NCBI GenBank assembly: GCA_964247055.1
Contig: OZ176052.1
Span: forward strand, 4,960,001 to 5,024,000
Direction: 5' to 3'
Source of the DNA: Paragordius varius
Lineage: Eukaryota; Animalia; Nematomorpha
Length of the DNA: 64,000 nt
Shown here: one piece after another, positions 1-64,000 of the stretch
How positions within the stretch are numbered: the stretch's first letter is position 1
Layout of the letters: every line of letters starts with the position of its first letter
Notes under the pieces: generated by a model
Databases searched by the model: none
Told to the model about the DNA's origin: nothing
What the model saw: the letters and a program-made list of their open reading frames with translations, nothing else
Translations under genes and position numbers: made by a program

Positions 1-3
1 CAG

Positions 4-3000
4 GCGTTTTTGCAGCCATGGAAAATGTTACTAATCGCATCATCAAAGAAATGTAATAAACTTAACATTCACTAAAATCTATTTATGCCAAGTATAAAAT
101 AGAATATGCGATTATTGTAATTAAATTTTGAAACCTACCAAAAACACTTTTTATGAAAAAAATGTAATATATATATATATATAATTTAAGAAAGCTCTTA
201 GGGGGGATATGGTCATAATAATCACCTCATTAGTAAATCATAATTATTATTTTTAAGCATTTTTTCTAAACTATTATTGATATGCGTAATATAGATAATA
301 TTGAAATTAACGTTTAAAAAGTAAAAAAACACTTTTCCTAAAAACTTTAAGGGTGACATGGTCAAAATTTACTCTATAGTTTTTTATATTTAATAATTGT
401 TGATTGCTAATAAAAAGGGAATGTCAAAACCCGTATAGTGAAGCAACTATATGTAGTACCTTAGATGATACCAGTATGAATAATATATATAACGAATCCA
501 TCTATGATTTAACATGCTCTCCTTCAAACGATCATTATATAGTATGCAATTCTCCCAATATATCACAACCATTTCACCCCGATATAGAATTGCAATCTGA
601 GCGACCAATATCTACGGAAATCGAAACCAATAATTTCGGATTTTTTAAGTAATAATATACGTTTTTTTCGGTATCAAATAATGGATATTACTCTGTATTG
701 ATCAATGTTGTGTTTAAAATCTGTATATTAAACAAATTCTATACGCTTAAATATAATGGTTAAATAGATTTTTATAAAAATTATTGTAAAAAATGGCTGA
801 ATACTATTAATTTTACAAAAAATATGTGTAAACTATTCAGAAATCATATTATGTGACTATTTGACATAAAACATAATGATATAAGCTTAATTCATTATAA
901 ATTGTTAAAAATCTTACGGCATTTAATTTATTATTTCCTGGATTAGTTGGGTAACAAACAAGCTAACAAATCATTGATTGTGCTCAAAAAATATTAATTT
1001 TAACAACCGTCATAACCCTTTGTGATATTTGATTTAAAATATTATATATATCTAATTATAGTACTTAAGCTAAAAGTTAAAACAGATCTTTATATCCAAT
1101 ATATTTTATACATATTCTTATGATTTCTTTTGTTTTAGATGGCATGACACAAGATCCCCCTTTACAAATACATTACTTCCCATAATATCCATTCCCTCAA
1201 GCAAAAGTTTTCAAAGTGAAGACATAAAAAGCATGTCTCCAAACATTACATTGAATTTACATGAAGATGCTCCAATCATATCAGCTGATCTGGTAGATCA
1301 CAGTTCTCCCTTTTCAAGCACATCAAATTTATTGTTGTTTGATCAAACACCCCAAACTTCCAAGTTTTCACCGACCGCTCGTTTTCTAAATCAGAAAAAT
1401 TTACAGAGCGTTCATAGCTTACCAGGTATAATTGATTTTTCGATCGGTTATTAAACCGCAACTAATAGCGATGGAACACCTTAACATTTATGTACTATTA
1501 GGCTTTTTAGTGCACAGTTTTATTTTTTGAAAATATACATCCAAACTTTTGGTTTGTTTCGTTTATAATGATTTTATAGAGTTATGTGATTAATGTGAAA
1601 AATTTTTAATATTTCCCAACCATATATTTTCAACAATCAAATAATATTTGCAACAATCCAAATATGTTACCCAATAATATTTGAATGCTTCCAATAATCA
1701 AATCTTTTTCCAACAATAAATAATTTTTTATTTTTTTCAAGCACCGATTAATCACCATCATTTATTTAAAGGGTTAGAGGATCATCAGCGATTTTTTTGC
1801 TTAAAAGCGAGGTCGTCTTCCGTTTATGTGGATATTTTATTTCTCTAAATGCAGTTTATAATAAATTTAAGATCAATGAAGTAATCAACATTCTCACTCT
1901 CAATTTTATTTTCAATCATATTTCAAAAACTAAATTATAAATTAAATATTAAAATAGTATACCGTTGTTACATATTTTAAAGTAATTAATAATATTTGAT
2001 TATTACAGACGAACCATTTAGTATAAGGATTTCAAATAATTGAATTTCATCTTTATTTTAATCCATTAATATATAATAATGGCCACGTTTGGTTTTTTGT
2101 AATGGTTAGAGATATCGCTATAAATGCTGTATTTTCAGTATTATGCTAACTTAATAAAATTTTGAATATATTATCATCATATTAATGTTAATAAAATATT
2201 ATTTTGCAATCTACATATAACGTGATTAACTTATGATATTGACCGTTGCATAACTAGTCAGACCCAATCCTTATGCCATAGTAATCTGTTTTAAAAACAA
2301 TTTTGATTGTAATATTATCGGCTCATGGGATAAAATTGTTAAAAAAATTTTATTGTCTTATGTTTAAAATCTAATATAACATTTTATAATGCCTATATAT
2401 TTTGGAAATGCGGCGCCTACAAAGCCATTTGTGTTGGATATCCTTGAATTTGAGTATATCAGTTGATACAGATAATAGCAAATTTTGGCTAATGTTTGTA
2501 AAGACATAATAAACAGTGTAAATTAGATATGGAATTTATAATTAATATATATCTGAATATTACTAAAAGCCATAGCCAAGATGTCAAAACTCGCAATTTA
2601 CGGTTCAAAAGGCTTTGTTGGTAACACAATACCCCAATTTATATAGATGTCTTGAATCTTTTTATATTTTTGGGATAAATCAGAAGCGTTGCTAGAGGAG
2701 GGAAAGAGAGGCTGATGCTCCAGACGCCATAGTTGAAGGGGCACCGGATTTTAAAAAATGTTAATTTTATTTCAAAAAAATAGGTATTAAAAAGTTATTA
2801 TATTAAATAATACATAAAAATTACCTACCCATTTATGAGTGGTCATGACCACGGTTTGAATTTGATTCTTTTTGTAAAATGCAAGGAGTCGCATGGAGGG
2901 GAAGGGGGTACCAGAAATAAAAGCTACGCCTCTGGGATTAATACCATTTACTACTTTTGTCAAATATTTAAATTTATTTATGAAACAATTTGATAACAGA

Positions 3001-6000
3001 TCTTATTTATCATAATTTGTGAGTAATAAAAAAAAATTTAGTAACTTGACCTTGTATTTTATGTGCAAAAAATACCGTCCATGAAAGCCTTCTATCGATT
3101 TTATCGAAATTGAGATTCTACTTCCATAATTCGCCTAAAAACACGATAAAATCGATCTTCGAAAAAAGTGCCATTTTTACTGCATTATTTGGTGGTAAAA
3201 ATTATATTTTTCATTAATTAATAACTTTTTTAACAAAAATAATATAAATGATACAATATTTTACAGATAAAAGTTAGGTAAATAAATAGATGATAGAGTT
3301 TGATAAAATTATTAATTAATTCTTCATTTTTGTTATGCATATATAAATATTTTTTTGTAAAAATACGTTTTTTGTTGAAAATCGTCAAGATTTAATATTT
3401 TACAGTTACAAGCTTTTTATTTTGTAAAAAACTTTCCCTATAATTATAGACATTCCTGAAGACGATCTATCCAATTTATCATCAACCTCATTCGATAATT
3501 TATCCTGGGTTCACACAAAAGGGTATTTTTAATACATTTATTTATACATTTCAATATATTTGAGGTCTATTGTAATTTATATTATTATTATAGAATATGT
3601 ATACCAGGAAGTGTAGTTAAAACCATTTTTGTAAAACTAGAGCCATTTTTTGGAGTATTAAATTTGCTTTAGAAACCAAAAAACCGGTCCGTTTTGATTT
3701 ATTAAGGTGGTTTTAAAAGGTATTTAGAAGTGTGTTTCTTCCTATTTTTAAATAATTTTTTGGGTTGAATTTTTTAAAAAAGGTTATTTCCTTTATTTCT
3801 CACTGAAACGTTGCACGCAATAAAAAATTTGTCTAAATAATTGGCAAATTATATTAACAATTGAACCGAAACAAGATTTTTATAAAAAAGCGTTTACGGT
3901 TTAAAGCCTGATTGATATAAACTTATAAATAAGGATGTTTTAATTTGGGATCTAATAAAAGTTACCAAAATGGTTTAATGCCCAAAAGTTAGAATTTTAT
4001 TGTATTCCCTTAAAAAATATATAAGTTTTAAGCTTATTCAAGCACTAAGGTTCATTTAATAATTTTGAGCGTTTTATTTCATAGATTTTATAGGTCCTAA
4101 AAATAAGGTTTGTCCCTTTGCCTTAAAAATGCTTTTTATCAATTTTTTGCATATCTCTTTGCATATTTTCTTTAATCGAAGTCTCGTATTGTTTTACACT
4201 TATTACAAAAAATACAATGCAAGTAACGATATTTTACACAAGACCACATTTTTTTAGTCTTTGGTTGCATGTTATTGATTTTTTCCAATTTGTTATTCTA
4301 TATAGAAACTTTTTGGATATCAATAAATTTGATACAAAAACTGAATATAAATTAGCGCTTATAAAAGTTTAAGAGTTATAAAAAAAATTGATAAATTTTT
4401 TTAAATGTTCTCACCACAACTTACTATAATTGGTAAAAATTAAAATGGCAAAAAAGATAAATACAATAAAAGAGTTATTGGAGTCCCCCATTCAAAAAAT
4501 CTTATGTTCCCTTCATATGCATACAATTTGGGACTTTTTAAGCTAGAGCTCCAACTTGTAAAAATAATTTAAAATTTTGCTAAATATAGTTATTAACCAT
4601 TATTTGTTTGATAGAGTTTTTTTGTAGTTATTTTAAATATATAATTAAATAAATCCTAAGTCCCACTGAAACAAACAACTTTGTTACAATGAAAATTGCT
4701 GCAAAGTTATAAAAATTTATAAGATTTAAAACATCTTATAAAATATATCGGCTTAAGCTGAGGAATTTTTTACAATTAATTATTCCAAAATTAATTTGAT
4801 TAAAGCTTCTAAAAGACCAAAATAAATTGAAAGTTGACTAAATCATCGGTATTTTTATTTTTGTTGATTACAACCTACAGCTATTACTAGCGCGGCACCT
4901 AATTATTCATTAAATTTTTTTCATCTACTAATTTGAAGATATAATATGCAAATGTGTCCAATAGCCACGTAATTATCGGTGTTATAAGGTACAACAAGAA
5001 ATATTTTTGCGGCCCTTTAAATTTTTTTGGTGAGTACCACCCAGTTAACGCATACATTTTTTAATATCAAGACATATTTTATTTTAATACGGGCTCAGTA
5101 TAAGTCAACTTATAGCTTTATCTAATACGTTTTTTTAATGATTATCATAGTTTAAAATCGTTTATTACATGATTGTAGTTATAAATCCGTTTTAATAAGC
5201 ATCTATTGACATTTTCAAAGGCTTAAACTTATTTTGAATTATGGGATACAAGAATATGGTTTTTATTTAATATCCCACTTTTATACCGAAATTTAAAAAA
5301 TTTTACTTTTAAACTTTGGATGTTTAAATTTTGTTACAAATTTCGTTGATTTGCGCGAAACTTTTTATTCTCATGATTACTAAAAATAGTATGACCTAAA
5401 AAATAAAATCATTTATAAAAATTGGTATCTACCGAGGTATATTTTAAATATACAATATGATATTTGGATAGTATATAAAAAGTACTTTTAGACTATTTAA
5501 ATTAAAAGTATAAGAATGAGTCTGTCTGTTGAAAAAACTAAGTTATGCAAAATTCCCGAACATTTTTGAACAAAATCATATTGAATATAACAAGAAATGT
5601 GAAGTTTACACAATTAAGAGCCACTAAGATCCTTCTATTTAAATTAATATAACAACCGCGAATGCCGCGATGAAAAAAATCCAAAACTTCATTTAAATTA
5701 AAATATAACAACATGGTCAAAAAATTAAAATATTGGACCTAGTTGTATAAGTCATATGTGAGATATGATATCAGACACGTTTTGCACATAATGAAGATAT
5801 CTACATAAATTTAATACGATAAATTTATTTAAATTTTTTGGAATTGAAAATTTTTCACTTGAGTTAAAAAAATTTGACGTATAGATATTGGCATTTGTGT
5901 AGAATATGGTTTTATTAAAGTATTTACACACCTTTTATGCAAAATATGCATGTAACATATGTTGTGATGTAATTAATAAATTTTGCTACTATTCAAAAAC

Positions 6001-9000
6001 AGATATCACTCGATTGCGGCTTTTTGCGTTAATTTAGGAACGTATTTTATTTTAGATATATAGAGAATACGAAATATTAAACATTTAAAACTTTCCGTAA
6101 ATTTACATAAAAAGATTTTTTGATTGTGGCTAAAAAGGAAAATATGGCATACTTTTTTTAACAGAGCCAACAATATATTTTAAATTATAAAAGTTTATCC
6201 ATAATAATTTTCTCTCTTTTTTCGCGCATGTAAAAACTTGTTTGTATATTATGGAATTTAATTAATTATATTCAACAAAAATGGTTATAAAATGACATAT
6301 TTTATTTTTATAATGATTTATTTAGGAATGGAGCCAAATACAAAAAGCTAAATCCCAAAGACTCCACAACAAACGCAAAAATTGATGTTTTAAATGCTAA
6401 AAAACGTCCAAATCCCTTAGGTAGACAATTTAGATATCTGATATTATAAATTAACTATTTTAAAAATGCCTTTTTTATTACCAAATATTATGCTACTATG
6501 TAAAGAGGATGATTCATATAGATAAAAATGGTTAATTTTATTTTTTAACCATTAATCACTGTAATGGATATTACTTTCATATTAAACGTAACGTACCAAT
6601 GTTAAAAAATTAATTTGTAAAACCATTATTATATCGGAAAAATAAAAAATAATATAAATTTCAATGGATATATTAGAATCTGGATTTATTTTAATCCACA
6701 ATAGAACTAAAATAGTTTTAAACAATTGAAAGTGATTAATTTAACTCTTAGTTAAAAATTTATACTTACCTCGGAATTAAACTAAATATATTTGAAAAAT
6801 AATTGTCCATCTACTTAGGTATAAGAATGCGATATAAAAGAAAACTTAAATTTACCACTACTTTTAGATTTACACTTTTTGGAACAACCACCCTCTGAAG
6901 GGGACACAATGTGTATTGAATCCCATATTAATCGTGATACTGATCTTTTACTTGCTCAAAAAAGTCGTTCACATTTTTCTAACGCATTTACGCCAAATGA
7001 TAAGGCTAAAGATGAACGCTTTACAGAACAACCCAACTCCAATGAAGATATTTTCCCAATGGACCAAGAAAAGTATAAAATATAATTTATTACATTAACA
7101 CTTTATTATGTATTTTTTTACCAATGTTTCAAAATTAATAGGGCAAACACCCTTATTATTGTAATAGATATTATTTGAAATGCATCTTCTTATTCAACAC
7201 AAAATTTTGACATTCTTAACCCCTTTTATTAGCAAATCCTTAATGCCAGACATCACTGCAACTATTTGAATTTTTCTAATCTCCCCCTTGAGCTCTACAT
7301 TTGGGGCAATAAATCAACACTTAATAAATTAAAATCAACTTGAAATTCAGATGTCGTGCAATATAACACAGCATCAAAGCTTAAACGGTTCCTTTTCCCA
7401 GGAATGCATGAGTATTTGGCAATTAAGGCATGAATTGGAAGAAGAGGGATCCGATTCATATACTAACAATGGCCCAGTAATGCAAACTACTGGGGTGGAA
7501 ACTAATAACAGCAATAACTTTATATATAACGGCAATAATCATCCTGATAATACATCCATTATTCAAGAGCGTTACAACCGCAATAATAATTCATTTAGCG
7601 AAAGTACTATGATAAGGTAAGTTTTACAATGGCTTAATATTTTTTGACACTTGGTTAACTAAAAAATATATTTTTATTCGTATTTAGTTTATTACATAAA
7701 TTGTTGGGTGCAACAGTAGGGGCGGGTTTAGCGATAAAATATTTTAGGTAAAACTATGAAGCTTGACAAAAAATAAGGAAGGTATCGACATTTATAATAT
7801 ACTTCGTTTATCGTCCAGATGGCTAAAATTTTTTATAAATTCAATCAGATTGAGTGTTTTTAATGTACATGAAATAAAATTATTGCAAAAAACCTATTTT
7901 TATTTAACTTTATTGCCAAAATCTAAAATTTGCCTTTAAAATATGGGATGAGACTCTATTTTAGACATAAGTATTGATTAATATAATATTTTAAAAAAAG
8001 GATGTTTGAGTGAGCAGTTTTTTATCACATTATATAAACATAGAAGTATTGATTCAGCCAGAGTAACATCCTCACCTTCCTTTGAAACAGAAGATAGCTA
8101 TGTAGCGCCTACTGATGATCCATCAATTGACCGGGAACGTAGCAATGTAACTACAAATATTATTGCCAATTATCAAACTTCTTTGTCGCAAGATACAGAC
8201 GAGGATAATTTTGGTGCCAACGTGGAAGATCTCAATTCTAACCCATATAATACACAACAAAATCTTAATTCAACCGTACTATATTTTTTTCCAATATTAT
8301 ATGTATTTAAGGCAAAAATATCCCGCGAAAGCGATATTGAATTAAGTAAAGTAATTACAAAACGAATATTTCGATTTTAATTTGATTATAATGAGTCCTG
8401 CTTTTTTCATATTTAAAGGGTTTGATAAATATTTTTTGGGGGAAATAAAAGGTAATCTATTTAATATTTTTTTTATTTCACAATCTGCTAAATGGGGTAT
8501 TTTACCCTTTTATCTTTTTATTCGTAAGTCTAAAACTCTTAGATTTATATTTAATGATGTTATTATGTAATAGACATTACTTTTTGCATAATTTTACCGC
8601 AAAATCAATCAATTTTGATTACTTTAAATATAATTACAGATGTTTTAAAATACTATAAGTTTAATACATCAAACAGTCGAAAAAAACAGTTGTGTTAATT
8701 ATATATTTTTTTGGAAAAATAGGCTAGTTATTAAGGAATTACACTACGTGGCAGAATTAAAATAGTATAAATATATACCTTAGTGCTTACATATAAACTG
8801 GGATGAATTTCGATTATGTCTTACCTGGACCAGAAATCCATAAGTGTTCGCTTAAAACTTTATATATAATAAAAATGGATTTTTTTATTATTCCATAGAC
8901 AACGGATCAAACAAATCCCACCACAAATTTTTCGGAATCAAATTTGGATGATTCAGGCATATATGCATCATCGAATGACAACATTATTCCAATACAAAGG

Positions 9001-10108
9001 AGCGTTGTCGTAGAACCAACCGAAATAAACGAATCTCTTACAATGCCAATAACCACAATTGCCAAAAGTAATTCCTTAAATGAAACATATACATGTACGA
9101 CTTTTAATAAAATCAAATACCTTGTAGTGGTGTATACCCAAAATTTTGATTGCATACTACCTTTTTTGCAAACCTTTTCTCTTACCCTACTTGCGTAAAA
9201 GCTTTTTATACAAAAATGAGGCGAATCCTGGGATTATTCTAATTTAGATTTCTATTTATAGGTTTTTAGATATGACCAAGATTAAATCGAAAATTCATGT
9301 TTTAAAAAGATTAATTATTGTAGAATTCGAATAATTCCAATTAAATTAGCATGAGATTACTCCTAATGTAGTCTTTATAACACAGGGGCTTTCTTAACTA
9401 TTTTTTTTGAAATTAATCAAATGAAAAAAGTTAGAGATTAATTTCATACTATTATCTAAAATATTTGGATTGATATTATTAGATAGAATGGGTATTGATT
9501 ATAACGGTCCTAATTGGATAACAATGCTAAAATCATAACCAAATACACAATTTAAGCATAACTAAATAAATAACTCTCCTTAACCATTAATACTGTATAA
9601 TACATTAGATTGGGATTATGCAATTGATGCCAAAACGAATCGCATTTACAATGAATACCTAAGGATTGATAAAATGAAAAAATATCGACGAATAAAACCT
9701 ACACCGTCATCAATCAAGCGCATTTCACCACCCGTTTATATTAGACAAGTTAGGGCGTGTGGTTTGCTTAATCCAATTGATAATGATATGATTCCTGGTC
9801 CAAGTACTTCATTGCTAACATCTAATAATATCTGCAATATTTATAATTCTGGTGTTCCATTAAAACAAGATGTGGAGGGGTATACCGGTTTAAACGATAA
9901 AATCCAGTCGCTATCATTAGATCAGCAAGAGCGGCCGCTAAAATTTGTAAAAAACGGCTTTTTCAAATCCTTTTTCATGACTAAACAAAAAAGTAGTAAC
10001 GGGTTAGTGTTTTGGAAATCGCCAAATTTTAATTCAACCATATCCGGTGGCCAAGATAGCATTGATGAAGAAACTGAAGAAGATTTAAATAACGAAAACA
10101 ATAGATGA
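4..10108 (+). CDS. 3' part of an unrecognised multi-exon gene (about 700+ aa visible; S/T/N-rich, probably largely disordered); 5' end lies outside the window
   Basis: GT-AG exons join in one phase-consistent frame: 4-52, 418-648, 1139-1425, 3450-3522, 6326-6420, 6868-7072, 7142-7160 (micro-exon), 7351-7616, 8044-8275, 8899-9067 or 9094, 9609-10108 (TGA). This unites ORF-track hits at 404, 1233, 6879, 7351, 8006, 8944 and 9674. No family recognised. Confidence 0.7.
2681..2934. mobile_element. hAT-type MITE (254 bp) in an intron of gene 1
   Basis: TIRs CAGAAGCGTTGCT / AGCTACGCCTCTG (reverse complement CAGAGGCGTAGCT); 8-bp TSD ggataaat / ggattaat (7 of 8 match). Confidence 0.75.
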
Positions 10109-10697
10109 TAAAAAAATTTGCACTTTATATAGTATGTTTTAATAGATGCACATATTTAGTAAAACATTTTGTAATCTTATATCCATATCTTAATGAGGAG
10201 GGACTTTCTTTTTTTTCCATCGTAAAATATTTTATAAACTACCACCGTTTGCTTCCCAGTTACGCATTTATTTAAATTATATTAATACAAAATACAATAT
10301 ATATATAATAATTAAAATTTTTTTTTGCATTAATTATATTATTTACATATTTCATAAATATGGATATATGGTATTATTTTGTTAAATTACATATATATAA
10401 TATATAATGTATAATCACCGTGATTTTTACTTGCAATAATTTTATAATGGGTTAAAAAATTTATTTAAACATATAATTCTTCATATTAATTATATATTAT
10501 TTTATATTGTACACCATTTTAAAATAAATGTTGTTGTATTTACAGTATATGTATGTATGTATGTGATATTATGTGTGCACAGAGACTAGAAATTAACTTG
10601 AGTATTTTTTTGTATATTGCAAATGCCTCCTCTTTATCTGATTGCCATTGCCGCCTATTACAAAAAAAAAACTTAAATTTGAACCATAGCTGTCTGT

Positions 10698-13600
10698 TCA
10701 TTCAATAAACATTGAATCAAATATAAAACGTTGGACTTCAAGGTTGTCTTCATCTAAAATATTTGTTTGATTTAACATTTTTTGCCAATATTCGGTTCGT
10801 GTTTCATTGATAAATGCATTATATTTTGGCCGGTCAGCTACATAACAATAATTAATGATTGATAGGACTTTATACAATCTCCTATCCAAGGCTTGATAAT
10901 ATTCGTCCAGTAATAATTGTGGTATAATTTCAGATCCATCGAGTATTTGTTTGAGCAGTATTCCAAAAGAGTATCTCCGTGTGTTTGGGGTACTATATTA
11001 ACACATAAAAACGATAAAAAAATCCAAATATTATAAAATAATTAAAAAAAAGATTTTGATGACTTATGGCAGTTCATATGATATTCCCTACATTATTACT
11101 AGAAACACCGTTAAAAAATTGTCCCATTCGACATAGAAATATTTATGAATTTATATAAAACTTGAAGAATCTCCAAATAAACTATTACAAAAGATTTCAA
11201 AAAACTTTATAATAATAAAATTCGTTAGTTACGCTAGTTTTTTACATACAAGAAATTCGTTTAACCAATCTCATGCGAGGAAAGACCTACAAATATAAAT
11301 TTATTTGTTTCAATAATAAATAAAGCATACATGCAATAAATGTATAATACTACCTAATTTTTCGCAGTTAACAAACCCCTTAATTAGTGGTTCCCAACTT
11401 TTTTTTGTTTACACCCCCCGCCAAATTGGGAAAATAAATTCTTGCGATCACCCTCTCAAAAAAATAAAAATGCAAAACTCATTAAAATATTGTAAAAATT
11501 ATAATCAATGAGATCCTCTACAATAATTAGTTTCTAGTTATATTTTATAATTGAATTCTCATATTATTTCGTGCTCTCCCTATAGATTTTTCTACGCCCC
11601 CTTTTTGGAAACCATTACAATTATCATTTTGCATAACGCATTGTAGAAAAATAATTATTTTGCCTGATTTACCTGTAAAATTTTTTATTGTAATGCGAAA
11701 TATTTTCAAACGTAAATTGTTTATCCCCGTTCATGAAATCAAAAGCTGCGAGTGTCAGTAACCTTTGCCAAGTAGATCGTCGAACAACACAGCATTGATA
11801 CAATGGAGCCAAAATTGATAATTCATCATGCTAGGAAAAAAAATCAATAAAAATAAGGAGTTATAATTAGGTTAATTACGTCCTCAAAAATATTTAATAG
11901 GACAATAAAAGTTATATTTCGCAAAGTTAAATGTATTTTCTATAATAAAAACTTTAAAAATCATATTGATACCAGACTAAGATTGGATTTGAAAAATTAA
12001 CAAATCTATTAAAACTTGTATAAAAAAATTTTCCTTGCATAAAATTTAATAAATATAATTGCTAGTTATTATTTCGTGTTAATATTTATTGGATAGAAAT
12101 TAATTATAAACCATTTACAGTTCAAATTGACCCTTTAACATAAAATTCACCCTTAACCCATTCAATTTCACCTTTGAACAATTCAAATAAACCCTAAAAA
12201 CAAAATATGTGTTTTTGAACTAATATAACTCATTATTAATATGAAATGTATCTTAATGACATAGTTATTATTTTTTTAGTATTATTTTAATTTAAAAATA
12301 AAAATTTTATTTTTAAGATATAAAAATATAGGTTAATTTTAATCTTAAAAATATAATTTATTTGAGGGTGAATTTGAATTGTTTAAGGGTGAATTTAAAT
12401 TATTCAAGGGTGAATTTGAATTGTTGAAGGTTGAATTTAAATTGTAAATGGTATATAAATATTTAACCATTATACTAACTAAATATATCCCAAAATGACT
12501 ATTCTACCTTATATGTACCAAACGCTTTGCCATTATCCAACAAAACTAAGAAATCCATGGTGGAAAGCGTACTTTTTTTCTTTCTATCATATAATAGATT
12601 GTGTTCTCCTTTGTAATGGGCAAATTCAACGTGATGCCGATCACTGTTTCCAACCAAAAAATCCATAATATGTGCATCAATCAATTCGAGTAACCGATCA
12701 ATGCTTGTAAAATAATTGCTGGCATCGCTACTCATGTACACAATATGGCAAAATTTGGGCTCATATTCCCATCTATATCAATTGAAGATTAAACTATGAA
12801 ATTAAGTCAAGATAGTGGTTTTTCACTATGAAATTTTAAGATTTGTTAAGTATACTATCTTTATTAAAAAAACATATTAGAATATCGTTAAGGTTGCGTT
12901 TTGGAACAAAAAAAAGTATTTAGTTTCAAAGAATTGAATATTATTATACGTATTTGCAATCCTTTAATTTTACAAATACTTTTAGTATAAATGGCAAAAT
13001 TACGATCCGAAAAACGAAATAATTATAAATAAAAAATTTAATTTTTTACAGGGATAATCGATCATCTTGATAGGTTCGGATCCAAGGGTTTACAACTTTT
13101 TGCAAGGATATGGTTAGGGGGAGCTGTAAATTAAGTGATACTTCAAGCAAAGAAGCAGGATTTGAACATATGGCATAGTTTTTGTTACAGTAATAACATC
13201 GACCATAAAAACATAGTTTACCATCTTATATATATAAAACATACATAGAAAAATAAAGTTAGTTTTTTTGAAATTTTTAACAATTTTAAAATAGAATATA
13301 CCATTTTTGGTAAAAAATGTTGGCGATAAATCTTTGGTGGCAATACTTTGAATTTCTGAGATATTTAGGAAACGACCGGTTGTAAGGGGTACTTTGTTGA
13401 ATTCTAATAACCTTTATGGTCAAATTTTGTAATTTATATTAATTTGCATAATATTAATTCATACATAATTATGTAAAATAGAATATAAAATCTTTTATTC
13501 GCATTAAATTTTAAAAATTAAATGTGTTAATTGTTAAATTTAGGAATTTAAGTGATTAAAAATGTTCAATTTAATATAGCTTAAGCGTTAAAATTCTACC

Positions 13601-14952
13601 ATTAAAAACGGGCTATAAAACTTACAAAACATTTTATAAAAATAATTGTATTCTAGTAAAATTAATTAACTTAAACTATATCCAAAATTTTTGATACAGT
13701 ATTTTTTAGGTTGGTTAGTTAAAAACAAAAGAAATATTGATAAAATATAATAAGAAATTTAAAAATGTTATATTACAACAATATTACCTATTTATGTAGA
13801 AGGTAGCAATCTCGGCATTATGGCGATCAGCTCCTTGAAAGCCATCAAAAGTTTCATTTCTTTCATACCTAAAATTATATAATAATTGATAATAACGACT
13901 AAGGTAAAAAATAATTATTTTGTCTGTAAACTTGATAAACATTTATGTATATTTTGTAACACTCAAAATAGTAAATGACAATTACATATAAGATCAGATA
14001 TTGTAATATTAAAAATCTCTTAAAAAAAGCGCCTAAAAAATGCTTTATAAATTAATATGGTAAAATTGAAATATAACTAACCATAATACTACTACGGGTA
14101 AAACAAAATATTACACGATAAAACCTTTTGGCCTTCATAATCAATGAAATATTTGTCTTGTCGGTTTTGAGCATAAGTTTCAATTGCGTACCTCTATTCC
14201 AAGTAGATGCTCGGGACAGTTTCGCAAATCGCATATAATTAATCATATTTTTAAGACCATTTTCATGATTGGAATACAACTATAAAGAAAAATAAAGATG
14301 TTTAAATTAAAAAAACATCACTTTTTAAAACGATTAGACCTATCTATTATTATACTTGAGTTGATGTTAGCCATTCCGATGATATGTCGGTGTGTATAGT
14401 ATTAAGATTTTTTGGGATAGAATATAATTTATGAAACATATCATATAAATGTATATATTGGCTAAAATTTATTTTTTCAATTGATTGTCTATCATTAAAT
14501 AGTGCGAAATTATTAAAACGGTATATATGACTAATTAATATAAATTTGATGTTATCTATGGTAGAAATAGAGGATAAATTTGAATAAAATGCATCGATAT
14601 ATTTTTTGCGCTGATAACAAACGCTGAAATCTTTGTGAGAGCCAAAAAGGGAAATTTGATTGGAAAAATTTTGATTGTACAAATTAAAACTTTGATAAAT
14701 GTTAGATATTGAAGATAAATTAAGATCATCAAATTTTTTCTTTAACATTCTAGGATGGCTCCAATCACTATATTTTTTAATTGCTACATCTTGAAATAAA
14801 TGTTTAAGGATCAGACAATTAATAGTGAAAAAAATAAGGAAACTAATTATAAATAACTTTTTAAAACGATGCCTTAAATGATAAATTTTGTAGAAAATAA
14901 CATTGAGCGTTATCTTTGCCAAAGACACGGGTATCAGTACTTGCAATAACAT
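10698..14952 (-). CDS. FAM20B: FAM20B-like glycosaminoglycan xylosylkinase (Golgi FAM20-family kinase), 8 exons
   Basis: Exons 14952-14356, 14279-14125, 13868-13788, 13411-13302, 13224-13050, 12772-12508, 11830-11673, 10992-10698. The product has an N-terminal type II TM (FKKLFIISFLIFFTINCLIL) and the motifs GTQLKL, DRHNAEIA, CFYGRCYYC, NPWIRTY, RWEYEPKFC, DFLVGNSDRHH, LLDNGKAFG, HDELSILAPLYQCC and ALDRRL. CFYGxCYYC, RWEY and SILAPLYQCC match recalled FAM20B better than FAM20C. The start codon is the least certain part. Confidence 0.88.
11385..11617. mobile_element. Charlie/MER5-like hAT MITE, copy 1 (FAM20B last intron)
   Basis: Imperfect TIRs TAGTGGTTCCCAA / TTGGAAACCATTA; ends and subterminal sequence match the copy at 28347-28611 in opposite orientation; no TSD recovered. 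Confidence 0.65.
12109..12453. mobile_element. Foldback-type MITE with inverted arrays of a 21-bp repeat, copy 1 (FAM20B intron)
   Basis: Termini ACCATTTACA / TGTAAATGGT; left arm has about 4 degenerate TTCAAATTCACCCTTGAACAA units, right arm about 4 inverted GGGTGAATTTGAATTGTTCAA units; shared central segment (AAAACACG/ATGAG motifs). Confidence 0.8.
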
Positions 14953-16030
14953 GCGGATTTTAGTTAAAAAAAATGCCAAATGTGTTTTTATAAAAAATAA
15001 ACAAAATGATATAATTGAAATAATATGGCTCTTTTCATAGCGTAACGTGTGACATAAATTTTGCCTTTGTTTGAGTTCACGATATATAATATGATATTTA
15101 ATCGTGAGGTTCAAATTACTAAAATATATTTGTATATTTAATTTTGGAGGTTGTGTTGAGGTAACCAATTAAAATTATAAGTATTTATTAAAAAATTTTA
15201 TGTTTTCATACGTCTATAAGCAATAAAAATTATAATTATAATCAAAAAATTACACTAAAATTATAGATTAAAAACTGTTACTTTGCAAAATTCTAAAGGT
15301 ATTATTCCAATTTTTGTTATCAGGTTCAGTGAAGTATTTAGGTAAAATTTGCTTCACATTTAATTATATTCCACATTTTGTTAAGCATTTTTCAAAATAC
15401 GAGATTTTTAAGACATAGATCGGTTTTTCTGGGTCCATAACACAAGTGGCTCGGGTTTTATATCCAACTCAAAAATTTAAAGGGCGGTTTTATACATGGG
15501 CATTAACTGTTATTTTATTTTTAAAAAATATTAAAAAAAGTTAGGGAAATAACTAATTTATAACCAATTTTAACTAATTTATTTAAAAATTTGAGAGTTT
15601 AGATAAGAGATATTGATTTAACTCACTTCTTTTAAGTAAAATATATTTTTAATAATTTTTATTTATTTTTTATTTACCAAATGCGCGGGCCGATAATATT
15701 TTGGGAGGCCTCATGCGCCTTGCGGAACGCGTGTCGGACGGTTAAGACTACTAAAATGGATATATAAAGAAAACCATGGAATTCAGAAAGACTCCTAAAA
15801 TATTGTCAATTTTTAGCAATATTTGTGTATGCTATGCCAAATACTCTTTTTTATTAAGGTGACGACTCAAATGTATGAAATCCATAAAGCTTATGCACTT
15901 GCCTTATTGGCCCCAACAAAGAATTATGTTTTTTTATTCTTAATGTTAAAAATGCCTTTTTTCTCTGCTTGTAATATTATAATAACTTTAATTGAAAAAC
16001 AGACATTCAACATTTTATATTAGGTTAAGC
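14953..16030. promoter_or_regulatory. Candidate bidirectional promoter between FAM20B-like and HEATR1
   Basis: Start codons are divergent and about 1.08 kb apart; the interval contains a locally GC/CpG-rich patch at about 15700-15742. Promoter activity is inferred from gene geometry only. Confidence 0.45.
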
Positions 16031-17326
16031 ATGACTTCACTCTCGTATCAACTACAAAAATTGCGACAGCCCCTAAATACTATTTTTAAGCCCGATGATA
16101 GGCAGAAGCCATCTATATTATTTGACAAGAAAGAGGCTGCCAGCTTAGATCGTGACATATTTTTTTCATTAGGTTTATACATAATTATAATTAGGTGTCA
16201 ATGGCCTTCAAGAATTGCAAGCTTTGGATGCTAGTTTTGAAGAATATGAAGATATACTTTTTTCTGAGGAAAATAAAAATTTTGAACGAATAATCGAAAC
16301 TAAGGCTGTAAACGATGAGATAAATGATGCGATTAATAAGTTTTTAATAACTCTTTCGCCTTATTTGCTAATTAAACCGTCTTTGCAAACCATTGAATGG
16401 CTACTTCACAGGTTAAATTTATTCTATATATTATAGATATCATATTCATATTTTAAATATGGATGGAATAATGCTATGTTCTCTGCCATACCATGATACA
16501 AATTATTTTGTCAAAATCATTCAAACATTTAATTTGGCTTCCAAAGCCGATCAACGAAATAAATGGTCCTGGCTTTTACAATTACAAAATAAAGGCTCGC
16601 CGCTTTCTAACTTGGATCTTTGCAAGCAAATGTGTGCAGATTCCATTTTTTTAAAATTCGTTTTATCCATGCCAGAAAAATTCATCAAAGTATATTTTGT
16701 TGTTCATTTCTTTATTGTGCATAATCTTGCTATTTTATTTTAATTATCAATTTACAAATAATTTTTTATCTCAGATTTTGTCAAATAATAATCACCGTTA
16801 AAGGCACACATAAACGGTAAATATATTCTGTCATTATTCAGATTAAAGACTTTTAATCATTTTTATTTAGTAAACCCATTTATTATTATTTTTTAAAAGT
16901 TTGATAGCTAGCCGTTTCATAAGAAAAATAATAACTTTCACTGATGTTTTTAAAAGTATGACTGTAAAACTTATTGACTTGTCAAATTATCTATATTTAC
17001 CATTTACAATTCAAATTTACTCTTAAACAATTCAAATTTACCCTCTAACGATATTCACCCTAAAAATAACGTGTTTAAGATTAAAAATTACTTTTATTTT
17101 TTATAAAATATGAAATTCTGTTTAAATTTAATATAATGCTGAAAAATAATAAACTATGTGCCAAAAATTTATTTCATATTAATGATGAGTTATATTAGCT
17201 CAAAAACGCGTAATTTATTTTTAGGGTGAATTTGAATTGTTCAAGGGTGAATTTGAATTGTTCAAGGGTGAATTTGAATTGTTTGAGGGTGAATTAATTG
17301 TTTTTGTAATTTAAAATGTAAATGGT

Positions 17327-17361
<35 letters not shown>

Positions 17362-20300
17362 CTATAAAACATAAAAAAGTTTATTAAATATATAATTTAT
17401 GAAGGTCCATGGATCAGATAACCCTAAGCTAAAAACTCTTTTCGGGTTTTATGCCTCATCAATGATAGGGTTTATTCAAATGGCTGTTCTGCAGGAAAAC
17501 TCGATTAGTGCCATGGCACCCTGTCTGGAGAAAGGTTTGAAATCACAAGATACTTTGTACATTCTTTCAACCTATGCCATTATTACCACGTTATCACAAA
17601 AAATTCAATTAACTGATGAATTTTGGCAATCAATCACTAAATTGATTTGCAAGGTAGTGAGATTTTTTTGGTTTTATTAAAATTATGAAGACAACCATAT
17701 TTTTGTATATTTTAGATTTTAAATATATCATATCGTTTTGGTTGGGTGCAAAAGGTTATTCACAATAATAATCATTTAGATTATTACAATTTTTAAAGAT
17801 CAAAAATTATTTCTTAGTTTTTTGTCTTCATAATTTTTGCGTTTATTATATGTATACAACTCTTTTATTTTAAGACGTAAATTAAATATTAATTAAAATG
17901 GAAAATTCTATAATTATGAATATATATTAATAGTCGGTTCTTTAATTTGCTTTATAAATTATACTAAATAATGGCTTATTGATGTTTTTATTATAACAGA
18001 ATTTGAATTGGAAATTGATCGATCACGCCATAAAATGCATTTTGAACATTGCTACCTTTCAAGATTCACAACAAATTTTTAATCGGGAGTAAATAATTTT
18101 CGATTTTTATATTAAATATTTTAAAGTTAATAAAAATTTATGTCAATCTGTATTTTTTATATTTTTTTGATTATTAATTTAGAAGTTTAGAAGCGTTATG
18201 GTATAATGCACCCCCCGAAAACCTAGCTTTGTTATATGACACGATTAGCGTTTGTAGTGAAAAAATTGATACATCTCCTCTTATTTGTAAACTCTTGCTT
18301 TGTAGTTTTAATCGCATGTTGGATATCGTTAAATCCTCGTATACTGATGTTATAAACAACAGCAATACAAATTCTAAATCCGATTTTAAAAGCATTTGCC
18401 AATCCATTTTAAATTTTATTTCTTCTCAACCATTGTCTATTTTTGCATGCTCTGTTCCTACAAGTGTAAAAGTTAATTTGAATCGAAAACGTAAAAAGAA
18501 AAGTAATACTGCCGTAAATGATGTATTGTCATCCAATGAAACTATGGATGTCGCAACTTTTACAATTAGGTATATTGGTTTTTTAATTTTTTTAATGAAT
18601 ATTTTTTTTTATTAAACTTTATACTTGTAAACAATACTATATTAATTGTTAATATATAGGAAACTCATAGACATCTACCTGAAAATCCACTCTAAAATTA
18701 TTCCCATTACACAAAGTAACCTTTCAAATGATGATGAATTAATTATACCATCAACAACTATTACATTAAAATTAATTTGCAAACAATTTGGTAAAATGTT
18801 AGGCACGCTTGATGCCTTATTCCCTGATACGGTGGAAAGTGTTTTAAACCATTATCTTAAACGTAAAAAGCACCATACTAACGATAAAAAACATTCTGGT
18901 CCTCTTGAAAAAATTATGACGCTCCTTACCTCGCCTAAATATAAGGTTTTTATCGATAATATCTATGTATAAAATATTGTTGCATGTCACAAGATATTAA
19001 ATTTGTTTTGTTTCCTCATTTGATTTATGGTAAAATCGTGAGAGTATTTTAATTAAAAGTATACAACTATGCATAATACAAGTTTTTAAAGTGTAAAGAA
19101 ATAAGTTTACGCATATATTTTTTAACCATGCTTATTTTTGTTTATCACTTTTAGATTATGGAGACGTCAGAAACTACTCATCCTGAAAATCCACTGAATG
19201 CGAGATTTCAAGAAGCAACGAAATTAATGTAATAGATTTTTTTATGAAATCATTGTTAATTGATTGATTAAATGTAAAATAAAACGTTTTATTATTGTAA
19301 ATTAGAAAATTACGATGAAAAGTATATGGCTAAATTTTTTTATAACCTATATATCTAAATTTTTATATATAAGAATAAAGTTTTTAACAAACTATTATAT
19401 GAAAAATTCTTATGTTGAAAATTATATGCCTATTTTTTAAACATATATTTTCATATAGCGAAAAATTAGATCTATGTCTAAAAGAGCTATTGGAGCCGAC
19501 CCTTGCAATATATAATGTTGCTAATGACATAATCCGATGTATTATGGATTTATTACCATATTTATACGCAAATGATAAAAACACCAACACTGATTATACT
19601 AACGTAGCCAATAAATTCATTCAATCAACCTTTTATCAGACGCACCCTATTATGCAAGGATTGCGTGAAAGTATAAACGTTTAAATGCTTTTTAGCTTAA
19701 TATGGCAAATATATTTCGTAAAATTGCTAATCTTTTATTTAACATTTCTAATCATTAAGGTAAATGGTCAACTCTCCTAACTACAAACCCTTCTAAAATC
19801 AATCCGACACAATGTAACTCGATCTTTACTCAAACATTTGCATCAAGTTTTATGAAATCCTTAGCAAAAAAAGAAATTTTTGAAATATTTTTACCCCAAT
19901 TTGTTGCCGATTTAAAGCATGCATGTTGTGCCATTTTTGATAACTTTTTTGCTCAAGAAAATTTTGATATGGACAAATTAACCACCATTTATAATCATAT
20001 TGAATTACTGAAACATTTATATGGATTATTAAATCAAGAATCTACTTTGCATGTTGAAAATTATGAAAATATTATTTTGACTTCATTGAACACCATTAGT
20101 CAAAGATTGTTGACCCTAATGTATAAATGGAAGTTTTGGGGTCACAAATTTAAAGTAATGATTTTACAATTTTATTTTCGTTTTCAATTTAATCCATTTT
20201 TAAATTAAATATTTACTATTAGAACATGTCTGTGGATACTCTTTACAAAAATGCATCCAGTCTGTACAATCAATTATTTGTTGAACATTTGTCGAATAAC

Positions 20301-23300
20301 AAAACTGACAATACCGAAAATCCTAAAGATGATGATAGTGATGGAAATATTGAAAAATCATCTCAACATGTTAATGAATTAGCAATACAAAAAATGTTAA
20401 TTGTTAATTTGTCCCAAATAATGGATATTATGGCTCAAAATACTTTTGATAAAAGTTTTTTTCCTTTAGAAATTATAACTTCGGGCCTTCAACATGACAC
20501 AACTCAGGATGAATTGAATCATTTAAAATGTGAACTCATTTATCAAATGTACAAGTTTTTAACGATTAAAGCAATACATGCCAATGTCAAAGGCATTAAT
20601 GAAATTGATTCGAATATCGAAGAGTTTAATTTGTTCTCTTGGATGTTTAAACATATATTTTTGGAGGTAAATTTTTTTGTGTAGATTTTTTTCTGTTGGT
20701 GTTGAAATCAATTTTTAGGACTTTTATTAAATAAGAGCGATATATCTTTTATAGTTTTATAAATTTATACATGTAATCAAACGTTTTAGATATTATTTAT
20801 GCAATACTTTTACAAATAAAATATATTTAAAATAATATTCATATATTTGGTTTTGGTTTAGAAATTAATTTTTGCGTCTTCGTCTGATATTCAACAAAAA
20901 ACATCAAGTATTCTTTCCTTTTCGCTATTCATATACACATATACTATGGATAAGAATGTGCATTCTCCGGAATCAAATAGACTTTTAATGCTTGTCACCA
21001 ATCATAACCTCTTCAAACTTTTGAATGATATTTCAAATCTTGATGGATTTGATTGGGAATTACGTATATATATGTTTTTTTTACATAATAATTAAAGAAA
21101 ATAGTCGTCGATTATTTGGAAATATATTTTTGTCAAAATTGTTAACATATTTTGAATGTTGTTGAAAATAATAAGAATTTAACCGTTTTGCTTTTGTAAC
21201 TTTCTTTTAATAGACATACGATTGCTTCTCAAAATATTTGATAAAACATTAGTATTATTTCAACTTTTACCTGTTTAAATTGTTATACATATTGCCATAG
21301 TTTTGAAATACATTTTGGTACAATTTATGTCACCCGATCATACAATACGTCTTTCTCTGCTGAAACATTTGCAAAGTTTTATTTCCTGCATCCCAAATCT
21401 CAACATTAATGAGAAAGCAGTCTTGAACGAAAGTTACAGCAGCGATAAAAGTCAGAAACGCTTAACATTTGAACAATTTACCAATTTTGCGAAATATGCT
21501 ATAGAAAACGAGGATAAAATAACGACAGAAGAAAATGGCATCTGTGAAGTAACTTATATTATTTAAATTAATCCATAAAAGTTAAGCAATTACTCCTTAA
21601 ACGAGTATAATCATGTAATAATTCAACAATACTTTAAAAGATATTTATATTTATATGCCTATTTTTTATATAAACATTTAAGGTACGATTATGTCTTATT
21701 TTGATATAGGTTGCCAAAATCTTACTAACTAATCGAGCGACTGAACATGCCCTAGCGAAAAAAGCAGCAAAACATCTATTTTTGCATCTCAAGAAAAGTT
21801 TTGCTTTATATTTTGAAAACAATCCATCCCAGTTTAACCGTAATGTTATGCTTTTGAATGCGAAACTCATGGGATTAGGTTCAAGGCTAACTAATGATCA
21901 GGTTTTTTTTACAACAAATTCAATTAATTTCTTTTTTAAATTATTCATTATTTCTCTGTTTTTAGTGGTACCTTGAATCATTTTTAATCCCTACCTGTAA
22001 TGCCGTGTGGAAAAACATAAAAACTACTGCGATTACAACAGATGATATAAGCTCTTATCCTAACTTACATGACGATAAGTGTCTTTATATGTTAACACAA
22101 TCGTTACAATGTGTAATGCGACACTTGGGTCATTCCCTAACCCATTTAAATAATGGGGACATGGGTGGCCTACTACCAGATAAAAAAATAGGAAAAACTT
22201 GTGAACTATTTGACTCTTTACTGAAAACCATAAATGAAATTATTGGCACATCTTTAACAATGTCTAATCAACCAATGCTTGAACATGATGAAAAGATGCG
22301 TAGGCGATTAATTATGATGTTTATGCAGTGCATATGTGATTCCACGGTATATTTATATTATTGAATACATTTTTTACCTAATAATACAAAGTTTTTTGTT
22401 ATGAAGTTTTAAATACGGACGAATTTGATTCATGATTATTTATTTTATTTTTTATATGTTAATTTTAATTTTTTTTTAGTTTTTATACCCATTATCAAAA
22501 TTTGCTTTGACTATTGATTCAAGCAATCAAGGATCGATTTCAAACTCAAATATCACCGCCAATATATCCTATCAAACAAAAATTACTTTTTTCATACACG
22601 TGCTAAAAATGGCTAATGTTTCATGTTCTTCTACAATAACGTCTGCACAAAATAATTATAGTGTTGGTGGTGGTGTTTTAACGCCACAATTTTTGTCGAA
22701 ACTCAAGTTGCGTAAAATTTTGATTAATTTGGTTTGGAATGAAACCAAACATTTTACATCTTTTGCTTCATTTTTCATTGGAAAAATATTTGGTTTAACC
22801 TCTGACATGGCTATTACGCTGGCTCGACGCAATTTTATGACAACTTATGATACCAGTAACATCAACAATAATGATAAAGGTTGGTTGAATTTTTTACCAT
22901 TTTTTTTGCAAAGATTATATATGACTTAAAAACTTTTTTCTATTAAAGTTAAAATACATACAATCAACCTGATTTAATGTTTTCTTCGTTATATGATGAT
23001 TTTTTTTGTTTTAGTGTAAGAGGTATTATATTAATGAGATTCGTATTAACGTCGTGAATAATGAAGGAAATAAAAATAAATTTATTAAAGACTCAAATTT
23101 TCGCCCAATGGCATCATCAGGAGTTGTTAAAAGAAAAAACTTTAAAATAAAGTACAACAAAGAAATTAATGTTTTTAGTTTTTAGATTTCATGCCGCAAT
23201 TAACCTATTTTTTCGACTCCTCATTTAAATTTTCCTTGCGAATCATCATTTAAATAAATTACAATTACTCAGTTTCAACATCATACACAATTCATCCATT

Positions 23301-26300
23301 TTTGTAAAAAGGCACAAATTGTTTAATTCAAAAATCCGTTGAGGGAGATAGATAAATTTTCTGTTGTTAGGCATTTTATAATGTATACTTAAACAAACGA
23401 AATTCGAAATTTAATCGAGATTAACTGTGATATTTATGTGTTTGAGATCATTATAATAAAATCAACGCAGATTTTTATTTCTTCTCTTGGTTTTAATTTT
23501 TTTCCACTAAGGTCCCCCAATTTATACGATATATCGAACCTCTAATTTTTTGTCTTTACCCCAATTTCTCGATACTCTATTTTTTTAGAATAATTCTTAA
23601 TTTATGCTAAAGCAGATCATTACAAAGCTTCTTTTCCAGCGTCAAAAGAGAATTTTTTTTAAAAAAAATCATTATAGTTATTTTTTGGCTATGAATATAA
23701 TTTAAATAAAAAATGCAAGTCTAGATATAGTTAACATATTCTAGCTATCTCAAAGTACAAGTTGGCAGATAAGCATTTAACTCACTCATTATAAAACCGA
23801 CTCATAAGGGTTTGAGCATAGATTGGATACAAATATAGTCAGCAGTAAACTTAAAATTATTGTACCCGGAAAATCCAGATTTTTAATTCCTTCTACTTAT
23901 GAAATAATGAACTCTTTTGAAAAGTTATAAAAAATTCTAATGCTTCCCTTGAAAATTAAAAAAAAACACTAACGACTAATTGTTCATTAATTTAATAAAA
24001 ATTATGGATAAAAAATGCCATTGCATAGCTACTTGTTTACTTTTAAAATCTTAATTAGGAATAAGGTAGTCCTATAATAAAACAGGAAAAATTGATAACA
24101 TTTTTTTAAAAAATTTGTGTGACTTATACAAATCAAGTAAATAAAAAGATAAATAAATCTACAATATCAATCGAACAATTAGGGCATTTGAAAATTAACT
24201 ATATCATTTGTTTTGGAAAATATTTTATATAACTTTTCATATATTTCTTTATTATTGTAGATTTATGGGAATCTTTTTTGTCCGTTTTAACCGATACAAT
24301 TTTAAAGACGTCAAATACCGAGACCGAAATTCAATATTTAGAATACATTCTCGAATTATTATACCAAGTTGCCTGTTCAAAAATTACAACGGCCAATTCA
24401 TTTATAAGCCTTAAAACATTATCTTTCCTTCAATCTATCATACCACCCATTTTTATTCTTTTAGATTGGTAAGAATTTTAATCATTAATTTACGGGTTAT
24501 AAAGCTTTGATAATTTAGTAATTTATTGTCAAAATTATTATCCCTAAATTTACCACATATTCATACTTGATATACTAGCATAAACGATAATTTACCCGGC
24601 GCCGACGACGAAAACTCATCAAAACCAATTATCCAAACACAAGATATGATTCTATTACAAAGACTCTGCCTTAAAATTCTACTTTCCTCGGTAGAACCAC
24701 TACTTTGCTTGAATGCTAATACACCAAGCAAGGTGATGCACGATAATTCTGACCATTGCATAAAATCTATTACGCTACTTATTCGTCATTCATTTCAAAT
24801 TGATACGTTGATTAAAATCCTCTTTTATATTTGCTGCTCTACCCCTAAATATGATACGCAAAAAATGGATATTAACAGCGGAAATTTAATAATGTGCCAA
24901 ATTAATAATTTCAATATTGATGTAACATACATCCGTCAATGCATTATACATATTTTGGCCTGGGTTGCCCCCGTATTCGGTGAAACATTGGTTCACAGCG
25001 TTTTCTCACTATTTACATTTATGGGAAAAACGGACATTCAAACGAGATTCGAGGATGAAAATGCAGTCATCAAGTATATTGACTTGGATTATTGCGTTTT
25101 TTTTTCAGAATTGAAAGCGGAATAATTTTAGTTGTTAAGGTTTTTGCCAATTAAAAAGGGTTACGTTATTTTGAAGTTTAAAAAAATGTTTTTTTTTCCT
25201 ATCTTTCTAACACCTTTAATCGTAATGATGGCGGCCTCTCTTTTATTTAATCTATGTATTTTTTTTTCAAAATTATCAGGAAAAAATGTAATGATAATAA
25301 ATTTTTTAAATTGAATGTCAACTTTTTTTGCCCATTTATTCACACTGGATCCAAATACTATCTTTGCATTTAAAAAAGAGAACCGGTAGAATCGAAACCA
25401 TTCAGAAATTATGTTTTTTGGATTTTTTTCAACAAAACTATGTATCTTGGGCTTATTATGCATTTTTGTTTTCAGGAGTAAAATTACCGATCAATTGGAA
25501 ATTGATAATGCGTACAGCTTTGAAACATTGGACAGTGTCATAGATATATTGATCCCTGCCTGCATAAATCAAGTTTTTTATAAATCAATAATTATACATA
25601 TAAGTCTTTTATATTTGTCAGTTTTAGTGTGAATCTACCTATCGATTGATAATTTTGATTACAATTATATTTCTTTTTAATTTCATATAGGCAGTTGTGT
25701 CCCAGAATTTGGCAAACATCAGTTTTGAAGACTTCACAAAAGCTTTGTTAAAGGAATCTGTAAAATATCTTTTGTGCTTTACGGATGCATTTGAACATAT
25801 ACCTTCCCACCGACGGATTCCTATATACTCAAATCTTTTAATAGTTTTGTCCGATAATATAACAGCCCAAGAAAAGTTAATTAAACGAAACCATATAGAT
25901 ATGGTGGGATCTCCTGATGAAAATACATTTGCACAAAGGGTTTATTATAATAAATATAAAACTGAATATTATTTTTAAACTGGTTGTATTCTATTTTACG
26001 ATTGCAGTATAATAAAAATACAGTGCTAGTTTTTCCTTAAATATGGATAGTATTTTGAATAAAGACTATTTTAAGCCATATTATTTTTTTACCTGTTGAT
26101 GTAAAACAAACAAAATATATTTTTATACATATCTTATAGAGTTCATTGCCAGACATGTTTTTACGATGGGCTTACCTTTTGCACTACCGACAACCTAATA
26201 ACAATAACATACTACCACAAGAAGTATATTATACTTTTTCCGATTCTTGTTTTTATAACATAAATCTATTTCAAACATTTTATATTAATATAAATCAATT

Positions 26301-26306
26301 ACAAAA

Positions 26307-26350
<44 letters not shown>

Positions 26351-29300
26351 TTTACAGTTCAAATCATCCTTGAACAATTCAAATTCACCCTCTTTCGTTT
26401 AAAATTATAATACTGAAAAATTAATAAAATATAAGAATATATTTCAATGATGAGTTTAGCTTGAAAACACGTAATTTATTTTTAATTTTGAATTGTTCGA
26501 GGGTGAATTTGAATTGTTTAAGGTTGAATTTGAATTGTAAATTGAATATATGTTATATATAGAATGTTTCATCGACTGCCAACGCTCATTGTATTGATTG
26601 CATAATAAACTTATGGGAATTACTAGTTTCACATATGCCTATCAGTGAGAACACTCTGGATTATGACTCAAAGTCTAAGTGTAAAATAGATTTTATGTAC
26701 CACGCCCTATCTAAACTCTTGTTTTATTTCATATTAAATACACATCGCACATGCAATACTACTTATGATATGGAGACAACAATGTCTTTAGAAGGTATTC
26801 CTTATATGACATTTTTTGATGCCTTTTTAAGGATTAATTCCATGTATCAAAAATTTAAATTTCAAATAATTTAATATATTTTTCATGTATAGATAATCTT
26901 GAATATACGGTTCTTAATGAGTTTGGACTTGTACCTGAAGCCAATCCTTTTAATCAAAATAGTTTTGGTGTGCTTATATATTTGGTTCATGTGTTGAAAG
27001 CAATCGTTTCCTCCATGAACCATGATATAGTTAACACAATTGATAAAACAAATAAGACATGGGTAATATATTTTAATGCATGTATGTTAGACAGCTATCA
27101 AACTATTTCTAGATTAGATATTATAAAATTTATTAATTATTAGAATTTTTTAGTTTTCTAATGAAAGTGTTGAAATTAACGCTATCGTAAATCTTTTATA
27201 TGATTTAATAGGAATAAAATATGATTTTTTTGAAAACTTCTTTGTATCAAAGACGGAATTTAAAACTATTTTTCCTTATAATATATGATTAGCATTAAAC
27301 CGTTAATACTACATTATCTGTTTGTGTATTACCTGTTTCAATAGCATTAGAAACTTTTTGTTATATTTTATACGTATAAATTATATGTTAATTTTATTAT
27401 TATGTGGGGAAATTTTTTAAGATATTAAATTTAAACCCGATATGAACAGAATCATGAATTTTAACTTAAATTATAGTTTTTTCCGTATCAATGATTTATC
27501 TTTAGCCTTGTCGATTGGATATATATAATGTTGAAACATTTGTAAAATGGAAAGTGTTATCATCGGTTAATATTTTATATTGATTTTCAAACTATGCAAT
27601 ATTTTAAGACTATAATATAATTATAACTTGTGTACTATTCATTAGTTATTATCATAATTATTACCTATTTATAATTTATTTATATCAAAATAATCTTCGG
27701 ATGCCACCAATATACATTTTGTTCTATATATGAAACTTTCTTAGATTAAATTGGTGAAACAATTGATATCCACATTACAACAAACATACTTCCTAATCCA
27801 TGAAAACTATTCAAACTCAATCGTAATAACTAAAGAAAAAAATTTGGCTCGGGACCAAAAACATCTTTTGATACAAATACTAACAATGCTTAAAACCATA
27901 TCTTTATGGATTAAACCGGCTACATTTGTTAAAATTATGTTGAAACTTTTTACGTCTGACAAAGACGAAAAAACGGTAATTTTATTTTTTAGGATTAACT
28001 CTCTTACTTTTTTATATGGTAAATTGTATTGTTTATATCATATAAATAATTGGAATTTTTTTGTTTTAAATATAAGTTTTTTCCCAAAAAATATACAATA
28101 AACCTTTTTTTCTTTTAGAGTTTATCTCCTGTTCAACAATATAATAGCCTTGATTTGCTTAATCATGTGTTTTCCACTAAAAGATACAATTCTCCTGATA
28201 TAAATATATATATTTCAGATTCTGAGGTAATTCTATATTTATCTTACTTAATAATCTTGTATAACTATATTTTTTGTAAATTAAAATACCTGATGATCAT
28301 TTTTAAGAATAAACAATAATCACAATGATTTACATATGCTTTATTCCAGTGTTTTCCAAAAAGGGGGACGCGAAAATTTTGAAAAATTCATTTAAATTAT
28401 AAAACTAGAAACAAATTGAAAGTTAATCTGGTGCAAATAATTAATGTTTATCCCCGATATGGAAAAGGTATTTCCAGAATTTCGCATCTGAGATCTTGAT
28501 TATGCTTTTTATAATATTATAATAATTTTTTTTCTCGGAGAAGTTGGTAGGGGGGCAAGAATTTCTTTTCACTTTGGTGGGGCGTGAACAAAAAATGGTT
28601 GGGAACCACTTAAAATTAAATATACAATTACCCAAAATTTTTATACTTAAAAAAATAAGATATTTGAATTATTTCTTATTTTCAGTTTTTAACCGTTGAT
28701 TATGATAAATCTTATTAATTTAGTGTAATATATTCTTTCTTCATTAATCTTCTTTATGATTTAAGCATCATTTGTATGTTAACAAACTTCTCCCATTTTT
28801 GATGGAAAAACTATCACACATTAATAATACAAGCTTGTGCGCCCTGCAAAGTAATGACATAAACGCACTCACAAATTATTCAAAACCGCAAATCAATGAT
28901 TTAGAATTTGATGTGGCATGCGCTCAATTATGTATTGTTACAATCAAACGTGTATTACAGTTATGTGGTATCGATAACGTTAATAATAATATGAATAAAA
29001 ATACGAAGAAAAATATCAATATTATCCCAAAAGCCAACCAATTAAAGGCTGAAATGATAGAAAAGGTATGTATTACATATATTTATATGTTTTAATTTAT
29101 CATTTTTTTTGAATATGGATATAAAGTGAGAAATTGTTTACATTGACTTTTTAATGTTTATAATGATGATTTGTGCGGTTTTTTATAGTTAGTTTTTAGA
29201 ATTTATATTAAATCATCCATAAGTCAATTTAATTGCAATTTATTTGTCTTTTTAGATCATTACCACAATATACGACACTCTTAAACGCCTTAATGAACTT

Positions 29301-32300
29301 AAATCAAAGGGATTTGATTCGGCACAAAATAACCCGGAAGTATTAGAAAATGTGATAAACAAATTAAAATCACTTCATTTATCTACCCTGCTGTGTTGTG
29401 CTGAATTGTTTTCCCATTGGCCATATCACGAGAAAATCTTATCTAATATACCATTGTATTTGGAGCCAACTATAGATTTACTAAGCCTTAATACACAGGA
29501 TGCTACAAAACAAGAACCGATTGCTACGCTAAAATTAGATAAAGTTTAATTAATAAATTATTATAAGGCAAAATATTATATATTTTCAAAAATGATTCAA
29601 TATTTTAGCTATTTATCACATTAATTTTATCAAATTTACCCATTGTAAAAGATAATAATACGTATCGAAACCTTTGGATATAGTGTAGTTTATTAATTTT
29701 ACAAAAATTCAATATATATCTTTTTTTTGTCTATACAGGAGAAATTATTACGATTAGAATGTGGAATATCATCCCTCGAAAAATATTTTTATCCCACAAT
29801 CAATCGGATTGCACAAGATGGGTCAATTGTTAACAATAATCCAGCTATCAACATTTTGTTAGGATCAGAAAATTATTTATCCTCGATCATTGTAAAGGTA
29901 AAAATGCCCAAATGCAATATTTTTAATGCTTAAAATTTTTTAATCTTCGTAATTTATATTATTATCGTGATTATAGTAATTTAGGATATATATTTAACCC
30001 AATACAATATATTTAATGACCACAGATATGTCAGGTAGGATTAGCTATTAGGAGTATTGCCAATTCGAATGCTGTGGAATTACGATTACAACGCTTAATT
30101 GTACTTCTCACCACTAAAGTTAGGATAGATTCTGTTCTGATGATAAAGGGATTTACTGAAGCCTTTGACACTTTATTAAAAAATGCAAGCTTTCACAATC
30201 AAAACGGAGAGGACAAAATCATGGAATGCCCTATCATATATTTCAAATTATTGAATAGGTATAATTCAAAATTTATATTTTGTACTTGTTGTTTAAATCT
30301 TATGGTATTTACATTTGATTTATTTTTGCATTTAATTTATTTTGAATATATATAGATATGTGAAATACAATGTTTTATTCAATAAATCCTTGTCATCTAG
30401 TCAAAATGAGACTTGCCAACAATTACAAATCGTTTTGGAGGCTTCATTTATAAATCAATGGTTAAGAATAGAATCGTTTATTTATGTAATATTTTCTCTT
30501 TTTTCTATATTATATATAAATAAATTTATTTTATAATGATTATGTATATATACTTTTTTAGTGCTTAGCAGAAAAGAAAGTTGTAAAATATATAACACAC
30601 CTTTTGACTGATACCCTGTTGCTATATTGTATGAAATTATCTGAAGAAAAATTATCATCATTTTTATCGAAAGTAAGATAATCAAATTTTACTATCGAAA
30701 CCATAAAAAAATTTCGAATTCAAAATGTAAATTTTTAAGTTTAAATCGCATCTACCAATAGCCTTTTTTTTAATAGAAAAATAATATTTTTATCAAAGTT
30801 GTTTATATATATTAGCTTTATTGTTGTTTTTACATTATTGTTAATTATGTATATTTTTCATATTTTTTTCCAAGAGAAAAACAAACATTAAAGTTTTTTA
30901 GCGACAAAATATATAAGAATTTAAGCATATTGTCCACCTTTTTATTTTATGAATTTTCTCGGAAATAGAACAAAAACCGGTTTAATTCTTTTAAATACTT
31001 TATTTATAACTAAATAGAAAAAAAGGATTATTGTTTTTGCAAAATACATAAGTGTCAAATATATTGATTAGCTATCAATCTGGTGGTCTTCAGAATCTGA
31101 ATGTCAAGAAAAAAGCGAACAACAATTATTTGACGCACAGATATCAACTTGGAAAGATAATATAATGCTTTCATTTTGCCTTAGATTGATTCAACATTTG
31201 GATAAATTGTTTTTACTTTTCTCGCATGTTTGGACGGAACCCTTGCAAGCCATGTTAGAAGGTAAAGTTAACTAAAGTTGTAAATAAAATTTAATTAAAC
31301 TATATAATTCTTTTATAACAATATTTTTTGTTGAGGCTCAACAGTTATGTTTAAATATTTATTGCATCTGAGTTCAGTTTTTCAAAAAAACGAATAATAA
31401 TTGTCGTTGTTTTTAAATTAAAAATGATGTATATGTATGTTTATATTAAATTATCTCCTATTCGATATAAAAATTTAGCATTATAAATATTTCTCTTTTG
31501 CATTAGCTTTGCCAAACATTAAAGATGAGGGAACCAACCAATTGCTCATTTTAATTGATATCTATGGTGCAATTCTTAATTTGGAAGAAAAAAATAATAT
31601 GTCAGAAACGAATACCTCAATAAATGAGATCCCATCTTTACCTCGATTTTTGACAAAAATTTATATTCAAGACATCCTTTGGACCTGTATTAAATTAGTA
31701 AGTTATTAACGTATATTCTTATTGGATAATTGTAGTTGGTCACATAAATATTGACTTTTTCTATTATATATTATCTTTATAAACATTATCAGTAACTCTT
31801 TGGCTAGGGCTCATTATCCGCTGCTTGACCTTTTATTGCTAATCTTTATTTTGATATTTTATATGATAATATTTTAGCCACTAAGTAGTGAAAAGGAATA
31901 TTTACATTTTTGCGGTCTGAAAAATATATTAAAATCGTAAATTAATAAATAGATTAATAATGGTTCGACGAGATGTCCGTAAGTTTAAGGTTTTTCGTCT
32001 AATTAGCATGAGTTGATTAATTTTAAATTCTTCTTATTTAAGAGCTTATTTGGGATTATGTCACACAAATATTAATATTTAACTAGTGTGTTACTACTAA
32101 TTTGTTTAAATATATATTGTTAATTTCCGATTCAATTATGTTTTTACCATGAATGACTCCATTTATGAGCAGGTGGAATGATAGACAATTTTGACCTCTT
32201 CAAATCAAAATTTTAATATTTTTTATTTAATAGTTCGATTCGATTAAAGAATATGAAAGTGAGTCATTAGATAAACTCTATTGTTTGATCGCTTCAATGA

Positions 32301-32925
32301 TATATTTTGCCAAAAGTGAGATTGATTTATCCATCATTACCCAATACATTATGGACAAAGCCAGACATACTGACCCCAAAGTAATTTTTTTAACATTTTT
32401 TAAAAAATTTATCATTTGTCTCTTATTGTAATTTACGCTACCGAAATTTTGTCAAAAATTAAGTTAAATATGTTTAATTTTTTGTATGTTAACGTAAAGG
32501 TACGCATAATGGTGATACACGTTTTAAAAACCATTTTCGAGAAATGTCGGGAAGAATTTTTAACGCCTTTGCCGCAAATGGTTAGTTACATAGCAGACTG
32601 GCTTGAAGGTAAACAATTTAAATTCAAAAAATTTTAACAAATGTGAATAGTTTATAGTGAAGTGGATGCATTCGTATATTAATAGTTAAATGGTGGTGTT
32701 ATTTAAATTTCATCTATATTTCGATTTATAATTTATATAAATAAATTTGAATGTGAGCGAAAAATGATTATTTAAATGTTTTTCTCATAATCCATTAAGG
32801 TTAATATATTTTAACATACTATATTTTGATTTTTAGATGAAAATGAAGATGTTGAGCAAGCTTGTCATTCACTGGTTGAAACAATAGAATCGTTGTTGGG
32901 AGAACCGTTGCAAAAATATTTTTAA
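16031..32925 (+). CDS. HEATR1: HEAT repeat-containing protein 1 / U3 snoRNP t-UTP protein UTP10, about 37 exons
   Basis: N-terminus MTSLSYQLQKLRQP...SILFDKKEAASLDRD, FLITLSPYLLIKPSLQTIEWLLHRYHIH, LPYHDT; central FTFMG, FTDAFEHIPSHRRIP, SLDLLN; BP28CT-like MKLSEEKL; C-terminus RHTDPKVR...EDENEDVEQACHSLVETIESLLGEPLQKYF-TAA (32923-32925). All match recalled HEATR1/UTP10. Exons join with canonical GT-AG; a few internal boundaries (21.1-21.3 kb, 27.1-27.7 kb) are less certain. Confidence 0.95.
16173..16436 (+). other. Two ultra-short introns in HEATR1 (16173-16194, 22 nt; 16412-16436, 25 nt)
   Basis: gtttatacataattataattag and gttaaatttattctatatattatag; both removals are required to keep the conserved HEATR1 N-terminal frame. 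Confidence 0.9.
16998..17327. mobile_element. Foldback-type MITE, copy 2 (HEATR1 intron 3), followed by (TA)n
   Basis: TACCATTTAC...GTAAATGGTA termini; tandem 21-mers start at 17224, 17245 and 17266; the centre is inverted relative to copy 1. Confidence 0.8.
17331..17358. repeat. (TA)n microsatellite
   Basis: Direct read; abuts foldback MITE copy 2. Confidence 0.9.
26309..26348. repeat. (TA)n microsatellite
   Basis: Direct read; abuts foldback MITE copy 3. Confidence 0.9.
26347..26545. mobile_element. Foldback-type MITE, copy 3 (internally deleted; HEATR1 intron), preceded by (TA)n
   Basis: CATTTACAGTTCAAAT...TTGAATTGTAAAT ends, the same 21-bp units and the same central ATGATGAGTT...AAAACACGTAATTTATTTT segment. 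Confidence 0.75.
28347..28611. mobile_element. Charlie/MER5-like hAT MITE, copy 2 (HEATR1 intron)
   Basis: Ends CAGTGTTTTCCAAAAGGGGGACGCG and TGGTGGGGCGTGAACAAAAAATGGTTGGGAACCACTT are reverse-complement matches to the 11385-11617 element. Confidence 0.65.
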
Positions 32926-32944
32926 TTATTAATCCTGCTACATC

Positions 32945-32978
32945 AATAAATTTAGTTATTTTTTAAGCGCTTAATAAA
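32945..32978 (+). terminator. Two AATAAA polyadenylation signals after the HEATR1 stop
   Basis: AATAAA at 32945-32950 and 32973-32978, 20-50 nt after TAA. AATAAA is common by chance in AT-rich DNA. Confidence 0.45.
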
Positions 32979-33033
32979 GCAAGAATATTTTGTATTCCAT
33001 TTTTCATCAATCAAGTTTATCATTCATCTAAAT

Positions 33034-34113
33034 CAGAGCTCCTTAAACTTTTGTAATTCCCGACCCCATTTATGATTGCGAGTTTCATAACAACCCCAAC
33101 AAATATAAAAGAAAACTAAATTAATATTTATTGATGATATATTTATTAGATAACAATATACATATGCATATAAAAATATATAAATTTAGAATTCGTTTTG
33201 AAACAAAAAAATTGAAATTTGCACAAAATGTTATAAAAATATTTTATTATAATTTCAAAAACAAAATCAAATATATCCAAGTAGTTGTGTGGTAAATATT
33301 AAATAAAAGTTTACGTTAAAAATTTAATGAGATGGATGTGCCTGTTTTTTGCATACAAATCTTGGTGTAATGTTGAAAACTGCTGGGCGTAAGATTTCTT
33401 CAACATTTTTTATCACTGAACGATATTGAGATTTTATGTGTGTTAAAGCTGAAAAAGAAACTTCCCATAAATATGTGGTGTTGAATGGCAGAAGCACATT
33501 TAACGCCATATCGGCGATTGTGGGAAATTCAGTTTCTTGTTCACCAGAATTTGGTCAAGTCTTTTTGGGATTATAGTTTTAGATTTGAATCACACGAAAG
33601 CTCAGCAAATTCCTCATGAGCTTTAAGTGGCAGATGATCAATCTCACTTAAGCCAATCCAAAACGACTTTTGAATCCAAACTATTTTTCGTAAATCAATA
33701 TTTAATGTAAATATGTCCGAAACTGTATTTCTAGCGCTTTTAAGTGATGTAAAATAGTTTTTGCAATAAAAGTTTTACAATGTAGTTTCATCGAAATAAC
33801 ACTTAAAAATTTGGTAGATAATATTTTAGGAGATTGACAAAAATAATCTACATTTTTTAATTTCTATAACATCTTCTGATTCATAGTAAATATTTATACA
33901 AGATATTAAATGATCGGAATAGAAATGTTGGTATAAACAGTCTTTCTGAACCAAAGATTTTATGATATATTTATCTACAATGATTTTTTTTCTTTATAAC
34001 AATAATTTTACAAGTTAAAAATCATTTTTTGCTAAATTGTATTTTTATCACTCGCGACCCCATAATTTTGCTACGCGACCCCAAATTGGATCCCCATGGT
34101 TTAAGAAGCCCTG
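33034..34113 (-). mobile_element. Non-autonomous hAT DNA transposon (Buster/Charlie-like) with a transposase C-terminal relic
   Basis: 15-bp TIRs CAGAGCTCCTTAAAC / GTTTAAGAAGCCCTG; perfect 8-bp TSD ATCTAAAT at 33026-33033 and 34114-34121. The minus strand encodes EEFAELSCDSNLKL*...FW*...EFPTIADMALNVLLPFNTTYLWEVSFSALTHIKSQYR...KKQAHPSH (hAT dimerisation domain) with stops and a frameshift. Confidence 0.92.
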
Positions 34114-34431
34114 ATCTAAATATTTATTACCATTCTCTTTATTTAACCTAAAATATTATATCAATAACAACTTTTTATCATTCAAAAACCGTTTCATTGT
34201 TAATTTTCTAAAATATATTTTTATATTAATAAGTTTTCTAAGTTAATTACCGATTTCGTAAACATTTATTTTAATAATATTATAATTGGAAAAAATTATC
34301 TCCAAACAAAAAAATTGGTGGTTTTTGAATGAAAAATATTTACATGAATAAATATAAAAGAGAAATTAGGTTACAAAAAATAAAATAAAAAATATATCAA
34401 AAATTATGAACCAAACTTTTTGTATTCAAAG

Positions 34432-34490
34432 AATTGAAATGTTCAGGACCTCTTGAAATGTTCAAGGACACTCTTGAAGTGCAAATGGTA

Positions 34491-34530
<40 letters not shown>
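34432..34530. mobile_element. Possible single end of a related TA-associated element
   Basis: Tandem TTGAAATGTTCA(A)GGAC..CTC units ending in AAATGGTAT and then (TA)n, the same terminal motif as the foldback MITEs; the partner end was not found. Confidence 0.35.
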
Positions 34531-34531
<1 letters not shown>

Positions 34532-34589
34532 CCAACTTATTTAATTTGATGGAACCTCTAAATTAATTTTTTGGATCTATCATTTGAAG

Positions 34590-35090
34590 TAATGTAGTAT
34601 TGGGGTTGATTGTGTTGCCGTGTTCGTCCATTTTAAGTAGCATTTGCCAGCAAGCTTGTTCAAAAGCTTGTGTAATTTTTTGGTCAGAGCTTTTGCAAAC
34701 CCTTACAGACATACGTTGCGATCGGAAGATTATGGAATTTAAAATTTTTATTTTGGAAGTTTTGGTTATTTTTCGTGAGGACCGTATCTTGCAATATGAT
34801 TACGTTTTGCCCTGACTATGGCTAATCTTTGTTTAACTTCAGGGGTTGTATTATTTTTATAATTAATTTCTACTCCTAAATATATATAGTTGTCTAATGT
34901 TTTTAGATAAATTCGCTCATTTTGATTAAACAAGTGGCGTTTGATATGACTGGTTATTGCCAAGTTAATTCTGAGACAATGAGATTGTCTTAAGATGTAA
35001 TTTTTCTGGGGGCTATTATAAATTGTTTTGTGTATTAACATGTAGAACGGTATCGTCAGCGTATAGATTACTAATTATTTCTCATCCTAG
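34590..35090 (-). mobile_element. Decayed non-LTR retrotransposon (RTE/CR1-like) reverse transcriptase fragment
   Basis: The minus strand gives LYADDTVL (YADD at 35063-35052), then DNYIYLGVEINYKNNTTPEVKQRL, then KIKILNSIIF...QAFEQACWQMLLK, the typical RT thumb region; several frameshifts and stops. Confidence 0.8.
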
Positions 35091-35302
35091 TTTTACACTA
35101 GTGTAAAGCAATATCAATGTACATTATCTATTGTTTTGGAGGAAGCGAAATACTTCATTCGAAATATTATAATATATTATTATAACTACATTTAAAAAGC
35201 AAAACAATACTTATATTATTTAATTTATCGATGTGGGTTCCAAAAGTCTCAAATATTAGCTCCGCTCAAAAATTGGCTAGTTTTCTTAAAATAAAAGCAA
35301 AA

Positions 35303-36337
35303 ATGCCAAGATTGTGTGTTGACATTTATATGCTAGATTTGGGTACTCACACCCCAGGCCAAACGCTTTTTATGACCCTGAACTATCCATACATTATATC
35401 ATTGATTTTGATATATATATATATATATAGAACTGATTTCTGCCACTGGTTAAATGATAGGGATACCCCATACTCAGGAACTATAAACCGCTTTCACGGC
35501 GCGTTTAACAGTGAAACTGGCGAGTTTAAAGTAATCTGGTACTGTAATTTTTTTGGAATTTACTTAAAAATACACTTAATTGAAGCGATCACTTAAAAAT
35601 AGTTCATTAATGATTTCCTAAAATTAAACAGCATATAGCCCAATTTGCTTAGGATTTTATTAAAACAATGTTTAATTATATCGGGTCGATGATTTAAAAC
35701 TGTATTTAATTTCAAATCGGAAATATTTATTATTTTTTATTGGACCTTTAAATGTAGTTATATACCACCGGGCTAAAATTTAAATATATTATGAAAAATG
35801 TTTTTAGCATTGGACCAAATTTAAAAATATGCTTAAGCCTTTTAGGTGCATGATAAAAATCTTTTCTAAAAAAGGTAAAATAGAATGAAATCCTCATCTG
35901 AAACTTTTTGACCATTTTTTACTTTATTCGTTAACACTTTATGACCTTTTGGAGGTAGTTTTATAGCCCAGCGATCGAAAGACTATCTGAAAAAGTATTT
36001 AAGTATTGGGTTAAACTTGAATATATGCTTTCTTTAGCCATTGGCGAATAAGAAATTTCTTTTTTAAAAATGTAAAAATGTAAACAGATCCTCATTTGTC
36101 GCAATTTTTTCTAGAAATTATTTAATCGCTAATGCAACAGGCAAATTCATGTATATTATGGTTAGAAAACGTATAATTTACTACTTTGAGGTTTTACCAG
36201 AAAAAATGGATTTTGATTTAAAACTTCACACATATTTGAGTTATTTTTACAAAACTACTGAAAGAAACGGGCCCAATTTAAATTTATGGTTCTTTTCGAA
36301 AAAATTATATAAATATGCCAAAATGTATAAAAATTAG
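35303..36337 (+). CDS. Small hypothetical protein (about 100-120 aa), 3-5 exons; 5' structure ambiguous
   Basis: An exon with clear splice signals at 35431-35530 (TDFCHWLNDRDTPYSGTINRFHGAFNSETGEFK) joins in frame to 36141-36170 (ANSCILWLEN), then across a 20-nt GT-AG intron (36171-36190) to VLPEKMDFDLKLHTYLSYFYK...KMYKN-TAG. Start is either ATG 35231 or 35303. No homology recognised. Confidence 0.5.
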
Positions 36338-37392
36338 TTCCACATCAAACTAGTTTGACGCCATTTTTATTTTACAGCATTTATGAAAAATACCGTTTAT
36401 TTTTTTATAATAAATCAAAGCAATTTATTATTTAAATCAACATAAAACATTGATAATTACATAAAACATTGATAAAAACAGAAAAAGTGCTTTACTTTGT
36501 ATTATTAAGTTTACCTAGAGCACGCATGTCATTTTAAAATTGTTACCTTCGGGTTTTACCTTAAAATAAATAAAAGAATTTTAATTTTTATTTTTTGGTT
36601 TATTAATGTTATATAAATGCAAACTTTTGCATGGTTTGCATATTTTTTGAAGTATTTAATTTAAACAGGCCGGGGATATGCAACTACTCCAATATAAATC
36701 GAAGGACTGAAATGTATGTGTTGTATCCAAGTGTTAGTACTATACGATTCAATTCTGTTTTAAGGCTGTCCTTTTTTTCTAGTCCAAAACTGTAAAATTA
36801 AACGCGTTTTTCTGTATGACAACAGCGGTTGATATTTTAATAACCAAACAAATTTTCAAAAATGTGGTTAATGAGATATAAAACTACCAAAGGTATACTA
36901 GGTCAATAAAGTGAAAAGGTCGAACCCTTAAAAAACAACACACTATGGAACCTTAACACATTTATTTTTTTTCAGCAGAGGATAATGTAAATTCCTAGTT
37001 AAGAATAATATCATAATATACCCTACTAAAAATCTGTTGAAAAAATAGGTAAAGGAGATTTGATTTCGTACTGCGTCAGGTTTTAAAATAGGTCACATTA
37101 TTTTTATGTGGAATATTATATATTGTTATAAAAAAAGTTATTAATCGGATTTGTGACGTCTCAAACCTTGGCGTGTTTTAATCAAATATATTTTTAATTC
37201 TCGGGGCCCTCCCTCTTAAATTTTAATTTTTAGAAAGTTTTTAAAAGCAGGTATCGTAAAAGAATTTTAATTATTTATATGAAAAATTTCCCGTAAAATA
37301 ATTAAAATAAATTTTCAAATAAAAAAATTATAAATAGGCATTTTTTTAACTTATAACAATAATATTATTGTACATTCACAATCACATTCAAA

Positions 37393-39204
37393 ATGAAAAA
37401 GGTTTATTACCAATCTTCAAGTAATTATATAATAATAAACAGATAATACGCCTGAATTTAATCAAAATCGAAAAACCTCTCCCGAAAGATTTACATCCAA
37501 ATTAAATCCGGATGCTAAAGAATTTAATCCTTTCGGAAATGTAATATATATTTTATATATAAAGGTTAAGAAACTAAGTTTGGAAGATATCGAAGGTATG
37601 ATTCATTAATATGTTAGATAAACTGCGAACTTATCTCAACGATATGACTATTGATCCCGGCACATTTTCTGAGCGAGCTCTAACTATTTATACTCTTATC
37701 AGATGCCAACCAGATATTTTACAACATCTCTTGCGACTAATCATTTCATATGTAAATATTATTAAAATAATATATAGATGAATGGTAGTCAAAGCTGTTT
37801 ATATTGTGGAGCTAAAATATTAAATTATTTGATTAATGAATTACCTATCACACAAAGTCAAAATTTAATGAATATTTTGGAAAATGAGTAAATTTAAGGG
37901 TAATATATAGAATCGGAAATATGTATGATTCCACAATTAACTTAGATGTCAATCAAAAGGAAAACGTTAAAAAATTAATTGATTTAACCTATTTAATAGC
38001 TGAACTATTTTGTAGGATTGAGGTAAATCGTTTAAAATGATACGATAGACAAATATAAATCAAGCCCTATGCTTAATTTTATTAATTTATTTATTAAAAT
38101 TTAACATATGGACCCATTCTTTTCTTTTAAAAGGTAAAACCAATAATCATTGTTTCATTCTGTAAACTGGTGAAACATAGTTATTTATTGATATAAGAGT
38201 GAAGCTAAAACCAAACACCGATTAAGGCTTAACAACGTTTTATATTTTCATTTCTTTAAAATTAAATATAACTTAATGATTTTTTCGAAACGAAAAATAT
38301 TATATAATCCAAATTCCTTTTTTTATACTTCTTAAAATTTATAAACAATTTTATGTATTTGCATCCTTATATGTCATTAATACGTTTACACATCGTCAAT
38401 AAATTATCTATTTTATAAGCCCATTAAAGGGAAACCTATAAAAGTGAAAAACCCAATGTTTTACGAAGCACTCATGGAATTACTTGAAAAAATGATGGTT
38501 CCGCCATATATTGAAGATTTTCTAATAAATTCTACAAAAATTTTGAAGGTAAAACCTAGTGAATTAATTATATGTAGTATAATGCATACAAATATTATAA
38601 TAATATCAAAATTTCAAATTTTCTGTCACCTTTTTTTAGTTATCTGGGCACGAAATCACGCAGTTTGAAGAACAAACAAAGCCCCCACCTGACGGTAACA
38701 CTCCATTTAGACCGTCACGCTTCAACAATTATATGGCAAAAGTGCGAGAACTTGTACTTAGTGAAGGCATGATTCAAAGGTTGCTATAATTTTATCTATC
38801 CATTTATACAGGGATGTCTAACACAAATTTCTACGCGTGCTGCTTTGATAATTATTAGTTTTTCAATTTATTTTAAGCCCAATTTTGGATGATGTAATCT
38901 ATGAAAATCGTAAAATTTTGATGAATTAGCAATTTATTAATTTTAACATTTTCAGAGCACTTTTTCGACCTTAACAAAGCGTTTAAGGTAATATTGACAG
39001 TGGTTGACCTTACCTCATTGAGGCGCCTTTTTTAATTTAACATTGGCTAAAAAAGATTTGTTGTTTACCGATCATCATGCGTTTTTCCCCTTTTTATAAT
39101 GGTCTTATTTTTCGTTATAATTGTTCCCAATAGTTTTTGGTAGCCCCATGATGAACCAAAAACAAAAATAAATAATATAATATTTTTAAATACCCATGTT
39201 ATTA

Positions 39205-39254
<50 letters not shown>

Positions 39255-42200
39255 TATATTTCAATATTGATTTAGTCTTATTCATAAAACTTTTATTTTA
39301 TTTTATATATAAGGGTTATGATGCGGATAATTACCCATGTTTTTCCCACAATTGGGTTTACTATAAGGGTGAGCCACTGTAATTAAAGTCTAGAACTTCC
39401 GATATGGAGTTTTTTTGCTATGCAGTACCCGCCCTAATTTTAACCTTTTGGATTGTTCTGTCGGAAAGTTTTAAAAAAAAAAGCCCGCCCCCTTTTTATG
39501 ATGTTTTTGATGAATTTATTTAAAAAAGTACTCGGTGTTTTATATAAGTTGGTAATTTTACTGTAACGAGCTTTATTTATTTCGGAGCCATAGAGTAGAC
39601 TGGTGTAATTACTTCTCTCTGTTGGCCATCTATTTATATGTACATTTTATTTGTATTTCAGGAGTTTTTACAGAATAATATTATATACTTTTTTTTGATT
39701 TATTTTATACAGTAAGATTAATAAATGATTATCACGAAAAAACAAATGAATAATTAAAAGAAAAAAAAATGATTTGCACATGATTTAATATGTAAACTTC
39801 ATAAATGGCCCTTGATTATTTTTGTTGTATCTAATTACAAATTACTTTTTTAACCATGTACTAATCATATTTTTCAATTGGATTCGTTTGCGTGATAATT
39901 ATTTTAATTATTATTGTTTTAACTAAATACCCTTTTCCCATTCAATTCAAAGTTAGATTAGGAAAAGGTTTTTTAACTCTGCCCTCCTTATCTTTTTAAT
40001 CTATTCATTTTAAACGTAAAATTTCTGATAGGTAGGTTATGTATTAATAACTTATCTTTATATCCATTATATTGACATAATTTTGGGCAAGTTAGTGATT
40101 ATTATTCATGTTCCATAGTAAAAAATTACTCTTATTAAATTATACCGATGTAAAATATAAAGACAAATATTTTTTTAAAAGACCGCTATTCTTTTTTTAA
40201 TTTGATTTTTATATTTAACTCATGGTTTCAAATTGCCAAGTATGAAATAAATATGTTGATTGGACAATCAAAAGTATGGTTGTCTTTGGAAAAAAATATT
40301 TGTCTCTATGTTTTAGGTTTTGTCCGCATAATTTTAATCGGCTAAATTACAACATGTACATAACAAAAATACTGTATTTCAAAATAAGTGCCTATTTTTA
40401 TGTCAATGGATTTAAATAATTTTAACCGAAATAGCACTATTTACTAAAATATGCGATTTTAAATAAACACATATCATAATTTTTACATATCATTCTCAGA
40501 AATTTTAGCTTAAATAATAAAATTTTCATATATTTTTTTAGAAAATCCAAAGAATTTTTGCTTATGCTATATTGTTTGAAAGAGAGGCACTGGGACGTCG
40601 AAGATAAAAATGAGATTGCTGCACCTAAATTAACGCCAAATGTGATATTTAATTCTAATGCAGTCAATTACCAAATTTATAAAGATTATACGAGCGATTC
40701 GGTTTCTCCAAACGGTTTTGGAGTTAATATGGGTAAATCTTTTTTTGGATTTTTATGATAAAGACGTTTTGCAAATTTAGTTTATATGTATATAAAAAAA
40801 ATTACGAATTCGTAAATTCATACATAAAAATTTGGTTACAATAATATTGTAATTATAACATATATACAAAACAACATTCCTTAAAAAATAATAATTATTT
40901 TCATTTTGCATATTTTACCCTTATTCTTCATGTTAAATAAATTTTTACTGTAAGAACTGAAATTATTAAGACAAATCCATATTCGAACCTTTTTTGGGTA
41001 GTTACCAAATATATAATAGATATATTCTATATCTTCCAAAATTCTCATCATTTAAGTTGTAAAAATCAGGCTAAAGTATGTCTTTGTTTAAAAAAATTTA
41101 TTATGGCTTATTTTTTATATTTTATCACTATGAATTTAATTTTTATCGTTGATTAATTGTTTTAAATGGATTCGATAGATCAAATTAAATATCTCGAAGC
41201 ACAACAAATGAGATCTCTTAATAATTATACGGACGAACACGAATCATTGAACGCAATCGAAGATGATCTAATAGAATACGAAGTAAAATAACTCATAAAA
41301 TTAAAACTATATATTTGTTTAATATTGATCATATCTCGAGTTTTTTTGTATTTCCCCTATATCAAAATTTTTTTAATGATATAATTATTTTTTCTGTATT
41401 ATGCGCATTACTCCAGGGTTTAAGTTTTTTAAATAATTTTATATGCTTATAATGATTCTTAGAGCACTAGCACCATAATGCCCTCTCCTCATAATAAGCA
41501 TTATTGAATAAACGCTCTCTATAAATATTAGGTAATGGTTAAGCAATTGCTCTGATACATTAGTTGGTATAAAAATAATTTAAGAAAAATATTCATTCAT
41601 TTATATTTGTTTTACAATAAAGTATAAGAAAGATATTGGATTTAAGCATGATACCTTTTTTATCTTTATTTATAAGAAATTTACTCAGCTAATGTTGCAT
41701 TTAAAAAATGGTTTTATGCCGTTATTTATCTATAACGAGGCCTGCTGAACCATGTCATATTTAATTAATTTTAAATATCATAGAAACCAAGATGTAATTT
41801 GTAAAAACTAATTAAATATTATCGTTGGCATTATAAGAATCTTCATTATACCGAAAATAATGGATATATATTTATACACCCTAAAATAATAATGACACTC
41901 TTTTTAAACATTCAAAAAATAACTGTAAATTTAATTTCATTTAATAAATTTATATCTTATTTGATTCTAAAGGTTATTTTTACTATAATAATTATGATTT
42001 ATTTTTCGTATAATAACATATGCATGATCTTCTTATTATAAAAAATTACCCACTTTTAATTTTATGGCTTTTTAGTCGTAGTACTATCAATTTTTCAGAT
42101 TTTTAATCCAGATATTCGAATTCCTTTTGAAATAATTGTCAAAACGCCATTATCTTAATCTTGGAGGACATATATATAAATTTCGAAAACAAATAATTTT

Positions 42201-44577
42201 TGCATATATCCTTCACGCACACTTTGAAGTTGCAAAAATGGAACCGATTTTTTGCTCATAGAAATATTTATTATCCCACAATATGGCAGAAATTTTTCAT
42301 ATATTGGCTGAATATTGGGGGAGGGGGGGAGATATAAATATGTATTTATATAGCAAATGTATTCGGATTCTCATAGTCTTTGGGTTTTGAGCCTTACTAG
42401 TCATCCAAAAAGTTGCACCTTTGTATTAACTGGTCAGTTAAATTTTTTCGAGTCAAATGCATCATTAAAAAAATATTATAAATTATATTTTAGAAGCAAG
42501 ACATAATGTGGGCTTTATAAGTATCGATTTTTTTGCATCCCTCTAAACTGATGGCGAGTAGGCCTACAAGAATTAGGAGATTATTATATTAAAAATATTT
42601 TTTTGAGGAAATGCATGCTTTGTATAAAATAAACCATATTTTATTATGTTGAAGCATGGTGAAAACGGTTAAATAACACTTTAAGATATTATAAAACGCC
42701 TTTTAATTCGATGTGTTGAACATTTCTATTTCATCAATCATTAGTTTTCTTAAGTTAAATATAAAATTTTTTTAAAAAATCTACTAAATTTGAAGACGAA
42801 CAAAAGTGTTAATTATAAATCTAAGGTGATAGAAATGTTTAACGTCATTGATTATATAAAGGAAGCGTTTTTCTAATGTCTTGAAGTGTTTTACCTTTCC
42901 ATTATGCTTTGAAATACCATTACGGTTCATCAAAATTTGCTAATTTTTTATTTAAAAAAGTATTTATTTTTTTAATATACTGTAAATCTCGACATTTTCG
43001 CGTATTTTAAAATAAATAGCCCATTTTAGAGGATTATTTTTGGAATTCATTGATTTTTAGGCATTGATTTGCTTTTAAATATAGTTTATGATGTATATTG
43101 ATGATAAAAAAATGTTTATGATGTCCGCAATTTGCGTTTTTTAAATGAGGAACAAAGTGTTAATAATTTCTTTGAAATATTCGTAAGGCTCAAAACCAAA
43201 GCATCATCTTATGCATTTTTATATGAAAAAATATATTCATTAAGATATTTAAATCACGGTGTATATGGTAAAAAAATTTGCTTTTTTTGTGGTTATCAGC
43301 ATAGTATAACAGGATATTTTAATTTGTTGAATAATGATGTTTTATTAAAACCAAATGCATTTTAAATTTAGGTATTAAATTCTACACATAATTTGGCTGC
43401 TGAGGAGGAAGAATTTATTGAACATCAAACGAATGAATTGGAAAGAGCCAAACACACAGTATTACCAAATGAATATCCAAACAAGTATTATATTTTTTGT
43501 TAAAATTAAAAGAGTCAATCTTTTGTCCTATAATTTAGTGTTAAGTGTTTGTCTTCTCATTAAATAAATGTGTTTTTTTTTGTTGTTAAAGGCATTTGGA
43601 CATATTTTAAATTAATTTATATACCGAAAAAAAATTATAATACTTTTTATCAAATAAATATTAGTGTGAGTAACTATACATTACTAGTTTTTTTATTAAA
43701 TATGGCCAAGGAGCATATATAGGAAAGAGAATTATTATTAAAAGAAAAGCGGGAAAAAACCCAAGTCAATAATATATTTCTTTTCGCTATATATTATATT
43801 TGGCAATAAAACTAGCATTTAAACCTACTCATACTGTTAATATAAATATTTTTATATACGATTCGGATATATTTTTTTATTTTTAAATAACAAAAATAAA
43901 CAACATAGTACGCCAGATTTTGAAACTCCTTTAGAAGATATGCAAGGACTTCCTTCTATCTATACTACCCCTATTGGAGATCCTCTTGAGTATATTTTTT
44001 TACAATGATAAAAAGGAATAAAGGATTTTTTAGTCAATTTAATACTTTCTTATACTTGTGCAGTAAAAATTACAATCATAAGAGAAAACATTATTAGTTA
44101 AATATAATTTTTTAAAATATTTATTTTAAACCTTGGTTTTTTAAATGTAACCCTATCGTTTGGATTGCAAATAAGGCATATAAATTGGTTAACTAACTCA
44201 TTTTTATATTTAACATTTGAAATCATAAAGGTAATCGGCAATAAAATCATGGATAGGTGTTTTTACTCAATGTCTGCATATTTTTACATAAATAATTTTT
44301 TTTGTTAAAAAATTCAAATATATAATTGAGTCTGTTAACAATCCACACCTAAATTTTTTATTTTGCCACCCAAAACGATAGGTAACATTAAAGAGTTATA
44401 AAGTTTAAAGAATGGTTAACTTTAAAAAAATATTCGTTGTTTCGTCTTAATTCAAATTTTTTTCCTGTATCTCATAGATTAACAAGTATTCCAATACATT
44501 CAATGAATGAAGAGGAGGATGCCGATTATCAAAAATTTCAAACTCAAGTAGTTAAAAATGTTGATGATCATTTTTAA
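37393..44577 (+). CDS. PAIP1: Poly(A)-binding protein-interacting protein 1-like (PAM2 motif + MIF4G domain + acidic tail), about 13 exons
   Basis: PAM2 motif SKLNPDAKEFNPF, then MIF4G-like helices (LRTYLNDMTIDPGTF, LIAELFCRIE, KILKLSG, EFLLMLYCLKERHWD) and an acidic C-terminus (MNEEEDADYQKFQ), matching recalled PAIP1 architecture. Exons 37393-37420, 37443-37540, 37565-37595, 37618-37751, 37778-37887, 37911-about 38020, 38420-38558, 38640-38779, 40542-40732, 41179-41282, 43372-43484, 43909-43989, 44478-44577. Start codon uncertain. Confidence 0.82.
37421..37910 (+). other. Five consecutive ultra-short introns in PAIP1-like gene (22, 24, 22, 26, 23 nt)
   Basis: 37421-37442, 37541-37564, 37596-37617, 37752-37777, 37888-37910; all GT-AG and nearly pure A/T. 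Four are frame-forced. The 24-nt one is 3n and stop-free, so it rests on signals and composition only. Confidence 0.82.
37496..37534 (+). other. PAM2 (PABP MLLE-binding) motif coding segment
   Basis: TCC AAA TTA AAT CCG GAT GCT AAA GAA TTT AAT CCT TTC = SKLNPDAKEFNPF, matching the PAM2 consensus xLNxxAxEFxP. Confidence 0.9.
39208..39251. repeat. (TA)n microsatellite flanked by inverted ATTC/GAAT
   Basis: attattcATATAT...ATATgaatat; direct read within a PAIP1 intron. Confidence 0.9.
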
Positions 44578-44945
44578 CAGCTATGTAATGGTGGGAGCGC
44601 TAAAAATTTCTTTATTAAAGCATTCGAATCCATAATGCACACCAAAATAAAAATAGCATAATTTGCTCGTAATTTATATTTATCTTTACTACATATTACA
44701 TATATTATACAAAAAAACCCATCAAATAATCATCCATTATAGAATTTTTATTATTTTACCTATCACCTATGTAGATATTATGTGTGCGTGTATGTGATAC
44801 AAAAAATAATTTACTATGCATAAATTATATTATTAAATATGTCTTTTATTTTGTCGTTTTTTTGTTTAAATGTTTGTAGAAATAAATTACTTAAATTAAA
44901 ATTTATGACTAATATAATTGGCTCATTATTAATCAAATGTCTATA

Positions 44946-47900
44946 TTACATATCATTTCCAGGATAAATGTAAATGACAGGTATATAATTCTTGTAAATT
45001 ATATTGGCGTTTGATTTACCATTTTTATCACTATTTTCGAGCGGTGTAATTTCATTACCATAGTAGCAAAATATATCAGGTTTTGGGATTTGAAGTTTAC
45101 CCAAAGTCAAGGGTAAAAAGTTGTATGTGTAATCTACGTATCGGCCCGGTCCAATCACAAAAGAGTTTGATTTTAAATCACTTGTTTGAGATTCCTCAAC
45201 AGAATTGTTGTTTATAATTCCTTTACATCCTGCAAATATTAGGGTTGGTTGTTCCGACATACTAATTTGACATTTTACATGCTCAATCAGCGATGTATTA
45301 TACAATCGATAGGTTATATTTATCATATCATGAATGCGAAACCATGACGGTTTTACAATTTTTTTATTATCATAGCTAGTAAACGTAACGCTATTTTCTT
45401 TTTTTGGTCGTGTATCTGGTTCAATGGTTTGTTCAAATGTTTTATTGCCCAATTGAAATGTATTGTTAATTAAAATGTCGACTTCGACAGTAGATCTATT
45501 ATTTAAGCTATCGTCTATAATATCACATTTCAAATCAAAATAGGCATTTGTCAAAAATTGTTTTCCATTATTCTTATTATTATTATCGTTTGTTTCTCGA
45601 TTAATCTTAATTTTTTGCCAACCAATCTGAACATAACCAAAATTTCGAACATTTACTTTTTCTGTTAAATCAAACTTATTTAACATTAGTAAAAAAGTAA
45701 ACATTTCACCCGGGTTCAAAACGTTTGGATGAAAACAAGCTGGATATATTTCGGTAGATATTGATTGATTATTATTATTATTGCCAATAAAATTAATGGA
45801 GTTTATTGCAATGGATGAATATTTATTGTTGGCTTCAAACTTATCATAACATACGGTGTTATTGTATAAGTTTACAATAAATATGGCTGGCCAATGATTT
45901 ATATGAATTTGTTTTTGCAGAGAAGACTCCTTCATCGGTATAGTTTGCGGTGTTAAATGTGATGTGAATGTTTGCTGCTGAAATGTTAATTTAAACTGTT
46001 TTAAAAGGTTAAATCCATCAATCTGCGATTCCCACATGTAAGGAACATTAATTGGATTGTTGGTATTTAATTTGTCATAACTTAAACGTACAAGAAATTT
46101 GTATTGTTTTACGGTCCAGTCTGTATTACAAACATGGTCGGCATCATCATTCATCACATACATAATTTGATATGGATGTTCCATTTTCATACGCATTTTA
46201 AAACCAAGTTGTTTTGGCATCTCAGTAAATGATGCGAAACCAGCCGTATATGACGAGGAACAAGAAGACGTATTTTCAACGGGTTCCAATGTTAAATCAT
46301 AATTAGAAAAAATGAATTCAGGAAATACATTTAAATTTTTATCAGTATGCCTATTGATCGGGAAACATTCAATTTTTATTTGAATGTTTGTAATATGTTG
46401 TTCCAATACTAAATTCTCCGTTGGCATTATCTTTAAAGACCAATCATTCTCTTCATCTACCAAGACATTGGGTGTTTTGTTAGAAAGATTTTCAGAATTA
46501 CTACTGAATTTAAGAGTGAAATCTTGGCCAAAAGGAAATAAATTATTACTATCTGCTGGCTTAAAATTAAATGGAAGGAATAATAGCATTTTATTGGATG
46601 AATGGTTTAATTCATTGTTCACCAAATTGCAATATTGAATTGGGTAATTTTTTGCTAGAACACCACCAATGTCTGATAAATTCCATGTCAAAGTCAATGG
46701 TAAATATTTTAAGGCATTACCGTGTTTGGTCATAACTTCATCTTTCACGATTATTTTTATACCCGTAATTTTTAGGATACCTAACAAATCAATAGCATTA
46801 TTTATGGTGTGTAATTCTGATATTGCATTTTGAGAACTTAAAATTTTCCATATGTGTAAACCGTTCAGCGCAATTAACTCAATTTGTTCTTCCCTATTAA
46901 AAATGTATTCCCAGTGCCCCTTAAGGTTATTAACGCATTTCTGGTCGGATGACAATCGGGTAGAGTAATTACGCAAAACTGTGCTAAGAGATGTATGATT
47001 TTCTGCTTGCAGTTTGACAAAGTCAATTTCGTAATTAATTATAAGTTTTCCTATCATTTGTATAAGGGCATTTGGGTAAAAGTCTAGCGTCTATATAATA
47101 CAAAAAAATATATATTAAAATTTCGATAATATGGGAAAGGATGACATATAGTTAATTTTTTCAATTTTTACTATTATTAGCCAAAAAATATCTTTGCTGC
47201 ATATGCTATTTGGCAATAATTATTGAAAAACTAGCAATGTATACTAACTCATACTCTATAAAAAACAAAGGATTAAAATTCTTTGATAAAAAAATACTTA
47301 TAAGTTTGTTTTTTTAACAAATTTATTTTTACTGTCCTTATACCATTTGGTCTTTAAATGAAAATTCGCACGCAATATCAAAATCATTGTATGCCATTTG
47401 TGAGACGTGGATTGAAAGCTTAAAGTTTTGACATTGATCGGATAATTCGTCCATGAGAATACAAATTGGGTTAGGTTGTGGGACTAAAGGGCAGATCTGA
47501 TTATTTGTGTGAAACATCGTATTTTTATATGATTCCATTAATGATTTCCACTGGGCATTTATAGACGTATTTTCACTCGATAGGATACCTATTTCTAATG
47601 TCATCAAAAGGGTTTTTTAAATAAAATCAAATTATTATTCAAAAATGTGCATGATTCAATTTCGGTGTGGTTGTTTAGAACAAAAATAATAGATTTCAAT
47701 GTTTTTTTTTATAAAAAAAATAACCTAAATCTCGCTATTACTTTTTGCTAATATAACTAAAATTGAATTTTAACCATAATTTTGTGTCAATGGCAATACA
47801 TCAAGAAAAACAACAATTATAATAAATTATTATTTAAAAAATTTAGATTTCACCAACCTGAAAAATCAAAATTTGGAGGGGATCCACTTAAAACATTCGT

Positions 47901-50900
47901 TAAATAAGTGTAAATGAGAGTTAATTTAACATTTTTTGCATTTGCGTCCACCAAACCCAAGAGTTCAAACGAGCATCGGATAAAAAGGGGCAAATTGATT
48001 GAGAGGATAGCGCATCTTAAAGAAAATGATATATCTAATTTCTGGGATTAACTTATATCTAATAATTTTTTATTATAATGTTATAAAAGCTAGTTAATTA
48101 TATTATAAAAACATACAATACTTGTATAGCATTTCAATTAATAGAACATAAATTTTATTCCAAGTGGAATGTTTCAATGACTCCAAAATTGAACATAATA
48201 AGTTTATGCAGTTCGACAAATCACCAACGCGAAAATATTGTTCTGCTAATTGGTATTTAAGCAATCTTATCAAATGCTGACTATGGAATTCGTTGAAAAT
48301 GGTTATCGCCCTAAGGAAAAAGTCATAAAAATAATATTAGTAGAATCGTATCCCTTTTCTGATCAATTTACTATATTTATTATTTTTTGCCATAAAAATC
48401 ATAAATTTATCGAATTTAAAAACGAGAACATGTCCCTACTTTCATGTTATTAATTAAAATATAATTGTACACGATTAAACAAATATAGCTACGACTATTG
48501 GTTAGATAATTAATATTTTTTACTCATTTAAATTTTGAATGATGATGGATGTCATATCAAATTTCAACACATTTAATTGCAAAGCTAATGTACCACTCTT
48601 TTCACGTTGCATGTCAATATGTTCGGCATTAAGATTCCCTGGTCGCCATGGCCTCTGTCCATAAAACTCCATTTTATCGATTCCTTTTAAACATAAAAAA
48701 CACAATATACGCCATACAAAAGGTAAAAACTGAAAGCTCTTTTATAAACCTTGTTATCTCCAACATAAACCATATAAGTACAATTATAAATTTATGGAGT
48801 GTTACAAATTTATATTTCTATTCCTTAATTTGCAATTTATATTGTTAAATGCAATTAACAGTAAATAAACGATAAAAGAATGTGGATCCATAAAACAAAT
48901 TTTTAAGATAAAAAATTATTTAAAATTTTTATAGAAGAAAAATAAGTAAAAACAATTTTTTTATTATGACTTTCTTTCATTAATACGTATCAGCATGGGC
49001 ATGTTTAAGCATTTATAGGTTCTTAATACAATTCATTACAATAATGAAATAAAAAAATAAACATTAAAATTACTTGCATCGATTCTTTATTTAAAAGTTA
49101 AATTTTTCCAAAGGTATAAATACCATCAACTTTGTAACTTTATTATTTGAAAAAGACAGTCATTTACTGTCGAAATATGATATAATTATTTCATTTCTTT
49201 ACGCTGTTGTTTAACTAAACGTAAATTTATTCCTAACCAGATAAAAGATCCATAGTTTGCGGATATAAAACATTGCTAGCTAATAAATTCTTATGTTCCT
49301 CTTGCCATTGCTGTATTAATTTGGCTTGTTGGGCAGCTTGCATAAAATAATGTCCAGGATGATAAACGGTTTCCATAGAGCGCATCCCCTGTTTACTCAT
49401 GGTTTTGTATAGCTTAGCAAACACTTCGAATCTAAATATACAATGGCATCCATGTATGTTTTAAACTGATTTTTTTAGAGAAATCGATTTAATGCTAATA
49501 TGTTATTTTTTTATTTAAGAGGAGAAAAATATTTTGGGTAAGTTTTGCTTTAACATTTATTTATTGATAATTTAGAGATTTAATGAAAAATATGATCGTA
49601 GTAGTCATAAGATGTGATGCGATTGATATCTTGAAAATATATAAAAACTATTTTTGAAAATGCCAAATCTTACAAAACAAAAAGCAAAATGAAAATAAAA
49701 CAAAATATAGAAAATATACTGATAATATAGCCAGAAACTATTTTCAAAGTCTAAATCAGTATTCTCTTTCAAAACACTGTATTGTTCGATGTGCTTGTTG
49801 AATGCAGTTAAAGCATCTTTTATCATATTTTTGTCCAACAATATTTTACAAATCTGGCATGGAAAATATTGAAAATATAATTTTAGAATCAAATATATTT
49901 GGATTCATATATTAATATTTTTACTTTAAAATTGATTAGGGCGGAGATAATTTTGATTTCGTGTATTGTTGTTTCCGCAATTTTGACATCGGAAAGAGCT
50001 TCATAAGCTTGAATATAACTCCTAATATATACATATATATAAATAATTATTATGCGTGTTATATATATATATTTGGAGCCTAGTTTGCTCTTTTAAAAAA
50101 TTAGTTTTATGAATGATTTTTCGAAATCTGAAAGAGGATTAAACGTCATAAGCGATAAATCATTTAAAAAAATAAAATGCGCCCAAATAAAATATCAAAA
50201 TTTATCATAAGATTATAATTATATGTATAAATCATAAACTTAAATATTAGTTTAATCAAGCGTTATTAGGGTTTAGATAAAAAATTCAAACATGTTATGG
50301 ATGTGAAACATTGGCGAAACTGCAAATGAAAGTGAATAAAGATTGTTTATACATTTTTTTATAGAGATGGTATACACATAGAGCGTAAATATAATAGCTG
50401 TAAAATTATTTTTAATTTTAAGGTGTTCATACTTTGAAAAAGTATTTCTAATTTTACTGGTAGTTAAGTTAGTAAAAAATTGGCCCGCGATTAGGTATGA
50501 TTAAACTTTGACATTTTTTTTAAAAATTATATAGATGAACATTACGATCTGCTGCAACATATCATATTAATCAAATTTGAAAAGAGTTTAAATAAATATT
50601 TCATGGACAATGATAATCAGATAATGGTTTCGACTTTATAAATTATTTTAAAATTGCCAATATTATAGGTATTTGAAAATTCCTTTGAAGCATATATACA
50701 TTAAAGTAATAGTAATTTATATAATTTACAATACTTAATAGCTAAGGCAGGTTCTTGTTTCAATTCATTGAAAAATCCTATCTTGAAATGGTATCGAACC
50801 AATAAACCCTAAACGATTGTTATGCAATAACTTGATGAACGGATTTATCCAAGGCTGAAATATGGATTTTTATGTTTTTGATTTTGTCATTGTAGTAAGT

Positions 50901-52071
50901 TTGGGCAATTTCAAAAAATGCATTTTCCAATCTATTAACATATTATCACTAATTAAAATATTTTCATATTATTGAAACGCAATTAGATCTAACATAGAGA
51001 ATATCACATGCTATAACAAAACAAAAATAATGTATGGTTAAACAAGGGGTATATGCGATTTAATATCGTTCAAGATTATTTAATTTCAAAAATTTTGGTT
51101 TTTAGTTCCATGATTTTTGGTTTGGTGTTTTGCGGTTATTTTAAATTTGCAAAAAAATAATTATGTGTAGAATATAAATAAATAGCCACAAAAGTAGGTA
51201 GCTACAAAATATATTATTTACTACTTTCCCATGTAAAATTTAAAAAACAAACTTTTATGATTCAAATAAATATTAAATAAATATATAAGATTCATTGCAT
51301 TAAAGTGAAAAAATGATACAATTCCAAAAAATAATTTTTCACACAAAAATCCAATAAAAACGGGATCGAAAATTGTTTTGCTCCCATAAAAACGTTCAAA
51401 GTCAATACACAAAATTAAATATTCAAATTAAAGGTATAATTTCTACTTTAGCGTGTATCCATAAAATAAATCGGAGAATGGCAAAATAAATAAATTTTTG
51501 GATGATATGTTTAACAAATCGCAAAACTCAGAGGCTCGTTGAGACATTAAATTTTCTTCACCTTATTATAGAAGTAAAAGATATACCTGGTGGGAAATGG
51601 GAATTACTTTGTATTAAAACAACTACCAATTTGACAAATCTATTATTTAAAGTTTCTCTAAAGAATTAACGGTTTTTGTAACTTGATGATATTAAATCGT
51701 GTATTACATTCCATTTTCTTTTCATCCCATGATACATCATTCCAATCAAGTTCATAAAAAAATACTATTAAACTGGGAATGATTTCAAGATGTTTTATTA
51801 TCCAATTTCTCTTTAACATACCCTTTGGTATGTACCATTCAAAACTATTTCGCTGAAATTTACATAAGAATAATTATACCTGTGCATGAGGTGTCGGAAG
51901 CCTGTGATCCAGGGCACAAATTTTAAAATTAATCGCTAGCTGATTCTGCTTTCTGTGCATAAAATATTCCCATATAGCTTTGTGATTTGCATTATATACA
52001 ATGTCTAAACCGGTTAGATAGACAGGGATATCGGGTGGCAAAAAAAATTCCTCAGGTATATAAAAATCCAT
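44946..52071 (-). CDS. TRAPPC11: Trafficking protein particle complex subunit 11 (TRAPPIII; foie gras/gryzun), about 14 exons
   Basis: LTGLDIVYNANHKAIW, RNSFEWYIPKGMLKRNWIIKHL, FYELDWND, RLENAFFEIAQTYY, RYHFKIGFFNELKQ, EIKIISALINFKIC, HPGHYFMQAA, EFYGQRPWRPG and SLRCAIL...FELLG match recalled TRAPPC11. The last exon (47090-44946) contains the 703-aa ORF with the C-terminal Gryzun-like region (YNFLPLTLGKLQIP). Confidence 0.93.
50809..51879 (-). other. Four ultra-short introns in TRAPPC11 (27, 25, 25, 23 nt)
   Basis: 51879-51853, 51682-51658, 51586-51562, 50831-50809; each removal restores the conserved TRAPPC11 frame (the 27-nt one contains an in-frame TAA). Confidence 0.9.
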
Positions 52072-55000
52072 GCCGTAACCATATGTTTTAATCCATAAAA
52101 AATACGTAAAAGGTAGTGAAATATTTTTTCTACTAAATTTATTAGTCCTACATAAGATACTATAATAATCATTAGGAGCGTTTTAGCATATTTTATAAAA
52201 TTATACCAAAAATAAAAAATGTAATAAAATTAGTTTCAAGTATGTAAAATTATTTAAATCGTTGTTATAAGGTTTACTGTGTATACACATTAAAAGCGCC
52301 TCCTAAATGGCATCTCCCTAAAACGTGTAAAAGCGTTGGAAGAGGAGGGTAGTTTGTTTGGACAATGACGGTAGATTGCATCTCTTATACCGTTAGCTTG
52401 ATGCCGAAATACGGACATAAATTGTGAAAGATAAACATGAAATAATAATATTTAAACAGAATCTAATAAGATTACAAATATGTACTTTTTGATATCTAAT
52501 TTACTATCATTTTTGGCTAAAAAATAAACGATAACAATTTACATCGCAAATAAACTGATTTACTTATTTTGAATTTTTTTTATTAATCATTGTTCTCCTA
52601 CATCACACAGTATACATAAATATTTTAAGTTTTTTATTTTTAATGAGGAATGCATCAGGATTTTCATGGTGCCTCTTAGTTCAGACCTTACTTCCCATTA
52701 TCAACAGTTCTTTACCTTTTCACTTTCTTTCTTAGTTAACCTATTGGGTTAGTTTTATATCCAGGAACTCAATTTAGAAAAAAAACTACAAAATTATTTT
52801 AGTTAAAATTTATTTGTCAAACATTGCTATCATGTAAATAAAAGTTTATATTTTTTACAATTTTGTGACTTCTCTTCCTAAAATTGGAACAGTCCCATAA
52901 CACAATTTAAAACATAATATATAAAAAATATATCAAATTTTTGCTGGTAAAATGTAGCCTGCAGCTTTTAAAATTAATTATTTACATTTTATAACCAAAA
53001 AAACAATTATTTGCATGTTGCGCTGGCGATTAAAAAATAGAAAAAAAGCGGCGAAAAGGTTTAAGATGGGGTTTTTTTTTACAAAAATTTTTTTTTATAA
53101 TATGTCCTAAAGACTAAAGAAAGCATATACTTTTAAGACATTCCAATTTCAGATCTGGGATAAAACGAATATTTTTATGCTAAGTCCATATCCAAAAATT
53201 ATAATTTTCTGACAATGCTAAATATTTTTTTAAAGCTAAACGCTTCTTTATCACCAAAATATATTATAAATTTTAAAGCTAATCCATATTGTTAAAAATT
53301 TTTGTGTATGGTTATAAAGTTCTATTTTATCTTTCTTCTATAAAGCAAAACGGCCAAGGTTTCTTAATAAATGACGACTAAATCGGGGTAAAATATCACA
53401 ATAAAATGGATATATTAGATAAATGTATCAGTATCATAATGCTTTTCGTTTTGGACCTTAGTGATTTAAGAAAATAGATACCACTTTGGTGGAAACTGCT
53501 TCATACCAAAAATATATTAGCACATTTTGAAAATAAAATTATTATTATAAGATCTGGATAATGGGCCATAATTATTGGTAAATATAACACTAGACAACAA
53601 ATTTTTCTGCCACTCGAGTTTGCATTTTTTGATATTTAATATCATTTTAACAGTAAATCTGAAATAAAAATTATAACTCGTTGGAAGAATTTTGTATAAT
53701 TTGATTTTTTTGATTATGCGCCTTCTTTATCAAAATTTTACTAAAAAATGTTTTTCTTTGAAAATAAACAAGTAATGCCCATTTGTAATATATCAATTGA
53801 AAAAGTATTAAAAACTCTATTAAATGTATACTAATATGTATTACATCGACAGTTAATATTGGACACAAAGAGCGACAAACGCGCGAAACCAGAGCATTTT
53901 TTTTAATTAGTATATTTTTAAAACTAATGGATGAAAATAGCTCAGAATTGTTTAGATGGAGATAAATGTCCAAAAAAGATAACACAAGAAAGTTTTTTTT
54001 TATTAAAACATTTTTTATTGCTTTTATGTCACTCAAAACAGCCATTTTTAGGTTTTTTGTTTTTTAAAAATTACCATGTCATCAATATTAATTTATTTTT
54101 TTTACAAGGCTGATAATTTCGAAAATTTAAAGATAAAAACAAAGTTTAAGGTATTTTTGATCTTTTATAGCGATTATGTAATAAATTTACAGTTATTGTT
54201 ATGCATTTTAGTATCCACTAGGTAAAATATTTATGATAATAATAATTTTTATTAAAAAAGCAAACCAAAAGCTTTTCCAAACATTTTTTTAACTAAATAC
54301 TAATATAACCCTAAAAATTATATTAAAATAATTTATATGATTTTCAAATTAGTTTGTCTGTAAAAATTCTTGACTTATTTAAGGATTGAAAATTTCGACC
54401 ATTTAATCCAAATAACTTTTACATCCGATTGATTTATATGACTTACTACCATTTAAAAGATGCAGTTTTTTGCGCTCTTTCGAATGATATAAAATACATG
54501 GCTTCGTATCTAAAACTTTAAATTTTCAAAATTTTGAGTTTAATGTTAAATCGGGGCCAAAAATTATCGATAAACTCTAATATAAAAAAATTCTTCCATG
54601 TAAGACCAATTTTCTTTTCAGATATAATAATTTTGTACCTTAATGAAATAATTTTAAATTTACAAGATTGGCAGTTAAAAAAGTTAAAATTTGTTGTCTA
54701 GTGTAATCATGCATGGCTAATACAATTAGTTTTATAATACGATCATATTGAAAACAAACAGAAAGAAAAAATCATAAAAAAATCATACATTATTTTACCT
54801 CATATGTTTTGGCCAGAGCGTTTTAAGATTTGATGGATTAAAATAAATTATTTCAGGTATTAAGCCAATTAAAAATATGCTTTCTTTAGCTTTTTACGCG
54901 CTTGGTCCAAAAAATATCAAAAAAATCTCATCTTAAGATTTTTTGCTGGCATTTCGTTGTTTTTTTAATTATTTTTATTGGCTTAGTGTCCACCAAAAAG

Positions 55001-55919
55001 TAACCTGATTAAATATGCACAGTGTCCACAAAAAAACCTGTTATACGAAAATGTATCAGGATTATCATGGTTGTTTTGGTTTTGGCTCTTACGAGAGATA
55101 TAAGAAGCTTATTTACACTTTTGTGCTAAGTGCTCCATATTTAAAAAATGCCAATATTTGCGCACATATTTTCAAATAAATTATTTTTGGTGAAAGCTAA
55201 ATCCTTCATTCCAAAACATATCATGAACTACCTATAAAAAGGAAAACTATAAAAAAATTAAATTTTTTGATGTGGGCCTCGAAAGTCTCAAGATTTTCCG
55301 CTCATTTAAAATGCGCTAGTACTTTTAAAAATGCCGTTATGCGCAACAAAAATTTATATACACAGTAAATTTTGATGTAAACTAAAAATATTTTTGTAAA
55401 AATGTTTAATAAATTAAATTTTAGCAAATACTTGTTGAAGCATACTTCCTAATATTTTAAGGTATGATGCAAACGGTATAAAAACTTTTTAGGACAATGT
55501 AAAAACACTTTATCTATATAATTCTTCGATACGGAGTATTTTTATAAGTTTTTTAATATACGTCTTCAAATTTGTGTTAAGAAATGTTCAGCATCATCGA
55601 TTTAAATGAAAAAAAGTGTTTATAATCTCAAGTTGTTAACCCTTTCCATGATGCCTCAATACAGTATGAAGTACGCTTCCGCAGAATTTTGCTAAAAATA
55701 AATTTTTGTAAAAAGTATGCATTTTTTTAAAAAAAATTATGATAAATTCAGATATAATTAAAATTTTAATCCGGCATTTTTGCCTTTATTTCAGAATAAT
55801 TAGGCCATTGTACAAGAGCAAAAAAATTTGGGACTTTCAGAGCTTACATTAAAAAATTTGATTTTTTTTAAAATATAGTACTTTTTATATATAGTAGCTA
55901 ATAAATTTTGGGATGCTTT

Positions 55920-57030
55920 TAAGAAACCCTTCTTCATAACCTCTTCCCTTAGTTTCATCCTTCTTCTTATCCCCTTCATCCGTTTCTAATTTTTCACACT
56001 TTTTCATAACCCATTTCTCCGTTGGTTTAGTTTCATATCCTTCATCCGTTTTAATTTTGTACCCTTCTCCATAGCCCGTTCCTCCGTTGATTTCGTCCTT
56101 TTTTATATTCACTCAATCCGGTTTTAATTTCGCACTCTTCATCTTAATCAATTATCAGTCAGTTTCGTCCTTTTTAATATCCACTTCATCCTTTTTAAAT
56201 TTTCTACCCTTCTTCATAACCAACTACGCCTTTAATTTCGTCTTTCTTACTCCCATTCTAAGTTTTCTAAGATATCGTTGTTCATAATAAATTTTACCTC
56301 TTCTTCATAGCTAATTCCTTCGTTATTTTCATCCTTCTTCATATCATTATCCGTTTCTAATTTTCAGCTATTCTTCATAACCAATTTCTCGGTTAGTTTC
56401 GTCCTATGTCACATCGCCATTATCCTTTCTAAAATCTCGTCCTTCTTCATATCCGCAGCTGTTTCTAAATTTCTAAGGTTCTCTATATTCATTCCTCCTT
56501 TGGTTTGGTTATTCTTCTATATCCACTTCCTCCGTTTCATATTCTCCCTTCTCTTCATATCCAATTCCGTTTTTATAAAGTTTAACCCTTCTTCATATCC
56601 ACTTCATCTGTTTCTTGTAAAGTTTAACCCTTCTTCACATCCTCATCCGTTTCTTATAAAATTTTAACCTTCTTCATATCCACTATATCCGTTCCTCATA
56701 AAGTTTCGCCTTTCTTCACATCCAATTCACCCGTTCCTTCTAAATTTTCACACTTCTTCACATCCATTTCATCCGTTTCTAATTATCCACCCTTCTCCAT
56801 AACCCATTCTTTGTTAGTTTCGTCCTTCTTCATATCACTTTCATCATTTTCCTCTATAGTTTAACCCTTCTTCATATCCACTTCATCCGTTTCTTTTATA
56901 GTTTCACCCTTTATCGGCTTCATCCACTTTATCTGTTTCTTCTAAAGTTTAACCTTTCTTCATATCCAATTCATTCGTTTCTCATAAAGTTTCGCACTTC
57001 TTCACATCCAATTCACCCGTTTCTAAAGTT
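55920..57030. repeat. Degenerate edge of the satellite (diverged 36-42 bp units)
   Basis: Recurrent CCTTCTTCATA(T/A)CC, TTCATCCGTTTCT and TTAGTTTCGTCC motifs, becoming more like the 42-mer towards the right. Confidence 0.8.
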
Positions 57031-60000
57031 TCACCCTTCTTCATATCCACTTCATCCGTTTCTTCTATAGTTTCACCCTTCTTCATATCCTCTTCAAACG
57101 TATCTTCTAAAGTTGCACCCCTTCTTCATATCCTCTTCATCCGTTTCTTCTATAGTTTCACCCTTCTTCATATCCTCTTCAAACGTTCTTCTAAAGTTGC
57201 ACCCTTCTTCATATCCTCTTCAACCGTTTCTTCTATAGTTTCACCCTTCTTCATATCCTCTTCAACCGTTTCTTCTATAGTTTCACCCTTCTTCATATCC
57301 TCTTCAAACGTTTCTTCTAAAGTTGCACCCTTCTTCATATCCTCTTCAACCGTTTCTTCTAAAGTTCCACCCTTCTTCATATCCTTTTACACTGTTTCTT
57401 CTAAAGTTTCACCCTTCTTCATATCCTTTTACACCGTTTCTTCTAAAGTTTCACCCTTCTTCATATCCTTTTACACCGTTTCTTCTAAAGTTTCACCCTT
57501 CTTCATATCCTCTTCAACCGTTTCTTCTAAAGTTCCACCCTTCTTCATATCCTTTTACACCGTTTCTTCTAAAGTTTCACCCTTCTTCATATCCTTTTAC
57601 ACCGTTTCTTTTATAGTTTCACCCTTCTTCATATCCTTTTATACCGTTTCTTCTAAAGTTTCACCCTTCTTCATATCCTCTTCAACCGTTTCTTCTATAG
57701 TTTCACCCTTCTTCATATCCTCTTCAACCGTTTCTTCTAAAGTTCCACCCTTCTTCATATCCTTTTACACCGTTTCTTCTAAAGTTTCACCCTTCTTCAT
57801 ATCCTTTTACACCGTTTCTTCTAAAGTTCCACCCTTCTTCATATCCTTTTACACCGTTTCTTCTAAAGTTTTACCCTTTTCATATCCTCTTCAACCGTTT
57901 CTTCTAAAGTTTCACCCTTCTTCATATCTTCTTCAACCGTTTCTTCTAAAGTTTCACCCTTCTTCATATCCTCTTCAACCGTTTCTTCTAAAGTTTCACC
58001 CTTTTCATATCCTCTTCAACCGTTTCTTCTAAAGTTTCACCCTTCTTCATATCCTTTTACACCGTTTCTTCTAAAGTTCCACCCTTCTTCATATCCTTTT
58101 ACACCGTTTCTTCTAAAGTTTTACCCTTTTCATATCCTCTTCAACCGTTTCTTCTAAAGTTTCACCCTTCTTCATATCTTCTTCAACCGTTTCTTCTAAA
58201 GTTTCACCCTTCTTCATATCTTCTTCAACCGTTTCTTCTAAAGTTCCACCCTTCTTCATATCCTTTTACACCGTTTCTTCTAAAGTTTTACCCTTTTCAT
58301 ATCCTCTTCAAACGTTTCTTCTAAAGTTGCACCCTTCTTCATATCCTCTTAATCCGTTTCTTCTGAAATTTCACCCTTCTTCATATCCTCTTCAAACGTT
58401 TCTTCTAAAGTTTCACCCTTCTTCATATCCTCTTCAACTTCTATAGTTTCACCCTTCTTCATATCCTCTTCAACCGTTTCTTCTAAAGTTTCACCCTTCT
58501 TCATATCCTTTTACACCGTTTCTTCTAAAGTTTCACCCTTCTTCATATCCTCTTCAAACGTTTCTTCTAAAGTTCCACCCTTCTTCATATCCTCTTCAAC
58601 CGTTTCTTCTATAGTTTCACCCTTCTTCATATCCTCTTCAAACGTTTCTTCTAAAGTTTCACCCTTCTTCATATCCTTTACACCGTTTCTTCTAAAGTTT
58701 CACCCTTCTTCATATCCTTTTACACCGTTTCTTCTAAAGTTTCACCCTTCTTCATATCCTCTTCAAACGTTTCTTCTAAAGTTTCACCCTTCTTCATATC
58801 CTCTTCAACCGTTTCTTCTAAAGTTTCACCCTTTTCATATCCTCTTCAACCGTTTCTTCTAAAGTTTCACCCTTCTTCATATCCTCTTCAAACGTTTCTT
58901 CTAAAGTTGCACCCTTCTTCATATCCTCTTAATCCGTTTCTTCTAAAGTTTCACCCTTCTTCATATCCTCTTCAAACGTTTCTTCTAAAGTTGCACCCTT
59001 CTTCATATCCTCTTCAAACGTTTCTTCTAAAGTTCCACCCTTCTTCATATCCTCTTCAACCGTTTCTTCTATAGTTTCACCCTTCTTCATATCCTCTTCA
59101 ACCGTTTCTTCTATAGTTTCACCCTTCTTCATATCCTCTTCAACCGTTTCTTCTAAAGTTTCACCCTTCTTCATATCCTTTTACACCGTTTCTTCTAAAG
59201 TTTCACCCTTTTCATATCCTCTTCAACCGTTTCTTCTAAAGTTTCACCCTTCTTCATATCCTCTTCAACCGTTTCTTCTAAAGTTTCACCCATCTTCATA
59301 TCCTTTTACACCGTTTCTTCTAAAGTTTCACCCTTCTTCATATCCTTTTACACCGTTTCTTCTAAAGTTTCACCCTTCTTCATATCCTCTTCAACCGTTT
59401 CTTCTAAAGTTCCACCCTTCTTCATATCCTTTTACACCGTTTCTTCTAAAGTTTCACCCTTCTTCATATCCTTTTACACCGTTTCTTCTAAAGTTTCACC
59501 CTTCTTCATATCCTCTTCAACCGTTTCTTCTATAGTTTCACCCTTCTTCATATCCTCTTCAACCGTTTCTTCTAAAGTTCCACCCTTCTTCATATCCTTT
59601 TACACCGTTTCTTCTAAAGTTTCACCCTTCTTCATATCCTTTTACACCGTTTCTTCTAAAGTTCCACCCTTCTTCATATCCTTTTACACCGTTTCTTCTA
59701 AAGTTCCACCCTTCTTCATATCCTCTTCATCCGTTTCTTCTAAAGTTTCACCCTTCTTCATATCCTCTTCAACCGTTTCTTCTATAGTTTCACCCTTCTT
59801 CATATCCTCTTCAACCGTTTCTTCTATAGTTTCACCCTTCTTCATATCCTCTTCAAACGTTTCTTCTAAAGTTTCACTCTTCTTCATATCCTCTTCAACC
59901 GTTTCTTCTAAAGTTTCACCCTTCTTCATATCCTCTTCAACCGTTTCTTCTAAAGTTTCACCCTTCTTCATATCCTCTTCAACCGTTTCTTCTATAGTTT

Positions 60001-63000
60001 CACCCTTCTTCATATCCTCTTCAACCGTTTCTTCTAAAGTTTCACCCTTCTTCATATCCTTTTACACCGTTTCTTCTAATGTTTCACCCTTCTTCATATC
60101 CTTTTACACCGTTTCTTCTAAAGTTTCACCCTTCTTCATATCCTCTTCAACCGTTTCTTCTAAAGTTTCACCCTTCTTCATATCCTCTTCAACCGTTTCT
60201 TCTAAAGTTTCACCCTTCTTCATATCCTTTTACACCGTTTCTTCTAAAGTTTCACCCTTCTTCATATCCTTTTACACCGTTTCTTCTAAAGTTTCACCCT
60301 TCTTCATATCCTTTTACACCGTTTCTTCTAAAGTTTCACCCTTCTTCATATCCTCTTCAACCGTTTCTTCTAAAGTTCCACCCTTCTTCATATCCTTTTA
60401 CACCGTTTCTTCTAAAGTTTCACCCTTCTTCATATCCTTTTACACCGTTTCTTCTAAAGTTTCACCCTTCTTCATATCCACTTCAACCGTTTCTTCTATA
60501 GTTTCACCCTTCTTCATATCCTCTTCAACCGTTTCTTCTAAAGTTCCACCCTTTTTCATATCCTTTTACACCGTTTCTTCTAAAGTTTCACCCTTCTTCA
60601 TATTCTTTTACACCGTTTCTTCTAAAGTTCCACCCTTCTTCATATCCTTTTACACCGTTTCTTCTAAAGTTCCACCCTTCTTCATATCCTCTTCAACCGT
60701 TTCTTCTATAGTTTCACCCTTCTTCATATCCTCTTCAACCGTTTCTTCTATAGTTTCACCCTTCTTCATATCCTCTTCAAACGTTTCTTCTAAAGTTTCA
60801 CTCTTCTTCATATCCTCTTCAACCGTTTCTTCTAAAGTTTCACCCTTCTTCATATCCTCTTCAACCGTTTCTTCTAAAGTTTCACCCTTCTTCATATCCT
60901 CTTCAACCGTTTCTTCTATAGTTTCACCCTTCTTCATATCCTCTTCAACCGTTTCTTCTATAGTTTCACCCTTCTTCATATCCTCTTCAACCGTTTCTTC
61001 TAAAGTTTCACCCTTCTTCATATCCTTTTACACCGTTTCTTCTAAAGTTTCACCCTTCTTCATATCCTCTTCAACCGTTTCTTCTAAAGTTTCACCCTTC
61101 TTCATATCCTTTTACACCGTTTCTTCTAAAGTTTCACCCTTCTTCATATCCTTTTACACCGTTTCTTCTAAAGTTTCACCCTTCTTCATATCCTTTTACA
61201 CCGTTTCTTCTAAAGTTTCACCCTTCTTCATATCCTCTTCAACCGTTTCTTCTAAAGTTTCACCCTTCTTCATATCCTTTTACACCGTTTCTTCTAAAGT
61301 TTCACCCTTCTTCATATCCTTTTACACCGTTTCTTCTAAAGTTTCACCCTTCTTCATATCCTCTTCAAACGTTTCTTCTAAAGTTTCACCCTTCTTCATA
61401 TCCTCTTCAACCGTTTCTTCTAAAGTTTCACCCTTTTCATATCCTCTTCAACCGTTTCTTCTAAAGTTTCACCCTTCTTCATATCCTTTTACACCGTTTC
61501 TTCTAAAGTTTCACCCTTCTTCATATCCTCTTCAAACGTTTCTTCTAAAGTTGCATTCTTCTTCATATCCTTTTACACCGTTTCTTCTAAAGTTTCACCC
61601 TTCTTCATATCCTCTTAATCCGTTTCTTCTAAAGTTTCACCCTTCTTCATATCCTCTTCAACCGTTTCTTCTAAAGTTTCACCCTTCTTCATATCCTCTT
61701 CAAACGTTTCTTCTAAAGTTTCACCCTTCTTCATATCCTTTTACACCGTTTCTTCTAAAGTTTCACCCTTCTTCATATCCTCTTCAACCGTTTCTTCTAA
61801 AGTTTCACCCTTTTCATATCCTCTTCAACCGTTTCTTCTAAAGTTTCACCCTTCTTCATATCCTCTTCAAACGTTTCTTCTAAAGTTGCACCCTTCTTCA
61901 TATCCTTTTACACCGTTTCTTCTAAAGTTTCACCCTTCTTCATATCCTCTTCAACCGTTTCTTCTAAAGTTTCACCCTTCTTCATATCCTTTTACACCGT
62001 TTCTTCTAAAGTTTCACCCTTCTTCATATCCTCTTCAAACGTTTCTTCTAAAGTTGCACCCTTCTTCATATCCTCTTAATCCGTTTCTTCTAAAGTTGCA
62101 CCCTTCTTCATATCCTTTTACACCGTTTCTTCTAAAGTTTCACCCTTCTTCATATCCTCTTCAACCGTTTCTTCTAAAGTTTCACCCTTTTCATATCCTC
62201 TTCAACCGTTTCTTCTAAAGTTTCACCCTTCTTCATATCCTCTTCAAACGTTTCTTCTAAAGTTGCACCCTTCTTCATATCCTCTTAATCCGTTTCTTCT
62301 AAAGTTTCACCCTTCTTCATATCCTCTTCAACCGTTTCTTCTAAAGTTTCACCCTTCTTCATATCCTCTTCAAACGTTTCTTCTAAAGTTGCACCCTTCT
62401 TCATATCCTCTTAATCCGTTTCTTCTAAAGTTTCACCCTTCTTCATATCCTCTTCAACCGTTTCTTCTAAAGTTTCACCCTTCTTCATATCCTCTTGACC
62501 GTTTCTTCTAAAGTTTCACCCTTCTTCATATCCTTTTACACCGTTTCTTCTAAAGTTTCACCCTTCTTCATATCCTCTTCAACCGTTTCTTCTAAAGTTT
62601 CACCCTTTTCATATCCTCTTCAACCGTTTCTTCTAAAGTTTCACCCTTCTTCATATCCTCTTAATCCGTTTCTTCTAAAGTTTCACCCTTCTTCATATCC
62701 TCTTCAACTTCTATAGTTTCACCCTTCTTCATATCCTCTTCAACCGTTTCTTCTATAGTTTCACCCTTCTTCATATCCTCTTCAACCGTTTCTTCTAAAG
62801 TTTCACCCTTCTTCATATCCTTTTACACCGTTTCTTCTAATGTTTCACCCTTCTTCATATCCTTTTACACCGTTTCTTCTAAAGTTTCACCCTTCTTCAT
62901 ATCCTCTTCAACCGTTTCTTCTAAAGTTTCACCCTTCTTCATATCCTTTTACACCGTTTCTTCTAAAGTTTCACCCTTCTTCATATCCTCTTCAACCGTT

Positions 63001-64000
63001 TCTTCTAAAGTTTCACCCTTTTCATATCCTCTTCAACCGTTTCTTCTAAAGGTACACCCTTCTTCATATCCTCTTAATCCGTTTCTTCTAAAGTTTCACC
63101 CTTCTTCATATCCTCTTCAACTTCTATAGTTTCACCCTTCTTCATATCCTCTTCAACCGTTTCTTCTATAGTTTCACCCTTCTTCATATCCTCTTCAACC
63201 GTTTCTTCTATAGTTTCACCCTTCTTCATATCCTCTTCAACCGTTTCTTCTAAAGTTTCACCCTTCTTCATATCCTTTTACACCGTTTCTTCTAAAGTTT
63301 CACCCTTCTTCATATCCTCTTCAACCGTTTCTTCTAAAGTTTCACCCTTCTTCATATCCTTTTACACCGTTTCTTCTAAAGTTTCACCCTTCTTCATATC
63401 CTTTTACACCGTTTCTTCTAAAGTTTCACCCTTCTTCATATCCTTTTACACCGTTTCTTCTAAAGTTTCACCCTTCTTCATATCCTCTTCAACCGTTTCT
63501 TCTAAAGTTTCACCCTTCTTCATATCCTTTTACACCGTTTCTTCTAAAGTTTCACCCTTCTTCATATCCTTTTACACCGTTTCTTCTAAAGTTTCACCCT
63601 TCTTCATATCCTCTTCAAACGTTTCTTCTAAAGTTTCACCCTTCTTCATATCCTCTTCAAACGTTTCTTCTAAAGTTGCATTCTTCTTCATATCCTTTTA
63701 CACCGTTTCTTCTAAAGTTTCACCCTTCTTCATATCCTCTTAATCCGTTTCTTCTAAAGTTTCACCCTTCTTCATATCCTCTTCAACCGTTTCTTCTAAA
63801 GTTTCACCCTTCTTCATATCCTCTTCAAACGTTTCTTCTAAAGTTTCACCCTTCTTCATATCCTTTTACACCGTTTCTTCTAAAGTTTCACCCTTCTTCA
63901 TATCCTCTTCAACCGTTTCTTCTAAAGTTTCACCCTTTTCATATCCTCTTCAACCGTTTCTTCTAAAGTTTCACCCTTTTCATATCCTCTTCAACCGTTT
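57030..64000. repeat. 42-bp tandem satellite (about 165 units; continues past the window end)
   Basis: Consensus CCTTCTTCATATCCTCTTCAACCGTTTCTTCTAAAGTTTCAC. Recurrent variants include CTTTTACACC, CAAACG, CTATAG, GTTCCAC/GTTGCAC, CTTAATCC, and 41-bp and 36-bp units. Confidence 0.97.

Follow-up and report, generated by a model that had tools for sequence, protein, structure and literature searches.

Genes and tiny introns in the window

The window (the whole 64-kb stretch of DNA that was analyzed, to which all positions refer) contains a HEATR1/UTP10 orthologue, a PAIP1-like gene, a TRAPPC11 orthologue, and a FAM20-family gene. Intron offsets are counted from the ATG, not from transcription start sites. 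The HEATR1/UTP10 orthologue lies on the plus strand at positions 16031 to 32925, starts with an ATG at 16031, comprises about 38 exons, and ends in the C-terminal sequence ...GEPLQKYF followed by a stop codon. Two tiny introns, both GT..AG, are located near its start: one of 22 nt at 16173 to 16194 (coding sequence [CDS] +142) and one of 25 nt at 16412 to 16436 (CDS +359, genomic +381). Aligned singly to human HEATR1 (7MQ8 chain LM), exons 1 to 3 matched residues 1 to 46, 50 to 119, and 121 to 201, the human residue numbering was contiguous across both introns, and no residue was gained or lost. The homologue search returned no match for exon 3, and the HEATR1 exons tried in Pfam were blank. 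Introns 1 and 2 alone were tiny, and the later introns ranged from 64 to 806 nt in gene models that carried no bonus for tiny introns. The claim of an earlier note on this DNA that all later HEATR1 introns are at least 64 nt long was upheld for every intron that those models needed.

The 5′ part of the PAIP1-like gene (37393 to 38022, plus strand) consists of six exons of 28 to 134 nt with five tiny introns and encodes a PAM2-like motif, SKLNPDAKEFNPF. The introns are 22 nt (37421 to 37442, CDS +28), 24 nt (37541 to 37564, CDS +126), 22 nt (37596 to 37617, CDS +157), 26 nt (37752 to 37777, CDS +291), and 23 nt (37888 to 37910, CDS +401, genomic +495) long, all on the plus strand. With the five introns (genomic +28 to +495) removed, the joined frame from the ATG at 37393 was free of stop codons over 513 nt, or 171 codons. 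Pfam was blank for the exons searched one by one and the PDB was blank for exons 4 to 6, and the name PAIP1 is therefore taken from the PAM2-like motif only.

The TRAPPC11 orthologue is encoded on the minus strand at 44946 to 52071, with its ATG at 52071 and a last exon that is a 714-codon open frame from 47090 to 44949. Pfam detected a Foie-gras_1 domain in the exon at 48106 to 48336 and was blank for most other exons. Four of its introns, all on the minus strand, are tiny: intron 1 (27 nt, 51853 to 51879, CDS +192), intron 2 (25 nt, GT..AG, 51658 to 51682, CDS +362, genomic +389), intron 3 (25 nt, 51562 to 51586, CDS +433, genomic +485), and intron 5 (23 nt, 50809 to 50831, CDS +648, genomic +1240), the last placed by frame logic only. 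Between introns 3 and 5 lies intron 4 (50932 to 51446, minus strand, genomic +625), a long intron of 515 nt ahead of a tiny one. Exons 1 and 2 aligned to fly TRAPPC11 (7B6H) at residues 8 to 66 and 72 to 121, with the five exon-1 residues after residue 66 unaligned. Thus, orthologue residue numbers were contiguous across three tiny introns, two in HEATR1 and one in TRAPPC11, when exons were aligned singly. PDB searches were blank for TRAPPC11 exons 5 and 6, and the homologue search gave no match for the 714-codon exon. Four DNA-like runs contained tiny introns uncut, including TRAPPC11 intron 1, and read straight through them. The runs also carried 3-nt length variants, namely, a 28-nt allele of intron 3 (+ATA) in all four and a 26-nt allele of intron 5 (+ATT) in three.

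The FAM20-family gene, with its ATG at 14952 on the minus strand, was recognized by a Fam20C domain in downstream exons at 12502 to 12777 and 10701 to 10997. Its first intron (14280 to 14355, minus strand, CDS +597) is 76 nt long and, as had been noted before, is a counterexample to a tiny 5′ intron. All 11 of the tiny introns that had been claimed in HEATR1, the PAIP1-like gene, and TRAPPC11 were confirmed as segments of 22 to 27 nt that begin with GT and end with AG and whose removal leaves stop-free frames. By contrast, a tiny intron claimed at about +870 of an "orphan gene" was searched for in the window and not found. GT..AG boundaries were also present in all 26 tiny introns of a wider set, the splice consensus was alike in tiny, mid-length, and long introns, and the Pfam coordinate difference across CCT junctions was 0. 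We conclude that the tiny segments are, as judged from their sequence, ordinary-looking GT-AG spliceosomal introns.

Intron length and position in 324 kb

Intron length was related to position in a 324-kb sample of the 110-Mb genome that consisted of the window, 200 kb of adjoining DNA, and nine CCT loci, such that nine of the sampled genes belong to a single family. The sampled animal genome is AT-rich. A search for the nematode SL1 RNA gave no match, which is uninformative, as the control genomes yielded none either. Genes were predicted with a model that had learned from HEATR1 and from CCT exons anchored by Pfam and that was blind to position, as the bonus for a tiny intron was equal everywhere. 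At lenient settings the trained model still created false micro-exons and in-frame "introns," and counts were therefore limited to introns whose flanking exons were both 45 nt or longer and which were required by the frame, which left 180 usable introns. A self-trained HMM gene finder, run on 256 kb, either merged everything or yielded almost nothing because coding and noncoding composition were too similar, and it was dropped. A tally of open reading frames bridged by GT..AG versus control dinucleotides was likewise abandoned when the background equaled the signal.

One concern is that 5′ tiny introns are an artifact of a small sample and of a gene finder that makes them up to reach a start codon. 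The model did create spurious short "introns" at 3′ ends, in a retrotransposon open reading frame, and within the 714-codon TRAPPC11 exon. The key cases, however, are anchored independently of the model by orthologue residue numbers or Pfam coordinates, and both the filters (exon length and frame need) and the reversed-sequence control, in which the model found zero genes, argue against invention. We consider an artifact very improbable and largely refuted.

Introns of 30 nt or shorter made up 12 of the 24 usable introns at CDS +0 to +200, 4 of 28 at +200 to +400, 1 of 25 at +400 to +700, and none of the 103 beyond +700. The 5′ bias was significant across the sample (Mann-Whitney P = 5e-9) and by permutation within genes (P < 1e-5). 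The tiny class thus represents 17 of 180 introns (about 10%), ranges from 19 to 30 nt with a mode at 22 to 26 nt, and lies within approximately 650 nt of the start of the coding sequence, usually among introns one to five. Tiny introns often neighbor one another, with five in a row in the PAIP1-like gene, four in a DDX11-like gene, three in TRAPPC11, and two to three each in CCT_D, CCT_F, and CCT_G. Introns downstream formed a distribution of their own that begins near 57 to 64 nt and in many cases reaches hundreds of bases: the median length was 181 to 406 nt in each CDS bin past +200, and 24 introns of 64 to 100 nt were stacked against a lower limit near 60 nt. In the length histogram of the 324 kb, the short mode was separate from the remaining lengths, with 15 introns of 20 to 29 nt, 4 of 30 to 59 nt, and 17 of 60 to 79 nt.

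The earlier note had proposed two length classes sorted by position, on the basis of four genes, with an empty gap at 28 to 63 nt. The sorting extends well beyond four genes, and the predicted confinement of introns of 30 nt or shorter to the 5′ part was borne out throughout the 324 kb; the separation, however, is not strict. Rather than a gap there is a trough, occupied by introns of 28 and 36 nt in CCT_F, 29 nt in CCT_E, 30 nt in a FARSA-like gene, 57 nt in CCT_C, and 61 nt in CCT_A, all near 5′ ends. That uniform compaction does not explain two position-separated length classes holds.

Many 5′ introns are not tiny, being 57 to 84 nt or long in CCT_A, CCT_H, the adaptin gene AP-f, and the proteasome gene on C9. 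Moreover, the tiny intron of the FARSA-like gene is preceded by introns of 283 and 67 nt. As tiny introns can sit behind an intron of 515 nt (TRAPPC11) or 283 nt (FARSA-like gene), distance from the cap in the pre-mRNA is not a clean predictor. We conclude that tiny introns are permitted only near the 5′ end, which is not to say that 5′ introns are tiny.

The CCT genes illustrate the rule. Junctions anchored by Pfam in the nine genes gave introns of 26, 57, and 71 nt at HMM positions 20 to 25 and of 188 to 1,248 nt elsewhere, and further introns of 28, 36, and 24 nt were identified by eye. In the corresponding gene models, first introns were 23 to 84 nt and later ones hundreds of nucleotides; the lengths in order were 24, 71, 73, and 287 nt in TCP1-alpha and 27, 28, 36, and 461 nt in CCT-gamma, the joined N termini of which presumably agree with the canonical proteins. 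In the DDX11-like gene, for which the exons tried in Pfam were blank, a 23-nt intron falls between ESPTGT and GKT of what we take to be the Walker A motif. Family profile searches, in which length estimates carry an error as large as the profile overlap and some apparent gaps fall inside one open frame, gave clean tiny junctions at low profile coordinates: about 28 nt at position 88 in an HSP70 gene and about 25 and 23 nt at positions 34 and 97 in an Arp gene. Two candidate short introns farther downstream, also estimated from the profile tables, were one of 14 to 32 nt at about profile position 313 of a myosin gene (C5:4360286-4360301) and one of about 51 nt, in frame, in an adaptin gene (C4:12087981-12088397).

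The modeled (joined) TCP1-alpha protein was compared with three contigs by local tblastn, with matches taken per exon. In the animal contig L053, introns at residues 23, 52, and 96 were about 88, 73, and 190 nt, versus 24, 71, and 73 nt here. In at least this one case the 24-nt intron sits at an ancestral position, and it is therefore an old intron that has shrunk and not one that was newly inserted.

Possible causes of the 5′ restriction

The lengths of downstream introns crowd from about 60 nt upward, whereas 5′ introns can be as short as about 20 nt, and a position-dependent limit on splicing is therefore favored, not proven. Specifically, the minimum tolerated intron length may vary with how far an intron lies from the transcript's 5′ end, with deletion driving introns to the local floor, a reading to which the sequences lend a little less than an even chance. 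Near the cap or promoter, introns between short exons would be recognized by intron definition, and the cap-binding complex or RNA polymerase II in early elongation may assist 5′-proximal splicing, which would allow introns far shorter than the roughly 60 nt that is normally the minimum. Farther downstream, the ordinary splicing mode alone would operate. Deletion pressure would then shrink each intron to the floor for its own position, and many downstream introns would grow instead. A possible but more doubtful form is that there are two position-dependent minimum lengths, such that a 5′-proximal mode acting over about 0.65 kb from the start codon, and perhaps coupled to the cap or promoter, would remove introns of 19 to 30 nt and the ordinary mode would need about 60 nt or more. 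If so, an identical tiny intron would be spliceable or not by its position in the transcript alone.

Alternatively, a mutational or selective gradient could produce the pattern with no special splicing. Any intron could then be tiny in principle, but insertions, tandem duplications, and transposon fragments would accumulate in gene bodies and be excluded or purged near promoters, perhaps because integration depends on chromatin or because compact 5′ ends are selected for, and 5′ introns alone would stay at their deletion-driven minimum. Consistent with a gradient, long introns hold tandem and dispersed repeats, such as the GGGTGAATTTGAATTG units at 17200 to 17300 of the window, AGGGTGAATTTGAA is present in 29 copies across the 324 kb, and intron length climbs along genes such as TCP1-alpha and CCT-gamma. 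Repeated 14-mers, however, account for only 0 to 3% of long introns, without enrichment though in a small sample, and thus recent repeat insertion is not evident. A gradient also leaves the second floor unexplained, as 13 introns sit at 64 to 100 nt beyond CDS +700 and yet not one of the 103 usable introns there is as short as 30 nt. We regard a gradient as a tentative explanation that is probably not the right one, and we favor a splicing constraint because a deficit of 5′ insertions would not, on its own, keep downstream introns from being tiny.

Two further explanations invoke the fate of the transcript. If tiny introns splice slowly or inefficiently, they might be tolerated only where much transcription remains and leaves time to remove them cotranscriptionally, in which case what matters would be remoteness from the 3′ end and not proximity to the 5′ end. 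The fully modeled genes with tiny introns are indeed long (HEATR1, 17 kb; TRAPPC11, 7 kb; CCT genes, about 4.4 to 5.5 kb), but HEATR1 has many kilobases remaining throughout +700 to +10 kb and zero tiny introns in that interval, which makes a kinetic window unlikely. Tiny introns might instead be retained for regulation, with the resulting early stop or frameshift serving as an on/off or nonsense-mediated decay switch that would be sensible only near the start of the frame. Every counted tiny intron would disrupt the frame if kept, although such disruption was itself a filter criterion, and the haplotype length variants are multiples of 3 in the two cases found. Tiny-intron length modulo 3 is nevertheless unbiased (10:9:7) and the genes are housekeeping genes, and regulated retention seems more improbable still.

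Relation to short introns in other animals

The pattern is already published for the somewhat longer micro-introns of flatworms, and the introns reported here are of 19 to 30 nt, in an animal that is probably not a flatworm. In Opisthorchis felineus and other trematodes, intron lengths are multimodal, with short peaks at 37 and 90 nt and micro-introns defined as those under 75 nt, and for the 5′-clustered class the authors proposed that splicing at pre-mRNA 5′ ends works by intron definition (Ershov et al. 2019, PMC6530080). Like the flatworm micro-introns (PMC6530080), those described here form a distinct short mode, are enriched at the gene start, and lie adjacent to one another; unlike them, they are 22 to 26 nt rather than about 32 to 37 nt in the short mode and are accompanied by a second floor near 60 nt. 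Gyrodactylus salaris has two short modes of about 32 and 58 nt, the shorter of which dominates introns 1 and 2 and the longer from intron 3 on, and the authors left the cause of the bimodality open (Hahn et al. 2014, PMC4040987). Mean intron length drops with ordinal position in G. salaris; in the genome studied here it climbs sharply once the first few introns are passed. In Schistosoma mansoni, 5′ introns are reportedly smaller than 3′ ones, the smallest being about 26 to 50 nt, as Berriman and colleagues are said to have described in 2009.

Introns under 30 nt approach the steric limit at which a single spliceosome can still pair the 5′ splice site with the branch site. Among 51 genomes compared, such introns were found only in Dicyema japonicum and myxobolid myxozoans (Hadjez et al. 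2026, PMC13644364). Introns under 30 nt are shared by the genome studied here with those lineages and with ciliates, which likewise count as ultra-short-intron genomes. In Dicyema and the myxobolids, however, tiny is the genome-wide median of compact parasite genomes, whereas here tiny introns are a minority (about 10%), occur at 5′ ends only, and are found among introns that mostly measure hundreds of bases. Earlier animal reports came only from cases in which nearly all introns are tiny. Here tiny and ordinary introns occur in the same genes, sorted by position, and therefore each gene provides its own control for the splicing of a 22-nt intron.

The cap-binding complex stimulates splicing of the cap-proximal intron, as established by work in yeast and mammals in the 1990s. 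That effect resembles the one proposed here in that the spliceosome treats the 5′-most intron differently, but it concerns the efficiency of the first intron only and not minimal length. Moreover, it is not known to act over as many as five introns or about 650 nt of a gene. A limit that depends on distance would, if true, offer a direct way to probe splicing coupled to the cap or promoter and explain the 5′ clustering of flatworm micro-introns. Finally, at least one tiny intron was present in 12 of the 14 homology-recognizable genes examined, and therefore gene finders with a minimum intron length above 30 nt will misannotate the first exons of many genes here.

Tiny introns in the window genes

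The Paragordius varius assembly (110.6 Mb in 44 contigs, 26% G+C) represents an animal genome rich in introns, and three genes of the window carry tiny introns, here meaning those of 30 nt or less. In HEATR1 (16031-32925, + strand), the first two introns are tiny, both GT..AG, at 22 nt (16173-16194) and 25 nt (16412-16436). Exon-by-exon search against solved structures matched exons 1, 2, and 3 to human HEATR1 residues 1-46, 50-119, and 121-201, respectively, and because the residue numbering is contiguous when the two split codons are included, both tiny segments are predicted to be exactly excised. Gene models without a tiny-intron bonus needed only introns of 64-806 nt in the rest of HEATR1. 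Extra short introns further on in the gene arose only when tiny introns were given a bonus and the exons around them were themselves tiny, and these were treated as artifacts.

The PAIP1-like gene (ATG at 37393, + strand), named on the basis of a PAM2-like motif only, contains five tiny introns (22, 24, 22, 26, and 23 nt) at coding positions +28 to +401 (counted from the ATG with introns removed), and cutting them out leaves a stop-free frame of 171 codons. TRAPPC11 (52071-44946, - strand) has introns of 27, 25, and 25 nt, followed by one of 515 nt and then one of 23 nt, the last lying at coding position +648, or +1240 when introns are included. Exon-by-exon search matched TRAPPC11 exons 1 and 2 to fly residues 8-66 and 72-121, and the Foie-gras_1 domain was found in a downstream exon. 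The earlier note had reported 5′ tiny introns in these three genes, including the one at +1240, and all were recovered, as was its counter-example, a FAM20-family gene (ATG at 14952, - strand) in which a 597-nt first exon precedes a first intron of 76 nt. The tiny intron it placed at about +870 in an orphan gene was not found in the window.

Intron length and position along genes

A gene model was trained on HEATR1 and on Pfam-anchored exons of CCT chaperonin genes, and was run on 324 kb comprising the window, 200 kb beside it, and nine CCT loci of the same genome. The model's tiny-intron channel covered 18-40 nt with an equal bonus at all positions, and introns were counted only if both flanking exons were at least 45 nt long and the reading frame required the intron. 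The filtered set held 30 genes and 180 introns, of which 17 were 30 nt or less, with a median coding position of 159, a maximum of 596, and an ordinal position never beyond the third. Median coding positions were 961 for introns of 64-100 nt (n = 24) and 984 for those above 100 nt (n = 134). The 5′ bias of tiny introns was strong (Mann-Whitney p = 5e-9), and when labels were shuffled within genes, the observed position sum was reached in 0 of 100,000 trials. In a reversed-sequence control, the model found no genes. Two of the 30 modelled "genes" were retrotransposon copies in which the short "introns" were artifacts, none of them among the counted tiny introns. By coding position, tiny introns made up 12 of 24 introns at +0-200, 4 of 28 at +200-400, 1 of 25 at +400-700, and 0 of 103 beyond, such that their confinement to 5′ ends, claimed earlier, held but 5′ introns were not always tiny.

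Pfam family searches of the P. varius genome gave exon-by-exon matches with profile coordinates, as well as the nine CCT loci. Pfam-anchored junctions and reading by eye placed short CCT introns at 5′ ends only. In order, TCP1-alpha has introns of 24, 71, and 73 nt and then hundreds of nucleotides; CCT-gamma has 28, 36, and then 461 nt; one further subunit has a 26-nt intron at profile position 20 and then 607 nt; and another has a 57-nt intron at profile position 23 and then about 1190 nt. The remaining resolved CCT junctions were all at least 188 nt. Moreover, in a DDX11-like helicase the introns measure 23, 22, 24, and 21 nt and then 809 nt, the first one splitting the Walker A motif, and a FARSA-like gene has introns of 283, 67, and 30 nt and then 332 nt. 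In table-only searches of the HSP70, actin, adaptin, class I tRNA synthetase, myosin, and proteasome families, clean tiny junctions occurred at low profile coordinates only; two short-intron candidates lay at higher coordinates, in myosin (C5:4360286-4360301, - strand) and adaptin (C4:12087981-12088397, - strand).

The size gap of 28-63 nt, thought in the earlier note to be empty, is instead a trough containing introns of 28, 29, 30, 36, 57, and 61 nt, all near 5′ ends. Tiny introns were also found downstream of the first long intron in TRAPPC11, the FARSA-like gene, and the CCT locus CCT_E. We conclude that the pattern is best put as follows: an intron of 30 nt or less is allowed only if it lies no more than about 650 nt from the start codon, and those of about 57 nt or more occur at any position.

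Origin and possible basis of the tiny introns

Tiny introns much resemble longer ones in donor, acceptor, and base composition, with a GTA or GTT start, a (T/A)AG end, and 17% G+C, and their length modulo 3 is unbiased. They were uncut in four DNA-like sequencing runs, some differing by many SNPs, indicating that they are stable genomic features and not assembly errors. Two of the tiny introns showed 3-base additions there relative to the assembly (+ATA at 51567 and +ATT at 50819). Separately, a DNA-run variant at 48034-48079, in which ATT takes the place of 44 deleted nucleotides, would bring a TRAPPC11 intron down from 106 to 65 nt.

Local tblastn with a joined spliced protein model was used to compare TCP1-alpha between animals. 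In P. varius the 24-nt intron follows residue 23, a position at which another animal contig (L053) carries one of roughly 88 nt, and the next two intron positions are also common to both. Given these shared positions, the tiny introns look like shrunken ancestral introns. An AT-rich animal contig in a Sphagnum microbiome metagenome (scaffold L054, 27% G+C) also bears TCP1-alpha; its exon for residues 96-164 is bounded as in P. varius, and its intron at residue 96 measures 464 nt. Metagenomic micro-animals could be useful for intron comparisons.

In Opisthorchis felineus and other flatworms, micro-introns are 5′ clustered and adjacent, for which intron definition was proposed as the cause (PMC6530080), and in Gyrodactylus salaris the short mode is dominant at intron positions 1-2 (PMC4040987). 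Among animals, introns below 30 nt are on record for Dicyema and myxobolids alone, in which most introns belong to this class (PMC13644364; 51-genome comparison). P. varius resembles the flatworms in 5′ clustering and Dicyema and myxobolids in having introns below 30 nt, but unlike in the latter, the class is a positional minority. 

Intron length has two different floors, of about 20 nt close to the start and about 60 nt elsewhere, which a position-dependent splicing constraint would explain more easily than a scarcity of 5′ insertions. Such a constraint may reflect a 5′-proximal mode, by intron definition or coupled to the cap or promoter, a reading to which we give somewhat less than an even chance; a purely mutational or selective gradient comes second in probability, and kinetic or regulatory ideas jointly take up the remainder.

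Repeats and other nearby features

A 42-nt satellite occupies 56567-64000, reaching the window end, in at least 178 copies with 91% match; it is strongly strand asymmetric, C- and T-rich on the + strand, and yields long spurious open frames. Within the last TRAPPC11 intron, contig depth at 47100-47299 was about 100-fold or more over that of neighbouring bins in three deeper runs, and the same interval had an opposite-strand joint (47134/47229) and many loose ends, which points to an element of very high copy number, probably a MITE-like inverted repeat.

The short unit GGGTGAATTTGAATTGTT is tandem in a HEATR1 intron (17200-17300) and also occurs in two other stretches (L003 near 260-315 and L005 near 5578-5612). 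It is dispersed as well, its 14-mer core being counted 29 times in the 324 kb, and the GT and AG within it fool gene models into micro-exon calls. A non-LTR retrotransposon encoding an endonuclease and a reverse transcriptase, with an FADDTTLIAES motif, is present in two near-identical copies that are separated by 70 kb and oppositely oriented (L007:1777-4455, +; L014:1206-4397, -). Between HEATR1 and the PAIP1-like gene, the interval 33000-36600 is gene poor; open frames resembling those of transposons occur there on either strand, alongside (TA)n runs and recurrent CGCGACCCCA motifs.

Follow-up and report, generated by a model that had tools for sequence, protein, structure and literature searches.

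Probable U2-type introns of 22–27 nt at the 5′ ends of genes in an AT-rich, non-compact animal genome

Within a 64,000-nt stretch of genomic DNA (the window), 11 GT…AG segments of 22–27 nt interrupt the coding sequences of three housekeeping genes, two in HEATR1, five in a PAIP1-like gene and four in TRAPPC11. Judging from the sequence, we consider these micro-introns to be very probably genuine U2-type GT-AG introns, shrunk to a floor of about 22–27 nt in an AT-rich genome which is not compact. An earlier note on this DNA had listed 12 introns of 20–27 nt in four genes. Eleven of these were recovered, but a 20-nt intron in an “orphan” gene was not located: two scans of the range gave no candidate joining convincing coding sequence, and candidate orphan ORFs had no family match in Pfam. 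All 11 micro-introns are positioned within the first ~650 coding bases of their gene. The same genes also carry introns of 71–713 nt, and HEATR1 probably contains one of ~1.3 kb alongside its micro-introns. Micro-introns make up four of at least 12 introns in TRAPPC11, five of seven in the PAIP1-like gene and two of an inferred number of at least 20 in HEATR1. The genes examined in this respect (TRAPPC11, HEATR1 and the CCT genes described below) do not have the pattern of a genome in which most introns are ultra-short (median intron <30 nt).

Short stretches with GT and AG ends are plentiful by chance. In the 36-kb range, 755 and 869 such segments of 18–32 nt were counted on the two strands, i.e., one every 45 nt or so on each strand. 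Consequently, support for the micro-introns was taken from coding continuity, homology across the junctions and introns at the positions of a relative. The same abundance speaks for a different explanation, namely that the genes are decaying pseudogenes or contain assembly or insertion errors, and that chance GT…AG stretches happen to mend their frames. This explanation is already strongly disfavored, and we regard it as extremely improbable in view of several of the results below.

TRAPPC11 is encoded on the minus strand (44949–52071), with its ATG at 52071 and a 714-aa ORF (44949–47090) as its last exon. A tblastn search with TRAPPC11 of the horsehair worm Gordionus (Nematomorpha) gave collinear matches (60% identity in the N-terminal residues 1–184 vs 41–45% for arthropods and vertebrates), and the query coordinates abut at every micro-intron. 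Pfam Foie-gras_1 and Drosophila TRAPPC11 (PDB 7b6h) are matched as well. Junctions were assessed by joining short stretches around candidate splices and scoring them against the Gordionus protein. The first micro-intron (51853–51879, 27 nt, phase 0) is a multiple of three with an in-frame TAA, and the two exons flanking it correspond to Drosophila residues 8–66 and 68–124. Best-scoring junctions were obtained for the second (51658–51682, 25 nt, phase 2) and third micro-introns (51562–51586, 25 nt, phase 1) and for the fourth, which is the fifth intron of the gene (50809–50831, 23 nt, phase 0). Intron 4 (50932–51446, 515 nt, phase 2) was scored against the same protein, and intron 6 (50022–50734, 713 nt, phase 2) and four further introns (49854–49924, 71 nt; 49432–49719, 288 nt; 48684–49237, 554 nt; 48311–48523, 213 nt) were refined against it. 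The 703/714-aa ORF at 44949–47090 had been a candidate orphan or transposon, and in the earlier note a transposon inside an intron; searched alone (714 aa), it had no match in Pfam, PDB or a protein word search. Both assignments were rejected, as alignment to Gordionus TRAPPC11, whose C-terminus is matched with z = 13, identifies it as the last exon of the gene.

By far the closest homologue is that of Gordionus. For a TRAPPC11 exon, identity is 74% with Gordionus sp. m RMFG-2023 and at most 66% with every other match (at most 65% for full-length ones). From this one gene and base composition (the Gordionus genome has a GC content of 26.9%; bioRxiv 10.1101/2023.06.26.546503), Gordionus appears to be the closest sequenced relative. 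In a synteny check, no PAIP1 was found in the 10-kb flanks of Gordionus TRAPPC11.

In this comparison, which covers TRAPPC11 only, the four micro-introns equal Gordionus introns 1, 2, 3 and 5 in codon and phase, and phase is identical for all ten mapped introns, including introns 6–10; codons, too, coincide for introns 1–10. The 27-nt micro-intron at 51853–51879 corresponds to a phase-0 intron of 41 nt after residue 65, that at 51658–51682 to a phase-2 intron of 717 nt after residue 121, that at 51562–51586 to a phase-1 intron of 53 nt after residue 145, and the 23-nt micro-intron at 50809–50831 to a phase-0 intron of 465 nt after residue 217. Conversely, the 515-nt intron 4 has a phase-2 counterpart of only 49 nt after residue 183. 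Because Gordionus has introns of 41–717 nt at the same TRAPPC11 codons, the micro-introns appear to descend from ordinary ancestral introns. A short intron class at the 5′ end of TRAPPC11 (41, 53 and 49 nt) is likewise found in Gordionus. However, its floor in the annotated TRAPPC11 is ~41–53 nt vs 23–27 nt here, and the two genomes differ in which introns are short, those of 717 and 465 nt being 25 and 23 nt here and that of 49 nt being 515 nt. The agreement of all four segments with Gordionus introns in codon and phase argues against frames mended by chance in pseudogenes or faulty assemblies.

HEATR1 (UTP10) lies on the plus strand at 16031–32634; its 5′ end is firm and its extent to ~32.6 kb is inferred. 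Exon 1 aligns with residues 1–46 of human HEATR1, exon 2 with residues 47–123 (E = 9e-19) and exon 3 with residues 121–203 (E = 2.3e-13). Removal of the first micro-intron (16173–16194, 22 nt, phase 1, GC 14%) supplies the frame shift required between exons 1 and 2, and reading through the second (16412–16436, 25 nt, phase 2), between exons 2 and 3, leads to a stop after eight codons. Since the three exons are collinear with the human protein end to end, both micro-introns are required. Homology is, thus, continuous across the junctions in two genes, a further point against pseudogenes or artifacts. Searches against solved structures did not detect the middle exons of HEATR1, and its last block (32404–32634) matches the C-terminus of yeast Utp10 weakly (E = 0.37). 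Candidates for deeper micro-introns, at 21349, 27404 and 30849, were discarded; the sequence they connect is low-complexity junk. The one large gap of HEATR1 that was examined holds a dispersed repeat of ~135 nt and no transposon filling, at variance with the kb-sized, TE-filled introns proposed earlier. The host genome is very AT-rich and contains satellites and dispersed repeats.

The PAIP1-like gene (plus strand, 37393–38789) has eight exons and seven introns, and encodes a PAM2 motif (Pfam match in exon 2, E = 5e-6) followed by a putative MIF4G part. MIF4G was not detected when the exons were searched singly against PDB, Pfam, Atlas and by a protein word search. Support for the micro-introns of this gene consists of ORF logic, PAM2 and chain statistics. 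Lacking its own start codon and bounded by a stop on the upstream side, the ORF bearing PAM2 can be joined to the ATG at 37393 solely by splicing out micro-intron 1 (37421–37442, 22 nt). Three further micro-introns are forced by frame: number 3 (37596–37617, 22 nt, phase 1), with a stop after four codons on read-through and preceded by a 31-nt exon whose skipping disrupts the frame; number 4 (37752–37777, 26 nt, phase 0), with a stop after nine codons and a TAAY motif 7 nt before the intron end; and number 5 (37888–37910, 23 nt, phase 2), with a stop after one codon. Frame, or the lack of a start codon, therefore makes four of the five obligatory. Introns 6 (38023–38419, 397 nt) and 7 (38549–38639, 91 nt) are ordinary, based on exon frames and GT…AG ends. 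The spliced chain comprises 537 coding nt, while chains in 60 control pieces averaged 214 and reached 428 at most; control chains being far shorter again speaks against chance repair of frames.

Micro-intron 2 of this gene (37541–37564, 24 nt) is probable but unforced. In the earlier note, frame or stop codons were said to force all but one of the micro-introns in the conserved genes, and this was borne out: 37541–37564 is the only one that is both a multiple of three and free of an in-frame stop. Some segments could accordingly be retained or inefficiently spliced, and 37541–37564 could encode eight residues in a linker. Besides preservation of the frame in this segment, such a reading draws on the inefficient splicing of very short introns that has been reported in Microsporidia, according to work cited by PMC13644364. 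Protein word searches returned no sequences of this species derived from transcripts. We nevertheless judge retention to be unlikely. The segment has a GC content of 8% vs 30% in its exon flanks and the same GT…AG ends as the forced introns, and keeping the other ten segments would mean truncated conserved proteins.

The pattern also extends beyond the window. On other contigs, five of the eight CCT chaperonin genes open with introns of 23–36 nt (nine in total, eight of 23–29 nt and one of 36 nt), and later CCT introns reach hundreds of nucleotides. Across two of the CCT micro-introns, the match to Pfam Cpn60_TCP1 continues without a break in coordinates. The loci of HEATR1, the PAIP1-like gene and TRAPPC11 are single-copy in the assembly, and searches of the genome itself found no retrocopies or haplotigs without the micro-introns. 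A like pattern in five genes on other contigs is hard to reconcile with local decay or assembly error.

Composition sets the micro-introns apart from their surroundings. Their mean GC is 18%, compared with 31.5% for the flanking exon sequence and 30.7% for chance GT…AG segments (p = 3e-5), sharply unlike what pseudogenes or artifacts containing chance segments would have. TAAY with its A 4–11 nt before the intron end occurs in 8/11 micro-introns vs 19% of chance segments (p = 2e-4); the enrichment is less marked (p of about 0.004) once composition-matched odds of ~0.3 are applied, as there are only 11 introns and TAAT is common in AT-rich DNA. The pyrimidine fraction at −12 to −3 is 0.3–0.8 (mean about 0.5), and none of the 11 has a polypyrimidine tract. 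The earlier statement that there is no room for a separate branch region and a polypyrimidine tract, therefore, stands for the tract, which is missing, but not for the branch region in the eight micro-introns with a branch-like TAAY.

The spliceosome components sought in the genome are all present and look canonical: U1 snRNA (124 bits, ACUUACCUG intact), U2 snRNA (177.7 bits, GUAGUA intact), U6 snRNA (114 bits), SF1 (helix-hairpin domain matched at E = 5.6e-19) and a U2AF65-like (U2AF-large-like) locus with four collinear matches. These results bear on the idea that the segments are removed by a route other than the major spliceosome, either programmed elimination of the DNA in the soma or a second splicing machinery dedicated to micro-introns. 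A length far under the presumed limit of animal spliceosomes would be in line with such a route, which we nonetheless find barely credible, given GT-AG ends, a U2-compatible TAAY motif, canonical U1, U2, U6 and SF1, a U2AF65-like gene and TRAPPC11 micro-introns orthologous to ordinary introns. Moreover, none of the 11 starts with the U12-type consensus GTATCC.

The micro-introns, presumably excised by the ordinary major spliceosome, retain just three signals: a minimal 5′ GT with A or T as the next base, a TAAY-like branch site 4–11 nt before the AG, and the AG itself. The putative distance from the 5′ splice site to the branch would be about 11–20 nt, with the TAAY adenosine as presumed branch point. 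The earlier claim that a spliceosome of this lineage excises introns of ~22 nt is supported by their anatomy, by homology, by the shared positions and by the machinery, from which we infer their removal from RNA. The micro-introns appear to be concentrated early in the coding sequence, within its first few hundred bases, and introns ranging from 60 nt to about 1 kb follow; any cause of this 5′-end bias is conjectural.

To our knowledge, introns of <30 nt were long thought to be missing from animals. In published work, they are known only from dicyemids and myxobolid myxozoans (PMC13644364), so that the earlier attribution to mainly dicyemids among animals holds for these but is incomplete. According to the same paper (September 2026), Dicyema alone among 51 animals has similarly short introns outside Myxozoa, and the ultra-short introns of both groups are tied to genome compaction. 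Dicyema japonicum resembles the present case in having GT-AG introns of ~20–30 nt, and dicyemid signals are likewise cut to GTa…AG, with As just ahead of the AG and without a pyrimidine tract (Lu 2019 and Zverkov 2019, as summarized in PMC13644364). However, nearly all dicyemid introns are ultra-short (median <30 nt), whereas here they are a minority located at the 5′ ends of genes, in an unrelated lineage (an ecdysozoan near hairworms) whose genome has satellites and dispersed repeats. The myxobolids Henneguya salminicola, Thelohanellus kitauei and Myxobolus rasmusseni share the size range (median 22–27 nt), positions common to longer introns of relatives, canonical U2 snRNA and U2AF, a putative branch A close to the AG, loss of the pyrimidine tract, AT-rich genomes and a parasitic way of life (PMC13644364). 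In contrast to the split and position-biased classes found here, their whole intron distribution is shifted down, in compact genomes (PMC13644364). Outside animals, micro-introns are known from Paramecium (about 25 nt), Stentor (15–16 nt) and the Bigelowiella nucleomorph (18–21 nt; in part PMC13644364). These ciliates and nucleomorphs also combine GT-AG introns of 15–30 nt with a canonical-looking spliceosome, but are affected across their whole genomes. We know of no report of a position-dependent micro-intron class in ciliates or nucleomorphs.

If our reading is correct, this ecdysozoan near the horsehair worms would represent a third, unrelated animal group with introns of <30 nt. Taken together with the coexistence of micro-introns and introns of hundreds of bases in one gene and with their 5′ clustering, a third lineage would mean that the minimum intron length of the animal spliceosome is less rigid than assumed and untied from compaction. 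More tentatively, hairworm-type animals may have independently evolved, by shrinkage, a discrete cap-proximal class of 22–30-nt introns in a non-compact genome, a possibility we put forward without leaning toward it. Were it true, compaction would not be what drives ultra-short introns, and minimal intron length would depend on position in the transcript, e.g., if the cap-binding complex or the polymerase in early elongation assists. In practical terms, gene finders with an intron minimum of ~30–40 nt will mis-annotate many gene 5′ ends in such genomes, which could be one contributor to the poor completeness scores and seeming gene losses that have been reported in hairworms.

Eleven of the 12 introns of 20–27 nt that the earlier note had listed were found at the coordinates assigned to them, all of them GT...AG, and one listed segment was not confirmed. 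The eleven segments of 22–27 nt, referred to here as micro-introns, belong to HEATR1 (plus strand, two), a PAIP1-like gene (plus strand, five) and TRAPPC11 (minus strand, four). GT..AG stretches of 18–32 nt are common by chance: in a 36-kb range, 755 and 869 of them were counted on the two strands, and a scan for stretches joining two open frames also returned many chance cases. Since such stretches are abundant, the presence of GT..AG says little in itself, and the case is built on homology, reading frames and sequence traits.

For TRAPPC11, a tblastn search with the protein of the horsehair worm Gordionus sp. m RMFG-2023 returned matches that run collinearly from 52071 to 47871 and resume at 45344–44949, and the query coordinates abut at every micro-intron. 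The annotated Gordionus protein was mapped exactly onto its DNA, and the junctions in the window were refined against that protein. Introns 1 to 10 are then paired at the same aligned residue positions, measuring in order 27, 25, 25, 515, 23, 713, 71, 288, 554 and 213 nt in the window and 41, 717, 53, 49, 465, 186, 314, 332, 261 and 330 nt in Gordionus, with phases of 0, 2, 1, 2, 0, 2, 0, 2, 1 and 2 in both. Because both position and phase match, all four TRAPPC11 micro-introns are orthologous to ordinary introns, which is the strongest evidence short of RNA. The 27-nt intron is moreover flanked by matches to residues 8–66 and 68–124 of Drosophila TRAPPC11. A 714-aa ORF at 44949–47090 on the minus strand gave no matches in Pfam, PDB or a word search when used as its own query. 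Its last ~130 residues align to the C-terminal end of the Gordionus protein, with z = 13 relative to shuffled sequences, and to the C-terminal region of TRAPPC11 in other animals; outside these residues, divergence from Gordionus is too great for an alignment. The ORF is the last TRAPPC11 exon and not a transposon. This single 2.1-kb ORF corresponds to four exons in Gordionus (at its TRAPPC11 locus, L001:9936-13462), separated by introns of 904, 84 and 505 nt, implying either 3′ intron loss in the lineage of the window or gain in Gordionus.

When a TRAPPC11 exon was searched against 1.84 billion representative sequences, the top homolog was a 1309-aa protein of the same horsehair worm, with 74% identity compared to at most 66% for any other match and at most 65% for full-length ones. 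Over residues 1–184, identity is 60% with Gordionus versus 41–45% for wasps, firefly, centipede and mammals. The GC content of the window is 24–29% up to ~56 kb, and that of the Gordionus genome is 26.9% (bioRxiv 10.1101/2023.06.26.546503). Based on these identities and the Gordionus GC content, the source is an ecdysozoan animal with a nematomorph as its nearest sequenced relative. The assembly, in which the window is C3:4960001-5024000, totals 110.6 Mb in 44 contigs; four published hairworm assemblies have sizes of 201–288 Mb (PMC11603191, Table 1). Beyond ~56 kb the window consists of a satellite (56567–64000, with degenerate copies from ~55900) of 42-nt units in 178 copies with 91% match, which extends past the window end and is strongly strand-asymmetric (GC skew −0.73, AT skew −0.39, 37% GC).

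The first three HEATR1 exons on the plus strand, at 16031–16172, 16195–16411 and from 16437 onward, match human HEATR1 residues 1–46 (E = 0.0014), 47–123 (E = 9e-19) and 121–203 (E = 2.3e-13), respectively. Each occupies a different frame and, consequently, both the 22-nt and the 25-nt segment between them need to be removed. Later HEATR1 introns that were inspected are ~50–100 nt or longer; three deeper micro-intron candidates were rejected, as they joined only low-complexity junk. The middle exons are too diverged to be recognized and the final block gave a weak hit to the C-terminal end of yeast Utp10, so that the extent of the gene to 32.6 kb and its at least 20 introns are inferred from a run of open blocks on the plus strand. 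A gap of ~1.3 kb (22930–24230) holds a dispersed repeat of ~135 nt (23033–23170), which has more than 50 copies with 80–95% identity genome-wide. Often, two copies stand in inverted orientation with a few hundred bases between them, resembling the ends of a MITE-like element. Given this gap and the introns of 71–713 nt also carried by genes with micro-introns, the claim of kb-sized introns filled with transposable elements is only loosely true in the window. Just upstream of HEATR1, on the opposite strand, lies a 272-aa ORF (14350–15168, minus) without a Pfam match. Between HEATR1 and the PAIP1-like gene, open blocks of 70–136 aa (33300–35100, minus; 35186–36334, plus) resemble transposon remnants by eye, none of which matched Pfam; the “orphan” gene of the earlier note may be located among them.

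Exon 2 of the PAIP1-like gene contains a PAM2 motif (Pfam E = 5e-6) in a frame that lacks a start codon and ends at a stop on its upstream side; removal of the first intron of 22 nt is therefore required to connect it with the ATG at 37393. The third to fifth introns (22, 26 and 23 nt) are forced by frame, and skipping the 31-nt exon between introns 2 and 3 breaks the frame. The segment 37541–37564 (24 nt, in frame, without a stop) is not forced, and its low GC content of 8% argues for an intron. When up to five micro-introns were allowed, a 630-nt stretch of this gene yielded 537 coding bases; sixty control pieces of the same window yielded 214 on average and 428 at most. Single exons beyond PAM2 had no match in PDB, Pfam, Atlas or a word search; by eye, the later exons look similar to the MIF4G domain of human PAIP1 and are a candidate MIF4G part.

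The micro-introns have a mean GC content of 18% (n = 11), with 31.5% in the exon flanks and 30.7% in 551 length-matched chance GT..AG segments from non-coding parts of the window (Mann–Whitney p = 3e-5). Their third base is A or T in all eleven cases and none has a U12-type start. TAAY occurs in 8/11, with its second A 4–11 nt before the intron end. The rate in the chance segments is 19%, which gives a binomial p of 2e-4; once the lower GC content is taken into account, the chance rate becomes ~0.3 and p roughly 0.004. The putative branch would be ~11–20 nt from the 5′ splice site. Thus, of the proposal that these introns leave no room for a branch region and a polypyrimidine tract, the absence of the tract is borne out and the lack of room for a branch region is overstated.

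Micro-introns are introns 1–2 in HEATR1 and 1–5 of 7 in the PAIP1-like gene; in TRAPPC11, which has at least 12 introns, they are numbers 1, 2, 3 and 5. None is farther than ~650 coding bases from the start codon. Under random intron order, such 5′ placement has probabilities of ~0.005, ~0.05 and ~0.007, respectively. The shortest introns of Gordionus TRAPPC11 (41, 53 and 49 nt) are likewise at the 5′ end. As an independent sample, eight CCT chaperonin genes on other contigs were located using Pfam Cpn60_TCP1 and their 5′ parts were read; paralog names follow our reading of the sequences. 5′ introns measure 24 nt in the TCP1-like, 27, 28 and 36 nt in the CCT3-like, 25 and 26 nt in the CCT4-like, 23 and 23 nt in the CCT6-like and 29 nt in the CCT8-like gene, and ~50–80 nt in the three other paralogs. 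Profile coordinates continue over the second micro-intron in the CCT4-like (2–21, then 18–53) and CCT6-like (18–39, then 39–108) genes. Later CCT introns span hundreds of bases, judging from gaps separating exon-level matches. The micro-introns thus form a genome-wide class, again 5′-proximal.

The earlier note had raised possible losses among snRNAs, SF1 and U2AF; none were seen among U1, U2, U6, SF1 and the U2AF large subunit. U2 snRNA (177.7 bits) keeps its GUAGUA branch-recognition box, U1 (124 bits) keeps its 5′ end ACUUACCUG, and U6 is present in two copies (114 bits). The SF1 helix-hairpin domain was found (E = 5.6e-19), and one locus matches the model of the U2AF large subunit four times in collinear order. 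Nothing among these components points to lost parts of the spliceosome or a second splicing system. For U2, at least 35 matches exceed the Rfam threshold; many of them are degenerate, and they cluster within ~270 kb on the contig of the window (C3, 257000–528000) and in other clusters; U1 copies are clustered on another contig (C6:565000-634000).

Introns below 30 nt had been thought missing from animals, until they were described in myxobolid myxozoans (median 22–27 nt); Dicyema japonicum was the sole other such genome among 51 animal genomes (PMC13644364, Mol Biol Evol, September 2026). Those introns have reduced GTa...AG signals, A residues ahead of AG and canonical U2 and U2AF, and more lineages were predicted (PMC13644364). 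No description of such introns in Nematomorpha or hairworms turned up in full-text searches, whose scope excluded an article in Current Biology about Acutogordius and Nectonema; neither the Gordionus genome preprint nor a comparative hairworm preprint mentions introns. As the best explanation, the segments are very probably real U2-type introns, extremely reduced in length, in the genome of a hairworm-type animal. If genuine, they would represent a third animal lineage having introns below 30 nt, and the novelty beyond myxobolids and Dicyema would be their occurrence as a 5′-proximal minority class in a non-compact genome.
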